DNA from: Bacteroidota bacterium
GTDB lineage: Bacteria; Bacteroidota; Bacteroidia; AKYH767-A; JAHEYN01
Direction: 5' to 3'
Length of the DNA stretch: 64,000 bases
Assembly: GCA_023251555.1 (NCBI GenBank)
Contig: JAHEYN010000001.1
Location: 75,433-139,432 of the forward strand
Shown here: piece by piece, positions 1 through 64,000 of the stretch
How the letters are laid out: every line of letters starts with the position of its first letter
How positions within the stretch are numbered: position 1 is the first letter of the stretch
Position numbers and translations under genes: made by a program
Notes under the pieces: model-generated
What the model was told of the DNA's origin: nothing
Databases searched by the model: none
What the model saw: the letters and a program-made list of their open reading frames with translations, nothing else

Positions 1-1112
1 CCAGCTCACAGCTTTTAAAGCAATTGCAGGCTATCAGCGGTGTTTTGAACACGAGTAATCCCCTTCCTATCCTTGATAATTTTCTTTTTGATATATATAA
101 AAGTGAACTGGTTGTTTCTGCTTCGGACCTTGAAACAACCATGACTACCAGGATCTCGATTGAAGCTAAGAAAGCCGGCAGGATTGCCGTTCCTGCCAGG
201 ATTTTGCTTGATACGCTCAAAACATTTCCCGAACAGCCTCTTACCTTCAGCGTGGATGAAAGTACATTTGCCATAGAGATTGTGTCTGATAACGGAAAGT
301 ATAAACTGGCGGGGCACAACGCAGAAGACTATCCCCACATCCCGGAAGTGGCAGGCGCCAAATCGCTTGAACTGCCCGGAGCAGTACTTCTTTCTGCAAT
401 TAATAAGACAATTTTTGCAACAGGAAATGACGAGCTCAGACCTGTAATGTGCGGAGTCTTCTGCCAGATCGGGAAAGAAGCCCTGACATTTGTAGCTACC
501 GATGCACACAAACTGGCACGCTACAGGAGAAAAGACATCGCCGGGCCTGCCGAAGCCGCCTTTATTCTCCCTAAAAAACCGCTTAACCTTCTGAAAAACG
601 TACTTGGAGCCGAGGATACGAGGGTTAAGATAAATTATAATGACTCGAATGCCTTTTTTGAAGCAGGCCAAATTAGCCTGATATGCCGCCTCATAGACGG
701 GCGCTATCCTAATTACGAAGCTGTGATTCCTTCAGATAACCCCAACAAACTTGTTATTGATCGCATGGCTTTTCTTAATTCCATAAAGAGGATTTCAATC
801 TTTTCCAATAAAACAACCTACCAGATAAGGCTAAAGATTGCCGGGAGCGAATTGGAGGTTTCTGCCGAAGACCTTGATTTTTCCAATGCTGCCAATGAAA
901 GACATACCTGCCAGTATAAAGGAAGCGATATGGAAATCGGTTTCAATGCCCGCTTTCTTATGGATATGCTTTCCAATATTGATACGGCCGAGGTACTCCT
1001 CGAAATGTCGGCTCCCAACAGGGCCGGAGTACTTTTCCCTTATGGCAGCCCTGATTCCGCCAAAACCGAAGATTTGCTTATGCTCGTGATGCCTGTGATG
1101 CTCAATGCGTAA
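1..1112 (+). CDS. dnaN: DNA polymerase III beta subunit (sliding clamp), partial at 5' end. The frame is open to the window start and only a few N-terminal residues are missing.
   Basis: The N-terminus SSQLLKQLQAISGVL and the overall beta-clamp sequence pattern are visible in the translation. It is 362 aa from a TTG at 24, with no upstream stop in frame. Confidence 0.9.
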   Translation, partial: SSQLLKQLQAISGVLNTSNPLPILDNFLFDIYKSELVVSASDLETTMTTRISIEAKKAGRIAVPARILLDTLKTFPEQPLTFSVDESTFAIEIVSDNGKYKLAGHNAEDYPHIPEVAGAKSLELPGAVLLSAINKTIFATGNDELRPVMCGVFCQIGKEALTFVATDAHKLARYRRKDIAGPAEAAFILPKKPLNLLKNVLGAEDTRVKINYNDSNAFFEAGQISLICRLIDGRYPNYEAVIPSDNPNKLVIDRMAFLNSIKRISIFSNKTTYQIRLKIAGSELEVSAEDLDFSNAANERHTCQYKGSDMEIGFNARFLMDMLSNIDTAEVLLEMSAPNRAGVLFPYGSPDSAKTEDLLMLVMPVMLNA

Positions 1113-1317
1113 CTTCCTTTTGCAGGCTGGCTGCTAAGGCTTGAGCCGCTTGCAGGTACTCCCCGGTCAGAGGAGTCGTCTATGACCTAGATCATCCTAA
1201 AATATGACGGCCATCATAATCGGCGTTTTCAATTTTCATGAATTTTACAAGCGGAGAAACGGGCGACTTATCTTCAATTCCCCGCCCTGACATAAAGCAA
1301 CAGATGTAAATCTGTTA

Positions 1318-2133
1318 ATGAATGCGGCGGCGGGGTTTACCGGAGTGGTAGTTATTTCCACGCGTATGAAGGCGTGGGGCCCGCAGGATGAAAAAATAAA
1401 TATACCCCCTATGAACTCAAACAGCAAAAAAGGCCATGCCCATGCGGATTGCATGGATTGCCATTCCAGGTACCGTTCGGTATTCTGTGAACTCACCCCC
1501 GAGGAACTGGAAGAAGTGAACAGCTATAAAAGAAGCACAGTATACAAAAAAGGGCAGGTGATTTTTAAGCAGGGTTTTTACCCCCACGGGCTCTATTGTA
1601 TTAATACCGGGAAAACGAAGCTTTACCAGATGGCTGAGAACGGGAGGGAGCAGATTGTAAGAATGGCAAAGCACGGGGATGTTATAGGTTACAGGGCGCT
1701 TCTGAGCGGAGAAAAATATACGTCTTCTGCCGAAACGATTGAGGAGTCGTCTGTTTGTTTTATCCCGAGGGATTTGTTTTTTAAGTTCATCGAAAAGAAT
1801 ACGTCCATCTCTTTCCAGCTGATGAAACTGCTCTCCAGCGACCTGAAAAATGCCGAACACAAGATTACTGATCTTGCCCAGAAGCCTGTCCGGGAAAGAA
1901 TGGCAGAAGCTATCCTTTATATGAAGGAGATATATGGCCTTGAGCCTGACAATGCCACACTCAGCGTGGTTCTTACCAGGGAAGAGATGTCAAATATTGC
2001 AGGAACGGCAACTGAAACGGCTATCCGGATACTTTCGGACTTTAAACAGGAAGGTCTGGTTGAATTTGTCGGGAAGAGGATAAAGGTTGCTGACATGAAA
2101 AAGCTGCTCCAGGCGGCCAACGTGAATGATTAA
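1318..2133 (+). CDS. Crp/Fnr-family transcriptional regulator with a cNMP-binding domain and a C-terminal HTH. An N-terminal Cys cluster (CMDCHS...C) suggests an FNR-like redox sensor. The true start may be the internal Met at about 1411.
   Basis: The translation shows a cNMP-binding-like core (GQVIFKQG...GLYCINTGKTKLY) and an HTH region (REEMSNIAGTATETAIRILSDFKQEGLV). There are three Cys near the N-terminus. Confidence 0.75.
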   Translation: MNAAAGFTGVVVISTRMKAWGPQDEKINIPPMNSNSKKGHAHADCMDCHSRYRSVFCELTPEELEEVNSYKRSTVYKKGQVIFKQGFYPHGLYCINTGKTKLYQMAENGREQIVRMAKHGDVIGYRALLSGEKYTSSAETIEESSVCFIPRDLFFKFIEKNTSISFQLMKLLSSDLKNAEHKITDLAQKPVRERMAEAILYMKEIYGLEPDNATLSVVLTREEMSNIAGTATETAIRILSDFKQEGLVEFVGKRIKVADMKKLLQAANVND

Positions 2134-2136
2134 AAA

Positions 2137-2598
2137 ATGAACGCAGCGCCCCTTGTCCGGATTACCAAAACTTTTGGATTTGAAATGGCGCATGCTTTAT
2201 ATGGCTATGATGGTCCCTGCAGGAATATTCACGGGCATTCCTATGAACTTTCGCTGACAGTTTCCGGCAAACCGCTCCGGGATCCCGGGCACCCCAAGGC
2301 GGGAATGGTTATGGATTTCTCTGTGCTCAGGAGCATTGCGGAAGAGCGGGTGCTGAAACATTTTGACCATGCACTGGTTGTCAACGGGTTATCCCCGCAC
2401 CGGGAAATCAAAAACAACGGCGGCTTGTTTGAAAAGCTGATCAGTGTGGATTACCAGCCCACCTGCGAAAATCTCCTGCTTGACTTTGTTGAAAGAATCA
2501 GGCCTAACCTCCCGGAAGGTGTGTCACTTCATCACATGACGCTCAAAGAAACAGCTTCGTCCTATGCCGAATGGTTTGCTGAAGACAATAACGCCTGA
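2137..2598 (+). CDS. queD: 6-carboxy-5,6,7,8-tetrahydropterin synthase / 6-pyruvoyl-tetrahydropterin synthase family (QueD-like).
   Basis: It has the Cx5HGH zinc motif (CRNIHGHSYEL), a PTPS-like length of 153 aa, and the motif LVRITKTFGFEMAHAL. Confidence 0.8.
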   Translation: MNAAPLVRITKTFGFEMAHALYGYDGPCRNIHGHSYELSLTVSGKPLRDPGHPKAGMVMDFSVLRSIAEERVLKHFDHALVVNGLSPHREIKNNGGLFEKLISVDYQPTCENLLLDFVERIRPNLPEGVSLHHMTLKETASSYAEWFAEDNNA

Positions 2599-3952
2599 GA
2601 GCGCGCTCATTAAAAAATATAATGTCAGCGGGCCGCGGTACACGAGCTACCCCACTGTCCCTTACTGGTCTGATAATCCTTCCCGGGAGCAGTGGGCAGA
2701 AAAAGTGAGAATTGCATATAACGGGACAGCTTCCGGCCAAGGGATCAGTCTTTATATTCATCTTCCTTTCTGTGAAAGTCTCTGCACATATTGTGGCTGC
2801 AATACGCGCATAACAACAAATCACTCCGTAGAGAACCCATATATCAGGGCGCTTGCAAGGGAATGGAAAATGTACCTCGGGATTTTCGGGAGCAGGCCCC
2901 GCATCAGCGAAATTCACCTGGGAGGAGGCACCCCGACTTTTTTCAGCCCTTCGCGGCTGGAGGAACTTATGGATGAAATTCTTTCATCATCCGAGCTGCT
3001 TCCCTCTGCAGAGTTAAGTTTTGAAGCTCATCCCAACAGTACCTCGCTTACGCATTTAGAGGTATTACACCGCCTTGGCTTCAGGAGAATGAGTCTCGGT
3101 ATACAGGATTTTGACCCCCGGGTGCAGGCAATTGTGAACCGGGTACAAACCTTCGGCCAGGTTGAAAAGGTGGTTAATCATGCCAGGGCTACAGGATATA
3201 ATTCAATAAATTTTGATCTTATTTACGGGCTGCCTCTTCAGCAGGAGAGCAGTGTCGTTGGAACCATAGAGAAGGTTAACAGGATCCGCCCCGACAGGAT
3301 CGCATTCTACAGCTATGCCCATGTCCCCTGGATAAAACCCGGGCAGAGAAAGTTTACCGAAGCCGATCTTCCTGCCGATGATGTAAAACGGAAACTTTAT
3401 GAGAGCGGCAGAAGGATGCTCGAAGATGCCGGCTATACGGAAATCGGGATGGATCATTTTGCGCTCGCAACAGACGCACTGTATGCGGCTTCTGAAAAAG
3501 GAACCCTTCACAGGAATTTCATGGGCTACACTGCTTCTTATACCGGCCTTATGATAGGCCTCGGTGTTTCTGCCATAGGTGATACATGGGATTGCTTTGC
3601 ACAGAATGTAAAAAAGGTGGAAGATTATTACCGGATTTTGGAAAATGGCCGGCTCCCTGTGTTCAGGGGACATCTTCTCGACAAAGAAGATCTTGTTCTC
3701 CGAAGGCACATCCTAAATATTATGTGCAGGCTTGAAACCTCCTGGGGAAAAAATGATATGAAAGTTCCTGTTTTAGATGATTGTATATCAAGGCTTTCGG
3801 AGCCTTTATCCGACGGGCTCATTACGCTTTCCCACTCTTCCCTCCGGGTGACCGGGAAAGGAAAGGCTTTTCTCAGGAACATCTGTATGGCTTTTGATGC
3901 AAGGCTGTGGAGAAACATTCCTGCATCTGAAATATTCAGCAAAGTGGTCTGA
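2564..3952 (+). CDS. hemN: Oxygen-independent coproporphyrinogen III oxidase, a radical-SAM HemN.
   Basis: It has the radical-SAM motif YIHLPFCESLCTYCGC, HemN-like length (462 aa) and the N-terminal YNVSGPRYTSYPT motif. It overlaps the upstream gene by about 35 nt, so the true start could be an alternative codon. Confidence 0.85.
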   Translation: MPNGLLKTITPESALIKKYNVSGPRYTSYPTVPYWSDNPSREQWAEKVRIAYNGTASGQGISLYIHLPFCESLCTYCGCNTRITTNHSVENPYIRALAREWKMYLGIFGSRPRISEIHLGGGTPTFFSPSRLEELMDEILSSSELLPSAELSFEAHPNSTSLTHLEVLHRLGFRRMSLGIQDFDPRVQAIVNRVQTFGQVEKVVNHARATGYNSINFDLIYGLPLQQESSVVGTIEKVNRIRPDRIAFYSYAHVPWIKPGQRKFTEADLPADDVKRKLYESGRRMLEDAGYTEIGMDHFALATDALYAASEKGTLHRNFMGYTASYTGLMIGLGVSAIGDTWDCFAQNVKKVEDYYRILENGRLPVFRGHLLDKEDLVLRRHILNIMCRLETSWGKNDMKVPVLDDCISRLSEPLSDGLITLSHSSLRVTGKGKAFLRNICMAFDARLWRNIPASEIFSKVV

Positions 3953-4069
3953 TATCCCTGTAAAAAATCAAAAAGGGTATCAAACAATGGAGTTAAAAGT
4001 ACTTGACTCTTCCCGTTTTTTTTTCTATATTTAAAGCATGTTGAATTTTAACTTAAAACCGGTAAGATT

Positions 4070-7027
4070 ATGAAATACAATGAAAAAATTATCAGGGTTG
4101 CGGCCCTGTCTTTAGTTTGTGCATCCGTACTCCTGTTTTTCCGCGAAAAAGGAGACTCCTTTTCATCAGGAAAAACCGCACACAGTTTTGATCCGTTTGA
4201 AAAGCATGCTGCCCCTGCTTACATAAAATCCCCCCTGAAAAAACCGGGCGTGAAGCCCGGTGAAAGAAGCAATGTAAAGATGGTGGAAAACTTCTTATCA
4301 CTCCCCCTGATCTTCAGGAAGAATATGGGGCAGTGGAACCCTGACGTTTTGTTTTGCGGGATGACATCAGGGGCTTCGGTCGCTTTTAAAAAGAACGGAC
4401 TTGCTTTTTGCGCTTCAAGGGAAGATGAAACTGCAAAGCATGCTGTTTCTCCAAAGGAGAACCAGGAAGATGTGTATGAATATCTGCAGTGGGATATGAC
4501 TTTTTCCGGTGCCAGGTCATCAGTAAAAATTTATGCTGAAGGCGAAGAGGACAGCCGGACAAATTATATTTTTGGCCAGGACGCTTCAAAATGGGTGATG
4601 AATGTTCCGGATTACCGGAGACTGAGATATGACGGCATCTATAAGAATGTTGACCTGCGTTACTATGGCTTGCAAAATAACCAGCTTAAGTATGATTTCG
4701 TGGTTAACCCCGGGGGCGATATCAGGGATATCCGGCTTTCTTTTACAGGGATAGAGTCGCTTTCCCTGAATGATGCGGGAGAACTTGAGATTACAACCCG
4801 CTTTGGTGTGGTGAAAGAGGCTGCTCCTTATTCTTACCAGGCTGCCGGTGGTGTTTCTGCACCTGTGGCGGTGAGGTATGAAATTAAGGATGATGGTAAG
4901 TCTTTCGGGTTCCGGGTTGACGAACAATATGACAAGACGCTCCCGCTTGTGATTGACCCTGTCTCCCTCAAGTGGAGCACATATATGAAAGCCACCGGGA
5001 ATAACTTTAATAATTATTCTTACGATGTGGCTGTTGACGCCTCTAAAAATGTTTATATAGTGGGTAAGTGCGACAATACTTTTCCTACTACCACGGGCGC
5101 AGCATACGGCGGGTCCACCACTGATGCTTTTGTAAGCAAGCTTAATTCTTCGGGTACGGCCCTTGTTTACTCTACCTACCTTGGCGGATCCAATGTGGAT
5201 GGGGCCATGAGCGTTATGGCAAACAGCAATGGGGAGGCTTATGTGGCGGGTTACACTACATCTACAAATTTCCCCACTACTGCGGGAGTTAAGCAAACTG
5301 CCTACGCCGGAGGCTTTGGGAATGATTGTTTTGTAACCAAACTCAACAGTGCGGGAGGTATCGGGTTTTCCACCTACCTCGGGGGAGGGGGAGAAGACCA
5401 GGCATGGTCACTTTTCTTAGCCAGCGGGGGAGAAATATATCTCACAGGGTTCTCTTCTTCAGTGAATTTCCCTGTTACTGCGGGTGCCTACCAGACTACA
5501 AACGCCATGGCAGGTATGAATGATGCGATTATTGTAAAACTTAATTCCTCGGCCAGCACCCTGTTGTATTCCACCTATCTGGGCGGAGCCGGACAGGTGG
5601 TTGCATGCCCCCAGGTCGACTGCGACAATATGTTTTGTTATGACAATGTCGCCTGTACAAATTTCAATGTGCTGAATGACTGGGGCTATGGTATCTGGGT
5701 GAACTCTTCGGGCGAAGCTTATGTTGCAGGAACTACCGAATCTCCCGAATTCCCTGTTACTGCGGGTGCGAAGCAGACTGTATTCGGAGGCGGGACAAAG
5801 GACGGGTTTGCAGTAAAACTGAACTCTGCCGGCACAGCTCTTTCCTATGCTACTTTCCTCGGCGGTTCCGCTGACGATTTTGCCGCTGATGTGTATGTTA
5901 ACGGCAGCGGTGAGGCTTATGTGGCCGGCAGGACGGAGTCAGGTAATTTTCCCACTACAGCAGGCGTTTACCAGACATCGCTCGGGGGAACTTCAGACGC
6001 TTTCGTTGCGAAACTCAATGCAACGGGAACGGCTTTAACATATTCTACCTATGTTGGAAAGTCGGGCTGGGATTATGCCACGGGAATCACAGTGAATACC
6101 AATGGAGAAGCGTATATCGCCGGGCGGACACAGTCCACCAACTTCCCTACTACGAGCAATGCATACCAGGCGGCATGGGGAGGGGGGAGCTGGGATATTT
6201 TTGCCTCGGTGCTCAACTCCACTGCCTCGTCTCTTCTCTGCTCATCTCTTATGGGCGGAAATGCAGATGATTATATGACCTGCCAGCTTGGAATAGATAT
6301 TACAGGTACTGTTGATACCATATACATCAATGGTACGACACACTCGACTAACTTCCCTACCACTACAGGAGTTTACCAGGCTACCAAGCTTAATTCCACG
6401 GGAGACCAGCCTGCGCTTTTTAAGATGGCAAGCTGCACCAACTCTGTACTTCCGGTCGAATTACTTGACTTTAAAGGAAATAATAACCAGGGCATAAACA
6501 TACTGCAGTGGCGGACAGTGTCGGAAACCAACTGCAATTCGTTTACCCTTGAGAGGAGCCTGGATGGTAATTCTTTTGAGCGGGTTGGAATGGTTTCATG
6601 CAGCGGTACAAGCAGTATTCCGCATGCTTATGAGTACAGGGATGACGTCGTTTCTTTTATGACAGAAGACAATACTTTTTATTACCGCCTCCGGCAGTTT
6701 GATTATGACGGCAATTATAAATATTCCGGAACCATCGCTATTGATGTGAAGGCAAGGCGCGAACTTCCTTACGTGCTTAATGTGAGCCCTGTCCCTGTTA
6801 CGAAGGAACTGAATTTTACTTTCAACAATCCTTCTGACGGACCGCTTTCTGCGGAGATTGTGGATATTGTCGGGAAGGTAGTTTACCGGCAGGACATGCC
6901 CGCCGTAAAACGGGGAATATCCGTTTCAAAAGTTACTGTTGATTTTCTCCCCGGAGGCTTATATATCCTCAGGATTGCCCGACAGGGAAGTGCAGGGGGG
7001 AGCGGAGCAAAATTTATAAAGGAGTAA
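4070..7027 (+). CDS. Large secreted protein (985 aa) with multiple SBBP beta-propeller repeats and a C-terminal T9SS sorting domain.
   Basis: An N-terminal signal/TM segment is present. Repeated units of the form YSTYLGG..D.A..V..SGEAYVAG.T.S.NFPTTAG occur about 8 times. The C-terminal ~80 aa (…VDIVGKVVYRQDM…LPGGLYILRIA…) match the T9SS CTD pattern. Confidence 0.7.
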   Translation: MKYNEKIIRVAALSLVCASVLLFFREKGDSFSSGKTAHSFDPFEKHAAPAYIKSPLKKPGVKPGERSNVKMVENFLSLPLIFRKNMGQWNPDVLFCGMTSGASVAFKKNGLAFCASREDETAKHAVSPKENQEDVYEYLQWDMTFSGARSSVKIYAEGEEDSRTNYIFGQDASKWVMNVPDYRRLRYDGIYKNVDLRYYGLQNNQLKYDFVVNPGGDIRDIRLSFTGIESLSLNDAGELEITTRFGVVKEAAPYSYQAAGGVSAPVAVRYEIKDDGKSFGFRVDEQYDKTLPLVIDPVSLKWSTYMKATGNNFNNYSYDVAVDASKNVYIVGKCDNTFPTTTGAAYGGSTTDAFVSKLNSSGTALVYSTYLGGSNVDGAMSVMANSNGEAYVAGYTTSTNFPTTAGVKQTAYAGGFGNDCFVTKLNSAGGIGFSTYLGGGGEDQAWSLFLASGGEIYLTGFSSSVNFPVTAGAYQTTNAMAGMNDAIIVKLNSSASTLLYSTYLGGAGQVVACPQVDCDNMFCYDNVACTNFNVLNDWGYGIWVNSSGEAYVAGTTESPEFPVTAGAKQTVFGGGTKDGFAVKLNSAGTALSYATFLGGSADDFAADVYVNGSGEAYVAGRTESGNFPTTAGVYQTSLGGTSDAFVAKLNATGTALTYSTYVGKSGWDYATGITVNTNGEAYIAGRTQSTNFPTTSNAYQAAWGGGSWDIFASVLNSTASSLLCSSLMGGNADDYMTCQLGIDITGTVDTIYINGTTHSTNFPTTTGVYQATKLNSTGDQPALFKMASCTNSVLPVELLDFKGNNNQGINILQWRTVSETNCNSFTLERSLDGNSFERVGMVSCSGTSSIPHAYEYRDDVVSFMTEDNTFYYRLRQFDYDGNYKYSGTIAIDVKARRELPYVLNVSPVPVTKELNFTFNNPSDGPLSAEIVDIVGKVVYRQDMPAVKRGISVSKVTVDFLPGGLYILRIARQGSAGGSGAKFIKE

Positions 7028-7169
7028 AAATTGATTACTTCTTGAAAATATTGTAGTCGTTACAAAAGGCCATGAAAAAGTGTGGCCTGAGGAAGCTTAC
7101 TTCTTCAAGTTTTCCATAATAAATTTCTTTTATTGTGTTTTGGCAATATGAGTTTCGGTTTATTAATAA

Positions 7170-7481
7170 TTGCAATTTGTTTCTATCATAGTAAAAATTC
7201 AAAAAAAAGTAATGCAGACAATATTTTACGCATATCAATTCTATTCAGCATTAGGCCTAATTTTAGACATAATTGGCGTTTTAATTTTATTTAAATATGG
7301 ACTTCCGAGCAAAATAAAAGAGTACGGGGGAGGGCTGTTACTTGAAGAAAATTTTGAAGAAGAAAAATTGAGAGTTTCAGAAAACAAAAAGATAACTAAA
7401 CGAGCATACCTTGGTTTGAGTCTTTTATTAGCTGGTTTTTTATTTCAATTTATAGGGACATTGTTATCGGTGAACAGTTAA
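7170..7481 (+). CDS. Hypothetical small membrane protein with two predicted TM helices. The start is uncertain and may be at about 7212.
   Basis: Hydrophobic stretches LGLILDIIGVLILF and LGLSLLLAGFLFQFIGTLL are the evidence. It lies in an A+T-rich region and nothing else supports it. Confidence 0.3.
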   Translation: MQFVSIIVKIQKKVMQTIFYAYQFYSALGLILDIIGVLILFKYGLPSKIKEYGGGLLLEENFEEEKLRVSENKKITKRAYLGLSLLLAGFLFQFIGTLLSVNS

Positions 7482-7547
7482 TTTAATATCAGAAACGGAG
7501 GACAATGAAGAAAAGAAAAACGAGTGCTAACAAGGGTTTTTAATTAT

Positions 7548-7627
7548 GCGGGAGTGGATAATTATTACTATAGAGTTTCAATTGACGGGCAAGCTATTAT
7601 AAGTAAAAAAATAGTTATTATCAAGTA
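7548..7627 (+). pseudogene. 3'-terminal remnant of a fourth member of the tandem T9SS-cargo paralog family (last ~25 codons only).
   Basis: In frame it translates to …GVDNYYYRVSIDGQAIISKKIVIIK*. This is homologous to the C-termini …GVYFYELKINNASILIDKIVIIK* and …GIYFYQITIDKQAIINDKIVIIK* of the downstream paralogs. Confidence 0.45.
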
Positions 7628-8599
7628 ATGAAAAATATATGTATTTACACATCATTATTTTTATTGCCATTTCGTCTTTGGTCTCAAACCAACTTAGTAC
7701 CCAATTATAGTTTTGAAGATACTATGAGTTGCCCGTCTATTTCTAAACTTGGAATGGTAAATGTAGTTGCTTGGTACTCTCCAACAAAAGGAACTCCAGA
7801 TTATTATAATCAATGTAGCTCTACTAATTATGCCAGTATCCCTAATAATAGGCATGGAGGTCAAGTGCCTTATTCAGGGGTTGCTTATGTTGGTATAGCT
7901 ACATTTAATTTATCAGCTCAAGAATTTAGGGAATATATAGAAGTGTTACTAAATGACAGTCTTAAATCTGGTAAAAAATATCATGTAGATTTTTACTTAA
8001 GTTTAGGAGATAGTGAACAATATATTTGCAATGATATAGGAGTTTATTTTTCGAATAATTCTATTAATGCAGGTAATTATAGTGTACTGCCGTATATACC
8101 ACAAGTTAGTAATGCAAATAACAATATGTTAAGCGATAAACTAGGATGGACAAAAATTTCAAAAAGTTTTATAGCTAATGGAGGAGAAAAATACATCACT
8201 ATTGGTAATTTTAAAAATGATGCTAATTCAGATACAATGTATGTTGGAGGAGCATGGGGGTATGATGTTGCTTATTATTACATAGACGATATCTCGGTGA
8301 TAGAAGATACTGCAACTGGAGTTGGTAAGATAAGTAATGAAAAAGAAAAATATAAGATAAAACTGTATCCTAATCCAAATGATGGGGGAATGCAGTTGGA
8401 TTATAACTTATCAGAGGGACAAACAGGCGAATTGATAATTTATAACATGATGGGAGAAAAAATAAACACTTATCATTTACTAAGCTCAAAGAATAATATA
8501 AAGATAAGTGAAGCTGCCTTAAAGAATGGGGTTTATTTTTATGAATTAAAAATTAATAACGCAAGTATTCTCATAGATAAAATAGTAATTATAAAATAA
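7628..8599 (+). CDS. Secreted T9SS-sorted protein, paralog 1 of 3. It has a signal peptide, an N-terminal ~210-aa jelly-roll/CBM-like domain and a C-terminal T9SS CTD.
   Basis: The signal peptide and the NLVPN.SFED…YYYIDDISV pattern resemble CBM4/9-type modules (inference). The C-terminal ~85 aa (KIKLYPNPNDG.MQ.DYNL.EGQTGELIIYNMMGEKINTYHLL…) are nearly identical in all three copies. Confidence 0.7.
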   Translation: MKNICIYTSLFLLPFRLWSQTNLVPNYSFEDTMSCPSISKLGMVNVVAWYSPTKGTPDYYNQCSSTNYASIPNNRHGGQVPYSGVAYVGIATFNLSAQEFREYIEVLLNDSLKSGKKYHVDFYLSLGDSEQYICNDIGVYFSNNSINAGNYSVLPYIPQVSNANNNMLSDKLGWTKISKSFIANGGEKYITIGNFKNDANSDTMYVGGAWGYDVAYYYIDDISVIEDTATGVGKISNEKEKYKIKLYPNPNDGGMQLDYNLSEGQTGELIIYNMMGEKINTYHLLSSKNNIKISEAALKNGVYFYELKINNASILIDKIVIIK

Positions 8600-8604
8600 C
8601 ATTA

Positions 8605-8637
8605 AAAGCTCTCCGATTTACCGGAGAGCTTTTTTAT
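8605..8637 (+). terminator. Rho-independent terminator candidate after paralog 1.
   Basis: There is a hairpin aaagctctccg-attta-cggagagcttt followed by a T-run. Confidence 0.5.
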
Positions 8638-8643
8638 TAAATC

Positions 8644-9618
8644 ATGAAAAAGATTTTATATTTTTCATTTTTTATTTTACATTCTGCATTTTACATTCCT
8701 TCTTTTGCTCAAAACATAGTACCCAATCCAAGTTTTGAGGATACTGCTAGTTGTCCTGATAATTTAGGAGAAATCTATAGGTCGCTTTATTGGTATTCTC
8801 CAACAACAGGTTCTCCAGATTATTATAATCAATGTAGTTCTTCTGTTTATTGTGGGGTTCCAAATAATTGGTATGGAAGTCAAATACCTAACACAGGTGT
8901 TGCTTTCGTTGGGATGGGCACATTTGTATTAGGAAATACAAACCTTAGAGAATATATACAGACAGTGCTAATTGATACGCTAAAAGGAGGCAAAAAATAT
9001 AATGTAGAATTTTATGTAAGTTTATCTGATAGTTCGCAATATGCTTGCAGTAATATAGGAGCATATTTTTCTATCAATCAGGTTACGAGTGGAAATGATA
9101 AGAATTTACCCGATACTCCACAAATCAGCAATCCCCTCAATAATATCTTATCAGAAAAAATAAATTGGACAAAAATTTCGGGGAGTTTTATTGCATCAGG
9201 GGGAGAAAAATATATTACTATTGGAAATTTTAAAGATGATGCTAATTCGGACACCCTCTATGTTGGAGGGCCTTCTTGGTATACTCTTGCTTATTATTAC
9301 ATAGATGATGTATCAGTGATAGAGGATACTACGACTGGGGTGCGGGAATTCAGTAATGAAAAAGAAAGGTATAAGATAAAACTCTACCCCAACCCAAACA
9401 ATGGTACTATGCAGATGGATTATAATTTAACGGAGGGACAAACAGGTGAATTGATAATTTATAACATGATAGGAGAAAAAATAAACACTTATCATTTACT
9501 AAGCTCAAAGAATAATATAAAGATAAGTGAAGCGGCATTACAAAATGGAATTTATTTTTATCAGATAACTATTGATAAGCAAGCAATTATTAATGATAAA
9601 ATAGTCATCATAAAATAA
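8644..9618 (+). CDS. Secreted T9SS-sorted protein, paralog 2 of 3.
   Basis: It has the same architecture as 7628-8599. The N-terminal domain is diverged and the C-terminal CTD is near-identical. Confidence 0.7.
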   Translation: MKKILYFSFFILHSAFYIPSFAQNIVPNPSFEDTASCPDNLGEIYRSLYWYSPTTGSPDYYNQCSSSVYCGVPNNWYGSQIPNTGVAFVGMGTFVLGNTNLREYIQTVLIDTLKGGKKYNVEFYVSLSDSSQYACSNIGAYFSINQVTSGNDKNLPDTPQISNPLNNILSEKINWTKISGSFIASGGEKYITIGNFKDDANSDTLYVGGPSWYTLAYYYIDDVSVIEDTTTGVREFSNEKERYKIKLYPNPNNGTMQMDYNLTEGQTGELIIYNMIGEKINTYHLLSSKNNIKISEAALQNGIYFYQITIDKQAIINDKIVIIK

Positions 9619-9630
9619 ATTACAAATTAC

Positions 9631-9672
9631 GAAAGAACCTTTGATAAAACTTCATCAAAGGTTCTTCCGTTT
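9631..9672 (+). terminator. Hairpin terminator candidate after paralog 2. This is the intact version of the hairpin that is split by the IS after paralog 3.
   Basis: The hairpin is gaaagaacctttgat - loop - atcaaaggttcttc, followed by a T-containing tail. Confidence 0.45.
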
Positions 9673-9681
9673 ACAATAGGT

Positions 9682-10659
9682 ATGAGAGGAAAAAAATTTG
9701 TTATTTACTGTATATTGTTTATTGTTTGCCATTTGGCATTTTCTCAGGCTAATTTAGTGCCTAATACAAGTTTTGAAGATACTATTGGATGTCCTAATTG
9801 GGTGGGGCAAATCAATAAGGTAACTAGTTGGTACTCTCCTACAACAGGTACTCCCGATTATTATAATAAATGTTGTACTTCCACTTATTGTACGGTTCCT
9901 AATAATTGGTATGGGAATCAAGCGTCTAATGTAGGCGTTGCATACATTGGAATAATTTCATTTTCTTTATCGGCTTCACAATTTAGGGAGTATATTCAGG
10001 TACTACTAAACGATAGTTTGAAAAATGGTAGAAAATATCATGTAGAGTTTTATGTAAGCTTAGCGGATAGTATGAATTATGCTTGTAATAATATCGGAGC
10101 TTATTTTTCAGTAATACCTATTAGTAGCAATAATTATTTATATTTACCATATACACCTCAAGTAAGTAACCCAGATAGTAATTTATTAACCGATAAAATT
10201 TCTTGGACTGAAATATCAGGAAATTTTATTGCAAATGGAGGAGAAAAATATATTACGATAGGAAATTTTAAAAATGACGCTAATTCAGATACGCTTTATG
10301 TTGGGGGTCCAACATGGTCTAATGCTGCTTATTATTTTGTAGACGATGTATCGGTAATAGAAGATACAGCAGCAACAGGATTAAAGGAATTAAGTAATGA
10401 AAAAGAAAAATATAAGATAAAACTGTATCCTAATCCAAATGATGGTACTATGCAGATGGATTATAGTTTAACAGAGGGACAAACAGGCGAATTGATAATT
10501 TATAACATGATGGGAGAAAAAATAAACACTTATCATTTACTAAGCTCAAAGAATAATATAAAGATAAGTGAAGCTGCATTAAAGAATGGTGTTTATTTTT
10601 ATCAGATAACTATTGATAAGCAAGCAATTATTAATGATAAAATAGTCATCATAAAATAA
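9682..10659 (+). CDS. Secreted T9SS-sorted protein, paralog 3 of 3.
   Basis: Same architecture as the other two. Its last ~250 nt and the first ~27 nt of 3' flank are identical to paralog 2. Confidence 0.7.
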   Translation: MRGKKFVIYCILFIVCHLAFSQANLVPNTSFEDTIGCPNWVGQINKVTSWYSPTTGTPDYYNKCCTSTYCTVPNNWYGNQASNVGVAYIGIISFSLSASQFREYIQVLLNDSLKNGRKYHVEFYVSLADSMNYACNNIGAYFSVIPISSNNYLYLPYTPQVSNPDSNLLTDKISWTEISGNFIANGGEKYITIGNFKNDANSDTLYVGGPTWSNAAYYFVDDVSVIEDTAATGLKELSNEKEKYKIKLYPNPNDGTMQMDYSLTEGQTGELIIYNMMGEKINTYHLLSSKNNIKISEAALKNGVYFYQITIDKQAIINDKIVIIK

Positions 10660-10784
10660 ATTACAAATTACGAAAGAACCTTTGATTGTAAATCTTCAGC
10701 GAAAGTTGGATAATTAAAGGTAAAGAAATAAGGTGGTATTTAAAGGGAAATAGTAATTAAATTTAACCTTTAAAATCACTAAAA

Positions 10785-11132
10785 ATGAAAGACAAACAAA
10801 GTGCAAGCTCCTATGTAAGGGAGATCAAAAGAAGAACCCGCAGGAGATTTTCATCAGAAGAAAAAATAAAGATCATTATAGAGGGATTACGGGGAGAAGA
10901 CAGCGTAGCAGCTATCTGCCGTAAGTATTCGGTCCATGAAAACCTGTACTATAAATGGAGTAAAGAATTCATAGAAGCAGGGAAGAGACGTTTGAATGGA
11001 GATACTGTAAGGGAAGCAGGAAGCGATGAGGTAAATGATCTGCGTAAAGAGAACGTGCAGTTGAAAGACGCTGTGGCGGACTTGACAATAGAGAATCGTG
11101 TGCTCAAAAAAAGCTTGAATGGGCTGGAATAA
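10785..11132 (+). CDS. IS3-family transposase OrfA with HTH and leucine-zipper-like regions.
   Basis: It has the typical IS3 OrfA features (RRFSSEEKIKII…ICRKYSV…YYKWSKEF) and a C-terminal heptad Leu region. Confidence 0.85.
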   Translation: MKDKQSASSYVREIKRRTRRRFSSEEKIKIIIEGLRGEDSVAAICRKYSVHENLYYKWSKEFIEAGKRRLNGDTVREAGSDEVNDLRKENVQLKDAVADLTIENRVLKKSLNGLE

Positions 11133-11149
11133 GGGAAAGGAAAAAGCAC

Positions 11150-12157
11150 ATGAGATTCAGTCAAAGTGAAAAGATGGAAATCATCAAGATGGTTGATGGT
11201 TCCAATGTAAGTGCTAACAGGACATTGAAGGAACTGGGAATAAATCCAAGCACGTTCTACATCTGGTATAAACGGTATCTGGAGGGAGGCATTGATGCAC
11301 TTGCCACAGGCAAGAGAGAGCAGAACCGGATATGGAATAAAATACCTGTTCAGGAAAAGAACCGTGTAATTGACGTAGCCTTGGATAAGCCCGAGCTTTC
11401 TTCGCGGGAACTTGCCTGGCATATCACCGATAAGCATAAGCGATACATCAGTGAAAGCAGTGTTTATAGGATACTTAAGGAAAGAGGACTTATAACAGCT
11501 CCGGCACACATTGTTTTATCGGCCGGCGATGAGTTTGAAAAGAAAACAGGATTTGTCAATGAAATGTGGCAGATCGATTTTACTTACTTCAGGATCATTG
11601 CATGGGGTAATTATTACCTGTGTACCATTATCGATGATTATTCCCGCTTTATCGTGGCCTGGGAGCTAAAGGAAAGCATGAAATGGGACGATGCACGGTC
11701 AACAGTTGATAAGGCTGTTTTTAACACCGGATTGACACAAAATCAAATGCCTAAACTTTTATCCGATAATGGCCCCTGTTTCATTGCACATCAGTTCAGG
11801 GATTACCTGAGCGATATGGGTATCAGGCAAATTAACGGAGCTCCATTGCATCCTCAAACGCAAGGAAAGATTGAACGCTATAACAGAACGATGAAAAACG
11901 TTGTAAAGCTTGATAATTATTACAGCCCTGAAGAGCTCAAGCGGGCACTGGATGAGTTTGTTCATCATTACAACTATCACCGCTATCATGAATCGATCAA
12001 CAATCTTACCCCATCTGATGTTTTTTTTAAACGGGGAACTGCTATCATAAAACAGCGTGAAAAAATCAAACTGCAAACAATCAAAAAAAGAAAGGAGGAA
12101 TACTTCAAACTCAAACAAAAATCAACAACACAAAAAATTAACTTAACTTTGAATTGA
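11150..12157 (+). CDS. IS3-family transposase OrfB (DDE integrase core), in the -1 frame relative to OrfA.
   Basis: It has the rve-type motifs WQIDFTYF, IIDDYSRFIVAWEL and SDNGPCFIA. OrfB is in frame 2 and orfA in frame 0. An A7G run lies near the orfA end. Confidence 0.85.
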   Translation: MRFSQSEKMEIIKMVDGSNVSANRTLKELGINPSTFYIWYKRYLEGGIDALATGKREQNRIWNKIPVQEKNRVIDVALDKPELSSRELAWHITDKHKRYISESSVYRILKERGLITAPAHIVLSAGDEFEKKTGFVNEMWQIDFTYFRIIAWGNYYLCTIIDDYSRFIVAWELKESMKWDDARSTVDKAVFNTGLTQNQMPKLLSDNGPCFIAHQFRDYLSDMGIRQINGAPLHPQTQGKIERYNRTMKNVVKLDNYYSPEELKRALDEFVHHYNYHRYHESINNLTPSDVFFKRGTAIIKQREKIKLQTIKKRKEEYFKLKQKSTTQKINLTLN

Positions 12158-12200
12158 TGGCCCGAAATGCCACCTTATTTTTTAAATCAAATTCTCCAAT

Positions 12201-12980
12201 TTACCTTGAAGACGTACACCATGCTATTCTTCTACCCATTATAGGTTTACCATCACTTAGAACATGAACTGGAAAATTTGATGAGACTTTACTGATATCC
12301 AACTGTTGTTTTAATAAATAATTGACAGCACCATTTAATAACATTATAGTTTTTTCATTATAAATATCTTTTATAAATACTTTGCTTAAAAAAACTATTA
12401 CGCTTGACATTCCATGAGCAAGTCCTAAATCGCATCCTTGTATTTCTTTTTCGAAATCAATAATGGTGTTCCATTTTATTGAACCATCTTTATTTTTTAT
12501 ACTTTGTTTTTCTAATTCATCTACTAATTCTTTAATATAATTTATACATTGCTTTTTATATACCCTATTAATTAAATATACTCCGTTTCCAATTGCACCA
12601 TGAAGAAAATCAAAATTTCCATTTTTGATATCATACATCATTTTCCTATAAATAAATTCATCTAAATCATCCAAAAACAAAACATCTTCTTTCTTCATAA
12701 AATTGTTTTGAGTTAAATGCTCCATTGCCCAAGCCAAGCCACCTATTCCATCACAAAAAGTATGAAAGTTATATCCTTTGTTAATAGAGTTTAATACATC
12801 AATAATTAAATTCCGCGCTTTTTTTGCGTAAACTTCTTCTTTGATAAATTTAGAATAATAATAATAAAATAAAGCAATACCACTTTTTCCTGTTAATAGG
12901 CCAATGTTGAGATGCTCCAAATTTTCACTTTCAAGACTTTTGGTAATATTTTTCAAAGTATTTTTTAATTTGGTTATCAT
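12201..12980 (-). CDS. LanC-like (lanthionine-cyclase fold) domain protein, apparently C-terminally truncated. The reading frame runs about 15 nt into the right end of the IS and stops there.
   Basis: It has the LanC-type repeats GLLTGKSGIALFYYY, FLHGAIGNGVYL and GLAHGMSSVIVFL and ends …IAWCTSSR*, just where a WCxG motif would begin. At 259 aa it is much shorter than the ~400 aa typical of LanC. Its composition is extremely A+T-rich. Confidence 0.45.
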   Translation of the reverse strand: MITKLKNTLKNITKSLESENLEHLNIGLLTGKSGIALFYYYYSKFIKEEVYAKKARNLIIDVLNSINKGYNFHTFCDGIGGLAWAMEHLTQNNFMKKEDVLFLDDLDEFIYRKMMYDIKNGNFDFLHGAIGNGVYLINRVYKKQCINYIKELVDELEKQSIKNKDGSIKWNTIIDFEKEIQGCDLGLAHGMSSVIVFLSKVFIKDIYNEKTIMLLNGAVNYLLKQQLDISKVSSNFPVHVLSDGKPIMGRRIAWCTSSR

Positions 12981-12994
12981 TGTTTCATTACTAT

Positions 12995-14731
12995 TTATTT
13001 TCCTGTTCTTATAAACTCCAAAGCGCGTTCTGAAACTTCATCTCTATGTTCTCGAATTCCCTTGATTGTTGGCACTGCATAAATATCAGGTTTTATTCCT
13101 ACCCGTTGAGTTGGTCTTCCATTAGGATAAAAAACAGCATCGGCAGTAAAATATGTAAGAAAATTATTTTGGATAAGAAATGATACAGCTTCTCCATCAG
13201 TGCCTGAAGTATTATTTCCAACTAAATTTATTTTGTATAATGCCTTCATCCCCATAAGTGTCCATTCTTCAGCACTTTGAAGATTTTCATCAATTAATAA
13301 TACCACTTTCCCTCTATATTTTTTATGGAATGCTGGCAATCCCAATAAAAACATATATTTTTGTTTGGTCAATAAATATGTTCCCGGGTATTTCCAATTT
13401 CTAAAATAATAATTTGTAAGTTGTACATTTTTCTTATGTAATTTGGGCAATCTTAACAACACACTATACCATAACCAAACATTATCAACATTTCTAATAT
13501 CAAAAATCAGTGCTTTTGAATTTTTTAAATTTTTATATTTTTTTCTAAAATTTTTCATTGTCCCGATACCCGATAAATTTATATATCCTATTGAATCTTC
13601 TGATGAATATGTAAAATTATTTATTGCCGAACCGGTCATCCACTGTTCTTTTTCAGATAGGTTATTTAGATTAAAAGAGACAGCCTTTGTTATATTAGTT
13701 GAATCAGAAACTGTAATTGTAATATCTTTTCCTTCAGGAACAAAATGAGACATAAATATCCCGTTATCTATTTCACGATCAACGGAAAGTTGATGCGAGC
13801 AACCGCAATACTTTCTCAGATCATTTCTTATTTCATCAATAGGAATTCTATTAATTGAAAGGATTATATCACCCTGCTTTAAATTCGTTTTGACGGCAAC
13901 AAACGAATCAATGTCAGAAATTACGGTTTTATTTTCAATAAATTTTACGATAAATGGAATACTTCTCCAATCTATGTAAGATTTGAGCATGCCTACTTCA
14001 TGATTAAAATTATAATTATCATAATAACCATGACAGTCATTAATTTTTGTTATCAGTTCTGCAATTGTTGAATAAAATTTGGAACTATTTGCGCTCTCAA
14101 GTATTTTGGGAATAAATTGGTTAAGAATGTTATTCCAATTTTCATCTGTTATTTTCTTGTACGCGAAAAAATAATTTATGGCATTCCAATAACGAAAAAA
14201 TGCAAGTAAAGCATGAGCAGTATCCGGATAGTAATCACTTTCATAATAGTATTTATCTTTTCCATTTTCATCATAATATTTGTTTAATTCTCTTTTTAGA
14301 TATATATTTTTCCGCGGTTTGTAATTTTCTATTATTTCCCAAAGCAATCTACTATTATCTTTAGTAAATAAATTTTCATTATTAATCCATGAGAAATCAA
14401 AATTATTATATGATGTGTCTTGAGGTAAGTATTTGTAAGGTCTGTCAAGTTTTTTAACTCTACCCGGCAGCAAGATAAGTTGGTTAATCTTTTCATTATA
14501 CTCTTCGTTATTATTATCTATCAATATTTTGGGTATATATAAAATCAATGTTGTATCCCAATCAATTTTTCCTTTTTGAATTTCATGATGGTAGTATTTT
14601 AAATATCCCCATATTCGACATAATCCTTCAAGTTGCTGAATTTTTAGTGAATCAATAGTATAGATATTTTGACAATATATATGTAATATTGAAAAAAGAA
14701 ATACTAAAGAAATCAATATTTTTTTTTTCAT
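12995..14731 (-). CDS. S41-family (C-terminal processing/tail-specific) peptidase with a PDZ-like segment and a signal peptide.
   Basis: It has the S41-like motifs LIFDIRNVDN, VVLLIDENLQSAEEW and PNGRPTQRVGIKPDI, a PDZ-like LKQGDIILSINRIPIDEI and an N-terminal signal. Confidence 0.6.
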   Translation of the reverse strand: MKKKILISLVFLFSILHIYCQNIYTIDSLKIQQLEGLCRIWGYLKYYHHEIQKGKIDWDTTLILYIPKILIDNNNEEYNEKINQLILLPGRVKKLDRPYKYLPQDTSYNNFDFSWINNENLFTKDNSRLLWEIIENYKPRKNIYLKRELNKYYDENGKDKYYYESDYYPDTAHALLAFFRYWNAINYFFAYKKITDENWNNILNQFIPKILESANSSKFYSTIAELITKINDCHGYYDNYNFNHEVGMLKSYIDWRSIPFIVKFIENKTVISDIDSFVAVKTNLKQGDIILSINRIPIDEIRNDLRKYCGCSHQLSVDREIDNGIFMSHFVPEGKDITITVSDSTNITKAVSFNLNNLSEKEQWMTGSAINNFTYSSEDSIGYINLSGIGTMKNFRKKYKNLKNSKALIFDIRNVDNVWLWYSVLLRLPKLHKKNVQLTNYYFRNWKYPGTYLLTKQKYMFLLGLPAFHKKYRGKVVLLIDENLQSAEEWTLMGMKALYKINLVGNNTSGTDGEAVSFLIQNNFLTYFTADAVFYPNGRPTQRVGIKPDIYAVPTIKGIREHRDEVSERALEFIRTGK

Positions 14732-14774
14732 TGCATATTAAATATGCCAGTAAAGTTATAGTATTTAATTAGAA

Positions 14775-15181
14775 TAAGAATAGTATCAGGCAAATTAACG
14801 GAGCTCCATTGCATCCTCAAACGCAAGGAAAGATTGAACGCTATCACAGAACGATGAAAAACGTTGTAAAGCTTGATAATTATTACAGCCCTGAAGAGCT
14901 CAAGCGGGCACTGGATGAGTTTGTTCATCATTACAACTATCACCGATATCATGAATCGATCAATAATCTTACCCCATCGGATGTTTTTTTTAAACGGGGA
15001 ACTGCTATCATAAAACAGCGTGAAAAAATCAAACTGCAAACAATCAAAAAAAGAAAGGAGGAATACTTAAAACTCAAACAAAAATCAACAACACAAAAAA
15101 TTAACTTAACTTTGAATTGATGACCCGAAATGCCACCTTATTTTTTAAATCAAATTCTCCAATTTACCTTGAAGACGTACA
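14775..15181 (+). mobile_element. 5'-truncated second copy of the same IS3-family element (3' ~400 bp only: the orfB C-terminus plus the right IR).
   Basis: The sequence is near-identical to 11820-12218. The orfB C-terminal 103 aa are identical apart from an H/N and an L/F substitution, and the same right terminus …gaagacgtaca is present. Confidence 0.8.
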
Positions 15182-15208
15182 ATTAGTAATTACCGACTGA
15201 CACGGGCC

Positions 15209-15595
15209 ATGAAAAAGTATTTTCTTTCTGTTCCTTTGTTTATTGCGGCTTCTCTCTTCATTATCTCCTGTAAAAAAAACGGGACCGGGGGGGAGGCTGT
15301 TGTTACTGCATCCGTTAAACACCACGATAAAAATATTTACGGGGCCACCGTTTACCTTAAGTTTAATGCAAAAGAGATGCCATCCGATCCCGCCGTTAAT
15401 TATGATCTGAAGCTTACGGCTGACTCAGCCGGGGAGCATGTGCATTTTAAAGGGCTTTTGTACGGTAATTATTACCTGTATGGGCGGGGCTACGACAGTT
15501 CTATTGCACAGACTGTTAGCGGAGGTATTCCTTTGAAAATAAAATGGAGTGAAAGGAAACAGGAGATTGAAGTGACTGTACCGGTAACGGAATAA
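15209..15595 (+). CDS. Hypothetical lipoprotein.
   Basis: It has a signal peptide with a lipobox (…LFIISCKK) and is small (128 aa). Confidence 0.5.
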   Translation: MKKYFLSVPLFIAASLFIISCKKNGTGGEAVVTASVKHHDKNIYGATVYLKFNAKEMPSDPAVNYDLKLTADSAGEHVHFKGLLYGNYYLYGRGYDSSIAQTVSGGIPLKIKWSERKQEIEVTVPVTE

Positions 15596-15611
15596 CCAGA
15601 TGGCTTCCAGG

Positions 15612-16595
15612 CTACTCTTCCGTATGCCCCTTCAGCAAAAGTTTTCCTTTAAATGATTTTTCATCTCCGGAAGTTGTATCTGCAGGATTTTTGTTTTCTA
15701 TGTCACTAAGGTCCGGCTGCCCTGCATTTACCCATGCAGTATACCAGAAGCAGCCCGTACTGTGAATAGCCTGAAGCATCCTTCTTTCTATCATGCCGCC
15801 CAGCAATTTGCTGTATGCTTCTGAATAGGATTCTGAATAAGCCTTTTGCATTTTCTCTCCTTTCTGCACGAAAGAAAATTTCCTGTCATCTGGAAATTCA
15901 AGGCTTAGTTTTTTTTCCAGTGCAAGCACAGAATCCTTTTTCAGGTGGCTTTCCCGTATGATGTTCCATATTTTTACGGCAGGCTTGTCAAGATATTCCG
16001 CCTGTCCTGCAAAAAAATCATAATGTTCACCCATCAGTTCCGGGATTCTTGACTCCCATAACCCGTGGATGCCGGTTTGCCCCGTGAACTGCCCGTTGTA
16101 GTTGCTTGTTGTGTGCAGGGGGACATGGGCATCGGCAATATAGTGGCCGATGTTGGCAGACAGGTATAGTATTTTATCCACATCTTTTGCCTTGAATGCT
16201 TCTGTAAGTTTATAAAGAATGCGGTCAAGATACCAGGGAAGAATTCCATGTTGCACCATGCTGTCCATGGAATATTTTTTTACTGCCGCGTTCCATTGCC
16301 TTGGGATGCTGTCAATATTTTCAAACCTGTAAAATTCCATATCCATAAAATGTCTCGGAGCTTCATTTTTGTCGCTGTATCTCCTGCGGTCTGCGTCCAC
16401 AGCGTGTGCGGACAGGTACTCAATATGTTTTTTGTAAAATCCGAAAAGCTCCGGCGGCATGGTGAAAACAGCCATGTAATTGATTTTTTTATGCCCCCAG
16501 AATCCCCATGGATAAGTAACGGAGGTGAAGATAACCGGAACGATGACAATACATGCGGCAACAAATATTTTCAGAATAGGAAACCTTTTTTTCAT
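15612..16595 (-). CDS. S1/P1-type zinc-dependent nuclease family protein.
   Basis: It has an N-terminal signal followed by WGFWGH, then HFMDME, GHYIADAHVPLH and HGLWESR. These match the conserved metal-ligand blocks of P1 nuclease. Confidence 0.55.
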   Translation of the reverse strand: MKKRFPILKIFVAACIVIVPVIFTSVTYPWGFWGHKKINYMAVFTMPPELFGFYKKHIEYLSAHAVDADRRRYSDKNEAPRHFMDMEFYRFENIDSIPRQWNAAVKKYSMDSMVQHGILPWYLDRILYKLTEAFKAKDVDKILYLSANIGHYIADAHVPLHTTSNYNGQFTGQTGIHGLWESRIPELMGEHYDFFAGQAEYLDKPAVKIWNIIRESHLKKDSVLALEKKLSLEFPDDRKFSFVQKGEKMQKAYSESYSEAYSKLLGGMIERRMLQAIHSTGCFWYTAWVNAGQPDLSDIENKNPADTTSGDEKSFKGKLLLKGHTEE

Positions 16596-16655
16596 ATGAT
16601 ATAAAAACCGGAGAAAAAATTTTACTGCTTATCAGTCTCCTGCTGTCTGCCTGTT

Positions 16656-17384
16656 TTACGAATTTAAATTCACGAGAAAATCTCCTTCCAATACCGGGAT
16701 AACTGAAGTCTGGTCAGGGGTGAGGCAGTAGGCAATGTCTTTTTCTATATGTAATCTCTGTAATCTTTTCCTGTGGGAAGAATTCTCAAGGAAGTTATAA
16801 AGGTCAGGCTTTGCTTTTTCATATAAGTGTGATGCTGCGAGCGCGGAATCGCATTCGGTATAAAAGCCGGCCTTACCTGTCAGATAGCTCACTACAGCAC
16901 CTGCAAAAAGGGTGTCTTCAAGGTTAAACTTATTTTTCCAGCCTGCACACAGGCAGATTACATTTTTTCCCTCCCCGGCCATCCAGCGGCAGAGTGCGCT
17001 GATATTCAGGAAAGATCCAATTGCAACCTTATATGATCCGGCAGCCGCCCTGATCGCCCTTGTCCCGTTGGTGGTGGTCAGGGCAATGGTTTTTCCTTTA
17101 AGGTCCCGGGACATAAAACTGAAGGGGGAATTTCCAAGGTCAAACCCGGGAACCATTTCTCCTTTGCGTTCGGCAGCCACAATGAAACCCTTATTACGGT
17201 ATGCCATGCTCTCTTCCGTGGTCTCAACAGGAACAATACGCCCGGCCCCATGTTCAAAAGCCACGCAGATGGATGAGGTGGCACGCAAAACATCAGCCAC
17301 TACCACTATGCAGTCTTTACTGTCGAACAGCCCGAACAAAGCGGGAGAAAAGCAAACCTCTATTGTGTTTCCTGCTTTCTGCAT
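16656..17384 (-). CDS. 2-phosphosulfolactate phosphatase (ComB) family protein.
   Basis: It has the IVVVADVLRATSSI block characteristic of ComB and a ComB-like length of 242 aa. Confidence 0.6.
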   Translation of the reverse strand: MQKAGNTIEVCFSPALFGLFDSKDCIVVVADVLRATSSICVAFEHGAGRIVPVETTEESMAYRNKGFIVAAERKGEMVPGFDLGNSPFSFMSRDLKGKTIALTTTNGTRAIRAAAGSYKVAIGSFLNISALCRWMAGEGKNVICLCAGWKNKFNLEDTLFAGAVVSYLTGKAGFYTECDSALAASHLYEKAKPDLYNFLENSSHRKRLQRLHIEKDIAYCLTPDQTSVIPVLEGDFLVNLNS

Positions 17385-17386
17385 GA

Positions 17387-18472
17387 TTAGCTTTTTATAT
17401 AGAAAGGCATTTTCACCACCCTGGCTCTGAGCGCTTTATCGCGTACGGGGATAAATATTTCAGCACCTTCATGTGCAAAGGAAGAGTTTACATATCCCAT
17501 GCCAATGCCTTTCTGAAGGGTAGGGGACTGTGTCCCGGAAGTGGTTACCCCGATAGTGTTTCCCCCGCTGTCTTTTATTTCATAACCATGGCGCGGGATG
17601 CCCCTGTCAATCATTTCAAAGCCCACAAGTTTTTTTTCCGTTCCTTTTTCTTTCTGATTCTTTAATGCCTGGCAATTGGTGAAATCCTTTGTAAACTTTG
17701 TAATCCAGCCCAGGCCTGCTTCAATGGGAGAGGTGGTATCGTCAATATCATTTCCATAAAGGCAGAACCCCATTTCGAGGCGGAGGGTATCCCTGGCTCC
17801 GAGACCTATAGGCCTGATACCAAACTCCTCCCCGGCTTTCATGACAGCACTCCATATTTTTTCTGCATGTTCATTAGGGAAATAGATTTCAAATCCTCCT
17901 GAACCGGTATAGCCGGTGTTGGAAATTATTACTCCCTCAACACCAGAGAACACACCGCGCCTGAAGCAGTAGTATGGAATTTCCGCGAGATTGACAGGCG
18001 TAAGTTTCTGGAGTGTAGCCTGTGCCTTCGGGCCCTGCACTGCAAGAAGCGAGGTTTTGTCCGAAATATTTTTCATCTCCGCGCCCATGGTATTGAAGGA
18101 GGAAATCCATTGCCAGTCCTTTTCAATGTTGGATGCATTCACTACCAGCATGTATTCATCATGCGTAAGCTTATACACAATCAAATCATCTACAATCCCG
18201 CCCTGCTTGTTAGGGAGGCAGGAGTACTGGGCTTTTCCTTCGGAAAGCTTTGAGGCGTCATTAGAGGTGACTTTTTGTATGAGATCAAGGGCATGCGGGC
18301 CTTTTATTATAAATTCTCCCATGTGGGAAACATCAAAGATACCTGCGCTTTTCCTGACTGTTTCATGTTCGGCATTAATGCTGCTGTACAGAACAGGCAT
18401 ATTGTATCCGGCGAAGGAAACCATCTTGGCTCCAAGAGCTATGTGGGTTTGTGTTAAAGCAGTGTTTTTCAT
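17387..18472 (-). CDS. gcvT: Glycine cleavage system T protein (aminomethyltransferase).
   Basis: It has the N-terminal [37 protein letters not shown], and GcvT length and pattern throughout. Confidence 0.9.
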
Positions 18473-18477
18473 AATAA

Positions 18478-19071
18478 TTATTTTTTCCGTCCTGTTTTTT
18501 GTACCCGGTTATTGCGGAGCTCATATTCTTCATGACTTTCAGGGCAGTATGCATAGCCATCCCTGTTAAAGTCAAGGCGGTGCCCGGATTCGCTCATCCA
18601 GCCTGTTTGGCGTGCAGGGTTGCCGACCACCAGTGCATAGGGAGGCACTTCCTTTGTTACCACGGCTCCTGCGCCTATGAACGCATATTCTCCTATATTA
18701 TGCCCGCACACAATAGTGGCGTTGGCTCCTATGCTTGCACCTTTTCTGACAAGCGTTTTTTCGTACTTGTCTCTTCTCACCACCGCGCTTCTCGGGTTGG
18801 TAATATTTGTAAAAACCATGGAAGGGCCGAGGAAAACATCATCTTCGCAGGTTACCCCGGTATAGATGGAAACATTGTTCTGTACCTTCACATTGTTGCC
18901 GAGTATTACGCCGGGGGATATCACCACGTTTTGTCCTATGTTACAGCGTTCTCCTATGGTGCATCCGGGCATCAGGTGAGAGAAGTGCCATATTTTTGAG
19001 TCTTTGCCGATGGTGCAGCCTTCATCAACCACCGCCGTCGGATGAGCAAAGTATTCCTGGTTTTTCTTCAT
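18478..19071 (-). CDS. Left-handed beta-helix (hexapeptide-repeat) sugar N-acetyltransferase (WbpD/WxcM-like). This is the first gene of the glycan locus.
   Basis: It has repeated [LIV]-G-x-x-x-x-I hexapeptides ([26 protein letters not shown]) and a 197-aa size typical of NDP-aminosugar acetyltransferases. Confidence 0.7.
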
Positions 19072-20045
19072 GAGAAACGGTGTTCTTTTTTAAACAAGTC
19101 TTCCCGGGAGAGCTCTTTGAAGTAGTTGTATGTGATTTTCAGTCCTTCGGAGCGGGAAACCCGTGGTTCCCACCCGAGTATTTTTTTTGCTCTTGAAATA
19201 TCCGGCTGCCGTTGCCTGGGGTCGTCCTGAGGCAGGGGTTTGTATATTGCTTTTTGCTTTGTGCCTGTAAGCTTTATTATTTCTTCCGCAAACTGACTGA
19301 TAGTGATTTCATCCGGATTTCCCAGATTTACAGGCAAGGCGTAGTCGCTCATGAGCAGCCTGCAGATACCTTCCACGAGGTCATCCACGAAACAAAAAGA
19401 CCGTGTCTGGGAGCCATCCCCGAAAATGGTGAGATCTTCTCCCCTGAGTGCCTGTCCTATGAATGCGGGAAGTACCCGGCCGTCATTAAGGCGCATACGG
19501 GGGCCATAGGTGTTGAATATCCTGGCTATCCGTGTTTCGAGCTTATGGTATGTATGGTAAGCCATGGTAATCGCTTCCTGGAACCTTTTGGCTTCGTCAT
19601 AAACACCGCGCGGCCCGACAGGGTTCACGTTGCCCCAGTATTCTTCATTCTGGGGATGAACCAGCGGGTCGCCGTACACTTCGGAGGTGGAAGCGACAAG
19701 AATTCTTGCATTTTTTGCTTTGGCGAGGCCGAGAAGGTTATGTGTCCCTAGGGAACCTACTTTTAATGTTTGTATGGGTATTTTCAGGTAGTCAATGGGG
19801 CTTGCGGGGGAGGCGAAATGAAGAATGTAATGAAGATCGCCGGGGACGTGTACGAACTTCGTGATATCGTGGTGAAAAAATTCAAATGTTTCCAGGTGGA
19901 AAAGATGTTCCACGTTTTTCCGGTCGCCTGTGATGAGATTGTCCATCCCGATCACATGGAATCCTTCTTTTGTGAAGCGTTCGCAGAGATGGGAGCCGAG
20001 AAATCCGGCGGCCCCGGTAATAAGGATTTTTTTCTTTGCCGGCAT
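19068..20045 (-). CDS. UDP-glucuronate decarboxylase (UDP-xylose synthase) / NAD-dependent epimerase-dehydratase.
   Basis: It has [42 protein letters not shown] (a UXS signature) and a YxxxK motif. Confidence 0.8.
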
Positions 20046-20050
20046 GAGAT

Positions 20051-21373
20051 TCAGTTTTTGTTCGCAGCAGGGTTGTCACGGCCTATGCTGCTGTACAAGA
20101 AGCCCATCTCTTTCATGTGGGCAGGGTCATAGAGGTTTCTTCCGTCGAAAATAACTTTCTTCCGGAGGAGTTTTTCCACTTTCTCAAAGTCAGGTGTACG
20201 GAATTCAGGCCACTCGGTGGCAATGATGAGGGCATCGGCTCCTTTCAGGGCTTCGTATTCATTTTCAGCGTATTCAATCTTATCACCGAGGATGCGTTTG
20301 ACATTGGGTATGGCTTCGGGGTCAAAGGCGGAAACGGAGGCTCCGCCGGCAAGAAGAGATCTGATGATGTGCAGGGAGGGGGCTTCCCGGATGTCATCGG
20401 TATCAGGCTTGAAAGCGAGACCCCATACAGCGATCTTTTTCCCTTTAAGGTTTCCCGAAAAAAACTTCCTGATTCTTTCCGTAAACAGTTCTTTCTGTTG
20501 CGCGTTTACTGTCATTACGGATTTCAGAATGCGGAAATCATAATGGTATTCTTCTGCAGTTTTGACGAGGGCCTGCACGTCTTTCGGGAAGCAGCTGCCT
20601 CCGTATCCGATGCCGGCAAAGAGGAATCTTTTTCCTATTCTTTCATCTGATCCGATGCCGATGCGCACTTTGTCCACGTCTGCCCCCACGCGCTCGCAGA
20701 GGTTGGCGATCTCGTTCATGAAAGAAATTTTGGCTGCGAGGAAAGAGTTGGCTGCGTATTTGGTCAGTTCTGCAGAACGTTCGTCCATGAAATAGATAGG
20801 ATTTCCCTGACGGACAAAAGGAGCATAAAGTTCATTCATCAGCTTGTTCGCTTTTTCCGAGCTGCTTCCAACGATCACCCGGTCAGGCTTCATAAAATCA
20901 TCTACTGCAAAGCCTTCCCTGAGGAATTCCGGATTTGAAACCACATCAAAAGTACACCTGGCATTTTCAGCAACAGCCTTTTTTACTTTTTCGGCGGTGC
21001 CTACGGGGACAGTGCTTTTGTTTATAATTACTTTATAGCTGTTGATTATTTTTCCGAGCTGAGTAGCGACGCCAAGTATGTAGGAAAGATCCGCAGACCC
21101 GTCTTCTCCCGGGGGGGTTGGGAGTGCGAGGAATATGACGTTTGCTTCGCTTACGGCCTCTTCGATCCTGGTGGTAAAGTGTAGCCGCCCGAGTTTGATG
21201 TTGCGTTCAAACAATCCGCTGAGATGAGGTTCATAGATAGGGATCTGCCCGCTGCGAAGCTTTGATACTTTTTCCGCATCTATATCCACGCAGGTAACAT
21301 CATTACCGGTTTCAGCAAAGCAAGTTCCTGTAACCAGTCCTACATACCCGGTGCCCACTACGGCTATTTTCAT
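20051..21373 (-). CDS. ugd: UDP-glucose 6-dehydrogenase.
   Basis: It has [21 protein letters not shown], the catalytic GGSCFPKDV block, and a length of 440 aa. Confidence 0.85.
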
Positions 21374-21375
21374 AA

Positions 21376-22521
21376 TCAGTGTGTAAAATATTTAAGGACA
21401 GAGGAAGTGATATATTCAAGGGTGTTCCCGTCCAGCTCGGTATGCATGGGGAGGGAGAGCACGGAAGAACATAAATTTTCTGTTACGGGGAAATCCCCCT
21501 GCTTATACCGTTTGTTCTGATAGGCCTTCTGAAGATGGAGGGGAACAGGGTAGTAAATCATAGAAGGGATTTCCATGGATTTCAGGTAATCCCTCAGGCC
21601 GTCGCGCCTGTTATCCTGTATTTGTAATGTATACTGGTGAAATACATGCGTTGATTGCGGATTCCGGACCGGTATTTTTATTATTTCCGGATGGCCGGAA
21701 AAGGCTTTGTCATAGCAGTCGGCGGCACGGTTTCTTGCTCCGGCGTATTCGTCGAGGTGTTTTAATTTAACCCTGAGGACGGCGGCCTGGAGGCTGTCGA
21801 GCCGGGAATTTACACCAATCTCGTCATGGTAATACTGTACAGCCTGACCATGGTTGCATATCATTTTTATTTTACCGGCGAGGCCGGCATCGCGGGTAAA
21901 AAGAGCGCCCCCGTCGCCGAAGCACCCCAGGTTTTTGGAAGGAAAAAAGGAAGTGCAGCCTATGGTTCCTATGGTTCCTGCTTTTTGTCTTTGTCCACCG
22001 GCAAAGATGTAATCTGCGCCTATAGCCTGGGCAGTGTCCTCAATGACATAAAGGTTATGGCGGCGTGCAATATTCATAATCTCTTCCATATCCGCGCATT
22101 GCCCGAAGAGATGAACGGGAACGATTGCTTTTGTATTGGGGGTAATGGCTTTTTCGATTGCCCCGGGCGAAATGGTAAAAGTGCCTGGGTTCACATCCAC
22201 AAGCACCGGTGTTAGTTTGAGCAGGGCTATCACTTCGGCAGTAGCGGCATAGGTGAAGTCAGCGGTGATTACTTCATCTCCCGGCTGCAGGCCGAGAGCC
22301 ATCATAGCCACCTGCAGGGCATCAGTGCCGTTGGCGCAGGGAATCACATGGATTCCTCCAAGGTAATACTCAAGCTCAGACTGGAAAGCCTTTACTTCGG
22401 GTCCGTTGATAAATGCGGCGGAGGCGATAACTCTGCCAAGGGCCTGATCGACCTCCGGCTTTATCTTCTCATACTGCCCTGTAAGGTCAACCATTTGTAT
22501 TTTCCGGAGCACTTTTTCCAT
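21376..22521 (-). CDS. DegT/DnrJ/EryC1/StrS-family PLP-dependent sugar aminotransferase.
   Basis: It has the DegT-type fold blocks (…GTDALQVAMMALGLQPGDEVI…, …SFFPSKNLG…) and a length of 381 aa. Confidence 0.8.
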   Translation of the reverse strand: MEKVLRKIQMVDLTGQYEKIKPEVDQALGRVIASAAFINGPEVKAFQSELEYYLGGIHVIPCANGTDALQVAMMALGLQPGDEVITADFTYAATAEVIALLKLTPVLVDVNPGTFTISPGAIEKAITPNTKAIVPVHLFGQCADMEEIMNIARRHNLYVIEDTAQAIGADYIFAGGQRQKAGTIGTIGCTSFFPSKNLGCFGDGGALFTRDAGLAGKIKMICNHGQAVQYYHDEIGVNSRLDSLQAAVLRVKLKHLDEYAGARNRAADCYDKAFSGHPEIIKIPVRNPQSTHVFHQYTLQIQDNRRDGLRDYLKSMEIPSMIYYPVPLHLQKAYQNKRYKQGDFPVTENLCSSVLSLPMHTELDGNTLEYITSSVLKYFTH

Positions 22522-22624
22522 GCCTGAATTTTGAACTGCGAATATAATGAATTTTGGGTGAGGGCAGGCGGTTTTACCCTAACTTCAGGCGGGAAGGGAT
22601 ATGGATGAAAAGAAGAAAGCTATA

Positions 22625-24448
22625 TCATGAAAAAATTCTGAAAAGGGGGGAAAGCAGCTTGTTGAGCAGGTAGTCGTTTGATTTTCCGTCAATGGCGATG
22701 ACTGTTTGCCCATTCCATTCAATGGTATGCAGGTGGTGGCCGCCGGTGTTATTCCAATATTTGTTTCTCCTGAGTATATCATGCTCTGCCGGCTCTTCCC
22801 TGTATGAGAACGGAGAAATCTCCTTCACCTGCATAAGATGCAGTTTTTTGCCGTAGCTTTCCGAGCAATCCTGTACCGGCCTGAAGAGGCGGCCTTCGTG
22901 CATAAAGAGTACGCCTCCCGGCTGGGCATATTTCTTATTATCAGTAAGCGGACTGGATGGATGTTCTTTCCACCCTTCTGTCAGAGAAGGGGAGAAGAAG
23001 AGGCGAAGGTAACCACTGGAATCCATGGTGAAGAGATACCATGTTCCTTCGTGGAAAAAGGGAGAAGGATCAATGAAGTCTCCTTCAATAATACGTTTCA
23101 CAAAAGTCCATTTCAGGATGTTTCCCGATGCTTTGTATAAGCGTATGGATGCATCGTCGAGTGTTTCGGGAATCATATAGATGTCCTCTCCGTGTTTAAA
23201 TACATAAGGATAGGAGAGGTGAAAATTTTCTTCAAGGACTATCCCGTGGGAGTTCCAGCTGAGGAGATCCCGGGTGCTGTGTGCGGTTATTTTTCCTATC
23301 CCGCCGTCCATCTGCTGCTCGGAGAACATGTACAGGATCTCACCGTTTGCAAAGAGAAACGGGTCTGCAATGATGTGAGGATGTTTTTTTCCCGTCCTGA
23401 TTTTTTTTGAGGAAAACAGGGCAACGGGCTTTGTTAATGACTGCCCGGGAACATAAGATTTTTTTTGTCTGAAAACTGCTGCTGACCATATTGAGCTCCT
23501 CCTGAATTTGCTCATGAGCTTATTAAGTATTCTTGAAAGAAATGAAAACGGATAACGGAAAAGCAGTAACAGCAGTATTTCCCGGTTGAGGCCGGTTCTT
23601 CCTGCCAGTGCATCCCTGTAAAATAATTTATCATAGGTCAGGTAAAATTTTATTTTTCCTGCCATCCCGGTGAGGGGTTTGAAATCTATGCGGAAGAAAA
23701 GGCTATTGTCGTCATGCTTTGGATCACTGCCCATTGCCGAAAACAGTGCGCTGTATATGCGCGTGCTGTCCTCCTGAAATTTTGCGAGGTCTCTGACCGA
23801 CTTTGCATCATCATGCATCAGCACGCAGGCGAGGGTATCGTCAACATATTTCACACCTTCATAACCATACCTGCATATATATTTCAGCCAGGTGTACTGA
23901 TCCATCATAAAGTGAAGACTCTCATCAAGAGGCGTAAGTTCTTCGAAAATTTTTTTTCTGAAGAAAGTGGCCGGCTGCACAAAAATTTCGAGACCGAGTG
24001 CCCTGGGGATATTTGCAGGTCCGGGGGTTCTTTTCCGGTAGCGGGTTCCTTTAAAAGTCAGGTAGTTGGCATAGCCGCACACGATATTCGTTCCGGGATC
24101 TTTAAAGGCTTCTGCAAGCTTAAACAGTGCTTTATAGCCAAGCTTGTCATCGGAATTGAGCCAGTTGATGATATCGCCGGAAGCATGACTTAATCCTTTG
24201 TTGATCGCGTGGCTCTGCCCCCTGTCGGATTCGCTGATCCAGAAAGAAATATGCTGCTCATATTTCCTGATGATGTCAATGGTATTGTCGGTACTTCCTC
24301 CGTCGATAATTATAAATTCAAGATTGGGATATCCCTGCCCGATAACCGAAAGAATGGTACGCTCAATATATTTCCCCTGGTTGAAGGAGGGCGTGATGAC
24401 AGATATTTTGGGGAGAGATTCCAAAAGGGCTGTGTTATCGGGAATCAT
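22625..24448 (-). CDS. Two-domain protein with an N-terminal family-2 glycosyltransferase fused to a C-terminal beta-propeller (GH32/43-like blade) domain.
   Basis: The GT2 blocks are ISVITPSFNQGKYIERTILSV…IIIDGGSTD…NSDD. The C-terminal ~270 aa have DP…F..G…Y and SYPYVF…G.YMIPE blade-like motifs. Confidence 0.6.
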   Translation of the reverse strand: MIPDNTALLESLPKISVITPSFNQGKYIERTILSVIGQGYPNLEFIIIDGGSTDNTIDIIRKYEQHISFWISESDRGQSHAINKGLSHASGDIINWLNSDDKLGYKALFKLAEAFKDPGTNIVCGYANYLTFKGTRYRKRTPGPANIPRALGLEIFVQPATFFRKKIFEELTPLDESLHFMMDQYTWLKYICRYGYEGVKYVDDTLACVLMHDDAKSVRDLAKFQEDSTRIYSALFSAMGSDPKHDDNSLFFRIDFKPLTGMAGKIKFYLTYDKLFYRDALAGRTGLNREILLLLLFRYPFSFLSRILNKLMSKFRRSSIWSAAVFRQKKSYVPGQSLTKPVALFSSKKIRTGKKHPHIIADPFLFANGEILYMFSEQQMDGGIGKITAHSTRDLLSWNSHGIVLEENFHLSYPYVFKHGEDIYMIPETLDDASIRLYKASGNILKWTFVKRIIEGDFIDPSPFFHEGTWYLFTMDSSGYLRLFFSPSLTEGWKEHPSSPLTDNKKYAQPGGVLFMHEGRLFRPVQDCSESYGKKLHLMQVKEISPFSYREEPAEHDILRRNKYWNNTGGHHLHTIEWNGQTVIAIDGKSNDYLLNKLLSPLFRIFS

Positions 24449-25560
24449 ACCTGGTTGTTTTTTTTATTAAAAGCATAGTTGAAGGAAGCGCTGTTGACAG
24501 TGCTGTATTTTTCTTTGATGGAGAGAAAGCGTTTCTCGAAAACTTCGTATGAGATGTATGCAATAATGACAGTGGCTGCGGGTACGCCGGAATATACAAG
24601 CAGCTGTATAGAAAAAGGTGATAAGAAATTATTAAAAGAGGAGAATATTTTTGAAAGGAGGAAAAGAATTAATGGGTGGTAAACATATATCCCGAACGAA
24701 ATTTTTCCGAGGAAATCAAAAGGCCTGGTGTTAAGGTTAAGAATGCTTTTTTTATTTGATGAGACATTGATGATGAGCAGTATTGTTAATACAGCAATGA
24801 TCTCATGGTCAATTACAGAAGCGATATGAAACCGGTTGAGGGCCATAAGCGTGATTGTAACCCAGCAAACAGCCTGGGTAATAACTGAACAGGCAAGAGT
24901 TAACAGCAATTTGTTTCCCGAATGAAACAGCACGGCCCCCAATGCACCTATGGCCATACAGTCAAAACGGCTGACATGAGCAAGGAGATAGGGCTTATGA
25001 AAGTCTGTAGCAGAGTCAAGTATGCGAAACAAAAATCTTGCAATGAGAAATGCGGATATAAATAAGACGAGCGTACGCAATATGTTTTTTGACTTGCTTA
25101 CTATCCATGGCCAGAAGAGATAAAATTGCTCTTCTACTCCTAATGACCAGTAATGATCAAGGAAGGGGAGGGGGGTGTAAAAAACATAAGGAATATTGGC
25201 AGATAAAAGCAGGTAAAAAACAAGGCTTGTAGCGGAAATGTTTTTCTGATAAAGAAAAGCACAAATCAAGGCCATGAAAAAATAAAAAAAATACAATGGC
25301 CAGATTCTGAGTATGCGTCTGATATAAAAATTTTTTACATTGATATTTCCGGATTTGTTTTTTTCTATTATTAAAAGGTAGGTGATCAGGAATCCGCTGA
25401 GGGAGAAAAAGATGGTTACACCGAACCCGGCCAGGTCGAGGCTTTTCCCTTTTGGCAAACCGAAAGATTCCAGCCCCAGTTCAATATGAGAAAAGACAAC
25501 TGCGAGGGCTGCTATTGCCCGGAGCCCGTTAAGCCCGGCAAGATGTACCCGGCTGTTCAC
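24445..25560 (-). CDS. Acyltransferase family 3 (integral membrane O-acyltransferase).
   Basis: It has LNGLRAIAALAVVFSHI and about 10 hydrophobic helices over 371 aa. Confidence 0.7.
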   Translation of the reverse strand: MNSRVHLAGLNGLRAIAALAVVFSHIELGLESFGLPKGKSLDLAGFGVTIFFSLSGFLITYLLIIEKNKSGNINVKNFYIRRILRIWPLYFFYFFMALICAFLYQKNISATSLVFYLLLSANIPYVFYTPLPFLDHYWSLGVEEQFYLFWPWIVSKSKNILRTLVLFISAFLIARFLFRILDSATDFHKPYLLAHVSRFDCMAIGALGAVLFHSGNKLLLTLACSVITQAVCWVTITLMALNRFHIASVIDHEIIAVLTILLIINVSSNKKSILNLNTRPFDFLGKISFGIYVYHPLILFLLSKIFSSFNNFLSPFSIQLLVYSGVPAATVIIAYISYEVFEKRFLSIKEKYSTVNSASFNYAFNKKNNQV

Positions 25561-25632
25561 GTTATGGTAATAAAATTATAATAGCTAAAAGTAGTAAATA
25601 TTCGACTGCTTCACGGTTTGGTTATGGGTTAT

Positions 25633-26850
25633 TTATTTTTTCAGGATAACTTCCCCATAGAGGTTTTCGTAGGCAGCATACATTGTACGTACATCGTATC
25701 TTGTTTTTACAGTCACGGATGCTTTTTCACCGGTCTTTCTTGCCTCATGTAAATTCTCAAGGCTGGCTTTAGTTATATTTATTGCTTCTTCCGGGTTATC
25801 CGGATTAAAGAGTATGCCATTCCCATCCTGTAGCTGTTCGGTGATCCCGCCTACAGATGAGCCGATAACACAGACTCCGCAGCTCATAGCAGCGAGCACT
25901 GTCAGCGGAAAATTTTCGGCCCGTGAGGAGAAAAAGAGAAAATCAATTTCATTAAACAGATTACACAGGTCGGTTTTATTATTCATATAAGCATGATACA
26001 CCGCCTTTTTCGAGTTGGGTTTTGTCCGCAGCGGAGGGCCGATTATATGCAAATCAAAATCGCCCTTTATCCGGGAAAACACAAAATCGAGAATATCGGA
26101 TCCTTTAAAGGGGCTGTCAGAATTGATTATAAGTACTCTGGGAGTTTCCCACCTTCTCCCGTGTTTATTGATGAATGCTGAACTGTCAATGCATTCATGA
26201 ATCATTTTCACGTTCATGGAGTGATCATAGACGGATGAAGCGGTTAAACATTCCCTGAGCCAGTTTGATCCGGGCACGAAAACGATATTCCGGGAGATTG
26301 ATTTGTATATCTTTTTTTTCTTTTCTATGTAGTGCTGTCTCCGGTCAATTAAAGGATTGTAAAGGGGATAGGCATAGTCATAGGGGGTTGTCCCGATTCC
26401 CTTCCGGTAGTTTTCATCGCCAAATGTAAAAGCTTCTCCTCCCGTGAGCGCCCACATGTCATGAAGTGACCATACAATGGGTTTTTCTGCAGCAATGTCA
26501 ATCAGCGCATCCAGGTCGAAGTACCCTCCATGTATGTTATGAAGGTGGATAATTCCGGCCTCCCGGTAGGCCTTCATTTCTCTCAGCTTACGCACTGTGA
26601 AATTAAACTCTTCTCCAAGAGAAAATATTTGCCGGAGAGTCTTTTTTATGCCTGCCTTCCAGAGCACTTTATCCGCTAAAGAAAGGCTTTGATCCAGCAG
26701 TGAGGAGGGGAGTTCGATGACTTTTTCAGAAGAGGTTCTTCTGGATTTCACCAGCAACCTGCAATCCATTCCGGAAAAGTGTACAAAATCGTACGAAAAT
26801 TGTTCAGCGCCCCCACCGCTATCGTAGGTATTTACATGTAAAATCTTCAT
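25633..26850 (-). CDS. Glycosyltransferase family 4 (GT-B, group 1).
   Basis: It has a C-terminal E-x7-E-type block (FFSSRAENFPLTVLAAMSCGVCVIGSSVGGITEQL). Confidence 0.7.
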   Translation of the reverse strand: MKILHVNTYDSGGGAEQFSYDFVHFSGMDCRLLVKSRRTSSEKVIELPSSLLDQSLSLADKVLWKAGIKKTLRQIFSLGEEFNFTVRKLREMKAYREAGIIHLHNIHGGYFDLDALIDIAAEKPIVWSLHDMWALTGGEAFTFGDENYRKGIGTTPYDYAYPLYNPLIDRRQHYIEKKKKIYKSISRNIVFVPGSNWLRECLTASSVYDHSMNVKMIHECIDSSAFINKHGRRWETPRVLIINSDSPFKGSDILDFVFSRIKGDFDLHIIGPPLRTKPNSKKAVYHAYMNNKTDLCNLFNEIDFLFFSSRAENFPLTVLAAMSCGVCVIGSSVGGITEQLQDGNGILFNPDNPEEAINITKASLENLHEARKTGEKASVTVKTRYDVRTMYAAYENLYGEVILKK

Positions 26851-27809
26851 TTCCCCGAATACTCTTCCAGAATTCTTTTTTGCTCTTTCACCCAGTCTCT
26901 GAATCTGTATCCATACGAATAGCGGGTCATCTGTTCTATTGCTGAGGAATCAAAAATGGTATCTCCCGATTCTGTTTCCAGGGACAGCGGCGGCCAGGGG
27001 CTATGTATCACCCTGACCCCGTAAATGCGGGCAATGGCTTTTGCGACATTTGAAATACTCAGTGTGTCGGGTCCCCCGATGTTCAGAATCCGGTTTCTCG
27101 ATTTGCCGGACAGAATGGCGCTAAGAAGTATATTTATTAAGTCTTCAATATGAATAAAAGATCTTTTTTGCAGTCCGCTGCCAAAAATTACAATGTCTTT
27201 CTTTTCCGCTGCCTGTGATAAAAAATGTCCAAGTGTCCCATACGAGGTTTTCCCGTCTATTTTATTCCCATACGGGACACAGATCCTGAAGATTGAATAA
27301 GTCATCCCGAAACAGTTATGATAAATATGAAGGATGTTTTCGCAGAAAAATTTATTCAGGGAATATATTGTCTTGAAGGCCAGTTCCCCATCCTCTCTGA
27401 CAGGAATATTCTTTTTCCCTTTGTAAACAAGTCTTGTAGACGGGAAGATGATACGGGACTTACTTTTTGTCTTTCTCATTGCAGAAAGTATATTCAGAAG
27501 TCCTTTCTCGTTTACATCAATAAAGTCGGCATATTTTTCAAATCCGGCAGTAGTTCCTGTAAGTCCCGAGAAAACAAAAGTATAGTCAGACCGGAAATTT
27601 ATTTTCTCAACGGAAGCCGGTTCTCTGATATCAACGGAGGCGTAATGTTCGTGGTGGTCAATAGAATTTTGCTGAAGATCATACAGAAAGCATTTGCACT
27701 CTAAGGCTTTTAATGTACTGACAATGTGCCTTGCAATGTAGCTGTTGGCGCCGATAACAGTGAATGACTTTCCTTTTAACTTTCTTCGGACGGAGGGCGT
27801 AAGCATCAT
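26847..27809 (-). CDS. NAD(P)-dependent epimerase/dehydratase (SDR) family protein. It is a candidate NDP-sugar 4-ketoreductase or epimerase.
   Basis: It has an N-terminal Rossmann block (FTVIGANSYIARHIV) and a YxxxK motif. It overlaps its neighbour by 4 nt. Confidence 0.6.
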   Translation of the reverse strand: MMLTPSVRRKLKGKSFTVIGANSYIARHIVSTLKALECKCFLYDLQQNSIDHHEHYASVDIREPASVEKINFRSDYTFVFSGLTGTTAGFEKYADFIDVNEKGLLNILSAMRKTKSKSRIIFPSTRLVYKGKKNIPVREDGELAFKTIYSLNKFFCENILHIYHNCFGMTYSIFRICVPYGNKIDGKTSYGTLGHFLSQAAEKKDIVIFGSGLQKRSFIHIEDLINILLSAILSGKSRNRILNIGGPDTLSISNVAKAIARIYGVRVIHSPWPPLSLETESGDTIFDSSAIEQMTRYSYGYRFRDWVKEQKRILEEYSGK

Positions 27810-27810
27810 G

Positions 27811-28788
27811 TCATTTTTTTAACACCTTCTCGTACAGGCCTGAGATGATTTTCATCCTGTTTATTATTTCTTCGCCCTGGTTGATTTTGCCTGCTTGTCC
27901 AGGTTGATTGACTTTAAGTGCAAAATCATCAAGCATGAGCTCAAACTGGTTAGCTGCTTCAATGGGAATCAGCTTCCTTTCATTTTGTTTTATGACTACA
28001 ATGTCTCCCTGTTCTTGGGGAGGTCTTGAAAAGACCCGTTCGGCGGACAGGTATCCGCTGCTGCCCCAAAGGCAATAGCTGTTCCTGTACATAAGCCCGA
28101 ACCCGTATACAATGTGAGCGGTGATATCGCCTAAGACAAGCTGAATGGCACCCCGCTCATCAATACCCATCCTGGAATTATATTGTATAGCCGGGAATAT
28201 CCCGGACGGGGTGCTGCCTGTAATATTCATGCAAAAGCTCAGGGGGTATATCAGGTTGTCGAGAATGGCACCCCCGCCCAGTTCCGGTTTATTCCTGATA
28301 TCTTCTGCCGGCGGGTAAGGGAATCCAAAATAAGCATCAATATGCCTGAGGTTGCCAATTTCATTACTGTTTACAAGGGAGTGTACTTTTTTGTAAAGAG
28401 GATGATAAATGTAGACCAGGGCTTCCATTGCGACGAGTTTTTTTGCGGCCGCCAGGTCAATTAAATGTTGTGTTGTTTTGAGGCTGTGGGTAAAAGGTTT
28501 TTCCATCAGCAGGTGCTTTCCGGCATTTAATACCTTAAGCCCCCATTCATAGTGAAGGGCTGCGGGAAGAGACACGTAAACCGCAGTTACTTCCGGGTCA
28601 TCAAGGAGGTTCTCATAGGTTCCGGGTTTGCAGGAGTATTTCCGTGAAAACTCAAGGGCCTTTTCCGGGCTTCTTGAAGCTACGCATGCAAGTTCCAGTT
28701 TTTTGCTGTTGCATATCGCAGGCAACACCAGCCTGTCTGCTATAGAGCTGCATCCCAGGACACCTATTTTTATTTTATTGTTATTCAT
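27811..28788 (-). CDS. Gfo/Idh/MocA-family oxidoreductase, possibly an NDP-hexose 3-ketoreductase acting with the adjacent 2,3-dehydratase.
   Basis: It has KIGVLGCSSIADRLVLPA…LLMEKP, the classic Gfo/Idh/MocA N-terminus. The ketoreductase role is an inference from gene context. Confidence 0.7.
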   Translation of the reverse strand: MNNNKIKIGVLGCSSIADRLVLPAICNSKKLELACVASRSPEKALEFSRKYSCKPGTYENLLDDPEVTAVYVSLPAALHYEWGLKVLNAGKHLLMEKPFTHSLKTTQHLIDLAAAKKLVAMEALVYIYHPLYKKVHSLVNSNEIGNLRHIDAYFGFPYPPAEDIRNKPELGGGAILDNLIYPLSFCMNITGSTPSGIFPAIQYNSRMGIDERGAIQLVLGDITAHIVYGFGLMYRNSYCLWGSSGYLSAERVFSRPPQEQGDIVVIKQNERKLIPIEAANQFELMLDDFALKVNQPGQAGKINQGEEIINRMKIISGLYEKVLKK

Positions 28789-30166
28789 GGTAGCTGATGC
28801 ATGAAATAAGGCTTCTCGCCTCTATATTTACGTATCCCGGCTGCATTACCAGTTGTTTTATCTGCCTGAGGGTTGCCCACATAAAGCCCGGCTGCAGAGG
28901 AATGTCATCTGTTGTTAAAACAACCATATGCAGGTTTTGGACCCTGTAAAAACGGCCTCCTTCATCTGACTGCATGGATGATATAATAATATTTTTCTTT
29001 TCCGGTGCGATAAAATACTTTGCAAACAATTCGGGTGAAGATGCGAGATATGACAATGGAATTCCCTGGATCGTCGGCCCTATCTCTGCTCCATTAATGC
29101 TGCCCGGTTCCTCTTTACCCCTTACAAGGAAATGCAGAATATCATTTATTTTTTTGGCAAGCATTCCATGAATCCGGATATGAGAATCGCAGATGACAGG
29201 CTGGGTCCAGGATCCGACTTCTCTTTCAGCCATAATGCTTAATGCGATAATTTTAAAATCCGGATCAGGACCGCAGGAAAACTCCATATCAGTCCGGTTA
29301 ATATGGGCCATGTTTTTTATAGATTTAAGCTTCGCTTTTATCTCAGAATGTGTCTTCATCTCGTCTATCCATGACTTAAAACCTGCTGCGTCTGTGTATG
29401 TCCCGTCCAGGTTTAAAGAGGAAATGAATAAGTCTTTTCCATGAGGGGAAGGAGTGTTTTTTCTGAAGGAATCATATAATAAGCCGGCGTCTTTTAACGT
29501 ATATTTTTCTTCTTCCTCACCTAACAGGATACCTGAAATAATACTGCGGGCGTTCATGTTTACCACATTATCCTCCTTAATAAATCTGAGAATTTGAGAC
29601 AGCGTCATCCACTGAAACCCGGGGAGCAGCTCAATATGTTCGCTTTCGTCGTATATACGGATAGAATTCCTGTTCTCTTTTTTGAAAAACCTGCTTGCCT
29701 GTTCAGAAAGAGGAAGGTCAAACAGGGTATTTTTATCCGACAGGAAATAATCCAGGTATGGAACAGGTTTTCCCTTATGAACCGCAGTGTAGTTGCTTTT
29801 GGTAGCTTGTACGGTGGGGGAGAGCTGAACTTCCCCGATGTTTCCGGGTTCAAATTTAAATTGCATCAGAAAGTGAAGAATGCCATTGACCTTTTTACCT
29901 AGTATTCCAAGTATTCCTGTTTCAGGTTGATTTAATATAAGCTGCTCTCTTCTGCCCGGGCCGGAGGTTTGCCCGTAGCTTAGACCCTGTACGGTAAAAA
30001 ATTTTCCCGACTCATGCACAAGATTTCCGTTAGCGTCAAAATGCCATTTCAGAAGCTTGCTAAAAGGGATGCGTATTGTTTTAGAGTGCTTTATTTCATG
30101 GGCTGTGCGGGTGGTTGAAGAATCTGAAAAAATGGAGGAAAGAATATCCACGTTGATTTTTCTCAT
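28781..30166 (-). CDS. NDP-hexose 2,3-dehydratase family protein (EvaA/TylX3-like) with two tandem homologous halves.
   Basis: Internal duplication is visible: GILGILGKKVNGILHFLMQFKFEPGNIGEVQLSPTVQATKSNY is echoed by HGMLAKKINDILHFLVRGKEEPGSINGAEIGPTIQG. Its length of about 460 aa is typical for this family. Confidence 0.55.
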   Translation of the reverse strand: MRKINVDILSSIFSDSSTTRTAHEIKHSKTIRIPFSKLLKWHFDANGNLVHESGKFFTVQGLSYGQTSGPGRREQLILNQPETGILGILGKKVNGILHFLMQFKFEPGNIGEVQLSPTVQATKSNYTAVHKGKPVPYLDYFLSDKNTLFDLPLSEQASRFFKKENRNSIRIYDESEHIELLPGFQWMTLSQILRFIKEDNVVNMNARSIISGILLGEEEEKYTLKDAGLLYDSFRKNTPSPHGKDLFISSLNLDGTYTDAAGFKSWIDEMKTHSEIKAKLKSIKNMAHINRTDMEFSCGPDPDFKIIALSIMAEREVGSWTQPVICDSHIRIHGMLAKKINDILHFLVRGKEEPGSINGAEIGPTIQGIPLSYLASSPELFAKYFIAPEKKNIIISSMQSDEGGRFYRVQNLHMVVLTTDDIPLQPGFMWATLRQIKQLVMQPGYVNIEARSLISCISYHE

Positions 30167-30184
30167 GACTGCCTGGGGAGTACG

Positions 30185-30994
30185 CTATTGTTTTGTGCGA
30201 AAGGCAAATATGTTGAACTGAAGGTCAATTCCCATGTAACTGTGAATTTCCTTAAAGGGCTGCGGAGAATGGCCAACGGGTAGTGCATGCACCCGGAACC
30301 CGGCCTTGTGAAGGACAGCCAGCAACTCATGCAGCGACTGTTCTTTTCCTTCAAAAGAATGGTATTCAATGAACAGGTGATCCACATTGATAAGCATACC
30401 GGCACAATCTTTTAAGACTGTGGTTTCTGCTCCTTCGATATCTATTTTCAGAAAATCCACTTTTTCATTTTCAAGAAAATTTCTCAGGCGTAATGTCTTT
30501 ATGAAACTGTTACCGGGTTTGTTGTCTGAAAGGGATGAAATTCTTCCTCCGTCAGCGCCTTCAGAAGTGAAATGCAGTGTTGTTTCTTCATTCCACACGC
30601 CGTAATTCATCAGCTTTACATTATCAAGTTTGAAGGAATTAACATTAGAATCAAGGGCGGCAAAGATTAAAGGGTCTGGTTCAAATGCAAGGATCTTTGC
30701 CTGCGGGTACAACCGTTTGAAGTAGATAATGCTGAGCCCTATGTTGGCTCCGCAGTCGATAATATAAGGAGCATTACTCCGCGCAGAAAAATTATAAATG
30801 CATTTCCTGAAGATTTCATGGTAAGTGAAGACAAAAGATGCCCCATCCGTAAGCGTGAGCTCATGTCCGAGTATGTTGGTTTTCAGCGTGGTGTATCTCG
30901 GCTTTCCGGAAATTCTTGATAGTTCACGGAACTCAGGGTCAAAGAGATATTTGGCCGGATTAATTAGCAGCTTACGCAGAACATTTTTCAACAT
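30185..30994 (-). CDS. FkbM-family SAM-dependent methyltransferase.
   Basis: It has IIDCGANIGLSIIYF, FEPDP and FLKIDIEGAE. Confidence 0.7.
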   Translation of the reverse strand: MLKNVLRKLLINPAKYLFDPEFRELSRISGKPRYTTLKTNILGHELTLTDGASFVFTYHEIFRKCIYNFSARSNAPYIIDCGANIGLSIIYFKRLYPQAKILAFEPDPLIFAALDSNVNSFKLDNVKLMNYGVWNEETTLHFTSEGADGGRISSLSDNKPGNSFIKTLRLRNFLENEKVDFLKIDIEGAETTVLKDCAGMLINVDHLFIEYHSFEGKEQSLHELLAVLHKAGFRVHALPVGHSPQPFKEIHSYMGIDLQFNIFAFRTKQ

Positions 30995-31025
30995 ACAGGG
31001 TCAGTTAACAGGAACATGGAGACTT

Positions 31026-32171
31026 TCAGAAAGTCAGGAAAGATACAAATTCATTTACTCTTTTCTGAAAGGAATGTGTGCTGCATGTTTTTTTCTGTCC
31101 TTCAAGGGCAATTTTTTTTCTTTCAGATTCATGCCTGAGCAGGTAATTTACCTTCTCTATACATTCATCTATGGTTTTGTAGGTCACGACTTCTTTTCCG
31201 GGTTCGAAAAAATCACGGATGTTTTCTTTCCAGTCAGTGATAAGGCAGGTGCCTGCTCCTGTTGCTTCGACCATCCGGATATTGGCGGCATTTTTTCCTG
31301 CAGCGTCAATGTGGGAGTTAAAGGTGAGCCTGGAGTCAGCAAGTGTCTGATACATTGCCAGGCCGAACAATCCGCCATGGTTTTTTCCCTGGAGGCGGAG
31401 TACATCCCTGTACTCTTTAAACCGCAACTGCTTTAGTCTTGAAAGTTGTTCGCGTGAAAAATAATTTTTTTTCGTATCAAGCATGTTAATCCACAGCTCT
31501 ATCGGCGTTTTACGGGCAAGATTTGTGATGTCACGAAAGCGTTTATGGTGTGCATTCTGATAAAAGCTGATTGAGCCGACAAAGCTTAATTCGTGTACAG
31601 GCGGCCTTGAAATAATATGATCTAAGATGGAACTTTCAAAACCAAATTTAAAGTAATAGCCTTTATACCCTGTTGTTTTATTATAAAACTCTGCACAGTC
31701 TGATATGCATGACAGAATAATATCACTGCCTTCATATTTCTCCGGGTTATTGTATTGCAATCCATCCCATCCAAGGATGATTTTAACTGAGGGGCAATTT
31801 TTTCTTATCCTCTTTCTGAACGAAGGATTTATTATTTCATAGTCATGTGCAAAAAATATTTCAGGCTCGAACTCCATAATCTGCGCTTCAAGGATTTCTT
31901 GCTGCCATTTCTCAGGGTTGTACTTTAAATTCCGCTCTTTTGCCCACTGCTTTTGGAGTGTCCCGGCGTTGGTAATTATTTCCAAGGCTTCAAACTTTCC
32001 GGTCAGTTCCAGGTTTTTTTTCCAGAAGTTGCTCCATCCAAAGCAGTCAGACATGATTTCCTCAAGCTGAAGTGTATAGTTCTTTTTTCCGAGCTCCGGC
32101 CTGGTATTATATAAAAAACTAAGGTATTGCGGATAGAAAGAAGAAGCCTTTAAAAATTTCGTTTTCCCCAT
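31026..32171 (-). CDS. Putative glycosyltransferase of the GT1/CgeB-like type. The GT-B C-terminal half is recognisable.
   Basis: The C-terminal block RMVEATGAGTCLITD…FEPGKEVVTYKTIDECIEKVNYLL resembles group-1 GT C-termini. The N-terminal half is not assignable. Confidence 0.4.
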   Translation of the reverse strand: MGKTKFLKASSFYPQYLSFLYNTRPELGKKNYTLQLEEIMSDCFGWSNFWKKNLELTGKFEALEIITNAGTLQKQWAKERNLKYNPEKWQQEILEAQIMEFEPEIFFAHDYEIINPSFRKRIRKNCPSVKIILGWDGLQYNNPEKYEGSDIILSCISDCAEFYNKTTGYKGYYFKFGFESSILDHIISRPPVHELSFVGSISFYQNAHHKRFRDITNLARKTPIELWINMLDTKKNYFSREQLSRLKQLRFKEYRDVLRLQGKNHGGLFGLAMYQTLADSRLTFNSHIDAAGKNAANIRMVEATGAGTCLITDWKENIRDFFEPGKEVVTYKTIDECIEKVNYLLRHESERKKIALEGQKKTCSTHSFQKRVNEFVSFLTF

Positions 32172-32234
32172 GAATTACACATTGTCAGTCAGCAAATTCC
32201 GGATTAAGGTTATCCCCGATGCGGGGCATATCAT

Positions 32235-33176
32235 ATGTTATCCAAAATAAAAAAAGAAATTGAGATGAACAAATGGGATACCTCATACCCATTTTTTCAC
32301 GGGAGGCTTTACCCCTTAAAAAAAACTATCTTTGCTGGTAACAATTCTGGCTATATGTTATCGCGCAAGACTGTCATTGACAGCAACAGGGCCGGCTCCC
32401 ATGTGAGTATCAGAGAACTATACCGCTACAGGGACCTCTTCATTACGCTTGCTTACCGTGATTTCAAGGTCCGCTACGCCCAGACCTTCCTTGGGTTTTT
32501 ATGGGCAATCCTCCAGCCGTTGGTAACGCTGCTTATTTTTATCGTGGTTTTCCAGAGAGCAATAAAAATAGAAACAGGTAATATTCCTTACCCGGTATAT
32601 GTCCTTGCAGGAATGACGATATGGTCCTATTTTTCTTTTGTCATGGTGCAGGCAGGGCAATCTATCATATCTGCCCAGCAGATGGTACAGAAAATATTTT
32701 TCCCCAGGCTGGTCATACCGGTTTCAAAAGCTGTAGTCGGACTGGTAGATTTTCTCATTTCACTTATGCTTCTTTTTCTGGCCATGTGGTACTATCATTA
32801 TATTCCTGCGGCACATGCCGTTTTTATTCCGCTGGTGGTCGTATTACTAATAATGTTTTCTCTTGGTATCGGCATCTGGCTTAGTGCACTGACAGTCCGC
32901 TTCCGGGACTTTCAGCATATCATTCCTTTTGTTGTCCAGATTGGACTATATGCCACCCCGGTTGCTTATCCGTCTTCAGTAATCCCGGAAAAATATCATC
33001 TTATATATTACCTGAACCCTGTGACAGGTATTGTGGACATTTTCCGGTGGAGCCTGCTGGGTACGGAAATGAACAGGTTTTATGTTTGTATTTCCATGTC
33101 TGTTGCCGTACTGATCCTCCTGACATCCTTTTGGTATTTCAGGAAAACAGAACGTGTGATGGCGGATATAGTATGA
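32235..33176 (+). CDS. wzm: ABC-2 type polysaccharide exporter permease (Wzm/TagG/KpsM-like). The start is probably an internal Met near 32355.
   Basis: It has RELYRYRDLFITLAYRDFKVRYAQTFLGFLWAILQPL (a Wzm signature) and 6 TM segments. Confidence 0.75.
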   Translation: MLSKIKKEIEMNKWDTSYPFFHGRLYPLKKTIFAGNNSGYMLSRKTVIDSNRAGSHVSIRELYRYRDLFITLAYRDFKVRYAQTFLGFLWAILQPLVTLLIFIVVFQRAIKIETGNIPYPVYVLAGMTIWSYFSFVMVQAGQSIISAQQMVQKIFFPRLVIPVSKAVVGLVDFLISLMLLFLAMWYYHYIPAAHAVFIPLVVVLLIMFSLGIGIWLSALTVRFRDFQHIIPFVVQIGLYATPVAYPSSVIPEKYHLIYYLNPVTGIVDIFRWSLLGTEMNRFYVCISMSVAVLILLTSFWYFRKTERVMADIV

Positions 33177-33183
33177 TGCATTT

Positions 33184-34428
33184 ATGAGCAACATTTCTTT
33201 ACAGATAGAAAATATCTCCAAGCGCTATCTTATAGGCAGGAAGGTCAGTGCTTCCCTGAGTGAGACGGCAGGGAAATTTATCAATTATTTTTCAGGTGGG
33301 AGGGATAGAAAAAGTACTTCCGTTTTCTGGGCGCTGAAAGATGTTTCTTTCTCTGTGAAAGAAGGAGAGGTTGTTGGGATTATTGGAAAAAACGGTGCAG
33401 GGAAGAGCACCCTCCTGAAGATTCTCTCGAGGATAACGGAACCCACAAAGGGTAGAATAGAAATCAACGGAAGGGTGGCTTCTCTTCTTGAGGTTGGAAC
33501 GGGATTTCATCCTGAGCTTACCGGCCGGGAAAATATTTACCTCAACGGAACCATTCTGGGAATGAGCCGCAGGGAGGTGAAAAGCAAGTTTGATGAAATA
33601 GTTGACTTCAGCGGGGTGGAGCGTTTTATCGACACCCCTGTCAAGAGGTATAGCAGCGGCATGTACGTGCGTCTTGCTTTTGCCGTTGCAGCCCACCTTG
33701 AACCTGAAATACTGCTTGTAGACGAAGTGCTTGCAGTGGGAGATGCGGAGTTTCAGAAAAAATGCCTCGGGAAAATGAATGAAGTCTCCCAAAGCGGGAG
33801 AACAATTCTATTCGTAAGCCACAACATGGGGGCCATCAGCGAACTATGCTCTAGAGCTGTTTTCCTGCAGAACGGAGGTGTAAAAATGGATGATGAGGTA
33901 AATAAGGTATTAGGGGCTTATCTGGAAGATTATGAGGATGTCGCTAATTCGGTGGAGATAACCTCCCTTCCTGACAGCATTTGCGTTTTCAATAAAGTCA
34001 TGGTTGCCGGGGAAGACGGGAAAAGCAGGTTCGAATACCTTCTCGGCGATCCTATACAGGTGCATATTTCATATGCCATCCGGGGGGATTACAAAGATTT
34101 TAATATTGAGTTTAATTTATTCAGGGGTGTTAACTGCGTTTTCACAACTTTTAATACAGACACGGGTGATCCTGTTGAATACTGGAGGAAAGGAAAATAT
34201 TCGGCTGTTGTCCAAATCCCCGGCGGATTGCTGAAAGCAGGGCATTATGTTATCAGCCTTAAGATGAGAAGAAACAGTGATGGAGCGCATTTACACGGAT
34301 TACATGAGGTGGTCGGGTTTAAAATTTCTGAGGTGAATGTGAATCTCACACACGTAGGCTACCAGCAGGACAGGGCAGGGGATATTATTTTCCCGGGTAA
34401 CTGGAATATCATCAAACAGGAAAAATAA
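33184..34428 (+). CDS. wzt: ABC transporter ATP-binding protein Wzt with a C-terminal ~170-aa extension, putatively a glycan-terminus-binding domain.
   Basis: It has Walker A GKNGAGKST, the ABC signature YSSGM, Walker B ILLVDE and a non-NBD C-terminal domain. Confidence 0.8.
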   Translation: MSNISLQIENISKRYLIGRKVSASLSETAGKFINYFSGGRDRKSTSVFWALKDVSFSVKEGEVVGIIGKNGAGKSTLLKILSRITEPTKGRIEINGRVASLLEVGTGFHPELTGRENIYLNGTILGMSRREVKSKFDEIVDFSGVERFIDTPVKRYSSGMYVRLAFAVAAHLEPEILLVDEVLAVGDAEFQKKCLGKMNEVSQSGRTILFVSHNMGAISELCSRAVFLQNGGVKMDDEVNKVLGAYLEDYEDVANSVEITSLPDSICVFNKVMVAGEDGKSRFEYLLGDPIQVHISYAIRGDYKDFNIEFNLFRGVNCVFTTFNTDTGDPVEYWRKGKYSAVVQIPGGLLKAGHYVISLKMRRNSDGAHLHGLHEVVGFKISEVNVNLTHVGYQQDRAGDIIFPGNWNIIKQEK

Positions 34429-34437
34429 TTTACAAAA

Positions 34438-35232
34438 ATGCTGTCTCGTATTATCCTGCCATTAAGAATGTTGCGATCTGATATGGCGATCTATTGGAGG
34501 AGAAAAAATTATACCCCTTTGCTCCCCCTTAGTGAGAAGCAGAAAAAATGCCTCGATATATTGAGGAGAGACGGCATCTGCACAGTTGAGAATTACTGGA
34601 CGGCAGAGCGGTGCACTGAATTCAGGGAATTACTGGAGAAGGAGGTGCAGGAGCAGAAAGACCGCAATTATGATAATGGTGCATATATACGCTTTAACCG
34701 TGGCAAGAACCCCAAAGACCAGGGTGTGGTGAGAATCTATCATGCAGAAAAGTTCCTCCCGCCGCTCGGGGATTTCAGGAATGACCCGTTTATTCTCGGG
34801 ATTGCATCTGCGTATTTTGGTATCCCCATGTTCAGCGGTTTTGTTGCATTCCAGCACAACCTTCCTTCGGTTTCCGATACCCGCGAATATCATGTTGACT
34901 GGTGGGAAAAAGAATTCAAAGCGTTTATATATCTCGGGGATGTGGATTTGACTAATGGTCCTTTTGCATACATCCCCGGTTCACACAGGGCTTATTTTTC
35001 CCGGTATAGAAAAGTCTTTTTGAGCGGAAAGGGATTGGCAGACACCAGTTTCTTTGCCAGAGATCTCGGAGGGTGGATGGATCGTGAAAAAATTATGACA
35101 GGTAAGGCGGGAACCCTTCTTCTCGCCGATGTTACAGGTTTTCACCGCGGCCTTCCGCAAACAGGGAGGACAAGGTCATTGCTGTACAACAATATTTATC
35201 CGAAAAAGGAAGATATTTTTCCTGATCGTTAA
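34438..35232 (+). CDS. Hypothetical protein, possibly a PhyH-like Fe(II)/2-oxoglutarate oxygenase.
   Basis: It has an HxD (YHVDW) and a distal His (GFHRG) with spacing reminiscent of PhyH. The assignment is weak. Confidence 0.3.
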   Translation: MLSRIILPLRMLRSDMAIYWRRKNYTPLLPLSEKQKKCLDILRRDGICTVENYWTAERCTEFRELLEKEVQEQKDRNYDNGAYIRFNRGKNPKDQGVVRIYHAEKFLPPLGDFRNDPFILGIASAYFGIPMFSGFVAFQHNLPSVSDTREYHVDWWEKEFKAFIYLGDVDLTNGPFAYIPGSHRAYFSRYRKVFLSGKGLADTSFFARDLGGWMDREKIMTGKAGTLLLADVTGFHRGLPQTGRTRSLLYNNIYPKKEDIFPDR

Positions 35233-35310
35233 GGGGTCATAAAAATAATTAAGACAACTTTTGAATAGCTCTCTGAGTGTACAGGTGATTACCTTTATTT
35301 CCTGTGCAGG

Positions 35311-35390
35311 TTAAATCCTGCCTTCGCATTCCGCTACGGCAGACAAGAGAGTCGGGCCTTGCCCTGAGGTTAATGCCAACTTATAAACAA
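35311..35390 (+). repeat. Palindromic intergenic repeat element, copy a (diverged).
   Basis: It shares the …ctgccttcgcattccgctacggcagacaagaga-gtcgggccttgccctgaggttaatgccaac… consensus with the copies at 51.0, 56.8, 57.7 and 64.0 kb. Confidence 0.7.
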
Positions 35391-36656
35391 TTCTTTGAAG
35401 GCACTGATAATTTTTTCCTGCACTTCATTCCTGAACTTCCCTTTAAGGCTGAAAAGAGGAATAAAACCATCGGCCTCATAGCCTCCTTCCTTAACCTGCC
35501 TGTCGGTGGGAAGATAGAGATGTACCGAGTCTGTATAGCCGCACAAAAGAGTACCTTTTCCGGCGATACCTTTCAGCAAATCCTCGTATTCGATCAGTGG
35601 TTCGGCAGAGATACAGGCTATACTTAACTGGTCAGAAAACTGTACTGCCTGGAAATACAGGTATTTATTGACTGTATTTTCTCCTTCAAAAATTTCAGAA
35701 AGAGGTTTCTTTATGATTGCAGTTTCCATGCGGGAGACTGCAATCTCCGGTGAGTTGACGTTCAGACATTCTATTACAGCGCGGGAAAGGGAAAGTGTCC
35801 ATTCTGCATATATTTTTTCTGTTGAGGCAGGGATCTTCTGCGGTAACAGCAGTAGGCTTTTAAGGTAATCCCATCTAGTCAGCTTTCCAAACCTTGGCCG
35901 TATATCGCCTGCAAATCCCTGCAGGAAGCAAACGGAGATATTTTTTCCCGTGCTGTTGCGAAGTTTAGTTCTCACCGCACCGGGAAAGTCTGCACTCAGG
36001 GTGTTAAATTCGTAAAAGGCTACGGGGTGGCATGCAAAATGCCATATTAATCCAACAGTCTGGCTTTCTCTGTTCTTAAATTCTATTACAGAGCCATTGC
36101 GGTTTTTTTTGCCCAAAGGGGCATAGGCATTTTTATAAGATATGGATGGAAAACGCCTGAGCGACAGGTTAATAATTTTTCTCCGGCGATTAATAGTGTG
36201 ATCTGTATTAAAGTGGTGCAGGTGCATTGTAACGGGTGTTCCCGGCTCGCTTAACACTTGTTCAAGGGTATGAAAAAGTTTTTCTTTTACCGAGAGCAGG
36301 TATTCATTATTTAACTCCCCGAGCATTGGTTTCCCGGCTTCTACCGGAGGGGCAAAATGAGTATGGCTTGCATTAAAAATAAAATCCTCCTCCCTGATAT
36401 TTTCACCATGTTTCCGGTTCAGTTCCCGGATAGCCTCCGTTTTCAATTCATGGCTTGTAAAAAGCGCATCAATGCTTACAATAAATATTTTTCTTTCCTG
36501 GTGGCGGAGCAGAATTACATTGATTTCGAGAGGGTCATTGATACGGTCAAAGGGGGCGTTTCTCACTACCTGATAGCCGGCAAGGTGAACGGGCTTTACA
36601 GGAGTGATGTCAGCGGTAGAACCGGAAAATAAAACCGGACTATTCAGGCTCTCCAT
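35370..36656 (-). CDS. Neutral/alkaline ceramidase-like hydrolase family protein (N-terminal domain pattern).
   Basis: It has GSTADITPVKPVHLAGYQ and NASHTHFAP, which match the conserved G.ADITP…GY and THTHSGP blocks of neutral ceramidases. The last codons lie in the repeat element. Confidence 0.35.
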   Translation of the reverse strand: MESLNSPVLFSGSTADITPVKPVHLAGYQVVRNAPFDRINDPLEINVILLRHQERKIFIVSIDALFTSHELKTEAIRELNRKHGENIREEDFIFNASHTHFAPPVEAGKPMLGELNNEYLLSVKEKLFHTLEQVLSEPGTPVTMHLHHFNTDHTINRRRKIINLSLRRFPSISYKNAYAPLGKKNRNGSVIEFKNRESQTVGLIWHFACHPVAFYEFNTLSADFPGAVRTKLRNSTGKNISVCFLQGFAGDIRPRFGKLTRWDYLKSLLLLPQKIPASTEKIYAEWTLSLSRAVIECLNVNSPEIAVSRMETAIIKKPLSEIFEGENTVNKYLYFQAVQFSDQLSIACISAEPLIEYEDLLKGIAGKGTLLCGYTDSVHLYLPTDRQVKEGGYEADGFIPLFSLKGKFRNEVQEKIISAFKELFISWH

Positions 36657-36657
36657 T

Positions 36658-38166
36658 TCATAAAGGTTTATTTAGACCGCATAACTTTTCAATCTGCGAT
36701 TTCATATACGTGCAATCTGCTATGATTTTTTCATCATCATCCAGGATTTTTCCGGCAGGCTGAGCTATTTTTTTCAGCAGGGCATCGGGCGATGTTATAT
36801 ATTCAATGTAATCCCGGCTGATAAAGTCATAAAAACATTCGTATCCGTTTTTAGTGAGCACTACGCTTGGTACATTAAATGAGAGGGCCTCCATTGCCAC
36901 GGTGGAGTCGAGGGTTACATGCAGGTTTGCTTTTTCAAGTAAAAGATAAAGGTTAACCCGGGAAGATTGATGCACCAGGATATTTTCGGGGAAGGGATAC
37001 CCAAATTCTGTTTTCAGCCAGTCTTCAACTTCGGGGAAATGGGGATGTAATCGTATAATCCAAAGTATTTCACTGCCTGACTTCCTGATAGTATTAATAA
37101 CTACGTTGCTAAAAATAAGCTTGTCATACCCCGGCATATTGTTTAGGGTAATGAGTATCATTTTTGAGGATTTATTAATACTCTCTTTTAGGCTTTGCGG
37201 GAAGGAACAAAGGCTGCGGTTATTTCTGATAAAGCAGAGGTATGGATTTCCGCCAAGGATAGGTTTATGTTTTGATAATGACGCATTCCATTTCTCCAGG
37301 TTTCGTAAGGAGTTCCTGTCCCAAACCCAAAAATAATCGGGTAAAAGCTGATATCCTTCAGGAGGGACATTCAGCCATTTGACGTATGCGAAGTGAGTAT
37401 TGCCATGCACTCCATGCTGGATTTCTATACTTTTTATTTTTAATTTTCCGGCTGCGAATATAGCGGCCATGTTTTTTTCGGAGTAATAAATATCCGTAAA
37501 AAGATGTTCAGGCCGGATCTCCGAAAAGAGTTTCTCGAAAGCTTCCGAATACCGGTAAATGAGTTCTGTTTTCTCGGCACACGCTTCCTCCGGGAAATCA
37601 AACACAATCAATTTTGACGAAAGAAAATCAATGAATTCAGGATACCGGTTTATTGTTTTTTGCCTGAGTGAAGGAAAAGAGAAGAGCAGATTCCGGAACA
37701 ATTCTTTCTCAAGAAATTCGTCTGCATTGAAAACATCTGCCCTTCCCGGCTTTTCAACATCTCCGTCATAGGCAAAAGATTCCATGTAAAAACATTTTCC
37801 GTAACCATGCAACAGGTAACCAATGCTTTCCGTGCAGCGGTTAAAAAATTTTTCATTAATCAGTTCGGATCTGTGGCTGGAAAGTCCGTACAGAATAAAC
37901 CTGGCTGAAAATGGCCTGGATCTTTTTCCCCTGTGCCGGAAGCGTTTTCTGAGAAGCCAGAAAAGGTCGGCATAATGTTTCCTCAGTCTCGAGAGTGGAG
38001 TGCGGTTACCTGTATTTTTCCGCGGGCTCTTTTTCAGATGGTTATAAAGTTCGAGCCTGATAACGGGCCAGGCGTAGAGTTCTTTGTATTTCAGACTGTT
38101 GACATCGAAATTCAACTCAATATCATTGAGGATCCTGATAATTTCCTTTTCATCAACGCTCTGCAT
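36658..38166 (-). CDS. Putative polysaccharide-modifying transferase (TagF/KpsC/KpsS-like GT-B fold); hypothetical.
   Basis: It has IIRLHPHFPE and a C-terminal VTLDSTVAMEALSFNVPSVVL block like CDP-glycerol glycerophosphotransferase and capsule-synthesis families. The match is low-specificity. Confidence 0.3.
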   Translation of the reverse strand: MQSVDEKEIIRILNDIELNFDVNSLKYKELYAWPVIRLELYNHLKKSPRKNTGNRTPLSRLRKHYADLFWLLRKRFRHRGKRSRPFSARFILYGLSSHRSELINEKFFNRCTESIGYLLHGYGKCFYMESFAYDGDVEKPGRADVFNADEFLEKELFRNLLFSFPSLRQKTINRYPEFIDFLSSKLIVFDFPEEACAEKTELIYRYSEAFEKLFSEIRPEHLFTDIYYSEKNMAAIFAAGKLKIKSIEIQHGVHGNTHFAYVKWLNVPPEGYQLLPDYFWVWDRNSLRNLEKWNASLSKHKPILGGNPYLCFIRNNRSLCSFPQSLKESINKSSKMILITLNNMPGYDKLIFSNVVINTIRKSGSEILWIIRLHPHFPEVEDWLKTEFGYPFPENILVHQSSRVNLYLLLEKANLHVTLDSTVAMEALSFNVPSVVLTKNGYECFYDFISRDYIEYITSPDALLKKIAQPAGKILDDDEKIIADCTYMKSQIEKLCGLNKPL

Positions 38167-38193
38167 TGTATAAATGATTAGCGAAGGGGAAAG

Positions 38194-39033
38194 TTATTTT
38201 CCGGGGCACACAAATGTATAGATGGTAAACTTTCCGCTGGGTTCTTTACAGCGTTCAACGGATAGTACTTCATACCCGCATATATTACATAACATGACCA
38301 GGCTTAAGGGCGAATATACATGGTAGTGTCCATAGCCGAAGGCTTCGTTATCGGGCCCATCTTCAAAAAAACTCAATGTATCAGGAAGTTCGATGTACAG
38401 GATACCATTGCCGGCGAGATATTTTTTTACTTCTTTCAGGAATGATACGGGGTCGAAAATATGTTCAAGTACCCGGTTGAGCGTAATCAGACTGAATTTT
38501 CCGGTTGTGCCTACATCGCTGAGATAACCTTTTACCACCCTGGCTTCCGGCATGTGTTTCTGAATATGCGCAGATGCGTGGGGGTCAGGCTCTACCGCTG
38601 TTCCCTGCCATTTTTCAGCTGACAGGAATTTGTACAGGAAAACACCCATCCCTGCGCCGATATCAAGTACTGTATACTGTTTTTCTTTTTGCAGGGGCTG
38701 GTAATTTTCAATGAAAGCATTTATGCGCTTCACTCTTGCATGGTTGTCTGATTTTTCTTCGGGGAGATTAATTACAAAGCTGAATCGTTTCTCAAAAAAC
38801 TCTTCAGGTGTTCCTTCTGCCCCGTAATAAAATCCTTCAGAGTAAACATTTTCATAGTCAGGAGTGTCGTGCAGGTACATCAACCGGCAGAAACTGCATT
38901 CGCTGTAACGTGCAGGGGTTTTACGCCTTGTTTCAGTTATTGCGAACTTGTCTTCGCGCGAAACAGTAAAATCTCTTATTGTTTCTTTAGTGCCGCATAC
39001 AGGGCATGAGGAAACGGGTTTAGTTTCTTTCAT
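38194..39033 (-). CDS. Class I SAM-dependent methyltransferase with an N-terminal Cys4 zinc-ribbon.
   Basis: The ribbon is CPVCG…CSFC. The MTase motif I is VLDIGAGMGVF and the post-I acidic residue is in TAVEPD. Confidence 0.65.
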   Translation of the reverse strand: MKETKPVSSCPVCGTKETIRDFTVSREDKFAITETRRKTPARYSECSFCRLMYLHDTPDYENVYSEGFYYGAEGTPEEFFEKRFSFVINLPEEKSDNHARVKRINAFIENYQPLQKEKQYTVLDIGAGMGVFLYKFLSAEKWQGTAVEPDPHASAHIQKHMPEARVVKGYLSDVGTTGKFSLITLNRVLEHIFDPVSFLKEVKKYLAGNGILYIELPDTLSFFEDGPDNEAFGYGHYHVYSPLSLVMLCNICGYEVLSVERCKEPSGKFTIYTFVCPGK

Positions 39034-39364
39034 CGAGCCATTCTATAAGGGTTTCCCGGTGTTTACGGAGGTAATTTTTAAATGAACCTGTTTTACCATA
39101 TTCCACGAGCATTATAAAATACCTGTTTGTACTGTTTTTTACGAGAGCTGTTTTGTAGCCTTCCTTCATCAGGCGGGAGTTTATAGAAGGAGTTGCATAA
39201 TATCCCCATGATTTAGCCACGATATCATAGTTGGCGCCTTTGCTGCTGCGAAGTGTAATTTGTTCATCAGCCTCTATGGTTATGGATCCGAAATCTCTTA
39301 TAACGACCCTGCCTTTTTTGTCGGGCTTGAATTTTCTTGGACTCCTGAGAATATTCAGCTTCAT
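39020..39364 (-). CDS. Hypothetical protein (114 aa) with no recognisable motif. It is translationally coupled into the operon.
   Basis: It is an ORF only, with a 4-nt gap or overlap to its neighbours. Confidence 0.3.
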   Translation of the reverse strand: MKLNILRSPRKFKPDKKGRVVIRDFGSITIEADEQITLRSSKGANYDIVAKSWGYYATPSINSRLMKEGYKTALVKNSTNRYFIMLVEYGKTGSFKNYLRKHRETLIEWLDERN

Positions 39365-39367
39365 TGT

Positions 39368-40525
39368 TCAGATGGGAGTATTGGAAAACCTGTCGGGAAC
39401 TTTATCTCCTCCAATCCATCCTTCAATATACCATTCCCCGTTTGAATCCTTTTTCCATATATTTTTATTGCGGAATTTTTCCGCAGTTTCCCAGAAACTT
39501 TTTTCAGTAATATTAATTTGCCTGCAGAAGGCGGCAATATATTCCTTAGGCGGCTTCACGCCATCTCTTTCTTTTACCAGCCTGACCGCTTCCTCTCTTG
39601 TCATACGCCCTTTCCTGATTTCATTGGAGGCATTGTCGGTAATCCTGTTGAAGCCGAATTTAAGCCACTTGAAATAGTGATGAATGACAATATTCATGCA
39701 GTCCAGGTCGGCATAATCATAAAGCCCCATGACAGGCCCCTTCTCTCTTACTTTAAACCCATAGCGCACTGCCACTTCCATGTTTGTTTTTGCATCCCAT
39801 GGAATATAATACCCAAGGAAGATGGGATGATACCCGATACTCTCCAGTTCATTATCCTCTGGATAAATCATAGATTGAATTTCAAAAGCAGAAAGGTTAT
39901 CGCTGACCCAGTCTTCCCACGATCGCCCTTTCAGGATATCATGTTTTTTCAAGAAATCCCTGTTAAGCCTTGCTACTTCAAAATCTGATTCTGAGCCCCC
40001 GTATTCCATGAGCGGGTTTTCTCCCCATATTATTAATGGAATTCCAAGTTTTACAGCAAGGTTTGGGATGATACTGTATATGGCAAGGTGATCTACAAGT
40101 GAGCAATCTCCAAGTTCGTTGAAAGCTTTTTTTGTGAGTTTGTTTATTCCCACAGGATTGGGAGAGAAATCTACGTGGTCAACTCCTATGTTTCTGAGAG
40201 CCTGGAGGTTTTCCTCTCCTCTCGGGGTTCGTGCAAGTGTTCTGAAAGTGATACAGAGCGGATTCATACGGTACTCGTTTTTTACCATATGAACCTGATA
40301 GGTGCTGTCCTTTCCGCCGCTTACGGGTACAATACAGTCATATTTTCCCGGTATATTTAAGCGATACTTGTCAAATATTTCACCGAGAGACTTTTTTCTT
40401 GCGTCCCAGTCAATGGATGCCATCTTTTTTTCCGATGCAATACATGCGCTGCAGATACCATTTTCATTAAATTCAATGTGCGGACGGGAGTCAGGGGTTA
40501 CGCACCGTTTGCAATACTTTAGCAT
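39368..40525 (-). CDS. N-acetyl sugar amidotransferase (PP-loop ATP pyrophosphatase; WbuX/PseA-like).
   Basis: It has an N-terminal CxxC…CxxC ribbon (CKRCVTPDS…CSAC) and a PP-loop SGGKDS. Confidence 0.65.
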   Translation of the reverse strand: MLKYCKRCVTPDSRPHIEFNENGICSACIASEKKMASIDWDARKKSLGEIFDKYRLNIPGKYDCIVPVSGGKDSTYQVHMVKNEYRMNPLCITFRTLARTPRGEENLQALRNIGVDHVDFSPNPVGINKLTKKAFNELGDCSLVDHLAIYSIIPNLAVKLGIPLIIWGENPLMEYGGSESDFEVARLNRDFLKKHDILKGRSWEDWVSDNLSAFEIQSMIYPEDNELESIGYHPIFLGYYIPWDAKTNMEVAVRYGFKVREKGPVMGLYDYADLDCMNIVIHHYFKWLKFGFNRITDNASNEIRKGRMTREEAVRLVKERDGVKPPKEYIAAFCRQINITEKSFWETAEKFRNKNIWKKDSNGEWYIEGWIGGDKVPDRFSNTPI

Positions 40526-41418
40526 AAATCAGTTGTTTTTTTGCAGTATAAAATTACTGTCCTTCCGAGCCCGAGCCCGGAAAGAACTTTATAAAATAAT
40601 CTTCTTACAGGGTTAAGATGATTTCTGTACAAAAAGATTTCAAATTTGATCCTGATATTATGAGCGCTCCTGCCTTTGGCTTTATGGCGGATAAAATTAT
40701 ATCCCAGCAGGAGGAGGGCATAGATGGGGAATGTAGTTGCCTGAGCAGAGATCTTAAAGCCATTCCGCCGCATCAGCTTTTTAAGGCTCCTGAAGTTAAA
40801 GTAATTGATGTGATCAGGGATAGCCAGCCATGACTTTTTTTCACGAAGCAGGAAAACCCCGAGGCGCTGGGTAAACTCGTAGTCATTTGGAACCTCTGCG
40901 TAAAGAATACCTCCCTTAACCAGGATCCGGTAGCATTCTTCTATAATTTCAATGGGGTTCAGAACATGTTCCAGTACATTCTTCAGGTGGATAACATCAA
41001 ATTTCCTGTTGTTGTTCCTGATAAAGTCATTGAAGGTGGTGTTTAGTATATCCAGGTTATTTTTTCTCCCGTGTTCCGCAGCAGAGTCCGACGGTTCTAT
41101 ACCAATGCAGCTCCAGCCTTTCTTTACAGCATAGCTCATAAACTCTCCGGATCCGCACCCGATATCAAGAAGGTTTTTTCCGGGGGCATATTTTTCAAAC
41201 ATTCTTATACGGTCCTCATATGCAATTTCCCAGAAAAGGCGGTCCCTTTGGTCTTCCTCGATGTAAGATGGTTTATGTGTATCATAGTACTGGGTCCTGT
41301 AGAATTCATCCAGGACTTTCTGGTCGGGAATCGGATGCAGATGTTTAAACCCGCAAACATCACACTCAAGAATCCCGTACCCGCTTACTGTGTCTGTTAT
41401 GTTCCCTTTGTGGTTCAA
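40519..41418 (-). CDS. Class I SAM-dependent methyltransferase with an N-terminal CxxC motif.
   Basis: It has ECDVCGF, then LLDIGCGSGEF (motif I) and IGIEPSD. Confidence 0.65.
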   Translation of the reverse strand: MNHKGNITDTVSGYGILECDVCGFKHLHPIPDQKVLDEFYRTQYYDTHKPSYIEEDQRDRLFWEIAYEDRIRMFEKYAPGKNLLDIGCGSGEFMSYAVKKGWSCIGIEPSDSAAEHGRKNNLDILNTTFNDFIRNNNRKFDVIHLKNVLEHVLNPIEIIEECYRILVKGGILYAEVPNDYEFTQRLGVFLLREKKSWLAIPDHINYFNFRSLKKLMRRNGFKISAQATTFPIYALLLLGYNFIRHKAKGRSAHNIRIKFEIFLYRNHLNPVRRLFYKVLSGLGLGRTVILYCKKTTDLC

Positions 41419-43235
41419 TTCTGCTCCAGGAATATTTTAGCGTTGAGGAAGTTAAAAACAAATTTACTATAACTATTGGAATCGGTCATTCCCTGCAGCA
41501 GTTTCAGCAGTTTTTCCCTGTCCACATAATCAAAAATCCTGGAGGGCTCCATCAGGTAATCCATATTTTTTGAAGATTTGAGGTCAATGATGGAATTAAT
41601 AGATGCATTGAATCCTTTTTTCTGTTTGTCCAGCCGGACAAAGTCATTCAGGATACCTTTCATAGCCTCCCTCAGCAGGTACTTGCCAAGACCCTTCTGA
41701 ATCATATGCTCAGTGGGGATGGAGTATGCAAACCTGAAAAGCCGCGAGTCAAGGTAGGGGCAGCGGTTCTCTATAGAAAACATCATGGCGTTGAGGTCGT
41801 CTTCATGCAGGATAAGTCTTACACCTTCATGAAACAACTCGTTTAGCATGCGGCTTCTGAGCATTGAGGAAGAAGCATATTTTGTTTCATAAAACTCTTC
41901 ATAAAAAGGAATTTTAAGGATGGACCTGAATTCCTCATTGTTCAGGTAAATATGTTTGCGGTTATTCGGATCGCTGAAATATAATTCCGGATTTTTAAGA
42001 TATGGATTTCTTACAATTGTACCAATATTTTTATGCCAGTCAGACAGAAATTCCCTGTATCGCGGATGGTTCCGCATTTCATAAAGATAGAGGTTGAAAT
42101 GGTCGTAATAGCCTGTAAAAAGCTCATCCGCAGCATGTCCGGAAAAAATCACTTTATAGCCATTCCTGGCTACCGCCTCGGTGATAAAAGAGTGCACAAA
42201 AAAAGTAATAGTGGCAAGCGGAACGTCATGGTATTCTATAAGATCTGTCAGGCGCTCAAGCGTATTTTCATGAGACACATGAATGATGGTATTCTTACAG
42301 TTGATGTCTTTAATAGTATGTTGAATGTTTTCGTATTCGTTATACCGTTCATCATTATCAATAATTGAAAAGGTATGAATATTGAGGTTGAAAATTTTTG
42401 CGGCGATGGAAGCAAGAGACGAGGAATCAATTCCTCCGCTCAGGCAGAAAGCAATAGGCACATCACTTCTGAGGCGGATTTTCAGGCTTTCCGTAAGATG
42501 GTGTTTAATCCCCTCGATGGCATCTTCTGATGACATGGGAACCGGCATATAGCGGGGGAACCAATACCGTGTGATCTTTTTTTCCAGTTCCGGTCCTATG
42601 ATCAGATTAGAGGCATAGGGGACTTCGCTGATCTCATTGAAAAAAGTCTCATCATTCTTATAGAGTGATTTATATCCATTGGTAAGATAGCGCAGCACCT
42701 GGTTATCATTTACAGTGAGTCTCTTATTGCAGAGGGAACGTACTGCTTTTATTTCCGAACCAAAATAAAAACCGTCGGAAGTTTCAAGATAATAAAACGG
42801 TTTCTCTGCAAACCGGTCACGGGAAAGGAACAAATTCTGTTTTCTGCTGTCGTAAATTGCAAAGCTCCACATGCCTTCAAAATAGTCCACGCAATTTTCG
42901 CCATAGAGGGCATAATAATGCATGAGGACTTCGGTATCGGACGAAGTGGAAAGGCGGATACCTTTTTTTACCAGTTCCTCCCGCAGTTCGAGGTAGTTGT
43001 ATATCTCCCCGTTATACACAATGGTGTTGTCTCCTATGGTGAGTGGCTGGTTGGCACGCTTGTCGAGGTCAATAATGCTGAGGCGGGAATGAAGCAGGTA
43101 GATATGACAGTCTTTTACTGAATTCTTTGTGTAGGAACGGGCATCAGGGCCTCGTTTTCCCATCAGTGAAAGCGTTCGCTCAAGGATATTTTCCTCAATA
43201 ACCTGTTTGCCGATATAACCTGCTATTCCGCACAT
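41415..43235 (-). CDS. asnB: Asparagine synthetase (glutamine-hydrolysing) homolog, likely a glycan amidotransferase (WbpS-like) in this context.
   Basis: It has the N-terminal MCGIAGYIG (Ntn Cys2), a PP-loop SGGIDSS and a length of 606 aa. Confidence 0.85.
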   Translation of the reverse strand: MCGIAGYIGKQVIEENILERTLSLMGKRGPDARSYTKNSVKDCHIYLLHSRLSIIDLDKRANQPLTIGDNTIVYNGEIYNYLELREELVKKGIRLSTSSDTEVLMHYYALYGENCVDYFEGMWSFAIYDSRKQNLFLSRDRFAEKPFYYLETSDGFYFGSEIKAVRSLCNKRLTVNDNQVLRYLTNGYKSLYKNDETFFNEISEVPYASNLIIGPELEKKITRYWFPRYMPVPMSSEDAIEGIKHHLTESLKIRLRSDVPIAFCLSGGIDSSSLASIAAKIFNLNIHTFSIIDNDERYNEYENIQHTIKDINCKNTIIHVSHENTLERLTDLIEYHDVPLATITFFVHSFITEAVARNGYKVIFSGHAADELFTGYYDHFNLYLYEMRNHPRYREFLSDWHKNIGTIVRNPYLKNPELYFSDPNNRKHIYLNNEEFRSILKIPFYEEFYETKYASSSMLRSRMLNELFHEGVRLILHEDDLNAMMFSIENRCPYLDSRLFRFAYSIPTEHMIQKGLGKYLLREAMKGILNDFVRLDKQKKGFNASINSIIDLKSSKNMDYLMEPSRIFDYVDREKLLKLLQGMTDSNSYSKFVFNFLNAKIFLEQN

Positions 43236-43243
43236 AGATTTAT

Positions 43244-44257
43244 TTAATTGAAATGATTCATACTTACCGGTTCTCCTGCTGCTATGCCTTTTGTGATTTT
43301 CCTGCCGATGATGTTATTTTCCATTCCTGCGGGGAGTTCTCCTTTTATTCTCAGCCAGGTAATGTCGTTCGTGGAAACAATATGGCCGGGCATGAGATTT
43401 ATTTTTGCCACGATAAACCGGCGGATGTTATTCTGGAGTTCCTTCTTTTCGGCATCCCGGGGTTCTTTTATCCCTGTTCCCATCAGGATTTCAATGTCAC
43501 GAATGGTTTTTACCATACTTTTCATTTCAGCGGGATCCGCCGAAAGACGATGGTCGCGGAAGTCGGAATAATTTTTATCCAGCGTAAAGTGCTTTTCGAT
43601 AATTCTTGCGCCCATTGAAACGGCAGCCGTTACGGCAGTTGTTCCCATGGTATGGTCAGAATACCCTATGGTACACCCGAATTCTTTCTGAAGGTGCCGG
43701 ATGGCATTCAGGTTTGCATCTTCCGGGAGGGTGGGGTAGCTTGTAACACAGTGTAACACGGCTAATTCTCCGTTTATATTCCTGTTGTTCCAGATAGTTT
43801 CGATATAATTTTTTGAATGCCTGATTTCATTTATATCTACCAGTCCTGACGAAATAATAACAGGTTTTCCTGTCCCTGCAACAAATTGCAGAAGAGGGAA
43901 AAAATTGTTATCCGCAGATGCAATTTTGAAAGCAGGAACGATTTTATTCAGGAACTCTGCGCTTTCCAGGTCAAAAGGAGTGGAAAGAAATAACACACCC
44001 GCTTTTTGGGCCACATGGTAAAGCTTCATAAAAACCTCCTGGCTGAGCTCAAATGATTTCAGTCTCTCAAACCTGGCAGTATTGTTCCTGTCAATGAAAA
44101 GTTCTGTTTTGAATGTCTGGAACTTTACCGCATCTGCCCCGGCCGCAGCAGCTTCCAGAATCATTTTCTCGGCAGTGTCAGGATTGCCTTCATGATTATT
44201 GCCTATCTCGGCGATAACCAGTACATTCTTATCAGTATTAAATCTGTTGATCCGCAT
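43244..44257 (-). CDS. NeuB-family nonulosonic-acid synthase homolog (sialic/pseudaminic/legionaminic acid synthase family) with a C-terminal SAF domain.
   Basis: It has IAEIGNNHEGN, KFQTF, FKIASADNNF and YSDHTMG, then a C-terminal SAF-like segment. Confidence 0.8.
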   Translation of the reverse strand: MRINRFNTDKNVLVIAEIGNNHEGNPDTAEKMILEAAAAGADAVKFQTFKTELFIDRNNTARFERLKSFELSQEVFMKLYHVAQKAGVLFLSTPFDLESAEFLNKIVPAFKIASADNNFFPLLQFVAGTGKPVIISSGLVDINEIRHSKNYIETIWNNRNINGELAVLHCVTSYPTLPEDANLNAIRHLQKEFGCTIGYSDHTMGTTAVTAAVSMGARIIEKHFTLDKNYSDFRDHRLSADPAEMKSMVKTIRDIEILMGTGIKEPRDAEKKELQNNIRRFIVAKINLMPGHIVSTNDITWLRIKGELPAGMENNIIGRKITKGIAAGEPVSMNHFN

Positions 44258-44260
44258 AGG

Positions 44261-44929
44261 TTAGTAGAAACTGTCTGGCCCGCAGTTCATGGCATAGTCA
44301 AGGATACTTAAGCCCGGGATGAAAGGGCCGTGCATCTGAGGGTATGTTTGATTGGTAGCAGTAAAGTATTCAAAGTCAATGCCGCCATTTTGAAAATATT
44401 CTTTAGGATGATATTCTTCTGTGCCGGGTTTTACTATAAATTTTGTTGCTCCGAAGTGGTGGCAGAGATTGATAAGTTTATCATTGGCTGTTCCTTCGAC
44501 TGTTATTTCAGATGATCGGTAGCAGGGCGTTTTAATTCCCAGGTAATTTCTGAAGCTTTCAATAAAAGCGATATTGAGATCGGCGAGGGTTTCATATTGT
44601 TTAAAAAGAATTTCTTTTACCATTGCTCCGGCCTCCCAGAAAAACGGAGATTTAGCATAGCTGTACTCGATTGATTTCCAGTGTTTGGCTTGCCAGTTCT
44701 GTTTGTAATCAATATTTATACTGTTAATAAATTTTTTACTGTTACCGCTGTACAAAACAGGAACAGTCAGGGTAAGCGGGCCGTTTGATGTTTTTATCCT
44801 GTTCCTGTTATGGAAACTGTTCTTTGAATATTCCACATCATCAAGGTAGATGAAAACATCAGACTTTTTGACCCTTTCAAGAAAGGGAATCCATGCCAGG
44901 TAAGACGGTTGTATACTGCCGAGGATCAT
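44261..44929 (-). CDS. WbqC-like family protein.
   Basis: Its N-terminus MILGSIQPSYLAWIPFLERVKKSDVFIYLDDVEYSKNSFHNRNRI matches the WbqC-like family pattern. Confidence 0.6.
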   Translation of the reverse strand: MILGSIQPSYLAWIPFLERVKKSDVFIYLDDVEYSKNSFHNRNRIKTSNGPLTLTVPVLYSGNSKKFINSINIDYKQNWQAKHWKSIEYSYAKSPFFWEAGAMVKEILFKQYETLADLNIAFIESFRNYLGIKTPCYRSSEITVEGTANDKLINLCHHFGATKFIVKPGTEEYHPKEYFQNGGIDFEYFTATNQTYPQMHGPFIPGLSILDYAMNCGPDSFY

Positions 44930-45999
44930 CGCATTTTCCTCCTGCGGGGCTTCGGGTTCTGTGGGCTTTCCTGCTTCGGTTGGAATTGTTGCAGGTTTTT
45001 CAGGGATAACATCCTCTGTGCCTTTTGTAGTTGCGTAAGATTCTGAAATAAGTAGAGAGGTTGAAGTATCCTGAACTTTTCAGGATTGGTCATATATTCT
45101 TTTATCTCATTCAATCCTTTTGCCAGGTTGAACACAGGGGAATAGCCCATGACTTTTTTTGCTTTGTCAATGGGATAGTTGTTCCGGTTAAGGTCTTCTT
45201 TTTTTTCTATGTATTTTATTTGGGTGCGGGTTTCCGGAAATAATTTTATTATTGATTCGGCAAGATGTTTCATTGACACAGATTCTCCTCCTGTGATGTT
45301 GAATACTCCCGTGATTTGCTTTTCTATGGCAAGCTGACAGGCCATGCCTATATCCTGAACGAAGGTAAAAGTTTGTTCCCTTTCACCTTTGCCATATAAA
45401 ACAAGTTCTTCCGACAATTGAATTTTTTTCAGGAAGAGAGGTATTACTGCATTGCTGGTATTAAGGTATCCGTAAGGAGCGCTTATTCTGAGAATACTGC
45501 AGGGGAATGTCTTTTGCAGGATGTACTGATTGCATATCAGTTCTGCGCAAAGTTTACTGGTGTCATAGCAGCTTTTGTTGTTATACGGGACTTCTTCGGG
45601 TGTAATATTTTCTTTTAATGAAGACAGCCTGGTTCCTGAAATATAAACAAAAGGCCGGGAATATTTTTCACACAACTGCAGCAGCCGGAAGGTTCCAATG
45701 GTATTAGCCTGAAAATATTCATTGAAAACATCCATGCTTTCTTTCTCTCCTTTGGGAATTTTTGCGGCATTGTGGATAACTGCATCCGAAGATGCCACGA
45801 AGGATTCAAGATTGGCGATACTCTCCCCGGATAAGAGGTCGAGCTTTACTATTGAAAGATTTGGGTGAGCAGATTCGGTATTATTTCTGCTGGTTCCTGT
45901 TACTGAGAACCCTTTGTTCAGAAGATAGTAGGTGATGCCGTGACCTACAAGTCCGTCACATCCTGTTACGAGGATTTTTTTTTCTGTCACTACCTGCAT
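44926..45999 (-). CDS. NAD-dependent epimerase/dehydratase (SDR) with a basic C-terminal tail.
   Basis: It has ILVTGCDGLVGHGI (Rossmann) and a YxxxK motif. It ends with …PKPRRRKMR. Confidence 0.6.
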   Translation of the reverse strand: MQVVTEKKILVTGCDGLVGHGITYYLLNKGFSVTGTSRNNTESAHPNLSIVKLDLLSGESIANLESFVASSDAVIHNAAKIPKGEKESMDVFNEYFQANTIGTFRLLQLCEKYSRPFVYISGTRLSSLKENITPEEVPYNNKSCYDTSKLCAELICNQYILQKTFPCSILRISAPYGYLNTSNAVIPLFLKKIQLSEELVLYGKGEREQTFTFVQDIGMACQLAIEKQITGVFNITGGESVSMKHLAESIIKLFPETRTQIKYIEKKEDLNRNNYPIDKAKKVMGYSPVFNLAKGLNEIKEYMTNPEKFRILQPLYLFQNLTQLQKAQRMLSLKNLQQFQPKQESPQNPKPRRRKMR

Positions 46000-47117
46000 C
46001 CGGGAAGTTCTTTTTTGAGAGCGTTTGTAACCCTTTTCAGGTCATTGTCTGAAAGGGCGAGGTGAGTGGGCAGGCATATGAGTCTTTCCATGCAGTATTC
46101 TGCAACCGGGAAATCTCCTTTTCGGTGTCTGTGTGATTTTCTGAACAGAGGCTGAAGATGACAAAGTGGCTCGTACATCCATGTAATCCTCACTCCATGG
46201 TTCCCGGCCATAAGTTTCTGGAGTTCTTTTCTTGCAGATGGGTTTTTTAACAGAACCGGGAACCGCCAGTAGCTGTGTTGCAGTCCCCGGGCAGACTGGG
46301 AGAGGAGCTGGATCTCTTCCACGCCGCGCAGTTCATGCGTGTAATAAGCTGCAATTTCATTTCTCCGCCTGATGTTTTTTTCCATTGCAGAGAGCTGATG
46401 CCTTCCCAGTATGGAAGGAATTTCGGCAAGCCTGTAGTTGTTGCTGACAAGTTCGAATGTGTCGCCTTCAAGGCTTTTTCCGTGGTTTCTCAGCATCAGG
46501 ATTTTTTTATAAAGATCTTTGTCATTAGTGGTAATGACACCGCCCTCTCCCGTTGTGATTACTTTGGTAGCGTAGAAAGAAAAACAGGCTGCATTTCCGA
46601 TGGATCCGGCCATTGCGTTTTTGTAGGAGGCGCCGTGTGCGTGGGCTGCATCCTCAATCAGGAAGAGACCATGTTTTCTGCACAGAGCCTTTATGCTATT
46701 CATATACCCGGGAATGATTCCGAACATATAGACAATCATAATTCCCCTGGTCCTGGGTGTTATCCTGTTTTCAATACTTTTTATGTCAAGAGCCAGCGTA
46801 TCGCGATTAATATCGGCAAAGACAACTTTTCCGCCCCCAAGTATCACGGAAGATGCGGACGCGACAAAGGTGTTGGTGGGAACAATGATTTCTCCTCCCT
46901 GCAGGTCAAGTGCCCTCACTATAAGCTCCAGCCCGCTTCCGCCGGAATGGACGCCCGCCGCATAACGGGTTCCTGTAAACCGTGAAAATTCTTTTTCAAA
47001 GGCCTCGAGGTGAGGGCCCTGTGTAAGCTGGCCGGTTTTTAAAACAGATTTGACATCACGAAGAATGGGACCGACAGCGCTTCCGAAATAGGGTTGTGCG
47101 CCTAGTATGTCTTTCAT
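45990..47117 (-). CDS. DegT/DnrJ/EryC1/StrS-family sugar aminotransferase.
   Basis: It has the DegT fold blocks, a PLP-Lys region (…SFYATKVITTGEGG…) and a length of 375 aa. Confidence 0.8.
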   Translation of the reverse strand: MKDILGAQPYFGSAVGPILRDVKSVLKTGQLTQGPHLEAFEKEFSRFTGTRYAAGVHSGGSGLELIVRALDLQGGEIIVPTNTFVASASSVILGGGKVVFADINRDTLALDIKSIENRITPRTRGIMIVYMFGIIPGYMNSIKALCRKHGLFLIEDAAHAHGASYKNAMAGSIGNAACFSFYATKVITTGEGGVITTNDKDLYKKILMLRNHGKSLEGDTFELVSNNYRLAEIPSILGRHQLSAMEKNIRRRNEIAAYYTHELRGVEEIQLLSQSARGLQHSYWRFPVLLKNPSARKELQKLMAGNHGVRITWMYEPLCHLQPLFRKSHRHRKGDFPVAEYCMERLICLPTHLALSDNDLKRVTNALKKELPGCR

Positions 47118-48139
47118 TGATGTAAAGGCTTTAAAAAGCTCCGGTACCAGTCAATGTATTGTTTCAGGCCCTTTTCAATCGGGTGCTGGGGATTATACCC
47201 GATCATTTTTTTTGCTTTATCAACAGAGAGTGTGCCGCGTTCAGGCATCAGTTTATCTTTCGGGAGGTAGTTTATTTTGATGTCCGGGAAATGCTGGTGT
47301 ACGATCTTTGCCATGTCATTCAGAGAGCGGCCATCGCCATAGGTGAGGTTAAAAGTCTGGTTGATGGAGTTCTTGTTTTCAATCACATTCACCACGCCGC
47401 CGACGAGATCTTTGATATATGTGAAGTCGAGGCAGTCAGTGCCGTCGCCTTTGATATTGATATCTTTTCCCTGGATAGCATTTTCAATGAATATTTGCGC
47501 TACCCGCATGCTCACGCAGCGTTCCCCGTAAAGGGCCGATGGTCTTACGATGGTATAAGGAAGATCAAATACCTGGTTATACGCGATGACTAATTTTTCT
47601 CCTGCAAATTTCAGGGCTCCATAGATTCCAATCGGGTTACAGTTGGTGTCTTCATCAACTTTTCCTGCGGTAAAGTTTCCATATACCATACTGGATGAAA
47701 AATAGACGAAGTGTTCCACGGTACCTCTTGCATTGTCGAGGGCATTCTCAAGTGTCCTGAAGCTGTGGTCGAAGGTGGAGTAAGGGTCTTTGTTGGACCG
47801 GTCAGCATGGGAAACTGCGGCCAGCAGCACAATGACCTGGGGTTTTATCTCTCCGAGAGTTTTGGAGAGCAGGTGGTAGTCCCGGGCATCCTGTACATAA
47901 ATCGGTATCCCGGCATTCTCAAGCAGTTTCATCCGCTCGTTGAGCATGGCAAGGTACAGCGTCCTGTTTTTTACCTGCTTGTCGGTAGAGGAGAAATGAA
48001 GAAAATTATTGACCTGCAGGCTGTCAATAATACTTACTGAAGCACCCCGGCTGTGAAGTTCCAGTGCCAGGTTGTGGCCGATAAAACCGGATCCGCCTAT
48101 GAGAGTGATGCGCTTGTCTTTTAAAGGTATTACAGGCAT
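47114..48139 (-). CDS. NAD-dependent epimerase/dehydratase (SDR).
   Basis: It has ITLIGGSGFIGHNL (Rossmann) and YGALKFAGEK (YxxxK). Confidence 0.65.
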   Translation of the reverse strand: MPVIPLKDKRITLIGGSGFIGHNLALELHSRGASVSIIDSLQVNNFLHFSSTDKQVKNRTLYLAMLNERMKLLENAGIPIYVQDARDYHLLSKTLGEIKPQVIVLLAAVSHADRSNKDPYSTFDHSFRTLENALDNARGTVEHFVYFSSSMVYGNFTAGKVDEDTNCNPIGIYGALKFAGEKLVIAYNQVFDLPYTIVRPSALYGERCVSMRVAQIFIENAIQGKDINIKGDGTDCLDFTYIKDLVGGVVNVIENKNSINQTFNLTYGDGRSLNDMAKIVHQHFPDIKINYLPKDKLMPERGTLSVDKAKKMIGYNPQHPIEKGLKQYIDWYRSFLKPLHQ

Positions 48140-48177
48140 AGTTATATAGAATTATTTTTGAGTTTGGTGAGAGTGTC

Positions 48178-49323
48178 TTATGCAAGGCTTTTGAGGGCAT
48201 CTTTCATTGTTGTTGCTATGTAATCCATGTCCTCCGTGTTTAGGTGAGGCCCTACTGAAAGAGCGATGGAGCTGTAGCTTATCTTAGAAGCAACGGGGAA
48301 AGCGTTTTCCGGGTGCTTGTATTTCTGGCGGTAATAGGTGAAATGCGGGACAGGCCTCGGGTAATAAACACTGGTGCCCACTCCTTTTTTGTTAAGGTAA
48401 TCAACGATTTCAAACCGTTTGGGCGTAAGCCTGTCATTCAGCATTACGGAAAGGCAGTAGTAGCTGCTTTTGAAATCTCCATGCGTAGAATCGAAGAGGC
48501 TTACTTCGTCAATTTCCCTGAGGGCTTTGTCAAGGCAGAAATAATTTTCTTCTCTCTGGCTGAGGAATCCGGGTATCTTCTTAACCTGTTCTATCCCGAT
48601 GGCTGCATGGATTTCGCTCATGCGGTAGTTGAATCCAAGCATAGTTACGTCATAAATTCCGGGTATGCTTCTTTCGGAAGGAGTCCTGTCCACGCCAAAG
48701 GCCCTCTGCCTGGTGATGCCGGCGGCCACGCTGGCATGTTTGGTGATGATCATTCCTCCCTCTGCGGTGGTGATATGCTTGACAGGGTAAAAGGAAAAAC
48801 ATCCCACATCCCCGAACAGGCCGACATGCCTGTTTTTGAAATAAGTGCCGATGGCAAGGGCACAGTCTTCTATGACAAGGAGTTTATGCTTAGAGGCGAT
48901 AGCCATGATTTTGTCCATATCCACGGGCATTCCGAGGTAATGAACAATCGAAATGGCTTTGGTGCGGGGTGTGATGGCGGATTCAACCTGGCTGATGTCA
49001 ACATTGCCTGTTTTTATTTCTGCATCAATGAAAACCGGCTTGCCACCTGCGAGCTCAACCGCATGTACTGTGGCATTGTGTGTCTGGGCGGGAACAATCA
49101 CCTCGTCTCCCGGCCCTATTCCATAATGAAAATAAGAAAGATGCAGGGCGGCTGTGCAGGAGGAGAGGGAAACAGCATGCGGGGCTGTGGTAAATGATGC
49201 AAATGAGGTTTCAAACTCTTTTGATACAGGTCCGTGGACAAGAATATCGCCCTCCAGTACTTTTTTTACCGCACTTTTTTCTGCTTCGCCGATCATGGGT
49301 TTCCCGAACTTGATATTGCGCAT
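48178..49323 (-). CDS. DegT/DnrJ/EryC1/StrS-family sugar aminotransferase. This is the first gene of the operon, at the right edge of the locus.
   Basis: It has the DegT fold, FSFYPVKHITTAEGG (PLP-Lys) and a length of 381 aa. Confidence 0.8.
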   Translation of the reverse strand: MRNIKFGKPMIGEAEKSAVKKVLEGDILVHGPVSKEFETSFASFTTAPHAVSLSSCTAALHLSYFHYGIGPGDEVIVPAQTHNATVHAVELAGGKPVFIDAEIKTGNVDISQVESAITPRTKAISIVHYLGMPVDMDKIMAIASKHKLLVIEDCALAIGTYFKNRHVGLFGDVGCFSFYPVKHITTAEGGMIITKHASVAAGITRQRAFGVDRTPSERSIPGIYDVTMLGFNYRMSEIHAAIGIEQVKKIPGFLSQREENYFCLDKALREIDEVSLFDSTHGDFKSSYYCLSVMLNDRLTPKRFEIVDYLNKKGVGTSVYYPRPVPHFTYYRQKYKHPENAFPVASKISYSSIALSVGPHLNTEDMDYIATTMKDALKSLA

Positions 49324-49645
49324 AATTAACAGAGTTGAATGGTTTTTAATTTCTTTTTACCGGTTTCCGGCAACGGGTCACAAAGATAAAAATTTATCTG
49401 AACCTGTATGAGCCGGGAGTAAGGGCGAGCCCTGAACAAAACAAGAGCCCGGATCGCATTTACCCGGGTCCTTTTTCACACCCCTGTCAGGAGCAGTTAT
49501 TTCACCTTCTCCATTCTCGTTGATATCAGGGATTTAGGATACTGCAGGTCTGAAATTCGCTTGTCTTGCTTCCTGCAAACACCTGGAATTATCCCGAACC
49601 CGCTTTCCATTTACAGTTCCATATAACTCCCGGCTTGTACCTTTT

Positions 49646-51016
49646 TTGTATCTTCACGGCATAGAAATAATCATGGATCTGAACGAACTTACAACTATTT
49701 CTCCTGTTGACGGCCGGTACAGGAATGCCTGTGAGGAGCTTGCTCCCTTTTTTTCGGAGTCGGCGCTCATCAGGTACAGGGTGCGGGTGGAGGCAGAATA
49801 CTTCATAGCGCTTTGCGAATGGCCGCTCCCCGAGCTGCGGGGTGTAAAAAAAAGTGTTTTCCCCGGACTGAGAAAACTGTATACCGGTTTTTCTCTTTCT
49901 GATGCACGGGAGATAAAGTCTGTCGAAAAGACGACCAACCACGATGTAAAAGCCGTGGAGTATTTCCTGAAGAAAAAATTTGACAGCATGGGGCTTTCTT
50001 CTTACAGGGAGTTCATCCATTTTGGCCTTACTTCGCAGGATATCAACAATACTGCCATGCCCCTGCTAGTGAAAGAAGCTGTGGAGCATGTGTATCTTCC
50101 GTTGTTGGCCCGCTGCGTTAATAAAATAAAACAGCTTGCTGCGGAGTGGAAGAATATAGCCATGCTGGCCCGTACCCACGGGCAGCCGGCTTCGCCTACG
50201 CGCCTCGGGAAGGAATTTCTCGTATTTTCCGAACGCATGGAGGCGCAGTTGAATCTTCTGAGGCAAATCCCTTATTCTGCCAAGTTCGGAGGGGCTACCG
50301 GGAATTTTAATGCCCACCATGCAGCCTATCCCGGAACAGACTGGAAAAAATTTGCCGACCGCTTTGTTAATGTCAGGCTCGGGCTTCACCGCTCGCAGCA
50401 TACTACGCAGATTGAACATTATGATAATTTTGCAGCGCTCTGTGATAATCTTAAAAGAATCAACACCATACTTATTGATTTTAACCGTGATGTATGGCAG
50501 TATATTTCCATGGGGTATTTCCGTCAGCAAATCAGGAAAGGGGAGGTGGGTTCTTCTGCCATGCCGCATAAAGTAAACCCCATTGACTTTGAAAATTCAG
50601 AGGGTAACCTCGGGATTGCAAATGCCTTGTTTGAACATCTTTCTGCGAAACTCCCGGTGTCCCGCCTGCAGCGGGATCTCACGGACTCAACTGTACAGCG
50701 TAACACGGGAGTTCCTTTTGCACATACGGTAATTGCATTCAAGTCATTACTCAAAGGCCTGGATAAACTCCTGGTGGATAAGGAGGTTATAAAGAAAGAT
50801 CTTGACGGGAACTGGGCTGTGGTTGCTGAAGCAATACAAACGATCCTCCGCAGGGAGGGTTACCATGAGCCTTATGAGGCGCTGAAAGGCCTCACAAGAA
50901 CAGGGGAAGCTGTGTCGGAGAAAAGTATTTCCCGTTTTATTGATACCCTGAAAATAAGCCCCGGGCTGAAGTCTCAGCTTAAATCAATTACTCCGCATAA
51001 TTATACCGGTATTTAG
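49646..51016 (+). CDS. purB: Adenylosuccinate lyase. The start is probably at the internal Met near 49673.
   Basis: It has LTTISPVDGRYRN…, the fumarate-lyase signature region GSSAMPHKVNP, and a length of about 447 aa. Confidence 0.9.
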   Translation: MYLHGIEIIMDLNELTTISPVDGRYRNACEELAPFFSESALIRYRVRVEAEYFIALCEWPLPELRGVKKSVFPGLRKLYTGFSLSDAREIKSVEKTTNHDVKAVEYFLKKKFDSMGLSSYREFIHFGLTSQDINNTAMPLLVKEAVEHVYLPLLARCVNKIKQLAAEWKNIAMLARTHGQPASPTRLGKEFLVFSERMEAQLNLLRQIPYSAKFGGATGNFNAHHAAYPGTDWKKFADRFVNVRLGLHRSQHTTQIEHYDNFAALCDNLKRINTILIDFNRDVWQYISMGYFRQQIRKGEVGSSAMPHKVNPIDFENSEGNLGIANALFEHLSAKLPVSRLQRDLTDSTVQRNTGVPFAHTVIAFKSLLKGLDKLLVDKEVIKKDLDGNWAVVAEAIQTILRREGYHEPYEALKGLTRTGEAVSEKSISRFIDTLKISPGLKSQLKSITPHNYTGI

Positions 51017-51024
51017 CAGGGTCA

Positions 51025-51100
51025 TTAATCCGCCTTTGCGTTCCGCTACGGCGGACAAGAGGGTCCGGGGCCTGCCCCGGGGTTAATACCAATTTATTAA
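51025..51100 (+). repeat. Palindromic intergenic repeat element, copy b, between the convergent purB and peptidase genes.
   Basis: ttaatccgcctttgcgttccgctacggcggacaagagggtccggggcctgccccggggttaataccaatttatt. Confidence 0.75.
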
Positions 51101-51109
51101 GAAGCGGAG

Positions 51110-51868
51110 TTATTTTTCACCGGCACATTCACCGTTAATTCCTTTTACATAAGACTCTATGGCTCTTACATCTTTTGCGTATGCGGATCCCGTAAACCCC
51201 GTGATGTCACTATAGGATATTTTTTCTATGTAAGACGAATAAAAAACAGCGGAGAGGGGCATATACGACCAGTGCCACTTTTCTTCTTCATATCCATCGG
51301 GACGTTTTTCGTTTTTCTCTGTGTAAGGCTGGCAGAAGCCAAATTCGTGTGCATGATCATGCAGCCACAGGTATACCTTCCTGCCGGCGGGCGTATCAAA
51401 ATATTCCTTATTCAGGTTCACAAGGTCAACCTCCGTACCCCAGTGGTGGCGGGATGTTCCCGGCATGGAGCTGTAATGCATAATTGCCCTTGCCCTCACT
51501 GAAGGATCTTTTATCGTTTCGGAAAGATCCTGTCCGTTCACTTTTGTTTTCCCGCTCCATTTATTTTCCCAGATTGTTTTCTGGTCAGAGAATGTGCGGG
51601 TGGAAGAAAGGACGGTCAGTATGATACCATCTTTCGCAGCGGCTTCGTACATTTTAACAAAGGAAAGGTATGCTTCATTGCGGAGATAATGCCCGCTTCT
51701 TGCGCAGTACCTGTTTCCCAGTAAGGTGAAACCGCTGTCGCGTGCAGGATTGATTTTACCCAGAAGGTCGGCTGCCGTAATCAGGGATTCATGAGGAGGA
51801 GCAAAGGCTACACTGCTTATCATCATGATGGCTGTGAAGGCAGGGAAAAGGAAGGTTCTTGTTTTCAT
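51110..51868 (-). CDS. Peptidase M15B/VanY-like D-alanyl-D-alanine carboxypeptidase family protein with a signal peptide.
   Basis: It has SRHHWGTEVDL (Sx-H-x-x-G-x-A/E-x-D) and EKWHWSY (E-x-WH-W) zinc-peptidase blocks. Confidence 0.55.
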   Translation of the reverse strand: MKTRTFLFPAFTAIMMISSVAFAPPHESLITAADLLGKINPARDSGFTLLGNRYCARSGHYLRNEAYLSFVKMYEAAAKDGIILTVLSSTRTFSDQKTIWENKWSGKTKVNGQDLSETIKDPSVRARAIMHYSSMPGTSRHHWGTEVDLVNLNKEYFDTPAGRKVYLWLHDHAHEFGFCQPYTEKNEKRPDGYEEEKWHWSYMPLSAVFYSSYIEKISYSDITGFTGSAYAKDVRAIESYVKGINGECAGEK

Positions 51869-53629
51869 TCAGAAATAGCTTATGATCCCGAAGTGCACTT
51901 TCCCCGACCTGAACTGCAGGGCGTTTGCGAATTCCTTCCCGATGGCATAGTTTACCGAAAATATTCCCGGTTTGGTTTCAAAGGTAATACCGGCCCCGAA
52001 TCCGTAAGGCATATCATAGCGGTCGCCGGTGAAGTTCGTACTCCGGTTTTCATAATAGGCGCCGTTTGCAAATAGGCATAAATAAGAGTTTTGCTCAAGC
52101 AGGTACCTGTATTCCATCTTCATGATGTCAAACGAAGATGCAAAGATAGATTCCTCATCAAATCCCCGGATTGTTTTTAGTCCGCCGATACGGAACAATT
52201 CATTCTGCATGATTGAACGGGAGATGAGATGCGCTCCTTTCAGCCCGAAATTGATTACGTTTCTTTCGCGCACAGGGAAATAAAAATCAAAGGTATAGTC
52301 GCTGTGGTACTGGGTAGCGTTTAGAAGCAGGCTGTCATACAGTTCCGGTTTAATTTTCCTGTTTTTTTCAATGTGCTTGTTCCCGGCTCCTGCATTGACT
52401 TCTATTGAGTAACCCTGTCTTGGATTCATCCGGTAATCTACCTTTTCCGATTTGATACCCATACCGTATATCGTGGAGCTTAGATCTGCAAACGGGAGAT
52501 TCGCGGAGAGCGATTTGGTTGAAAGAAGACTGGTGGTTTTATTATTTACGAAAACTTTCAGGTAGTTTCCTCCCGTAAGGAGATACTGTATCCCTATATT
52601 TTTAATCACATCTATGTATGAGGTGTCTTTCTTATACAATGAAAAATCAATATTAAGTCCGTACCTCAGCACCACAAAGGGATAAGTGAAGTGTGTTCTG
52701 AGATCCTGTGTTTTGTACGATGGATTTTTCCAGTTGATATCAATTAGTTCTCCGTTGCCCAGGGCGTTATGCAGCTTCATGTGGGCTTCCCCTGTCAGCA
52801 GAACTTTTCCGGTGTTCTGCTTGTCTGATACAATACCTACAATCCCATCGAGCTGGTTAGCTTTTTTTGTTTCGAGAAAAAGATTTATCCTGCATTTCTT
52901 TTCAAAGAACACCACGTTAAAAGGCTGCTTTTCCCGTACAAACGGGAGTTCCCTGATCCGGTTACCGATCCTGCTTACGACGGCTTCATTATAGTAATCG
53001 CCCTGTTTTATCCCCAGGTAATTCTGCAGGTATATTTCGGAGATATTCGCCTGCCCTTTGTCCGCGATACTGTCTATAATTATGAGGTTGTTTTTTTCGA
53101 GGCGTATTCTGGCGTTCAGGAGGGTATCGCCGAAGGTTACACTGTCGAGCCCGGCTGCGGCGAACGGGTATCCGTGATTTTCATAGTAATGCACAAGGGT
53201 CCTGAGTAATGCTGATACATTCTTATAGGAGACAGGTTTCCCCGTAAAAAGTTTCCGGCCGAATCCTGATTCGGCAAGGGCTGCGTCATCTGCATTGCCT
53301 TTTTCAAGAGATGCCCAGAGGTAAGCGTTTCCTGCATGGAGGAAAGCTTTTGTGCCTGCCGAATCCTGCACAATGCTGTCGAAAGAAGCTGCGAGATATC
53401 CGTTGTCATACATTTTCAGCAGCATTCCCGACAGTTCCTTTCTTGCATCGCCGGCGGAATGGGTGTTTTTTCTGAAGGAGAATTCTTTGAGGAGGAAGCT
53501 GGGAGAAGATGTTTGGGAGCTGTCGCTGCAGAGGATTTCCAGCGTGTGCTGGGCTGAAGTATGTATGGAGATGCCCGTAGCAAGGAGGATAGCAGGAAAT
53601 ATTTTTTTCTTATAAGGTGAGCAGGACAT
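51869..53629 (-). CDS. Omp85-superfamily (BamA/TamA-like) outer-membrane beta-barrel protein.
   Basis: It has a signal peptide. The C-terminal barrel ends in an aromatic residue (…GIISYF). Its length is 586 aa. The match is not specific. Confidence 0.4.
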   Translation of the reverse strand: MSCSPYKKKIFPAILLATGISIHTSAQHTLEILCSDSSQTSSPSFLLKEFSFRKNTHSAGDARKELSGMLLKMYDNGYLAASFDSIVQDSAGTKAFLHAGNAYLWASLEKGNADDAALAESGFGRKLFTGKPVSYKNVSALLRTLVHYYENHGYPFAAAGLDSVTFGDTLLNARIRLEKNNLIIIDSIADKGQANISEIYLQNYLGIKQGDYYNEAVVSRIGNRIRELPFVREKQPFNVVFFEKKCRINLFLETKKANQLDGIVGIVSDKQNTGKVLLTGEAHMKLHNALGNGELIDINWKNPSYKTQDLRTHFTYPFVVLRYGLNIDFSLYKKDTSYIDVIKNIGIQYLLTGGNYLKVFVNNKTTSLLSTKSLSANLPFADLSSTIYGMGIKSEKVDYRMNPRQGYSIEVNAGAGNKHIEKNRKIKPELYDSLLLNATQYHSDYTFDFYFPVRERNVINFGLKGAHLISRSIMQNELFRIGGLKTIRGFDEESIFASSFDIMKMEYRYLLEQNSYLCLFANGAYYENRSTNFTGDRYDMPYGFGAGITFETKPGIFSVNYAIGKEFANALQFRSGKVHFGIISYF

Positions 53630-53632
53630 GTG

Positions 53633-54313
53633 TTATAGTCTCCAGTCAATTTCTTCCTTGCCCTGGCTGCGGAGTATTTCGTTTGTCCTGGAGAAATGCC
53701 TGCAGCCGAAGAACCCGTTGTTTGCGGAATAGGGGGAAGGATGGGCGGCCTTGAGTATATAATGTTTATTTGCGTCAATTATTGCCTCCTTGGATTTGGC
53801 AAAATTTCCCCAGAGCAGGAATACAAGCCCTTTTTTTTGTGCAGACAGGTTTCCTATAACGCTGTCGGTGAATTGTTCCCATCCTTTTTCCTGGTGGGAT
53901 CCCGGCTTGCCTGCCCTTACGGTGAGCGTGGCATTTAGAAGAAGCACCCCCTGCCTTGCCCAGTGTTCGAGGCTTCCCTTAGCGGGGATGGGCAGTCCGA
54001 GGTCGCTGTGTATTTCTTTGAAGATATTCACGAGCGAAGGCGGGGGTTTGGTTCCTTCCTGTACCGAGAAGCAGAGCCCGTGTGCCTGGCCCTTGCCGTG
54101 GTAGGGGTCCTGTCCTATGATTACTGCCTTAACTTTATCGAAAGGAGTGAGGTTGAAGGCTGAGAATATCTGGTTTCCGGGAGGATAGACGGTTTGCCCC
54201 CCGGATTTTTCCCGGAGCAGAAAATTTTTCAGTGTGCCGAAATAATCGGAATGAAAATCCTTTTCGAGAATTAGTTTCCAGCTGTCTTCAATCTGCGGGT
54301 TGACCTGCGTCAT
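53633..54313 (-). CDS. ung: Uracil-DNA glycosylase (family 1).
   Basis: It has GQDPYHG (the water-activating loop), a HPSPYS C-terminal motif and a length of 226 aa. Confidence 0.85.
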   Translation of the reverse strand: MTQVNPQIEDSWKLILEKDFHSDYFGTLKNFLLREKSGGQTVYPPGNQIFSAFNLTPFDKVKAVIIGQDPYHGKGQAHGLCFSVQEGTKPPPSLVNIFKEIHSDLGLPIPAKGSLEHWARQGVLLLNATLTVRAGKPGSHQEKGWEQFTDSVIGNLSAQKKGLVFLLWGNFAKSKEAIIDANKHYILKAAHPSPYSANNGFFGCRHFSRTNEILRSQGKEEIDWRL

Positions 54314-54917
54314 CGGGATCAGGGGGATAAGCGGGTTATGCCGTATTAAAACAATACACCTGTTTGCGTTCTAAGTCAAAGCCTTTCCATGGTCTCCTTC
54401 CGGGTTTTACCGGGTTCCTTGTCTTCATAGGAAATAATCAGAATGCCAGGTTATGTTACTGGTGCCGAAGGTAAGTTACTTACTTCAAAAGCGCAAAGCC
54501 TGTTTCAGGTAAACTGTGAATATTCCTGTATTGAGGTCGCAACGGAGGACTCATTTTTATGATTGCAGGAAACGCCTCAGGGATAAATGAAGTTTAAAAA
54601 AGGGGGATTAGAAGCGATGTCTGTCCGTGTTAGCGCTGTGCGTTTGGGTTTTAATTTTTTTTGCTTTTTATTTTCTGTTATCCAATTCAATTTTCTCAAT
54701 GTCTTTGATGCGTATGTTTTCATTTTCTTTAAGCACCAGAATTTCTGAATTGAATACTTTGTGTTGATGTAAAACTTGTCCGCTTTTCAAAATCACTTTC
54801 ACAATCTCATACCCATTCCGCTATCGGGAACATTGACAAGAATATTTATAAAACTGCAGGGCAATTTTAAGTCTCTTGTTATCATGATGAAATATTTTTA
54901 GTAAGAGATTTGCTTTT

Positions 54918-55730
54918 TTATTGTAGTTTCTTCTTTTCTTTTGAAGGAGGTAAAAAATTTTCTCCTGTCACCACACTTTTACCTGTTTTTGCCTCTAATT
55001 CTTTTCTTGCATTTTTAGCTACGGCACCGCCTTTAGCGTTTTCAATCACACCCTTTGCCTTTTCGGTTTCGGCTATCTGTCTTGTTGAAAGTTCTGCCAA
55101 TGCAGTAAAAATTAACTCAGCTTCACTCATGTGGTCTCTCAAGTTTTGAGATTTCAATCCTTTCAAATCCTTATGATTTTTTACAGTTAATCCTGTCCAT
55201 TCCTGATGAATGATATTGGTGAGGAATGCAAACTCATCCGATTTTTGAACACCGCTTTCTTTCCAGTAGTCGGTTAATTTATTTCTGGTTTCCTGCCCCG
55301 TCATTCGTTGTTGAATCCACTTTTCGCTTCTGCCCAACTTCTGCCAATTCTCTCTTGCTCTTTCCAAACTCTGTTCCGGGTTGCTGATTTCCTGCATCCG
55401 CTCATAACCAACTTTTGCCAGCCACTGTTTGAAGGGCTCTGCTTTGGGGGATGGGATGGATTGAATGATGCGTAATAAAGTTTCGGTATCGGCCACATCA
55501 GTTTCTCTTAGTTTACCATCAGAGGCTTCCATTTTCAAGTGTCCGATTTTTTCGGACACTTTAGATCCTTCCTTTGTCAGCTTGGATTTCAGATCACTCC
55601 AGTATTTTCTGGCTCTTTTATTATCAACCAAAATTTCAATCACATCAATGATGCTGAAATACCATTTTTGCTCTTCTTCATTAAAGGCAGAACGAACCTT
55701 TTTGCTTTCAAATAATTTTATGTTGCTCAT
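54918..55730 (-). CDS. DNA-damage-inducible protein D (DinD)-like, with a Bro-N-like N-terminal domain.
   Basis: The N-terminus IKLFESKKVRSAFNEEEQKWYFSIIDVIEIL has a Bro-N pattern. The C-terminal …RDHMSEAELIFTALAELST…KAKGV… region is collinear with E. coli DinD. Confidence 0.5.
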   Translation of the reverse strand: MSNIKLFESKKVRSAFNEEEQKWYFSIIDVIEILVDNKRARKYWSDLKSKLTKEGSKVSEKIGHLKMEASDGKLRETDVADTETLLRIIQSIPSPKAEPFKQWLAKVGYERMQEISNPEQSLERARENWQKLGRSEKWIQQRMTGQETRNKLTDYWKESGVQKSDEFAFLTNIIHQEWTGLTVKNHKDLKGLKSQNLRDHMSEAELIFTALAELSTRQIAETEKAKGVIENAKGGAVAKNARKELEAKTGKSVVTGENFLPPSKEKKKLQ

Positions 55731-56203
55731 ATCAGTAAATTTGTGTGTGTGTGGGCTTTTTATCCTTCTGTTTCAGTAACGGATTCTTTCTTGTTTATTC
55801 TTTCAAACAATTCGCTTACAATGTTGCGTTGGTTCTCTCCTATTTTGCGATATTCTTGATACGCTACAATATAATTTTAAAGCTGCTTTCGGTTATGAAA
55901 TGCAACATACTTTTTTGCTTGATGAATCAATACCATAACTGTAAGTTTCAAGTCGTCAGTTGTATAGCTATACTCCGATTGGTCAAAGTGGTTGAAGTTA
56001 CGAATAAAGCGGTGGCTGGTCGTTAAAAAGATATGTTTTTTGTCTTGTGTCAAGTTGATTAAAAGCTCGTCAGTTTCGGGTTAGCAGTGTTGTCCCAATA
56101 AAGTTGCATGAAACAGGAAACACAAGGCTTCACAAACGATACGTTGTGTATTAAAAATAAATAATTACCTTTGACATGCGAGAAAAAACCCTTCGTGAGA
56201 ATT

Positions 56204-56326
56204 ATGAAAAAGTTTGTTTATACCCTTGTTGCCCTGTTTGTTATGACAGTTTTCTTTTCCTGCAAGAGCCAGGAAAAATGTCCTGCTTACGGCAAGGTGA
56301 ATGTGAAGACTGAAAAACTAAGCTGA
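56204..56326 (+). CDS. Small putative lipoprotein (40 aa), below the ORF-track length cutoff.
   Basis: It reads atg…MKKFVYTLVALFVMTVFFSCKSQEKCPAYGKVNVKTEKLS*. It has a signal peptide with lipobox FFSC. It may be spurious. Confidence 0.25.
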   Translation: MKKFVYTLVALFVMTVFFSCKSQEKCPAYGKVNVKTEKLS

Positions 56327-56734
56327 GTAGTTAAAGATCACTGTTTGCTTCAGTTCCGGGTGCAGGCTTTTCGCTACCGGGCAGTTTACAGCCGCGATTT
56401 TCAGCATTTTCTTCTGCTCTTCCGAGTATATATTTTCCGGCATATCAAATTCCACAATTATTTCTGAAACCCTTCTTGGGTTGGATTCCATTATCTTGGT
56501 TACTTTCAGTTTCATCCCGTCAATGCTGAAATTATTTTTGCCGGCATTGATACCCATGATGGTTGCCATACAGTTCCCGAGCGAGGTTGCAAGGAGGTCA
56601 GTGGGGGAGAATGCTTCTCCTTTTCCCTGGTTGTCGAGGGGGGCATCGGTGATGATCTCCTGTCCGGACCTTACATGAGTGGCTTTTGTCCGGAGTCCGC
56701 CGGTGTATATTATACTTGAAGTTTCCATAGATGC
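56318..56734 (-). CDS. OsmC/Ohr-family peroxiredoxin-like protein. The ORF-track start at 56806 is probably an over-extension into the repeat element; the likely start is METSSIIYTGG.
   Basis: It has OsmC-like blocks FSPTDLLATSLGNCMATIMGI and AAVNCPVAKSL with two conserved Cys. Confidence 0.6.
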   Translation of the reverse strand, partial: ASMETSSIIYTGGLRTKATHVRSGQEIITDAPLDNQGKGEAFSPTDLLATSLGNCMATIMGINAGKNNFSIDGMKLKVTKIMESNPRRVSEIIVEFDMPENIYSEEQKKMLKIAAVNCPVAKSLHPELKQTVIFNYSA

Positions 56735-56756
56735 AAAGATATGAAACCGGAAGTTT

Positions 56757-56873
56757 TTTAATCCGCCTTCGCGTTCCGCTACGGCGGACGGGAAGGCCTG
56801 GTTCAATTCCCCGCAGCTTGCTGCGGAAATCTGAGTCCGGAACTTGTTCCGGGGTTAAGACCAATTTATTTAA
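56757..56873 (+). repeat. Palindromic intergenic repeat element, copy c, with a ~35-bp internal insertion carrying an extra hairpin.
   Basis: ttaatccgccttcgcgttccgctacggcggacgggaaggcc-[tggttcaattccccgcagcttgctgcggaaatctgag]-tccggaacttgttccggggttaagaccaatttatt. Confidence 0.7.
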
Positions 56874-56957
56874 GATTTGTCGTGTGTTTAAGAAATTACA
56901 ATTACTACAAGATCATTTCAACAAAAACGTTCAGTTTATAGGGGGTTAGTACAATTG

Positions 56958-57284
56958 TTACGCAATTAGCAAACTAATACGTCTGCCAAGTCCGAATTCA
57001 AAAATGCGGTACAGTGTGGATAATTGAATATCACACTTTCCATTTTCGATTCTGGAGATATAACTTTTTTTTGTTCCCAACTTTTCAGCCAGTTCGTCTT
57101 GCGTCATGTGAGCTGCTTTACGTCCTTCTCTGAGCATTTCGCTTATCACAAAATACTGTGCTTTCTCCTCGAACTTGTCGCGTTTGCTTGTCCCAATTGC
57201 ACCGTATTTAATATTTAGTAATTCGTCTACGGAGCGGGCATCTTTTATATTCTTTGTTTTCATGATCTTATTTTTTTGTTGCAA
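56958..57284 (-). CDS. XRE-family HTH DNA-binding protein, a putative HigA-like antitoxin. The likely start is at 57263.
   Basis: It has the HTH MTQDELAEKLGTKKSYISRIENGK. It sits immediately downstream of the RelE/HigB-like gene and overlaps it slightly. Confidence 0.6.
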   Translation of the reverse strand: MQQKNKIMKTKNIKDARSVDELLNIKYGAIGTSKRDKFEEKAQYFVISEMLREGRKAAHMTQDELAEKLGTKKSYISRIENGKCDIQLSTLYRIFEFGLGRRISLLIA

Positions 57285-57609
57285 AGTATTCTTTTTTTAA
57301 TTTTTCAGCCAAATCAATTTCTTGTTTTGGCGTCTTTTGTGTTTTCTTTTGAAATCCATTAAATAATACAACCAAATTACCTTTGTCGAAGCAACAGAAT
57401 ATTCTAAAGATATTGCTTCCGTATTCAATCCGGATTTCATAAATCCCATCAGTCCCGGTCATGTGGTCGAGAAATTTTTTGGGAACCCTTTCCACTGTAC
57501 GGAGTAAAATGAACACGTAATCTATCTTTTCCTGAACACCTTTCGGTTGAGCCGCATAAAACCCGGTGAAATAGTGTCTGTAGAAAATAATAGTTCTTTC
57601 GGTTTTCAC
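57268..57609 (-). CDS. RelE/ParE-superfamily toxin, HigB/Gp49-like. This is the upstream gene of the two-gene TA module.
   Basis: It is 113 aa with IYEIRIEYGSNIFRIFCCFDKGNLVVLFNGFQKKTQKTP, a pattern typical of phage-Gp49/HigB-like toxins. It has the toxin-first gene order. Confidence 0.55.
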   Translation of the reverse strand: MKTERTIIFYRHYFTGFYAAQPKGVQEKIDYVFILLRTVERVPKKFLDHMTGTDGIYEIRIEYGSNIFRIFCCFDKGNLVVLFNGFQKKTQKTPKQEIDLAEKLKKEYFATKK

Positions 57610-57650
57610 AATACAAAGTTAACTTTATAGTTAACACAATACAAATTTAT

Positions 57651-57726
57651 TTTAATCCGCCGTAGCGGAACGCTACGGCGGACGAGAGGGTCCGGGGCTT
57701 GCCCCGGGGTTAATACCAATTTATTT
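57651..57726 (+). repeat. Palindromic intergenic repeat element, copy d, with the best-preserved palindromes.
   Basis: ttaatccgccgtagcggaacgctacggcggacgagagggtccggggcttgccccggggttaataccaatttatt. This gives two perfect hairpins, ccgccgtagcg/cgctacggcgg and ccgggg/ccccgg. Confidence 0.8.
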
Positions 57727-57788
57727 GAAAATTGCCGTGTGTCCTGTCTTTTTCTCTTCTCCCTGAAAATATGTAATATTGTATAACG

Positions 57789-58532
57789 ATGAAGGCCCTG
57801 TATTCCATTGCATTTTTTCTTTTTTCCGTTTCACTTTATGCCCAGCAGCAGAGCGAGCTTTATGAAGAAGACGTGCCTCTCATCTATCATCACGAAATGA
57901 GCATCGGGTGGAATGTTCATTCCAACGGGATGGGTGCTGTGTTCAGGAAGGGGAAACAAAAGACAGTGAGCCGGAAACATTACTATGAGGTGGAAGCGGT
58001 GGGTATGCAGCATCCGAAGGAATACAAGTTCACGTATTATGAAGACGGCGGGAAGTTTGTGTTCGGCAAGCTGAATTCGCTTATGCTTGTCCGCACAGGC
58101 CTGGGTGTGCAGCGCATTATCTGCGGGAAGGGGGACAGGCTGGGGGTAGAGGTACGCTTTAATAACTTTGCCGGGATTTCCTGGGGTTTTGCCAAGCCGG
58201 TTTACCTGTATGTGCTTGTTCCTGCAAAGGATGGATCGCAAAAAAGAGAGCCCGAGATAAGAAAATACGACCCGTACAGATACAATGTTGATGACATCTA
58301 TGCCCAGGCTGATTATAAGTACGGGCTCAGCGAGCTGTCTGTATACCCTGGCCTTTATGCAAAGACAGGTTTCAGCTTTGACTTTGCTTCTTTTGATACA
58401 GGGATAAAGGGTCTCGAAACCGGTGTGGTTATTGATGCCTTCCCGAAAGTTATACCTGTCATGGCTTTCACGAGGAATCCGCAGGTATATTTAAGTTTTT
58501 ATTTTACGGTGTACTTCGGAACGAAGTGGTAA
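57789..58532 (+). CDS. Hypothetical secreted protein, possibly an outer-membrane beta-barrel.
   Basis: It has a signal peptide (…SVSLYAQQ), alternating hydrophobic beta-strand-like segments and a C-terminal aromatic (…YFGTKW). Confidence 0.4.
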
Positions 58533-58542
58533 TGCCTATCCT

Positions 58543-59412
58543 ATGAGCGAAACAGGTATCCGTCCCGGTGATGTTAAAAGGAAGCCGTCCTGGCTGAAAG
58601 TGAAATTGCCTGTAGGAAAGGAGTATGCATCAGTGCGTGAGATCGTAGAAACCCATCGCCTTCATACCATCTGTGAGAGCGGGAATTGTCCCAATATGGG
58701 TGAATGCTGGGGGGCCGGTACGGCTACTTTCATGATACTCGGGAATGTGTGCACCCGTTCGTGCGGCTTTTGTGCTGTGGCTACGGGCAGGCCTTCGGCT
58801 GTTGACAGGGGAGAGCCGGCAAGGGTAGCAAATTCCGTCCGCCTCATGAAAATAAAACACTGTGTCATCACTTCGGTTGACCGTGACGACCTTGAAGACG
58901 GAGGCTCCGTAATATGGGCGGAAACAATCCTGGAAATCCGGAAACAGTCGCCGGGGACTACCATGGAAACACTGATTCCCGATTTTCAGGGCAAATGGGA
59001 AAATCTCCGCAGGATTGTTGATGCCGCCCCGGAGATTATCTCCCATAATCTTGAGACCGTAAGGAGGCTTACAAAGCAGGTGAGGGTACAGGCAAAGTAC
59101 GACAGGAGTCTTGAGGTGCTTGGAAAAGTAAAGGAGGCGGGTATTCGGACCAAGTCCGGCATTATGCTGGGCCTGGGGGAAACAAAAGAAGAAGTGCTGG
59201 AAACAATTAATGATATCAGGAATGCCGGCGTGGAGATATTAACGGTAGGGCAATACCTTCAGCCCACAAGAGAGCATCTGCCGGTGGCTGAATTTATCCG
59301 CCCAGAGGTTTTTGAAGAATACCGGAATACAGCATTAGGCATGGGTTTCCGTTATGTTGAAAGCGGCCCCCTGGTGCGCTCTTCCTACCACGCAGAACGG
59401 CATATCGGCTGA
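58543..59412 (+). CDS. lipA: Lipoyl synthase.
   Basis: It has the two Cys clusters [13 protein letters not shown] and [10 protein letters not shown] (radical SAM) and a length of 289 aa. Confidence 0.9.
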
Positions 59413-59441
59413 TGCGGTATTTTGTTTAGCCAAAGTGTATT

Positions 59442-60671
59442 TTATTGTATTGTTGTTTTGATTGCCCCACTGTATTGATGATCGCAAATGATAGAGATAA
59501 AATACGATCCATCTGATAAATCGTCCCGTTCAATATTTATTTCAGAAGTGTCGTATGCTGTCAGTTTTTTTACAATTTGCCCGAAGGTGTTGTAGATGAA
59601 AACCATAATGTTTTTGTACTGTTTGTCTAAAATTATTTTAGACTTGTCTGTAACCGGATTCGGGGAAAAGCTGCAAATGTTACTATTGTTTTTATAGTCT
59701 TGTATTGCCTCAGCGATTGTTCCCCAATGCACCGCGTAAAAAATTCCTGTTAAACTGTCCGCTTCTGACATAAGTACATTTTCACCGGGATTGGGAAGCA
59801 CAGGAAAAATCGGATTAGAAATTATATTACCTGTTAGTGCATCAACTGAATACAAATAGGAGTTTCCACTATTGTCACCACCTGTAAAAATGTATCGCTT
59901 GTTCAAATCATCAAAAGTTGTGTTGCTATTAACAATCCACGTAACGCCAGATAAGCTATTGATATTTGTGAATGCTCCGGTAGTTGTATTTATTGCAGCC
60001 AGGTACTCTGTACTTGAAGAATTGTCCCAATGCAGTGCGTAAAGTGTATCCATTGAATTACTGTATTGTAATCCAATAAAATTTCCCGGAATTGGGGGAT
60101 TTGCAATTACACTCCCATTATTTGCGTCTATTGAATACAAATACCAATTACCGTTGTCGCCTCCAATGAAAATGAAACGATTGTTTATATTGTCAAAAGC
60201 TTTTTCACCTTGTAACCACTTAACTCCGGGTAAGCTGTCAATGAGTGTAACGGCACCTGTGGTCGTGTTAATAGAAATAAAATATTCGGTAGATATAGAG
60301 TTGTCCCAGCGGAGGCCCAATAATTTATTCATTGAATTGGAATATTCCCAACAAGAAACATTAGCGGGAAACGGTGGATTTGAAATAATGTTTCCTGTAT
60401 TGACATCTACGGAATAAAGTCCCCAGTTGTTATTTGCATCCGCCCCCCTGAAAATATAATGCTGATTTACATTGTCAAAAGTTGATGATGGCACAGATAC
60501 CCATTTAACACCTGGCAAACTATCCACTTTGGTAAAGTTGCCGTTGCCTGGATTAACTGTCACCAAATATTCCGTCTGCGCCTGGACAGCTGTCAAGGTG
60601 AAAAAGGTTACCATGATTAATAAATACGACTCGTCCTGAAATAAGTTGACACATTTTAGAAGCCTTTTCAT
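59442..60671 (-). CDS. Secreted repeat protein with three ~90-aa internal repeats and a C-terminal T9SS sorting domain. The ORF-track start at 60788 is probably over-extended; the likely start is MKRLLK….
   Basis: It has repeats of the type SLPGVKW…FDN.N..YIF.G.D…N..LYS.D..TGN.ISNPP.P, and a C-terminal …FSPNPVTDKSKIIL…GSYFISI… CTD. Confidence 0.6.
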   Translation of the reverse strand: MKRLLKCVNLFQDESYLLIMVTFFTLTAVQAQTEYLVTVNPGNGNFTKVDSLPGVKWVSVPSSTFDNVNQHYIFRGADANNNWGLYSVDVNTGNIISNPPFPANVSCWEYSNSMNKLLGLRWDNSISTEYFISINTTTGAVTLIDSLPGVKWLQGEKAFDNINNRFIFIGGDNGNWYLYSIDANNGSVIANPPIPGNFIGLQYSNSMDTLYALHWDNSSSTEYLAAINTTTGAFTNINSLSGVTWIVNSNTTFDDLNKRYIFTGGDNSGNSYLYSVDALTGNIISNPIFPVLPNPGENVLMSEADSLTGIFYAVHWGTIAEAIQDYKNNSNICSFSPNPVTDKSKIILDKQYKNIMVFIYNTFGQIVKKLTAYDTSEINIERDDLSDGSYFISIICDHQYSGAIKTTIQ

Positions 60672-60883
60672 CGTTTTGATTTTTTTTGAAATACTGTGAA
60701 TCGGGACAGTTTGCGATGTGCGGGATTTTGAAATACAAAATTGTCTGCCATTAAGATACAATTTTAAAACTAAAACGTCAGCCCGCATAGAGCAAATGCG
60801 CTGTTAGCTCAAGTGCATTTCTGTCTTGCGAAATTGCCTACCGAGTGCAAAATGTTTTAAAAAAACAATTGTCAAGCAAGAAA

Positions 60884-61798
60884 TTATTTGTCCGCTATTA
60901 CTAATTTTTTTGTCGCGATTAATTGGTTGTCCTGTGTCACGTGAACGAAATACAGTCCGCCTGCGAGATTGTCACGCGAGAAAGTAACTGTTTGCCCGCT
61001 GATGTTTTTTATTTGTTTTACTGTCTGCCCGAAACAATTGTCTACCGTGATAGTTGCGTTATTTAAAGTCATGTATGTCTGCAAAGTTGTCTGTATGGAA
61101 AAAGGGTTGGGATAGATTGCTAATGCTCGGTTGTCGTTTTGTTCTGCGACATTTAGAGGAGGAGATTGGCAATAGCCCACTACAGAATCCATATAAAGAT
61201 TTTGACTATTTTGTGTATAGCAATTAAGCTTAGAACCATGTTCTACGCCCTTGTCCATGGGGAGGAGTAGTCCATATGAGCTACCAATGCCTTCAATTAA
61301 AATTTCTATGCTGTCAATTCCGGCAATATGGAATCGCTTCCGATAAGTTGCCCCAATCAAAATTGAATCAATCGAATAAATTGTATTCCAAGGATAGAGC
61401 GGATTAACATACCATCGAGGAATTGTGTCCCCTATTGAAAGATTAAAATCGTATAGAAGAGTGTCCGCTGTCGCAGATGGCAACCTAAGAAATATTTGTC
61501 TCTGAGAAGTATCTTGTCGAAATGCACCAACATATCCAAAAGATGTTGCACCGTCATTTTGTCTGTAAGTGTATTCTTGAATTTTTTTGTAAGTATAAAT
61601 TCCAATTATTGTGTCGCCTGTAATCCAGTTCCAAATATTTACTTGTATGCCAACATAAGGTGGACAAGGGCACCAACCTTTCCCTGAAAACCAAGTTGCA
61701 TTACTATCTGGGAATGGATGATACTTTGCTGTCTGACTGAACGAAACAGTGAAGGTTAGAGAAACTGTCAAGCCGAGAAGAACTTTTTTCATTGACAT
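60884..61798 (-). CDS. Secreted hypothetical protein with a T9SS C-terminal sorting domain.
   Basis: It has a signal peptide and a C-terminal LAIYPNPFS…GGLYFVHV…KLVIAD CTD pattern. Confidence 0.55.
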   Translation of the reverse strand: MSMKKVLLGLTVSLTFTVSFSQTAKYHPFPDSNATWFSGKGWCPCPPYVGIQVNIWNWITGDTIIGIYTYKKIQEYTYRQNDGATSFGYVGAFRQDTSQRQIFLRLPSATADTLLYDFNLSIGDTIPRWYVNPLYPWNTIYSIDSILIGATYRKRFHIAGIDSIEILIEGIGSSYGLLLPMDKGVEHGSKLNCYTQNSQNLYMDSVVGYCQSPPLNVAEQNDNRALAIYPNPFSIQTTLQTYMTLNNATITVDNCFGQTVKQIKNISGQTVTFSRDNLAGGLYFVHVTQDNQLIATKKLVIADK

Positions 61799-62378
61799 GG
61801 ATACTGTAAAGATACAAAGTTACTGTCGAAAGTCAAGTCGCTGTCCGGCTGTTGGGTGTTTTTGCTAACTATTAATTATCGCTACTTTTTATGCTCAAAG
61901 GTAGCGTTATCATGCCAACTAAGGCGGCTTACGCTACCTGCTCCAAAAATATACGCTACCTCATTTTTCATCGTTCTTCTGATTTTTTATGTCAAGATTT
62001 AACTTGTCCAATGGACTTTGTACTACTATGCGCTTTTCCCATGGAGTTTTATTTAAGAGAATAAGGATGAGATAAATTTAAATATAAATTTTAAATCCAT
62101 ATTTCAGTGTGCCTTTCAGGAAGTATTCATAGGTGGCTGATTTGTCATGTTAACAGCAAATTTTTCCGATACTGTTCCCGTAGCAAAAATGAAAGGGATT
62201 GTGATATTTTTTTCTTTTCAAATAGCAAGATCACCGGCGGAGCTGAAGACCGGAGCCGGTGGCCGGAGGGCCAATTTTCAATGCCCCGGAACATGATAAT
62301 AATCATGGTTCCCGGTGATGCCTGTCATTCAGTCTGAGGGGATGCCCGGGTAATTTCGTATCATAAAATCGGGATCTT

Positions 62379-62801
62379 ATGATGCTTCATGTATATAATG
62401 AAATTGCCGCCAGTTTCACTGCGAGGGTATTTCTGGGACTTTTGTTCTTTTTTCAGGGATATGATGCTGTGTTCCGCGTGAAGGTGAAGGGTGTGATTGA
62501 GGCATTTGAATATCCTGCCGGCCTTAAGCACCTCGGCTTCTTGCTTGTCCCCGCTGCCTATTATACTTCTTATGTAGAATTGGTGGGAGGGCTTTTTCTT
62601 ACTGCGGGGTTGTGCAGGGATTACGCACTATACCTTCTCGGAACAGACATACTGATAGCCTCCGTTGCTTTCGGCATTGTGAGGCCCATGTGGGATATGA
62701 AATATGTGTTTCCGAGGCTGGCGCTGCTTCTCTTCCTGCTTGTTATCCCGTCGGAATGGGATGTTATTTCCCTGGATCACTACCTGCTTCACATTAAATG
62801 A
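62379..62801 (+). CDS. DoxX-family membrane protein.
   Basis: It has 3 to 4 TM helices and FLGLLFFFQGYDAV, a DoxX-like N-terminus. Confidence 0.45.
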   Translation: MMLHVYNEIAASFTARVFLGLLFFFQGYDAVFRVKVKGVIEAFEYPAGLKHLGFLLVPAAYYTSYVELVGGLFLTAGLCRDYALYLLGTDILIASVAFGIVRPMWDMKYVFPRLALLLFLLVIPSEWDVISLDHYLLHIK

Positions 62802-63091
62802 AAATGAAGAACAATCTTTTCCCGTTACTGATGGCTGCACTTTTTACCTGTGTATTATTTTCCTGCATGCCTGACAATGGAGCCGGGAGTGGCGCAGGTG
62901 ACAGCCTTGGAATAGAAAATCCTGCTGTCGAAGAGCCTTTTGAAATAGACTACAATAAGGTTTATGCCTGCCCTGATCATACGGATCAGCACAGCGTTTC
63001 ACCCGGAAAATGTCCTGTATGCGGGAAGGATATGAAACTTGTAAAACCTGCTGAGGGAAAAGGCAGCAGCGATTCATCATCGGCAAAATAA
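62798..63091 (+). CDS. Lipoprotein with a heavy-metal-binding domain (HMBD) of the type found at the N-terminus of copper/silver efflux adaptor proteins.
   Basis: It has lipobox LFSCM and YACPDHTDQHSVSPGKCPVCGKDM, which matches the YxCPMHP…GKCPxCGMxL HMBD signature. It overlaps the DoxX gene by 4 nt. Confidence 0.45.
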   Translation: MKMKNNLFPLLMAALFTCVLFSCMPDNGAGSGAGDSLGIENPAVEEPFEIDYNKVYACPDHTDQHSVSPGKCPVCGKDMKLVKPAEGKGSSDSSSAK

Positions 63092-63095
63092 GAAT

Positions 63096-64000
63096 ATGAA
63101 GAGGATACTTGTCCCCATCGATTTTTCTTCCAATGCAGGCGATGCGCTCCGCTTTGCGTCGGAGATTGCACATCGTCTGGGTCTTGGCATATTTTTATTT
63201 CATGCATACCATGAAGCCTTGCAGGACCCCGATGTTTCCGAGGCTGCCATCGGCAGGATCCGGATCGGCGAAAAGAGAAAAATATATAAACGTCTTCATA
63301 AGATCCGGGAGGGCATACTTGCGGAGTTCATGCGGAAAAAATCCGATATAAAATGCTGGGTGGAAGGTGGAATAGGGCTTGCCGCAGAAGAGATTCTTGA
63401 TTTTGCAGGGAGCAGAAAAGTACCTGTGATTGTTATGGGTGCAAGGGGAGAAAGCGCGGCAGCCCGTTTTTTTTTCGGGAGTGTATCAACCAGGGTTGCC
63501 GCCGGAGCGGCTTGTCCTGTAATGGTTATTCCGCCGGGGTACAGGGCAGGGAAAAAAATAAAAATGCTTTTTGCCGTGGGCGACGTCCTCCCCCCGGCGG
63601 GCATTATACGGCATTTTTTTGATTTTGCAGACAGGTTAGATGCCGCGGCCGAATTTGTTCATGTGTGCAGGCCGGGAGAAGAAAATGCTGCGGCCCGGGT
63701 AGAGGGTGCTTTCAGGGAAATGCCGGAGAGGCGTTCGAACACCCGCCTGAGAATAATCAAAAGCCCGGATGTGGCGGGCGGACTTAACAAATACGCTGTT
63801 AAGTGCAGGGCAGGAATGTTAATTATGTATGCCCGTCACGAGGCACTCCTGAAAAAAATACTGAACCGGAGTGTGAGCACTTCCATGATATACCATACAA
63901 CTATCCCTCTTCTTATTTATCCTGCTGATTTCAGGGAAGAGAACAAGCGGAAATATTCAATCCGCCGTAGCGGAACACGAAGGTCCGGGGCTTACTCCGG
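63096..64000 (+). CDS. Universal stress protein (tandem UspA domains), 3' partial. The frame is open to the window end, and the ORF track omits it because it has no stop in the window.
   Basis: My own translation from the ATG at 63096 gives MKRILVPIDFSSNAGDALRFASEIAHRLG…VIVMGARGES… for the first Usp domain and …KMLFAVGDV… for the second. About 301 codons have no stop. Confidence 0.55.
   Translation, partial: MKRILVPIDFSSNAGDALRFASEIAHRLGLGIFLFHAYHEALQDPDVSEAAIGRIRIGEKRKIYKRLHKIREGILAEFMRKKSDIKCWVEGGIGLAAEEILDFAGSRKVPVIVMGARGESAAARFFFGSVSTRVAAGAACPVMVIPPGYRAGKKIKMLFAVGDVLPPAGIIRHFFDFADRLDAAAEFVHVCRPGEENAAARVEGAFREMPERRSNTRLRIIKSPDVAGGLNKYAVKCRAGMLIMYARHEALLKKILNRSVSTSMIYHTTIPLLIYPADFREENKRKYSIRRSGTRRSGAYS
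63958..64000 (+). repeat. Palindromic repeat element, copy e, truncated by the window end.
   Basis: tcaatccgccgtagcggaacacgaaggtccggggcttactccgg. Confidence 0.6.

What the first reader, a model, noticed from the sequence alone, without database searches (positions are those of the whole stretch)
26847..30166. NDP-hexose 2,3-dehydratase plus Gfo/Idh/MocA reductase plus SDR in a Bacteroidota surface-glycan operon: a predicted 2,6-dideoxy (or 3-amino-2,3,6-trideoxy) sugar
The 461-aa protein at 28781-30166 shows the internally duplicated architecture of EvaA/TylX3-type NDP-4-keto-6-deoxyhexose 2,3-dehydratases. Immediately downstream, with overlapping stop and start, is a Gfo/Idh/MocA oxidoreductase. 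This is the family that supplies the cognate NDP-hexose 3-ketoreductases (KijD10/TylC1/SpnN type) in actinomycete deoxysugar pathways. An SDR follows it, as a candidate 4-ketoreductase or epimerase. A DegT aminotransferase and an FkbM methyltransferase are nearby.

This enzyme combination is classically associated with antibiotic deoxysugars such as olivose, mycarose and vancosamine. It is rarely reported for cell-surface polysaccharides of Bacteroidota. No RmlA/RmlB-type nucleotidyltransferase or 4,6-dehydratase is obvious inside the window, so the substrate supply is unclear.
Basis: partly seen in the sequence, partly recalled or inferred. Interest (0 to 1): 0.6.

Follow-up and report, generated by a model that had tools for sequence, protein, structure and literature searches.

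The report
Dideoxy-sugar gene cassette in glycan locus
Three adjacent genes in a Bacteroidota surface-glycan locus very probably make a dTDP-activated 2,6-dideoxy sugar; the call is sound, but the module is common outside antibiotic producers and such a sugar is already known in a Bacteroidota surface glycan.

Summary
The 461-aa protein (28781-30166, minus strand) is an EvaA/TylX3-type NDP-hexose 2,3-dehydratase. It has a real internal duplication and both catalytic glutamates. The next gene overlaps it by 8 nt and is a Gfo/Idh/MocA protein. Its closest solved relative is the sugar C-3 ketoreductase KijD10, and the catalytic Lys and Tyr are kept. The third gene is an extended SDR. Its family recurs beside dehydratase-reductase pairs in polysaccharide loci of several phyla, so I read it as the 4-ketoreductase.

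The predicted product is a dTDP-2,6-dideoxy-D-hexose. No rmlA or rmlB lies in the window, but both flank the module in related Bacteroidota loci.

In the two nearest relatives, a five-gene cassette (FkbM methyltransferase, dehydratase, 3-ketoreductase, SDR, GT4 transferase) sits beside a divergent wzm/wzt ABC exporter, as here.

The rarity claim needs qualifying. Of the 80 best species-level genome hits, 34 are Bacteroidota. Digitoxose, a 2,6-dideoxyhexose, is a known residue of the Tannerella forsythia protein O-glycan.

Verdict: a new member of a known kind, of modest interest. Sugar stereochemistry, the methylation site and the role of a nearby WbpE-like aminotransferase remain open.

The parts
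28781..30166 (-). NDP-4-keto-6-deoxyhexose 2,3-dehydratase (EvaA/TylX3 type, tandem Nudix-like halves)
   Evidence: PF03559 E=2.2e-109, two stretches. EvaA 4j7g E=2.7e-72. The halves are homologous, E=9e-26. E106 and E155 align with the EvaA catalytic residues E139 and E190.
27811..28788 (-). NDP-3,4-diketo-2,6-dideoxyhexose C-3 ketoreductase (Gfo/Idh/MocA, KijD10-like)
   Evidence: PF01408 and PF22725. The best solved match is KijD10 3rbv, E=2.3e-44, 32.7% identity over 294 aa. The EKP lysine K97 and Y181 are conserved. The start overlaps the dehydratase stop by 8 nt. A homologue lies directly downstream of the dehydratase in 28/30 Bacteroidota, 16/17 other-phylum and 62/66 metagenome loci.
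26847..27809 (-). Extended SDR, inferred NDP-4-keto-2,6-dideoxyhexose 4-ketoreductase
30185..30994 (-). FkbM-family SAM methyltransferase, inferred O-methylation of the dideoxy sugar or its glycan
   Evidence: PF05050 E=6e-20 and TIGR01444 E=5.8e-28. It is 56% identical and in the same position directly upstream of the dehydratase in L001 and L002.
25633..26850 (-). GT4 glycosyltransferase, inferred transferase for the dideoxy sugar
   Evidence: PF13692 and PF00534. It is 52-54% identical and in the same position after the SDR in L001 and L002.
32235..33176 (+). Wzm-type ABC-2 permease, divergent from the cassette operon
   Evidence: PF01061 E=2.1e-19. Four hydrophobic segments. It is 36-38% identical and in the same divergent position in L001 and L002.
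33184..34428 (+). Wzt-type ABC ATPase with a C-terminal extension (weak Wzt_C match)
   Evidence: PF00005. TagH, Wzt/RfbE-type NCBIfam matches, all below their curated cut-offs. Wzt_C E=0.004 at residues 269-382, below the gathering score, whereas the L002 homologue scores 35 bits.
31026..32171 (-). First gene of the operon, a glycosyltransferase-like protein
   Evidence: PF13524 E=2e-26. It is not conserved in L001 or L002, which carry an unrelated ORF of about 310 aa there.
24445..25560 (-). Acyltransferase-3 membrane protein, probably glycan O-acylation
   Evidence: PF01757 E=1.4e-31. Seven hydrophobic segments.
22625..24448 (-). GT2 glycosyltransferase fused to a GINT1_N-like domain
   Evidence: PF00535 E=5.5e-29 and PF24793 E=9.3e-48.
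21376..22521 (-). DegT aminotransferase of the C-3 (WbpE/DesV/QdtB) clade; link to the dideoxy pathway unresolved
   Evidence: PF01041. WbpE 3nyu 8.8e-94, DesV 2oga 1.3e-85, QdtB 3frk 1.5e-78. Only about 30% identity to the DesI-like DegTs that follow dehydratase-Gfo pairs in other Bacteroidota. 36-40% identity to DegTs that follow more divergent Gfo genes in other phyla.
20051..21373 (-). UDP-glucose 6-dehydrogenase
   Evidence: PF03721, PF00984 and PF03720. TIGR03026 470.9 bits, above its cut-off.
19068..20045 (-). UDP-glucuronate decarboxylase (UDP-xylose synthase)
   Evidence: Human UXS1 4gll E=4.4e-105.
18478..19071 (-). WlbB-like hexapeptide N-acetyltransferase for 3-amino sugars
   Evidence: 3mqg E=6.9e-68, then the WxcM-like protein 4mzu 4e-41 and QdtC 4.9e-17.

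Best explanation
Genes 28781-30166, 27811-28788 and 26847-27809 form a translationally coupled three-enzyme module. It converts dTDP-4-keto-6-deoxy-D-glucose into a dTDP-2,6-dideoxy-D-hexose.

Step 1. The EvaA-type dehydratase removes the C-2 hydroxyl and gives dTDP-3,4-diketo-2,6-dideoxyglucose. The assignment rests on family membership and on the conserved catalytic glutamates.

Step 2. The KijD10-like Gfo/Idh/MocA enzyme reduces the C-3 keto group. The assignment rests on homology, on the catalytic Lys and Tyr, and on near-universal gene adjacency.

Step 3. The SDR reduces the C-4 keto group. This step is inferred from recurrent co-occurrence only.

The substrate comes from RmlA/RmlB encoded elsewhere in the genome. 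This is inferred, because related Bacteroidota loci carry rmlA and rmlB next to the module.

The downstream GT4 enzyme adds the sugar to a glycan, and the upstream FkbM methyltransferase O-methylates it. Both roles are inferred from a five-gene cassette conserved in the two nearest relatives. The glycan is assembled in the cytoplasm and exported by the divergently transcribed Wzm/Wzt ABC transporter.

No RmlC-type epimerase accompanies the module, so a D-series sugar (of the olivose, oliose, digitoxose or boivinose type) is expected. The C-3 and C-4 stereochemistry cannot be read from sequence.
For: Dehydratase:
- PF03559 at E=2.2e-109 in two stretches.
- EvaA 4j7g at E=2.7e-72.
- Internal duplication at E=9e-26.
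- E106 and E155 align with EvaA E139 and E190, whose mutation abolishes activity. Both are invariant among nine subfamily members.

3-ketoreductase:
- KijD10 is the top solved match at E=2.3e-44. The next match is an uncharacterised oxidoreductase at 7.6e-36, and generic family members score 1e-18 or worse.
- K97 and Y181 match the EKP lysine and the tyrosine that is replaced by Phe in entry 3rc7.
- The start overlaps the dehydratase stop by 8 nt.
- A homologue lies directly downstream in 28/30 Bacteroidota, 16/17 other-phylum and 62/66 metagenome loci.

SDR:
- S124, Y149 and K153 are invariant.
- Three family members chosen by name, not by context, all lie in dehydratase-Gfo-SDR modules inside polysaccharide loci. 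They come from Flavobacterium sp. ANB, a Clostridium MAG and a Bacteroidetes MAG.
- L042 carries rmlB-rmlA-SDR-dehydratase-Gfo and L130 carries rmlA-rmlB-dehydratase-Gfo-SDR-wzt, both in order. The SDR therefore coexists with a true RmlB (53-54% identical to the E. coli enzyme) and is not the 4,6-dehydratase.

dTDP substrate supply:
- RmlA (60-71% identity) and RmlB (52-54%) are adjacent in several Bacteroidota loci.

Cassette and export:
- FkbM, dehydratase, Gfo, SDR and GT4 lie beside a divergent wzm/wzt pair in L001 and L002. Cassette proteins and Wzt are 47-62% identical to those of the window; Wzm is 36-38% identical.
- No Wzx- or Wzy-like polytopic ORF was found among the unassigned ORFs of the locus that were scanned.

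Precedent:
- Digitoxose occurs in the T. forsythia O-glycan.

rmlA and rmlB are absent from the 64-kb window, and the rest of the genome could not be read.

A C-3-type aminotransferase and a 3-N-acetyltransferase lie in the same operon with no obvious source of a 3-keto sugar other than the dehydratase product. An amino-sugar branch is therefore possible.

The FkbM target and the GT4 donor specificity rest on synteny in only two relatives.
Confidence: 0.72

Rival explanations
1. The dehydratase product is also, or instead, aminated at C-3 by the WbpE-like DegT (21376-22521). It is then reduced at C-4 by the SDR and N-acetylated by the WlbB-like transferase (18478-19071). The result is a dTDP-3-acetamido-2,3,6-trideoxyhexose.
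For: The DegT falls in the C-3 aminotransferase clade: WbpE 8.8e-94, DesV 1.3e-85, QdtB 1.5e-78. The acetyltransferase matches enzymes that acetylate 3-amino NDP-sugars: WlbB 6.9e-68, the WxcM-like protein 4mzu 4e-41, QdtC 4.9e-17. The window holds no WbpB/WlbA-like 3-dehydrogenase and no FdtA/QdtA isomerase, so the 3,4-diketo sugar is the only 3-keto donor encoded locally. DegTs 36-40% identical to this one sit next to dehydratase genes in other loci, including Streptomyces L039.
Against: A dedicated 3-ketoreductase is translationally coupled to the dehydratase. The five-gene cassette recurs in L001 and L002 with no DegT in the sequenced flanks. The DegT lies 6 kb away behind a 103-nt gap, in a sub-module with Ugd and Uxs. 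The strength of the WlbB match (231 bits over about 180 residues) suggests the classical UDP-GlcNAc3N(A) substrate instead. Where WbpE-like DegTs follow a dehydratase, the intervening Gfo is a more divergent type, with median identity 27% against 32-33% in the other locus classes.
Confidence: 0.15
2. The SDR is not the 4-ketoreductase. It would be a nucleotide-sugar epimerase or another redox enzyme, and the C-4 keto group would be reduced or aminated by an enzyme encoded elsewhere.
For: The best sequence and fold matches include many 4-epimerases. No curated NCBIfam model is reached.
Against: The SDR family recurs specifically beside dehydratase-Gfo pairs, in 31 of 125 loci that have an adjacent Gfo. 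This includes minimal modules such as L085, where it is the only further sugar-modifying gene. A three-enzyme set of 2,3-dehydratase, 3-ketoreductase and 4-ketoreductase is exactly what the known 2,6-dideoxyhexose pathways need after RmlB. That last point is established knowledge of the olivose and digitoxose pathways.
Confidence: 0.1
3. The Gfo/Idh/MocA protein works in the oxidative direction as a WbpB/WlbA-like NDP-sugar 3-dehydrogenase. It would supply the WbpE-like aminotransferase, and its position next to the dehydratase would be incidental.
For: Gfo/Idh/MocA 3-dehydrogenases paired with DegT aminotransferases are a known route to 3-amino sugars (WbpB/WbpE, from established knowledge). 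This is the only Gfo/Idh/MocA gene in the window.
Against: No chain named WlbA or WbpB appears among the 50 solved matches at E<=1e-5, whereas KijD10 scores 2.3e-44. The gene pairing with the dehydratase is conserved in about 90% of non-actinomycete loci.
Confidence: 0.03

Closest known systems
EvaA (Amycolatopsis orientalis) and the TylX3, Gra-orf27, SpnO, OleV dTDP-4-keto-6-deoxyglucose 2,3-dehydratases
   Same: Same Pfam family (PF03559) and the same two-half Nudix-like architecture. The N-terminal half is 46.6% identical to that of EvaA. Both catalytic glutamates of pocket A are conserved.
   Different: The gene sits in a Gram-negative glycan-export locus, not in an antibiotic cluster. No aminotransferase, C-methyltransferase or epimerase set of the EvaB-E kind lies beside it. 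The nearest database relative is only 56% identical.
KijD10 (Actinomadura kijaniata), the C-3 ketoreductase of dTDP-L-digitoxose synthesis; also TylC1, SpnN and Gra-orf26
   Same: Gfo/Idh/MocA fold and best solved match (E=2.3e-44). The catalytic Lys and Tyr are conserved. The gene follows a 2,3-dehydratase.
   Different: Identity is only 32.7%. Whether the new hydroxyl is axial or equatorial is unknown. No companion 5-epimerase is present, so a D-sugar is expected rather than L-digitoxose.
Digitoxose in the general protein O-glycan of Tannerella forsythia (Bacteroidota)
   Same: A 2,6-dideoxyhexose on a Bacteroidota cell surface, in a glycan that also carries Xyl, GlcA, O-methyl groups, an amidated uronic acid and a nonulosonic acid. 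This window likewise encodes Ugd and Uxs, methyltransferases, amidotransferases and a NeuB-like synthase.
   Different: That glycan is a protein-linked oligosaccharide. This locus uses a Wzm/Wzt exporter, which suggests a polymer. The 2018 gene-cluster paper mentions neither dTDP nor a dehydratase. I could not test whether T. forsythia carries this module.
ABC-transporter-dependent O-polysaccharide systems with a capped non-reducing end read by the Wzt C-terminal domain (E. coli O8/O9a type; from my own knowledge)
   Same: A Wzm/Wzt pair, a Wzt with a C-terminal extension that weakly matches Wzt_C, and a methyltransferase in the locus.
   Different: No WbdD-like terminator or kinase was identified. 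The Wzt_C match is below the Pfam threshold. The C-terminal domain is not conserved in L001.

Membership tests
NDP-hexose 2,3-dehydratase (PF03559; EvaA/TylX3) | Significant match to the family profile above the curated cut-off | tested here: met
   364 bits against a cut-off of 25, E=2.2e-109. EvaA E=2.7e-72.
NDP-hexose 2,3-dehydratase (PF03559; EvaA/TylX3) | Two tandem homologous Nudix-like halves | tested here: met
   Two Pfam stretches. N-half against C-half gives BLASTP E=9e-26, and hhalign gives probability 100%.
NDP-hexose 2,3-dehydratase (PF03559; EvaA/TylX3) | Catalytic glutamate pair of pocket A (EvaA E139 and E190) | tested here: met
   E106 (FEPGN) and E155 (SEQ) align with them. 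Both are invariant in alignment A1.
NDP-hexose 2,3-dehydratase (PF03559; EvaA/TylX3) | Dehydration of dTDP-4-keto-6-deoxyglucose to the 3,4-diketo-2,6-dideoxy sugar | not testable with these tools
   Needs an enzyme assay.
KijD10-type NDP-hexose C-3 ketoreductase (Gfo/Idh/MocA) | Gfo/Idh/MocA N- and C-terminal domains | tested here: met
   PF01408 E=2.8e-21 and PF22725 E=2e-13.
KijD10-type NDP-hexose C-3 ketoreductase (Gfo/Idh/MocA) | Closer to KijD10 than to other characterised Gfo/Idh/MocA enzymes | tested here: met
   KijD10 155 bits. Glucose-fructose oxidoreductase, inositol dehydrogenases and similar enzymes score 70 bits or less. No chain named WlbA or WbpB is listed.
KijD10-type NDP-hexose C-3 ketoreductase (Gfo/Idh/MocA) | Catalytic Lys (EKP motif) and Tyr | tested here: met
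   K97 and Y181 align with the KijD10 lysine and with the tyrosine that is Phe in mutant entry 3rc7.
KijD10-type NDP-hexose C-3 ketoreductase (Gfo/Idh/MocA) | Genetic coupling to a 2,3-dehydratase | tested here: met
   8-nt overlap. Adjacent in 28/30, 16/17 and 62/66 loci.
KijD10-type NDP-hexose C-3 ketoreductase (Gfo/Idh/MocA) | Stereochemistry of the C-3 hydroxyl produced | not testable with these tools
   I know of no sequence determinant. It needs product NMR.
NDP-4-keto-2,6-dideoxyhexose 4-ketoreductase (extended SDR) | Rossmann motif and Ser/Thr-Tyr-Lys triad, with no dehydratase acid/base dyad | tested here: met
   GANSYIA motif, S124, Y149xxxK153, and S-T-R instead of T-D-E.
NDP-4-keto-2,6-dideoxyhexose 4-ketoreductase (extended SDR) | Specific similarity to a characterised 4-ketoreductase | tested here: inconclusive
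NDP-4-keto-2,6-dideoxyhexose 4-ketoreductase (extended SDR) | Co-occurrence with the dehydratase and 3-ketoreductase as the only extra redox enzyme | tested here: met
   L001, L002, L084-L087, L130 and L042. Found in 31 of 125 loci.
ABC-transporter-dependent (Wzm/Wzt) glycan assembly | ABC-2 permease plus ATPase in the locus, and no Wzx/Wzy | tested here: met
   PF01061 and PF00005. No other polytopic protein except the AT3 acyltransferase.
ABC-transporter-dependent (Wzm/Wzt) glycan assembly | Wzt C-terminal carbohydrate-binding domain | tested here: inconclusive
   Wzt_C E=0.004, 17.6 bits against a cut-off of 30.4. The L002 homologue reaches 35 bits.
dTDP-sugar pathway (RmlA/RmlB supply) | Glucose-1-phosphate thymidylyltransferase and dTDP-glucose 4,6-dehydratase available | tested here: not met
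   Absent from the window. Present next to the module in related Bacteroidota loci. The rest of the source genome could not be read.

The most novel reading that the evidence does not exclude
The conserved cassette (FkbM, dehydratase, 3-ketoreductase, SDR, GT4) that abuts wzm/wzt makes an O-methylated 2,6-dideoxyhexose. This sugar is added once, as the chain-terminating non-reducing-end cap of an ABC-exported polysaccharide, and the C-terminal domain of Wzt reads it as the export signal.

A corollary follows from carbohydrate chemistry. 2-Deoxyglycosidic bonds are very acid-labile, so such residues would be lost in routine acid hydrolysis or mild-acid LPS work-up. That could explain why a gene module this common in Bacteroidota has so few chemical reports.
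Probability: 0.15. Interest if true: 0.55.

Novelty: new member of a known kind. Interest (0 to 1): 0.33.

Why it matters
The finding assigns a specific, testable gene set to 2,6-dideoxyhexose synthesis in a Bacteroidota surface glycan. Such a sugar is chemically documented in this phylum (digitoxose in Tannerella forsythia). The papers I could read name no genes for it.

It also shows that the dehydratase-3-ketoreductase pair is not mainly an antibiotic-pathway feature. It is a widespread building block of polysaccharide loci in Bacteroidota and many other phyla. In my locus classification it comes with an SDR, with a DegT that is DesI-like where tested, or with a WbpE-like aminotransferase.

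For glycan chemists, it flags acid-labile 2-deoxy residues that standard composition analysis may miss. Beyond that, it is a routine annotation.

Tried and rejected
- Literature searches for 2,3-dehydratases or 2,6-dideoxy sugars in O-antigens and capsules gave nothing relevant. Commas cannot be searched, and a space does not stand in for them. The Tannerella digitoxose precedent came from a search on 'dideoxyhexose' with 'Bacteroidetes'.
- A metagenome scan with the single protein found no relative. The scan with the alignment found only one near relative, L087 at 47%.
- The source genome could not be read: no DNA was returned for the 476-kb contig. The presence of rmlA/rmlB elsewhere stays untested.
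- I tested whether the SDR could be the missing 4,6-dehydratase and rejected it. It lacks the T-D-E dyad, and it coexists with a true RmlB in L042 and L130.
- I tested whether any of the three DegTs in the window is an orthologue of the DegT that follows dehydratase-Gfo pairs in Bacteroides, Alistipes and Flavobacterium loci. None is: identity is about 30%, and the one such DegT tested (L025) is DesI-like.
- I tested whether the Wzt C-terminal domain co-varies with the cassette. Support is only partial: the domain is conserved with L002 but not with L001.
- I considered a secondary-metabolite reading and rejected it. The window has glycosyltransferases, Wzm/Wzt and an O-acyltransferase, and no PKS or NRPS.

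Full report

Yes. Three ORFs occupy 28781-30166 (461 aa), 27811-28788 (325 aa) and 26847-27809 (320 aa) on the minus strand.

The 461-aa protein matches PF03559 (NDP-hexose 2,3-dehydratase) at E=2.2e-109 in two stretches. Its only solved relative is EvaA (4j7g, E=2.7e-72), and both halves align.

The N-terminal half against the C-terminal half gives BLASTP E=9e-26 with 33% identity over 159 residues. A profile-profile comparison of the two halves of nine subfamily members gives probability 100% and E=1.4e-40.

The Gfo start codon overlaps the dehydratase stop by 8 nt. One base separates the Gfo stop from the SDR start. The SDR and the next gene overlap by 4 nt. The three genes are therefore translationally coupled.

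**2. What the three proteins are**

*Dehydratase.* A review reports that mutating EvaA E139 or E190 in the N-terminal pocket abolishes activity, and that the second pocket is a remnant of the duplication (PMC8987622). In the alignment these residues correspond to E106 (FEPGN) and E155 (SEQ) of the window protein. I checked the motifs. Both residues are invariant in the subfamily alignment.

*Gfo/Idh/MocA protein.* Its best solved match is the sugar 3-ketoreductase KijD10 (3rbv, E=2.3e-44, 32.7% identity over 294 residues). Next comes an uncharacterised oxidoreductase (4had, 7.6e-36). Glucose-fructose oxidoreductase, inositol dehydrogenases and other generic members score 1e-18 or worse. No chain named WlbA or WbpB appears at E<=1e-5. 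The lysine of the EKP motif (K97) is conserved. So is the tyrosine (Y181) that is replaced by Phe in the KijD10 mutant entry 3rc7.

**3. Evidence from related loci**

The exact proteins exist in public data as singletons on a 476,781-bp contig. The nearest dehydratase homologue is only 56% identical.

The two nearest relatives with long contigs are L001 (52%) and L002 (47%). Both carry the same arrangement as the window: wzt and wzm on one strand, and divergently a variable first gene followed by FkbM, dehydratase, Gfo, SDR and GT4. Identities to the window proteins are 47-62% for the cassette and Wzt, and 36-38% for Wzm.

I classified the best 80 by record title:

| Group | Loci among best 80 | Loci with enough downstream sequence | Gfo directly downstream |
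|---|---|---|---|
| Bacteroidota | 34 | 30 | 28 |
| Other phyla | 18 | 17 | 16 |
| Actinomycetota | 28 | 28 | 10 |

The Bacteroidota include Bacteroides intestinalis, Alistipes, Flavobacterium, Flaviramulus, Autumnicola and Flaviaesturariibacter. One of the other loci is archaeal. An independent metagenome sample gave a directly downstream Gfo in 62 of 66 loci.

I picked three members of the SDR family by organism name, without regard to context: Flavobacterium sp. ANB, a Clostridium MAG and a Bacteroidetes MAG. All three lie in dehydratase-Gfo-SDR modules inside polysaccharide loci.

L042 (Flaviramulus multivorans) has rmlB-rmlA-SDR-dehydratase-Gfo in that order. L130 has rmlA-rmlB-dehydratase-Gfo-SDR-wzt in that order. 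Each is the complete known route from glucose-1-phosphate to a dTDP-2,6-dideoxyhexose.

This supports three points:
- the sugar is dTDP-activated;
- the SDR is the 4-ketoreductase;
- the missing rmlA/rmlB in this window are simply encoded elsewhere.

The last point could not be checked, because the source genome was not readable.

**4. Variants of the module**

I classified 125 loci that have an adjacent Gfo gene:

| What accompanies the dehydratase-Gfo pair | Loci |
|---|---|
| The SDR family within 6 kb (the type in this window) | 31 |
| A DegT directly after Gfo, under 35% identical to the window DegT | 38 |
| A WbpE-like DegT directly after Gfo | 11 |
| Unclear, or the contig ends | 45 |

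- In the second class, the one example I tested (L025, Bacteroides intestinalis) is DesI-like. This predicts a 4-amino-2,4,6-trideoxyhexose.
- In the third class, the Gfo is more divergent, with a median identity of 27% to the window Gfo.

**5. The rest of the operon**

Downstream of GT4 lie an AT3 O-acyltransferase and a GT2-GINT1_N fusion. After a 103-nt gap come four more genes:
- a DegT of the C-3 aminotransferase clade (WbpE 8.8e-94, DesV, QdtB);
- UDP-glucose dehydrogenase;
- UDP-glucuronate decarboxylase (UXS1, 4.4e-105);
- a WlbB-like 3-N-acetyltransferase (6.9e-68).

The window has no WbpB/WlbA-type 3-dehydrogenase and no 3,4-ketoisomerase. The source of a 3-keto sugar for this DegT is therefore unexplained.

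Either that enzyme is encoded elsewhere, or the DegT uses the dehydratase's 3,4-diketo product. I rate it at about 0.15, for three reasons:
- the 3-ketoreductase is coupled to the dehydratase;
- the cassette recurs without a DegT;
- the WlbB match is strong enough to suggest the classical substrate.

**6. Export and the cap idea**

Wzm and Wzt are present. Among the ORFs scanned for hydrophobic segments, only Wzm and the AT3 protein are polytopic, so no Wzx- or Wzy-like protein was found. This points to ABC-transporter-dependent assembly.

Wzt has a C-terminal extension with a sub-threshold Wzt_C match (E=0.004). Its L002 homologue passes the Pfam threshold. In characterised systems this domain reads a terminal cap on the polymer; that statement rests on my own knowledge.

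The cassette could therefore make a methylated dideoxy cap. The support is weak. The C-terminal domain is not shared with L001, and the same module also occurs in loci that encode a Polysacc_synt (Wzx-family) protein.

**7. Comparison with what is known, and novelty**

The enzymology is that of the actinomycete olivose, digitoxose and mycarose pathways. The review still describes 2,3-dehydratases mainly in antibiotic pathways.

However, a 2,6-dideoxyhexose is already documented on a Bacteroidota surface. Digitoxose is β-(1→2)-linked to the reducing-end galactose of the Tannerella forsythia protein O-glycan (PMC4030854, PMC8550257, PMC5420450, PMC6120980). The 2018 gene-cluster paper mentions neither dTDP nor a dehydratase. 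The genes for that sugar therefore seem unassigned in what I could read.

The family is small but widespread: 1,466 clusters at 50% identity among 1.84 billion representatives.

The organism is a Bacteroidota, shown by its T9SS sorting domains. It has no close named relative, since its PurB is at most 71% identical to any named protein.

**Verdict.** It is a new member of a known kind, of modest interest.

Noticed in passing
window 18478-22521 (minus strand): A sub-module holds a WbpE-like C-3 aminotransferase, UDP-glucose dehydrogenase, UDP-xylose synthase and a WlbB-like 3-N-acetyltransferase. The window has no 3-dehydrogenase and no 3,4-ketoisomerase, so the origin of the 3-keto sugar acceptor is unexplained.
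   Followed up: partly
window 35370-49323 (minus strand): A second glycan cluster converges on the wzm/wzt side. It holds two DegT aminotransferases, two SDRs, WbqC, a NeuB-like nonulosonic-acid synthase (below the equivalog cut-offs), an AsnB-like amidotransferase, a WbuX N-acetyl-sugar amidotransferase (343.8 bits, above its cut-off), two methyltransferases and two ORFs with no family. Together with the dideoxy sugar and Xyl/GlcA, the predicted sugar set resembles the composition of the Tannerella forsythia O-glycan.
   Followed up: partly
window 22625-24448 (minus strand): A 607-aa fusion joins a GT2 glycosyltransferase to a domain matching the N-terminus of eukaryotic glucosamine inositolphosphorylceramide transferase 1 (PF24793, E=9.3e-48), with a weak GH43-like signal.
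   Followed up: no
window 34438-35232 (plus strand): A PhyH-like (phytanoyl-CoA dioxygenase family) protein lies directly after wzt. It is not present at that position in L001 or L002.
   Followed up: no
window 7628-14731: A low-GC stretch (29-39%) holds three tandem paralogous proteins of about 324 aa with T9SS C-terminal sorting domains. It also holds an IS element with an rve integrase (11150-12157), a LanC-like protein and an S41 peptidase.
   Followed up: no
L001 3695-4924; L130; L042: Three related loci stand out. L001 also encodes a sugar C-methyltransferase-type protein (PF08421/PF08484), which suggests a branched deoxysugar. L130 and L042 carry the complete gene set from rmlA/rmlB through the dehydratase, Gfo and SDR in a row.
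   Followed up: partly
L004, L010, L016; L071, L156, L051, L006, L009: Two alternative gene orders occur around the dehydratase. In the first three loci, which are Bacteroidota, a DegT lies between the dehydratase and Gfo. In the other five, from other phyla, a WbpE-like DegT follows a more divergent Gfo (24-28% identity). The chemistry of the second type is unclear, because a 3-ketoreductase and a C-3 aminotransferase would compete for the same keto group.
   Followed up: partly
proteins P0398 (936 aa), P0407 (736 aa), P0391 (678 aa), P0417, P0429; L015: Some dehydratase homologues are much longer than 460 aa, so they are probably fused to other domains. One homologue lies in a Candidatus Aenigmatarchaeota archaeon MAG (L015).
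   Followed up: no

What the first reader, a model, noticed from the sequence alone, without database searches (positions are those of the whole stretch)
30185..34428. Wzm/Wzt ABC exporter whose ATPase carries a C-terminal extra domain, next to an FkbM methyltransferase: a chain-terminator-dependent glycan pathway
Wzt here is 414 aa. The first ~245 aa are a standard NBD with Walker A, Q-loop, signature and Walker B. The remaining ~170 aa form a separate domain. In the established E. coli O8/O9a model, the Wzt C-terminal domain binds a methyl or phosphomethyl cap added by WbdD. Export is then coupled to chain termination and chain-length control.

This locus contains an FkbM-family methyltransferase directly upstream of the divergent wzm promoter. 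Two further Zn-ribbon methyltransferases lie deeper in the operon and are candidate terminators. By inference, this organism makes an ABC-transporter-dependent O-antigen-like polymer with a methylated non-reducing terminus. The divergent 60-bp region 32172-32234 should hold both promoters.
Basis: partly seen in the sequence, partly recalled or inferred. Interest (0 to 1): 0.5.

Follow-up and report, generated by a model that had tools for sequence, protein, structure and literature searches.

The report
Glycan exporter with cap-binding domain
This is a genuine two-gene ABC exporter for a lipid-linked surface sugar chain whose ATPase carries a domain that reads the chain's end, but comparison with related loci suggests that the end mark is made by a rare oxygenase encoded just after the exporter, not by the nearby FkbM methyltransferase.

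Summary

Several details are wrong:
- A glycosyltransferase gene lies between FkbM and wzm.
- wzm probably starts at 32355, which makes the divergent region about 183 bp.
- The two other methyltransferases sit in a separate, convergent operon.

Cap-dependent export is a reasonable inference from the CBD. FkbM as terminator is not supported. Its orthologues (46-66% identical) occur in loci whose CBDs are unrelated (10-21%), including two loci with the same FkbM/dideoxy-sugar/GT4 cassette. The window's CBD subtype recurs only where a rare PhyH-like Fe/2-oxoglutarate dioxygenase follows wzt. That dioxygenase is linked to wzm/wzt and to nonulosonic-acid genes in nearly every locus seen.

The tryptophan that binds the methyl cap in the Aquifex CBD aligns with glycine here, and arginines line the site. 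My best guess is an acidic, dioxygenase-tailored cap. This rests on few loci and no experiment.

The parts
32355..33176 (+). wzm, the ABC-2 permease. The ORF is open from 32235 and a gene caller used 32265. The start at 32355 (273 aa) is favoured.
   Evidence: PF01061 E 2e-19. Matches solved TarG and A. aeolicus Wzm. Six homologues start at Met41.
33184..33933 (+). wzt nucleotide-binding domain (aa 1-250)
   Evidence: PF00005. Walker A, signature, Walker B and H-loop present. Matches 8dku and 6amx NBDs, E about 1e-70 and 1e-66.
33934..34428 (+). wzt C-terminal carbohydrate-binding domain (aa 251-414). It belongs to a subtype with the motifs RRxxDGxH and GDI[IV]FPGxW.
34438..35232 (+). PhyH-like Fe(II)/2-oxoglutarate dioxygenase, third gene of the wzm-wzt operon. 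It is my candidate cap-tailoring enzyme.
   Evidence: PF05721 at 27.6 bits, above the cut-off of 22. H152-x-D154...H236 and R246 are invariant. Fold matches EctD, proline hydroxylase, GriE, SnoK and KanJ. Linked to wzm/wzt in six loci including the window.
32172..32354 (.). Probable divergent control region. It contains a TAnnTTTG -7 box at 32327-32334(+) for wzm and a one-mismatch box, TTATTTTG, at 32250-32243(-).
   Evidence: No sigma-70-like site. No Rfam match. No unusual RNA fold, z -1.2.
31026..32171 (-). Glycosyltransferase-like gene (Glyco_trans_1_2), first gene of the leftward operon. It lies between wzm and FkbM.
   Evidence: PF13524 E 2e-26. No solved relative.
30185..30994 (-). FkbM-family SAM methyltransferase.
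   Evidence: PF05050 and TIGR01444. 4509 homologues. Conserved next to a GT4 gene in seven loci, but does not co-vary with the CBD.
25633..30166 (-). 2,6-dideoxyhexose cassette plus GT4: NDP-hexose 2,3-dehydratase, GFO/MocA reductase and SDR reductase/epimerase, then the GT4 glycosyltransferase.
   Evidence: Pfam. The same cassette occurs with FkbM in L012 and L013 at 47-57% identity.
36658..38166 (-). 502-aa putative glycosyltransferase, a possible nonulosonic-acid transferase.
   Evidence: Weak DUF6716 and BFO_1060-family hits. 28% identical, E 1e-46, to the gene next to the TPR-PhyH fusion in L017. No solved relative.
38194..44257 (-). Convergent precursor operon segment: Zn-ribbon methyltransferase (279 aa), a 114-aa ORF, WbuX-type N-acetyl-sugar amidotransferase, a second methyltransferase (299 aa), AsnB-type amidotransferase and a NeuB-type nonulosonic acid synthase.

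Best explanation
**Shown**
- The three genes wzm, wzt and the PhyH-like gene lie head to tail on the + strand, 7 and 9 nt apart, in a Bacteroidota-like organism.
- Wzm is the ABC-2 permease.
- Wzt is the ATPase, fused to a Wzt-type carbohydrate-binding beta-sandwich (CBD).

**Inferred from the characterised E. coli O9a, Klebsiella O12 and A. aeolicus systems**
- They form one operon.
- A glycan is built on undecaprenyl phosphate at the cytoplasmic face.
- A terminal modification stops elongation.
- The CBD dimer binds that terminus.
- ATP hydrolysis then drives the chain through the Wzm channel.

**My commitment, inferred from comparative evidence only**
- The terminus read by this CBD is not a methyl group added by FkbM.
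- It is probably an acidic end residue, most likely a nonulosonic acid derivative made by the NeuB / amidotransferase / methyltransferase operon and possibly transferred by the 502-aa protein.
- The PhyH-like dioxygenase encoded directly after wzt probably tailors that residue.
- FkbM belongs instead to a conserved module (FkbM, dideoxyhexose genes, GT4) that supplies an O-methylated sugar elsewhere in the chain.
- Whether the product ends up on LPS, on proteins or as a capsule cannot be told from the window.
For: **Exporter and CBD**
- Searches support the NBD motifs, the permease and the match to solved Wzt.
- Searches support the CBD fold and family.

**Operon**
- The gaps are 7 nt (wzm-wzt) and 9 nt (wzt-PhyH).

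**PhyH-like family**
- It is small: 8 clusters in the word-indexed search, 26 representatives at E<=1e-30 among 1.84 billion, and one locus among 185,579 species genomes.
- wzm and/or wzt lie beside it in six of the seven loci where its upstream neighbours can be read. These are the window, L001, L004/L005, the P0122 contig, L007 and L009/L010. L017 is the exception.

**CBD subtype**
- The window's CBD is 45% and 39% identical to those of L001 and L004, where the PhyH gene follows wzt directly. It is 14-20% identical to all other linked Wzt.

**FkbM cassette**
- It is conserved in L012 and L013 alongside unrelated CBDs.

**Nonulosonic-acid genes**
- These genes (NeuB, PseB-like plus DegT, PseG/PseH, CMP-sugar synthetase) accompany the PhyH gene in the window, L001, L007, L008/L009 and L017.

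**Binding pocket**
- A. aeolicus Trp362 aligns with Gly372, His350 with Arg362 and Ala348 with Lys360. RRxxDGxH is invariant in the three-locus subtype (residues from PMC9445017).

**Precedents**
- Kdo, a related ulosonic acid, is a known chain-terminating cap (PMC9445017, PMC11231755).
- KdoO is an Fe/2-oxoglutarate dioxygenase that hydroxylates a ulosonic acid after transfer (PMC8533242).
Against: - All evidence for the cap's identity is associative and rests on few loci: three for the CBD subtype and two for the shared cassette.
- The three loci with the window-type CBD also have the most similar NBDs (67-69% against 58-64%). Shared descent of the whole operon could therefore explain the pattern without any functional coupling.
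- L007 and L010 have PhyH homologues but CBDs of another type.
- No CMP-nonulosonate synthetase was found in the window, so a complete nonulosonic-acid pathway is not shown here.
- L004 has wzm-wzt-PhyH with no sugar genes nearby.
- The pocket mapping rests on alignments at 15-19% identity. I did not check it on coordinates.
- The PhyH model is only moderately confident (pLDDT 72), and its substrate is unknown.
- FkbM-family enzymes can methylate chain ends. V. cholerae RfbT is FkbM-family (PMC12146696). In L016 an orthologue sits directly after wzt.
Confidence: 0.45

Rival explanations
1. FkbM adds a methyl group to the non-reducing terminal sugar, for example the dideoxyhexose added by the GT4. 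That methyl cap stops elongation and is what the Wzt CBD recognises.
For: - FkbM-family RfbT acts in the V. cholerae O1 LPS cluster and determines the Ogawa serotype (PMC12146696). That it methylates the terminal perosamine is from my own knowledge.
- Methyl caps are the best-known CBD ligands (PMC9445017).
- Orthologues of this FkbM lie within three genes of a CBD-bearing wzt in 5 of 7 loci, and directly after wzt in L016.
- A different FkbM sits between wzt and the PhyH gene in the P0122 contig, and another sits before the PhyH gene in L008.
Against: - CBDs do not co-vary with this FkbM. FkbM is 46-66% identical across loci while the CBDs are 10-21% identical.
- L012 and L013 have the same FkbM / dideoxy-sugar / GT4 cassette but CBDs only about 15-19% identical to the window's.
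- L001 and L004 share the window's CBD type and have no FkbM nearby.
- The methyl-stacking Trp of A. aeolicus is not conserved.
- FkbM is 269 aa with no coiled coil or extra domain.
Confidence: 0.2
2. The cap is made by another enzyme of the locus, with no role for either FkbM or the dioxygenase. It could be one of the two Methyltransf_23 enzymes, or simply the addition of a nonulosonic acid by a dedicated transferase. The PhyH-like enzyme would then only decorate a precursor or an internal residue.
For: - A Methyltransf_23 gene follows the PhyH gene in L001, follows wzt in L012 and sits between wzm and wzt in L007.
- The window has two such genes.
- Addition of Kdo alone terminates the chain in Klebsiella O12 and O4 (PMC11231755).
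Against: - The window's Methyltransf_23 genes lie inside a precursor operon, next to amidotransferase and synthase genes. That position fits nucleotide-sugar tailoring better.
- L004 has the window's CBD type without any methyltransferase in view.
Confidence: 0.2
3. There is no cap. The C-terminal domain binds the repeating chain, or has only a structural or regulatory role. Export is then independent of chain termination.
For: - The domain falls below Pfam's Wzt_C cut-off on its own: 17.6 bits for the full-length protein and 19.9 bits for the C-terminal segment alone, against 30.4.
- The known cap-binding residues are not conserved.
- No coiled-coil terminator was detected.
Against: - In every characterised case a Wzt CBD goes with a capped substrate (PMC9445017).
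- The fold match is specific to Wzt CBDs.
- The subtype keeps an invariant charged motif at the position of the binding site.
Confidence: 0.1

Closest known systems
Aquifex aeolicus WzmWzt O-antigen ABC transporter (PDB 7k2t, 8dku; CBD 6o14, 8dky)
   Same: - Same two-gene transporter and same domain order, NBD then CBD.
- The full-length Wzt alignment gives E 1.7e-70 over residues 47-382.
   Different: - The CBDs are only 16-19% identical.
- The 3-O-methyl pocket residues of A. aeolicus (Leu300, Thr346, Ala348, Trp362; PMC9445017) are not kept. Trp362 aligns with Gly372, Ala348 with Lys360 and His350 with Arg362.
- The window has a dioxygenase gene after wzt.
Klebsiella pneumoniae O12 / Raoultella terrigena Wzt with its Kdo cap (PDB 5hno, 5hnp) and the WbbB terminator
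   Same: - The concept of a ulosonic-acid sugar as a chain-ending cap read by the CBD (PMC9445017, PMC11231755) is the closest analogue to what I propose.
   Different: - The CBDs are 12-13% identical.
- No WbbB-like coiled-coil Kdo transferase was recognised in the window.
- The acid sugar here would be a nonulosonic acid, not Kdo, and this is not demonstrated.
E. coli O9a/O8 (Klebsiella O3/O5) Wzt-C (PDB 2r5o) with the WbdD kinase-methyltransferase terminator
   Same:
   Different: - The CBDs are 8% identical.
- No WbdD-like protein with kinase, methyltransferase and coiled-coil parts is present.
- FkbM is a single-domain 269-aa enzyme.
Vibrio cholerae O1 RfbT (WbeT)
   Same: It is an FkbM-family methyltransferase encoded in an LPS cluster, and it determines the Ogawa serotype (PMC12146696). 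From my own knowledge, it methylates the terminal perosamine of an O antigen that depends on an ABC transporter.
   Different: I did not test for orthology. From my own knowledge, the methyl group is not needed for export in V. cholerae. The window's FkbM belongs to a subfamily that is always paired with a GT4 gene.
KdoO, the Fe(II)/2-oxoglutarate Kdo 3-hydroxylase of Yersinia and Burkholderia LPS
   Same: It is a dioxygenase that hydroxylates a ulosonic acid after the sugar has been added to a lipid-linked glycan (PMC8533242). This is the nearest functional precedent for a glycan-tailoring dioxygenase.
   Different: I did not test for sequence or fold relationship. KdoO was not among the top 50 Foldseek hits, which were EctD, proline hydroxylases, GriE, SnoK and KanJ. 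KdoO acts on the LPS core, not on a chain end.
Tannerella forsythia protein O-glycosylation cluster
   Same: It is a Bacteroidota glycan locus with a similar gene set: a nonulosonic acid with an acetamidino group as the terminal sugar, AsnB (605 aa there, 606 aa here), a UDP-sugar dehydrogenase, several methyltransferases, and digitoxose in the glycan (PMC6120980).
   Different: That system uses a Wzx flippase and builds an oligosaccharide, not a Wzm/Wzt exporter with a CBD. I made no direct sequence comparison.

Membership tests
Wzm/Wzt polysaccharide ABC exporter | ATPase with Walker A, ABC signature, Walker B and H-loop, homologous to solved Wzt/TagH NBDs | tested here: met
   Motifs at 68-75, 156-160, 176-181 and 212-213. 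PF00005. 8dku E 1.7e-70 and 6amx E 9.8e-67.
Wzm/Wzt polysaccharide ABC exporter | Adjacent ABC-2 type permease gene (Wzm) | tested here: met
   PF01061 E 2e-19. Matches TarG 6jbh and Wzm 6m96, E 9e-21 and 8.5e-19. The gap to wzt is 7 nt.
CBD-bearing Wzt (Pfam Wzt_C, PF14524) | Sequence match to Wzt_C above the curated cut-off | tested here: not met
   The full-length protein scores 17.6 bits and the C-terminal segment alone 19.9 bits, against a cut-off of 30.4. However, 40 of 42 aligned homologous C-termini match, best E 6.6e-18, and the family profile hits 6o14 and 8dky at E about 1e-15. I read it as a divergent member.
CBD-bearing Wzt (Pfam Wzt_C, PF14524) | Beta-sandwich (jelly-roll) fold of solved Wzt CBDs | tested here: met
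   [not shown]
CBD-bearing Wzt (Pfam Wzt_C, PF14524) | Dimer held together by exchange of C-terminal strands | not testable with these tools
   Only a monomer model was available. It has a detached last strand (aa 407-411) after a low-confidence linker, which is compatible with strand exchange but does not prove it.
CBD-bearing Wzt (Pfam Wzt_C, PF14524) | Binds the non-reducing terminal cap of its substrate | not testable with these tools
   This needs binding assays. Residues of the A. aeolicus methyl pocket are not conserved (PMC9445017).
Polymerase-terminator assembly systems (WbdD / WbbB / Klebsiella O4 and O7 type) | Terminator enzyme carrying a coiled-coil molecular ruler | tested here: inconclusive
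   A crude heptad scan of 20 locus proteins found no convincing coiled coil. This is not a validated predictor. The feature is described in PMC11231755.
Polymerase-terminator assembly systems (WbdD / WbbB / Klebsiella O4 and O7 type) | A cap-forming activity (methyltransferase, kinase or ulosonic-acid transferase) encoded with the transporter | tested here: inconclusive
   Candidates exist: FkbM, two Methyltransf_23 enzymes, the PhyH-like dioxygenase and the 502-aa putative transferase. None can be assigned.
FkbM-family methyltransferases (PF05050 / TIGR01444) | Profile match above the curated cut-offs | tested here: met
   72.5 bits against 22.7, and 98.1 bits against 37.7.
FkbM as the cap-forming partner of this CBD | FkbM orthologues co-vary with the CBD type across loci | tested here: not met
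   FkbM is 46-66% identical across seven loci, while the CBDs are 10-21% identical outside the PhyH-linked trio.
PhyH-type Fe(II)/2-oxoglutarate dioxygenases (PF05721) | HxD...H iron-binding triad, profile match and double-stranded beta-helix fold | tested here: met
   27.6 bits against 22. H152, D154, H236 and R246 are invariant. Foldseek E about 1e-11 to EctD, proline hydroxylase, GriE, SnoK and KanJ.

The most novel reading that the evidence does not exclude
wzm-wzt-PhyH is a mobile module for export plus termination, in which a dioxygenase creates the chain-end mark. It would hydroxylate, or otherwise oxidise, the terminal residue, probably a nonulosonic acid. In some lineages an enzyme in a variable slot between wzt and the PhyH gene would then decorate that position: an FkbM methyltransferase or a sulfotransferase. 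Each combination would be read by a matching CBD type. This would add oxidative caps, and possibly sulfate caps, to the known repertoire of methyl, methylphosphate and Kdo.
Probability: 0.25. Interest if true: 0.7.

Novelty: new variant of a known kind. Interest (0 to 1): 0.42.

Why it matters
ABC-transporter-dependent glycan export with a cap-reading CBD is well understood in only a few cases: methyl, methylphosphate and Kdo caps. Thousands of uncharacterised Wzt proteins carry divergent CBDs whose ligands are unknown.

This locus on its own is an ordinary member of that class. The comparative pattern around it is a concrete, testable lead to a new kind of chain-end chemistry in Bacteroidota and beyond. 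The pattern has four parts:
- a rare dioxygenase linked to wzt in nearly every locus seen
- a matching CBD subtype with an arginine-lined site
- a variable slot holding a methyltransferase or a sulfotransferase
- constant company of nonulosonic-acid genes

It also shows why a nearby methyltransferase should not be read as the terminator by default.

Tried and rejected
- **CBD alone against solved-structure sequences (phmmer):** no hit even at E 10. A family profile and a structure model were needed.
- this compared the profile with its own parent protein and taught nothing.
- **Single-sequence scan of species genomes for the PhyH-like protein:** nothing found. The alignment-based scan gave one locus, and the metagenome scan gave three short contigs.
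- **Organism name:** an exact-sequence cluster look-up returned no names. The Bacteroidota assignment rests only on five proteins with a Por_Secre_tail domain and on the TAnnTTTG boxes.
- **Control region:** the sigma-70 scan gave no site in the divergent region and fewer sites than shuffles overall. There was no Rfam match in the window. The fold of the 183-nt region is not unusual.
- **Possible Wzt-PhyH fusions:** I suspected the long PhyH hits P0262 and P0264 were such fusions. They are TPR-PhyH fusions.
- **CMP-nonulosonate synthetase, NeuC and PseG in the window (tblastn):** none found.
- **Solved relatives of the 502-aa and 381-aa putative transferases:** none.
- **afdb50 fold library:** not available.
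- **Literature:** I found no study of a PhyH-type enzyme with Wzt, only a passing annotation in Xanthomonas LPS cassettes.

Full report
**1. What is in the sequence**

The region holds the following ORFs:

| Coordinates | Strand | Size | Identity |
|---|---|---|---|
| 30185-30994 | - | 269 aa | FkbM-family methyltransferase (PF05050 E 6e-20; TIGR01444 E 5.8e-28) |
| 31026-32171 | - | 381 aa | Glyco_trans_1_2 glycosyltransferase-like protein |
| 32235-33176 | + | 313 aa | ABC-2 permease (Wzm) |
| 33184-34428 | + | 414 aa | ABC ATPase (Wzt) |
| 34438-35232 | + | 264 aa | PhyH-family protein |

- FkbM is therefore not next to wzm. A glycosyltransferase gene lies between them.
The gaps are 7 nt (wzm-wzt) and 9 nt (wzt-PhyH), so I read the three as one operon.
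- Wzt has Walker A, signature YSSGM, Walker B and H-loop. It aligns with solved A. aeolicus Wzt over residues 47-382 at E 1.7e-70.
- Wzm matches solved TarG and Wzm permeases.

**2. The C-terminal domain**

- On its own the domain scores below Pfam's Wzt_C cut-off: 17.6 bits for the full-length protein and 19.9 bits for the C-terminal segment alone, against 30.4. It also finds nothing in the PDB by phmmer.
- Wzt homologues are very numerous. The search scored its maximum of 8000 candidates, and all passed E<=1e-10.
- Of 42 aligned C-terminal segments, 40 match Wzt_C. Their profile hits the A. aeolicus CBD structures at E about 1e-15.
- An AlphaFold model of residues 238-414 is confident (pLDDT 87.4, pTM 0.82) and is a beta-sandwich.
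- Foldseek ranks 1-17 are all Wzt CBDs: A. aeolicus 6o14 and 8dky, Kdo-cap O12 5hno and 5hnp, and O9a 2r5o.
This is a Wzt-type CBD.

**3. Start of wzm and the divergent region**

- Six Wzm homologues begin at the position of the window's Met41.
- An exact TAnnTTTG box, which I take as the Bacteroidetes-type -7 element from my own knowledge, lies at 32327-32334 on the + strand. That is 21 nt before the ATG at 32355.
- Only 42 such boxes occur in the 64-kb window on both strands.
- A box with one mismatch faces the other way at 32250-32243.
- No sigma-70-like site lies in the region.
- The organism has five proteins with type IX secretion tails, which fits Bacteroidota.
- I conclude that wzm probably starts at 32355 and that the divergent region is about 183 bp, not 63.

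**4. The rest of the locus**

- **Leftward operon.** It runs through the glycosyltransferase, FkbM, an NDP-hexose 2,3-dehydratase, a GFO/MocA reductase, an SDR reductase, a GT4, an acyltransferase and a GT2 fused to a GINT1_N domain. It then continues with an aminotransferase, a UDP-sugar dehydrogenase, an SDR and a hexapeptide acetyltransferase.
- **Convergent minus-strand operon to the right.** It holds a ceramidase-like protein, a 502-aa putative transferase, a Zn-ribbon methyltransferase, a WbuX-type N-acetyl-sugar amidotransferase (E 1e-102), a second methyltransferase, AsnB, a NeuB-type synthase, WbqC, and two aminotransferase/SDR pairs.
Only one has a full four-cysteine pattern.
- No CMP-nonulosonate synthetase was found in the window.

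**5. Which enzyme goes with the CBD?**

*The FkbM module*

- FkbM has 4509 homologues at E<=1e-10, about 50% identical across phyla.
- In six further loci (L011-L016) the orthologue is always followed by a GT4 gene. Counting the window, five of seven loci have a CBD-bearing wzt within three genes.
- L012 and L013 repeat the window's layout. wzm-wzt lies divergent from X, FkbM, 2,3-dehydratase, GFO, SDR and GT4, with 47-57% identity gene by gene.

| Compared across these loci | Identity |
|---|---|
| FkbM | 46-66% |
| Wzt NBD | 53-74% |
| Wzt CBD, outside the trio below | 10-21% |
| Window CBD against L012 and L013 | about 15-19% |

- The gene after wzt in L012 is a Methyltransf_23 gene, and in L013 it is a second FkbM, not the PhyH-like gene. 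The CBD does not follow the FkbM module.

*The PhyH-like gene*

- The window's CBD is 45% identical to that of L001 and 39% to that of L004. They share the motifs RRxxDGxH and GDI[IV]FPGxW.
- In both loci a PhyH-like gene (54% identical to the window's) follows wzt directly, and no FkbM or dideoxy-sugar cassette is nearby.
- None of 34 further Wzt homologues I read showed these motifs by eye.

**6. The PhyH-like family**

- The iron-binding H152-x-D154...H236 triad and R246 are invariant.
- The model (pLDDT 72) matches ectoine hydroxylase, proline hydroxylases, GriE, SnoK and KanJ at E about 1e-11. SnoK and KanJ act on sugars; that is from my own knowledge.
- The family is small. There are eight clusters in the word-indexed search of 5.8 billion proteins and 26 representatives at E<=1e-30 among 1.84 billion. 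Only one locus turned up among 185,579 species genomes.

Context of each locus:

| Locus | Gene order |
|---|---|
| Window, L001, L004/L005 | wzm-wzt-PhyH |
| P0122 contig | wzm-wzt-FkbM-PhyH |
| L009/L010 | wzt, sulfotransferase, PhyH, PseB-like, DegT |
| L008 | FkbM, PhyH, PseB-like |
| L007 (63% GC) | wzm, methyltransferase, wzt ... CMP-sugar synthetase, PhyH |
| L017 | FkbM, TPR-PhyH fusion, 517-aa protein, then NeuB/PseH/PseG |

- The 517-aa protein of L017 is 28% identical (E 1e-46) to the window's 502-aa protein.
- Three things therefore travel together: a CBD-bearing wzt, this dioxygenase, and nonulosonic-acid genes. A variable enzyme sometimes sits between wzt and the dioxygenase gene.

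**7. The binding site**

- In A. aeolicus the 3-O-methyl group sits in a pocket formed by Leu300, Thr346, Ala348 and Trp362. His350 and the loop 352-356 hold the sugar (PMC9445017).
- Two independent alignments are anchored on the conserved G-x-Y and F motifs. They align Thr346 with Ser358, Ala348 with Lys360, His350 with Arg362, the loop with R363-G367, and Trp362 with Gly372.
- Arg362 and Arg363 are invariant in the three-locus subtype. The Trp position is Gly or Ala.
- This argues against a simple methyl pocket and hints at an anionic ligand. It is an inference from alignments at low identity, and I did not check it on coordinates.

**8. Most likely mechanism**

- *Shown:* a Wzm/Wzt exporter with a Wzt-type CBD, apparently co-transcribed with a dioxygenase gene.
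- *Inferred from the family:* export depends on a terminal cap that the CBD reads (PMC9445017).
- *My best guess:* the cap is an acidic terminal sugar, probably a nonulosonic acid derivative, tailored by the dioxygenase. FkbM works in the dideoxy-sugar/GT4 module.
- *Precedents:* Kdo caps in Klebsiella O12 and O4 (PMC11231755), and KdoO, a dioxygenase that hydroxylates a ulosonic acid after transfer (PMC8533242).
- The gene set also resembles the Tannerella forsythia O-glycan cluster, whose glycan ends in a modified pseudaminic acid and contains digitoxose. That system uses Wzx (PMC6120980).

**9. Caveats**

- The loci are few.
- The three loci sharing the CBD type are also the closest by NBD, so common descent may explain the pattern.
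- Two loci with PhyH homologues have other CBD types.
- The nonulosonic-acid pathway is incomplete in the window.
- The characterised Klebsiella-type terminators carry a coiled coil (PMC11231755). None was seen here with a crude scan.

**10. Verdict**

- The transporter with its CBD is real, and taken alone it is ordinary, one of thousands.
- The assignment of FkbM as terminator is not supported.
- The wzt-linked dioxygenase and its matching CBD subtype form a modestly novel variant that deserves a test.

Noticed in passing
window 34438-35232; loci L001, L004, L005, L007-L010, L017: A rare PhyH-like dioxygenase family (26 representatives at E<=1e-30 in 1.84 billion proteins) lies next to wzm/wzt and to nonulosonic-acid genes in almost every locus seen. 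It became the main lead of this report.
   Followed up: yes
L010 476-1342 (same gene in L009 2-829): A Sulfotransfer_1 gene (E 7.5e-27) sits between wzt and the PhyH-like gene. This suggests a possible sulfate-bearing chain end read by a different CBD type.
   Followed up: partly
L017 1070-3007; proteins P0262, P0263, P0264: These are fusions of tetratricopeptide (TPR) repeats to the PhyH-like domain. In L017 the fusion lies beside an FkbM gene and pseudaminic-acid genes (NeuB, PseH-like, PseG-like, TylF methyltransferase).
   Followed up: partly
window 25633-30994; L012 8001-13369; L013 8001-13352: A conserved cassette of FkbM, NDP-hexose 2,3-dehydratase, GFO/MocA reductase, SDR and GT4 (47-57% identity) lies divergent from wzm/wzt in three loci. 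It implies an O-methylated 2,6-dideoxyhexose in the glycan.
   Followed up: partly
window 39368-44929: This stretch holds genes for a nonulosonic acid with an acetamidino group: WbuX-type amidotransferase (E 1e-102), AsnB (606 aa), a NeuB-type synthase scoring below both the NeuB and PseI cut-offs, and WbqC. No CMP-sugar synthetase was found anywhere in the window.
   Followed up: partly
window 7628-10659: Three tandem genes of 323-325 aa each end in a type IX secretion sorting domain. They lie in a low-GC stretch (about 31-36%). After them come an IS3-type transposase (11150-12157), a LanC-like gene (12201-12980) and an S41 peptidase (12995-14731).
   Followed up: no
window 35370-36656: A 428-aa protein inside the glycan locus has a weak match to the N-terminal part of neutral/alkaline ceramidases (27 bits, below the cut-off). 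Its role is unknown.
   Followed up: no
window 22625-24448: A GT2 glycosyltransferase is fused to a GINT1_N domain (E 9e-48). Pfam names that domain after a eukaryotic glucosamine inositolphosphorylceramide transferase.
   Followed up: no
window 49381-49388(-), 61815-61822(-), 41459-41466(-): Exact TAnnTTTG boxes lie 17-60 nt upstream of minus-strand gene starts at 49323, 61798 and 41418. This is consistent with Bacteroidetes-type promoters at operon heads.
   Followed up: partly
window 54001-58000: A low-GC segment (about 40%) holds a Bro-N domain protein (54918-55730) and is followed by several short ORFs. It may be a remnant of a mobile element.
   Followed up: no
window 24-1112: The window opens with dnaN (DNA polymerase III beta subunit), so the glycan locus lies within about 30 kb of a gene that often marks the replication origin region.
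   Followed up: no

Follow-up and report, generated by a model that had tools for sequence, protein, structure and literature searches.

Repeat copies in the window and their gene contexts

The window, the whole 64-kb stretch of DNA that was analyzed, belongs to a 476,781-bp contig of an uncultured Bacteroidota bacterium (GCA_023251555.1, JAHEYN010000001.1). It holds five copies (a to e) of a hairpin-forming non-coding repeat of 76-117 nt, all on the plus strand. A profile run against all 64 kb returned only these five matches, with E-values from 3e-31 to 1e-12 for copies a-d and a weak match for the truncated copy e, while the chance expectation calculated from shuffles was zero. The positions and strand given in a preliminary description of this DNA were thus confirmed for all five copies. 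They are spaced by 0.9-15.7 kb and lie within 29 kb, with none found by the profile search in the remaining 35 kb (1-35 kb). The copies and their parts are as follows:

35311-35390, plus strand: copy a, short form, more degenerate than any other copy (profile E 1e-12; 44.5 bits)
~35317-35344, plus strand: hairpin-1-like segment of copy a
51024-51100, plus strand: copy b, short form (77 bits)
51030-51054, plus strand: hairpin 1 of copy b, CCGCCTTTGCG TTC CGCTACGGCGG
51065-51080, plus strand: hairpin 3 of copy b; the tail ends at 51098
56757-56873, plus strand: copy c, full-length (long) form, 117 nt, with extra similarity to 56887 (E 3e-31; 133 bits)
56763-56787, plus strand: hairpin 1 of copy c
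~56800-56808, plus strand: internal GGTTCAATT motif of copy c
56811-56826, plus strand: hairpin 2 of copy c
56836-56852, plus strand: hairpin 3 of copy c, followed by the tail GGTTAAGACCAATTTATT
57651-57742, plus strand: copy d, short form, tail to 57725 and c-like 3' similarity to 57742 (79 bits)
57656-57682, plus strand: hairpin 1 of copy d, a perfect 12-bp palindrome with the loop GAA
57692-57707, plus strand: hairpin 3 of copy d
63956-64000, plus strand: copy e, cut by the window end (weak profile match; 93% identical to copy d)

The gene contexts agree with those first described: copies a and b are located between convergent genes, copy c between co-directional genes and copy d in a divergent region. 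The 3' tail of copy a overlaps the end of a ceramidase-like gene (35370-36656, minus strand), for which it encodes the last codons (...ISWH) and the stop, and copy b occupies almost all of the 93 nt that separate purB from VanY, two convergent genes. Copy c lies antisense between the OsmC and HTH_3 genes and is indeed included in an over-extended OsmC ORF (162 aa, TTG start), the source record calling an OsmC of 136 aa. Copy d separates a Gp49 toxin gene from a 247-aa ORF, and the Usp ORF (start 63096) does continue through copy e, stop-free up to position 64000, so that gene 3' ends are overlapped by both copies a and e. Relative to the adjacent genes the orientation of the copies is mixed, with downstream sense positions, antisense positions within co-directional gene pairs, and upstream positions.

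The common orientation of the five copies is real, but a run of this kind is not significant (about 1 in 16), and in other loci the orientation of copies does not track GC skew. Local duplication was ruled out by the flanks, which are unrelated save for a ~27-nt 3' stretch common to copies c and d; the extra 3' similarity of ~14 nt in copy c is likewise common only to copy d. In an independent assembly of the same strain, contigs end within copies b and d.

Structure of the unit and polarity of its variants

The full-length unit of ~117 nt consists, in order, of TTTAAT, hairpin 1, a GAGAAGG segment, GGTTNAATT, hairpin 2, hairpin 3, and the tail GGTTAA(A)TACC(A/C)NTTTATT. Hairpin 1, whose sequence is invariant, has an imperfect stem of ~11-12 bp (CCGCCTTCGCG-nnn-CGCTACGGCGG, 25-27 nt) with two conserved mismatches, and the GAGAAGG segment is complementary to its 5' arm and can pair back. 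Hairpin 3, with the sequence CCRGGGCTTGCCCYGG, is unrelated to hairpin 1. The linkers GGTTNAATTCC, GGAAAT, GGGGTTAA and ACCAnTTTATT are conserved across lineages. In a derivative of 76 nt, GGTTNAATT and hairpin 2 are missing.

Copy d had initially been taken as the consensus, with a ~35-bp insertion in copy c and point changes in the first stem of copies a-c. Sequence comparison reverses this polarity. Since the same three hairpins are present in six copies from a Roseivirgaceae metagenome-assembled genome (MAG) and in one metagenome copy, the 117-nt copy c represents the full-length form; the supposed insertion is ancestral sequence, and copies a, b and d carry a single common 41-nt deletion with which the visible part of copy e agrees. 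The alleged point changes are the conserved ancestral state, from which copies d and e depart: in this subfamily the stem of hairpin 1 was 'corrected' to a perfect palindrome and the loop inverted. Copy e has the derived 5' arm and loop CCGCCGTAGCGGAAC seen in copy d, and ~10 nt of its hairpin 1 3' arm are deleted. The existence of subfamilies with common derived changes (the 41-nt deletion and the corrected stem) implies that variants were copied after they arose.

Distribution in other genomes

The Roseivirgaceae MAG contains six copies with the three-hairpin plan, a single one on each of six contigs, and related copies are carried by the metagenome loci L090 and L068. At least two genomes therefore carry the unit, at many intergenic sites that are unrelated to one another, and the initial proposal of a dispersed family holds. 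Identities are 84-92% between window and MAG copies and 79-93% among the window copies. Because the similarity between the window and the MAG equals that within the window, strong functional constraint or recent transfer fits these data at least as well as lineage-specific bursts.

To hairpin 1 we applied a pattern that left its mismatch positions free. Scanning of 129 loci (9 genome, 120 metagenome) gave ~130 matches with variable loops, the exact TTC being found in 49, and the hairpin was unchanged in metagenome contigs of 36-70% G+C. Its flanking base covaries (T-A 25, C-G 17, T-G 10, C-A 2). In seven soil loci (S1), a covarying closing stem has a GTAG at its foot, 14-15 nt upstream, and a second copy is inverted, so that the locus folds as one long REPIN-like hairpin; full inverted doublets were found in the S1 loci and in L066. 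Acidobacteria-like contigs contain long, GTAG-headed REP hairpins in which the identical hairpin-1 sequence makes up the distal part. No recurrent transposase was observed near 60 hairpin-1 loci, and no Y1 transposase emerged when 169 ORFs in the vicinity of such loci were put through a crude HUH/Y screen.

Comparison with known repeat classes

These sequences constitute a new family of an already known kind of small bacterial repeat. The original label, REP/MITE-like, stands as far as it denotes a real structured, dispersed intergenic repeat family, but not in the strict sense of REP (GT[AG]G head) or MITE (terminal inverted repeats, target-site duplication). No hairpin of the window family has a GT[AG]G head 0-2 nt 5' of its foot: on the top strand TTTAAT comes before the foot of hairpin 1 and GGGT before that of hairpin 3, on the bottom strand the feet follow CTCGT and TTAACC, and GTAG is confined to the inside of the corrected stem in copies d and e.

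The closest known systems are the REP, REPIN and BIME repeats, which RAYT (TnpA-REP) proteins, tyrosine HUH transposases, mobilize (Nunvar 2010 PMC2817692; Bertels & Rainey 2011 PMC3116915; Di Nocera 2013 PMC3733652; Quentin 2018 PMC6006769). Like REPs, the window family is extragenic and multi-copy, is formed by G+C-rich imperfect palindromes in an A/T-richer genome, keeps its stem mismatches, prefers gene ends and convergent gaps, can overlap gene ends, and has subfamilies within one genome. The link to REPINs is the exact hairpin 1 within GTAG-headed inverted-doublet long hairpins of other metagenomic lineages. In contrast to a REP, which is a single palindrome of 20-40 nt, a size that hairpin 1 alone would fit, the repeated unit of 76-117 nt combines two or three different hairpins with conserved linkers. 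Furthermore, the window copies are headless direct-orientation singletons rather than inverted doublets, of which the window has none (the GAGAAGG after hairpin 1 is a remnant only), and no RAYT, which genomes with canonical REPs carry as a single-copy gene between inverted REPs, was seen among the ORFs scanned. Finally, REPs are normally species-specific, whereas this family is 84-92% conserved between distant hosts and its hairpin 1 is identical across phyla.

PATEs, the miniature derivatives of IS200/IS605 elements, similarly lack terminal inverted repeats and target-site duplications and have subterminal hairpins near both ends. The constant A/T motif at the boundaries of the window family (TTTAAT / TTTATT) could serve as a cleavage or target site, and if the DNA were recognized in single-stranded form, as in PATEs, selection for hairpins would be explained. 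Unlike in PATEs, the left and right hairpins are unrelated to each other, neither a Y1 transposase nor TnpB lies nearby, and a replication-related orientation bias is unsupported outside the window. The MITE-like composites (Neisseria Correia/NEMIS, enterobacterial ERIC/IRU, pneumococcal BOX/RUP, Stenotrophomonas SMAG, and Rickettsia RPE) are likewise ~100 nt long, structured and intergenic, are co-transcribed with neighbors, occur in long and short variants, and sometimes extend reading frames. However, terminal inverted repeats and duplications of TA or the like characterize those whose mobilization is known, none of the composites has sequence in common with the window family, and no Rfam model matches it.

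Altogether, we favor the interpretation that the five sequences are members of a REP/REPIN/BIME-class family of interspersed repeats that are structured and non-autonomous, with a probability of about 0.6.

Folding, covariation and possible RNA function

On either strand, and whether computed for RNA or for DNA, folding energies were well below those of shuffles (z -3 to -5.6; -5.0 for copy d). In the covariation analysis 85.6% of cells were paired and six pairs were altered on both sides; the score of 0.117 compares with 0.071 in shuffles (0 of 500 reached 0.117) and a maximum of 0.072 in slid controls. Three of the six pairs of hairpin 3 are compensatory, and compensatory changes between lineages preserve the pairing of hairpins 2 and 3.

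A functional RNA would likewise show covarying stems together with conserved single-stranded linkers, a pattern that counts against transposition. The copies might then be a multi-copy conserved structured RNA, either cis-acting in UTRs or a small RNA, retained by selection for an RNA function such as binding of proteins, protection of 3' ends or insulating operons from each other. We regard this as rather unlikely, although several observations point to it, including a between-host identity of up to 84-92% while nothing known exceeds 71% identity to the host purB, and the presence of one copy each of the 5' module in genomes that are small or unrelated (L002, L008). The top strand has G-T wobbles, with a conserved T-G in the closing stem, an excess of T-G over C-A (10 vs 2) at the base of hairpin 1 and GU cells in hairpins 2 and 3, as well as C(UACG)G and G(CUUG)C, both stable tetraloop types. 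However, the bottom strand folds about as well, the lack of sequence conservation upstream of the copies indicates no promoter of their own, and the mixed orientation relative to flanking genes is equally unfavorable. The copies also decay freely, copy a being degenerate and copy e lacking half of hairpin 1, and multiplication of the 41-nt deletion variant would be odd under strong selection. Rfam gave no match at the gathering threshold in the window, nor for the repeat in 20 related loci, and only chance-level matches, none of them credible, at E up to 10; ARAGORN detected no tRNA or tmRNA.

The suggested role in transcription termination or mRNA stabilization is not supported. Copies b, c and d were not among the terminator-like sites on either strand of the scanned region (50800-58000), and the nearest T-rich stretch, TTTATT, begins 12-14 nt past hairpin 3. 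Given that no T-run follows any stem of these copies on either strand and that orientation relative to neighboring genes is mixed, such a role is not established.

Boundary motifs and possible recombination sites

It appears improbable that the family arose as a classical MITE, by internal deletion from a DDE-type IS whose transposase acted on TTTAATCC / GGGTTAAA and inserted at TTTA or TA targets. Near the two ends these 8-nt motifs can pair and their outermost pair covaries (A-T in copy b, T-A in the MAG, T-G in copy c), every copy has TTTA at both boundaries, and the variants of different length, with their conserved ends, look like deletion derivatives. Yet the motifs are not terminal inverted repeats, as 10-12 nt separate the 3' arm from the conserved 3' end, and in the long form an internal GGTTNAA is an alternative partner of the 5' arm. 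The flanks outside TTTAAT...TTTATT differ between the two ends of every copy and those of 11 copies contain no matching direct repeat, though the constant TTTA could hide a fixed-target duplication. The only DDE element seen in the window, an IS3-family element at ~10.9-12.2 kb, has unrelated ends, and no longer element with the ends of the repeat was seen among 131 loci.

The attC sites of integrons have the core-site consensus sequences RYYYAAC (R'') and GTTRRRY (R') and form arrays of short cassettes beside intI. A reading of the copies as integron-like or Xer-like recombination sites bracketing cassettes, consistent with the shared orientation of all five, the position of the Gp49/HTH toxin-antitoxin pair (56958-57609) between direct copies c and d with their extra 3' similarity, and the fit of the MAG 3' motif GTTAAAT to R', is already largely refuted and highly improbable. 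The 5' end TTTAATCC is not RYYYAAC, and the window copies have GTTAATA or GTTAAGA. Between the copies, which are 0.9-15.7 kb apart, lie housekeeping genes and operons of either orientation, among them purB, lipA and a sugar-nucleotide cluster. No integrase or recombinase was present among the 27 window ORFs compared with Pfam, and the MAG copies are single and on separate contigs.

Proposed mobilization and consequences for the host

Under the preferred interpretation as interspersed REP-class repeats, the family would have spread by copying at the DNA level, probably by a trans-supplied enzyme that recognizes the hairpins in single-stranded DNA. The likeliest candidate would be an HUH/Y1 transposase of the RAYT/IS200 type, as suggested by hairpin 1 inside the GTAG-headed REP hairpins of Acidobacteria-like contigs and by Bacteroidota transposases with atypical REP-like hairpins. 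Such hairpins are described for the Bacteroidetes TnpA-Y1 subclasses 2.4 and 2.6 (PMC6006769), and REP dimers nested within host palindromes as well as G-T pairs in REP stems are also documented (PMC3733652). Against an IS200/IS605-type origin counts the dissimilarity of hairpins 1 and 3, since the left- and right-end hairpins of IS200/IS605 elements resemble each other. The Pfam scan of 27 window ORFs revealed no Y1/RAYT or other cognate transposase, the sole transposase seen in the window being that of the unrelated IS3-family element. As no empty site was found, we infer insertion rather than demonstrate it.

New copies would land at A/T-rich, TTTA-like sites at gene ends. Once inserted, the G+C-rich hairpins would be transcribed with the neighboring genes and would probably act as 3'-end barriers, an action that may be a side effect of their presence rather than the reason for their existence.

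Repeat copies and their genomic setting

The window holds five copies of one repeat:

Copy a, 35311-35390, +: short form, degenerate, at the end of the ceramidase-like gene
Copy b, 51024-51100, +: short form, between the purB and VanY genes
Copy c, 56757-56873, +: full-length form
Copy d, 57651-57726, +: short form with a perfect first palindrome
Copy e, 63956-64000, +: cut by the window end

Direct reading of these positions bears out the repeat family proposed in the preliminary description. A profile built from the copies and run over the whole 64 kb matched a to d at E-values of 3e-31 to 1e-12 and the truncated copy e only weakly; it revealed no further copies in the 64 kb and none in the first 35 kb. 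All five matches fell on the + strand, in the single orientation first described, and pattern searches allowing up to three mismatches had zero expectation in shuffled sequences. The flanks of the copies are unrelated, except that c and d stay similar for a further ~27 nt on the 3' side (family D10); this answers the objection that the likeness could stem from a local duplication. In an independent assembly of the same strain, short contigs break off within copy b and begin again within copy d, which fits multi-copy repeats, where assemblers usually break contigs. The window itself belongs to a contig of 476,781 bp in ENA assembly ERZ27297570, and SRR14366766 contains the same strain.

Several copies reach into genes in the manner first described. 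The ceramidase-like gene takes its last codons (…ISWH) and its stop from copy a, at a place where its homologues have variable tails. The 162-aa ORF that starts at TTG and runs across copy c is an over-extension of the 136-aa OsmC gene, and the Usp ORF from 63096 enters copy e with no stop encountered. The convergent purB and VanY genes are 93 nt apart, and copy b takes up nearly all of this gap. The stretch separating copies a and b holds a long co-directional sugar-nucleotide/aminotransferase cluster (38194-49323, - strand; DegT/DnrJ/EryC1 and epimerases/dehydratases) that probably serves surface polysaccharide.

Copies c and d, in direct orientation, bracket a toxin-antitoxin pair:

56757-56887, +: copy c with adjoining sequence
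56958-57609, -: Gp49 (HigB-like toxin) / HTH_3 (XRE antitoxin) pair
~57641-57648, -: Bacteroidota-type -7 box (TAAATTTG), abutting copy d
57651-57742, +: copy d with adjoining sequence

The extra 3' similarity of c and d (TTTRARRATTKBCGTGTGT) is absent from the other copies. This arrangement might reflect a cassette-like insertion or recombination between the repeats.

A replication-linked orientation was set aside: five of five copies pointing the same way has a two-sided chance of ~1 in 16, and GC skew on the element strand is +0.05 to +0.08 at the window copies and of mixed sign at ten loci outside the window, where repeat orientation does not follow it. A fixed link to the direction of transcription was likewise rejected, since copies in the window and in an uncultured Roseivirgaceae MAG take various positions: downstream of genes in sense orientation, antisense between co-directional ones, or upstream where genes diverge.

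Full-length form and derived states

A scan for AATCCGCCNNNGCGNNNCGCTACGGCGG over 185,579 species-representative genomes (one genome per species) returned nine loci, six of which are separate contigs of this MAG. The long three-hairpin layout of copy c was found in all six MAG loci and in metagenome locus L090. Copy c is thus the full-length form (117 nt) and does not carry the insertion formerly ascribed to it; it runs from TTTAAT through hairpin 1, a GAGAAGG segment, the GGTTNAATT motif and hairpins 2 and 3 to the tail. The same 41-nt deletion, which removes the GGTTNAATT motif and hairpin 2, is common to a, b and d, and the visible part of e looks like this short form.

The first stem of a to c (CCGCCTTYGCR TTC CGCTACGGCGG) is the form present in every out-group, and the perfect palindrome of d (CCGCCGTAGCG GAA CGCTACGGCGG) is a derived state. 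This reverses the earlier view of d as a near-perfect consensus from which a to c differed by point changes. In d, the 5' arm is the reverse complement of the 3' arm and the loop that of the ancestral loop; copy e has this 5' arm and loop as well. Template switching within a quasi-palindrome yields such an arm and loop and may have produced the stem of d. With two derived states, each common to several dispersed copies, the variants must have been copied after they arose.

Conserved secondary structure

Folding set the intact copies b, c and d far apart from shuffled sequence, with z from -2.6 to -5.6 on the + strand; the excess over shuffles holds for RNA or DNA and for either strand. Copy a is degenerate and its folding is not distinct from shuffles. 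Covariation was scored on an alignment of 11 copies, with a structure composed of hairpins 1, 2 and 3 and a short closing stem. Paired cells amounted to 85.6%, with both partners altered in six pairs. The covariation score was 0.117 vs 0.071 for column shuffles (0 of 500 reached 0.117), while slid partners gave at most 0.072. Most of the signal came from hairpin 3, in which three of six pairs are compensatory:

Hairpin 3 arms in three sources
Copy c: CCGGAAC/GTTCCGG
MAG: CCAGGGC/GCCCTGG
L090: CCAGAGC/GCTCTGG

Hairpin 2 changes from CCGCAGC/GCTGCGG to CCGGAGC/GCTCCGG; both hairpins are maintained by compensatory change. Hairpin 1 is invariant and therefore uninformative on pairing within the window family. 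Linkers between the stems are conserved across lineages. The 5' TTTAATCC has two pairing options, either with the internal GGTTNAA, as suggested by RNAalifold and by folding the long form as DNA and as RNA, or with the terminal GGGTTAAA, the sole option in the short form. In the more diverged locus L068, the 5' flank has become AATCAG and the internal partner CTTGATT, two compatible changes that slightly favour the internal pairing.

Relatives and host

Relatives of the repeat comprise the MAG copies, L090 and L068, the last of which retains hairpin 1, the GGAAA-TGAGTC linker and the tail ATACCATTGATT. Identity is 84-92% between window and MAG copies and 79-93% among the window copies themselves; MAG copies are 85-97% alike, four of the six at 94-97%. 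L002 (binned as Patescibacteria) and L008 (binned as Ignavibacteriaceae) each have one occurrence of the 5' module without the rest (TTTAATCC, hairpin 1, ACRAGAA). Covariance model R1 found no new full-length members in 390 kb of sequence, and the MAG loci and the window have no genes in common.

The host is a member of a Bacteroidota lineage with type-9 secretion sorting domains and is without a close sequenced relative. The best match of its purB product among 5.8 billion proteins is 70-71% identical; for the ceramidase-like protein the best match reaches 37%. Three window copies fit the scan pattern and none was returned from the 185,579 genomes, so the host is absent from that set. Proteins with sorting domains are encoded at several places in the window:

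4070-7027: Por_Secre_tail protein
7628-10659: three tandem paralogues (323-325 aa) with a type-9 secretion C-terminal sorting domain, period ~1.02-1.04 kb, 62-94% nucleotide identity
59442-60788: Por_Secre_tail protein
60884-61798: Por_Secre_tail protein

Hairpin 1 outside the family

Hairpin 1 (CCGCC-TTC-GCG / CGC-TAC-GGCGG) contains a T.C mismatch, a T-A pair and a C.T mismatch, and with its foot bases reads T/C-CCGCC-TTC-GCG-nnn-CGC-TAC-GGCGG-A/G. A metagenome scan for CCGCCNNNGCGNNNCGCTACGGCGG gave at least 120 loci, many of which reflect chance or coding sequence in DNA of high G+C. Exactly TTC stands at the three free 5'-arm positions in 49 of the ~130 matches listed (129 loci, of which the genome scan gave 9 and the metagenome scan 120), where chance would give 1 in 64. 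Among these occurrences the 22 stem bases and the two pyrimidine-pyrimidine mismatches are constant, the loop varies freely (TTC, AAA, AGA, CAG, GAA and others), and the flanking bases covary (T-A 25, C-G 17, T-G 10 and C-A 2 among the matches listed). The sites are non-coding, and their contigs range from 36 to 70% G+C; some of these are assigned to Bacteroidota, Ignavibacteria, Patescibacteria and Verrucomicrobiota, others being Acidobacteria-like or Alphaproteobacteria-like. Neither 2.9 million viral contigs nor the REP tables of PMC6006769 contained hairpin 1, and a literature search for its sequence gave unrelated primer matches only.

Hairpin 1 typically sits within a closing stem that differs by family, of 12 bp in the eight-locus family S2 and of 13 bp in L094 and L110. 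Two metagenome families are built on it:

S1, soil metagenome: L018, L037, L044, L050, L087, L101, L105 (also L012, L032)
S2, high G+C, at least 110 nt conserved: L014, L028, L034, L083, L106, L112, L115, L119

In S1, a single base separates hairpin 1 from an inverted complementary version that follows it, and a covarying stem encloses the whole; in seven loci GTAG stands 14-15 nt upstream, where this closing stem has its foot. The minimum-energy fold is one long bulged hairpin (e.g. -91.6 kcal/mol in L105), and the anatomy is that of a GTAG-headed REP doublet (REPIN). S1 has no Rfam match, and its contigs carry Acidobacteria-type MacB/FtsX permeases. L066 has an inverted doublet with a 45-nt spacer inside CCTTAAC…GGTTAACG. 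The segment after hairpin 1 in the window family (CGAGAAGG) is a remnant of the 5' arm complement; L090 has a perfect CGCGAAG there. In S2, hairpin 1 lies atop a 12-bp stem (GCCTCCCGTGGC / GCCACGGGGAGGC, bulge GCAAGCAAAG); several copies occur per sample, and many contigs end at S2.

Other settings include tRNA genes and tandem arrays. At L051 (127-229, Alphaproteobacteria-like contig) hairpin 1 begins one base past the CCA end of a tRNA-Pro(TGG) gene. At L036 (376-552, low G+C) a 13-nt duplicate (TCCGCGCATAGCT) of the tRNA-Lys(TTT) 5' end precedes hairpin 1, with the gene ~70 nt downstream, and the locus resembles a ~115-nt insertion that duplicated the 5' end of the tRNA gene. Direct tandem copies, each with its own repeated flank, stand 293 nt apart in L085 (144-461) and 74 nt apart in L120 (1719-1817), a head-to-tail arrangement unusual for REPs. 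Hairpin 1 could be a cross-phylum module with the Bacteroidota repeat as one of many carriers, either a loop-targeting interphylum mobile unit or the ligand of one widely conserved protein; we consider this doubtful.

Class of the repeat and proposed mechanism

We read the repeat as a non-autonomous structured element of the REP/REPIN/BIME class, multiplied by DNA-level copying that needs its hairpins, with a probability of about 0.6. It has multiple dispersed copies in at least two genomes, forms subfamilies set by shared derived changes and overlaps gene ends, and GTAG-headed REPIN-like hairpins elsewhere contain its hairpin 1 sequence as their distal part. Host palindromes with REP dimers nested in them have been described (PMC3733652). 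In Bacteroidetes, HUH/Y1 transposase genes of subclasses 2.4 and 2.6 occur together with atypical hairpins that have no GTAG head (PMC6006769). The copying enzyme may tentatively be placed among HUH/Y1 transposases of RAYT/IS200 type, acting on single-stranded DNA; this part carries about half the weight of the class assignment. Such an enzyme would copy the repeat through single-stranded DNA, and new copies would insert at TTTA-like sites; TTTA is constant at both boundaries in 11 copies. Transcribed with their neighbours, the hairpins could serve as 3'-end barriers, for example copy b between purB and VanY.

The only transposase seen in the window belongs to an unrelated IS3-family element, whose ends are unlike the repeat and which was rejected as its parent; none of the 27 window ORFs scanned against Pfam is a Y1 transposase. 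This element lies in a foreign-looking stretch of low G+C (29-36%, ~8-16 kb):

~10,860-12,160: IS3-family element, with a short upstream ORF and an rve-integrase ORF (11150-12157)
14,783-15,082: 300-nt fragment of its 3' end, 98% identical, direct orientation, 3 kb downstream

Genes for a LanC-like protein and an S41 peptidase lie between the element and its fragment. Near hairpin-1 loci, no transposase-type gene family recurred when 1,673 ORFs were clustered, the clusters being widespread paralogous families (Gfo/Idh/MocA oxidoreductases, MacB/FtsX permeases) and the translated repeat itself; a crude HUH/Y motif screen of ORFs near these loci was empty.

The main rival to DNA-level copying, a conserved structured RNA element, would account for linkers that stay conserved, G-T wobbles on the top strand, loops of UACG and CUUG type and the high identity between hosts. 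However, the repeat has no promoter and occurs in mixed orientation, its copies decay freely and a deletion variant has spread, and we regard an RNA element as unlikely. Rfam gave no match at gathering score for the window and 20 related loci, nor a credible one at E up to 10 around c and d.

The remaining candidates were rejected. The window family has no GT[AG]G before any hairpin foot and is not a canonical REP; its unit is also three to five times longer. A classical MITE is contradicted by an inverted pair that is not terminal and by the lack of target-site duplication in 11 copies. No canonical intrinsic terminator was recognized on either strand at copies b, c and d (scan of 50800-58000), and the terminator role first suggested is not upheld. 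Copy b has a cloverleaf-like fold ending in ACCA, yet ARAGORN reported no tRNA or tmRNA and the CCA is not conserved (ACCC in the MAG). Phage or plasmid origin (0 of 2.9 million viral contigs for hairpin 1, 0 plasmid matches for copy c) and an attC site were also discarded.

Significance

Small structured repeats account for assembly breaks, ORF extension or truncation, RNA 3'-end structures and recombination sites in bacterial genomes, and to our knowledge few have been described in Bacteroidota. The present family is previously undescribed and of a familiar kind that would not surprise a specialist. It explains contig breaks in this lineage and the mis-called OsmC start and ceramidase-like and Usp tails, and its 117-nt three-hairpin consensus is a well-defined query toward finding the copying enzyme.

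Two observations were unexpected, namely whole-unit identity of 84-92% between hosts that are not close relatives, and one 25-nt imperfect hairpin identical in contigs of several phyla and partly inside GTAG-headed REPIN-like hairpins. This conservation may stem from one recognition system that moved horizontally, from a host factor in common or from another cause. REPs are generally regarded as specific to one species (PMC6006769); if one conserved recognition system were responsible, the conservation would contradict that view and would offer a way to study the movement of such elements between lineages.
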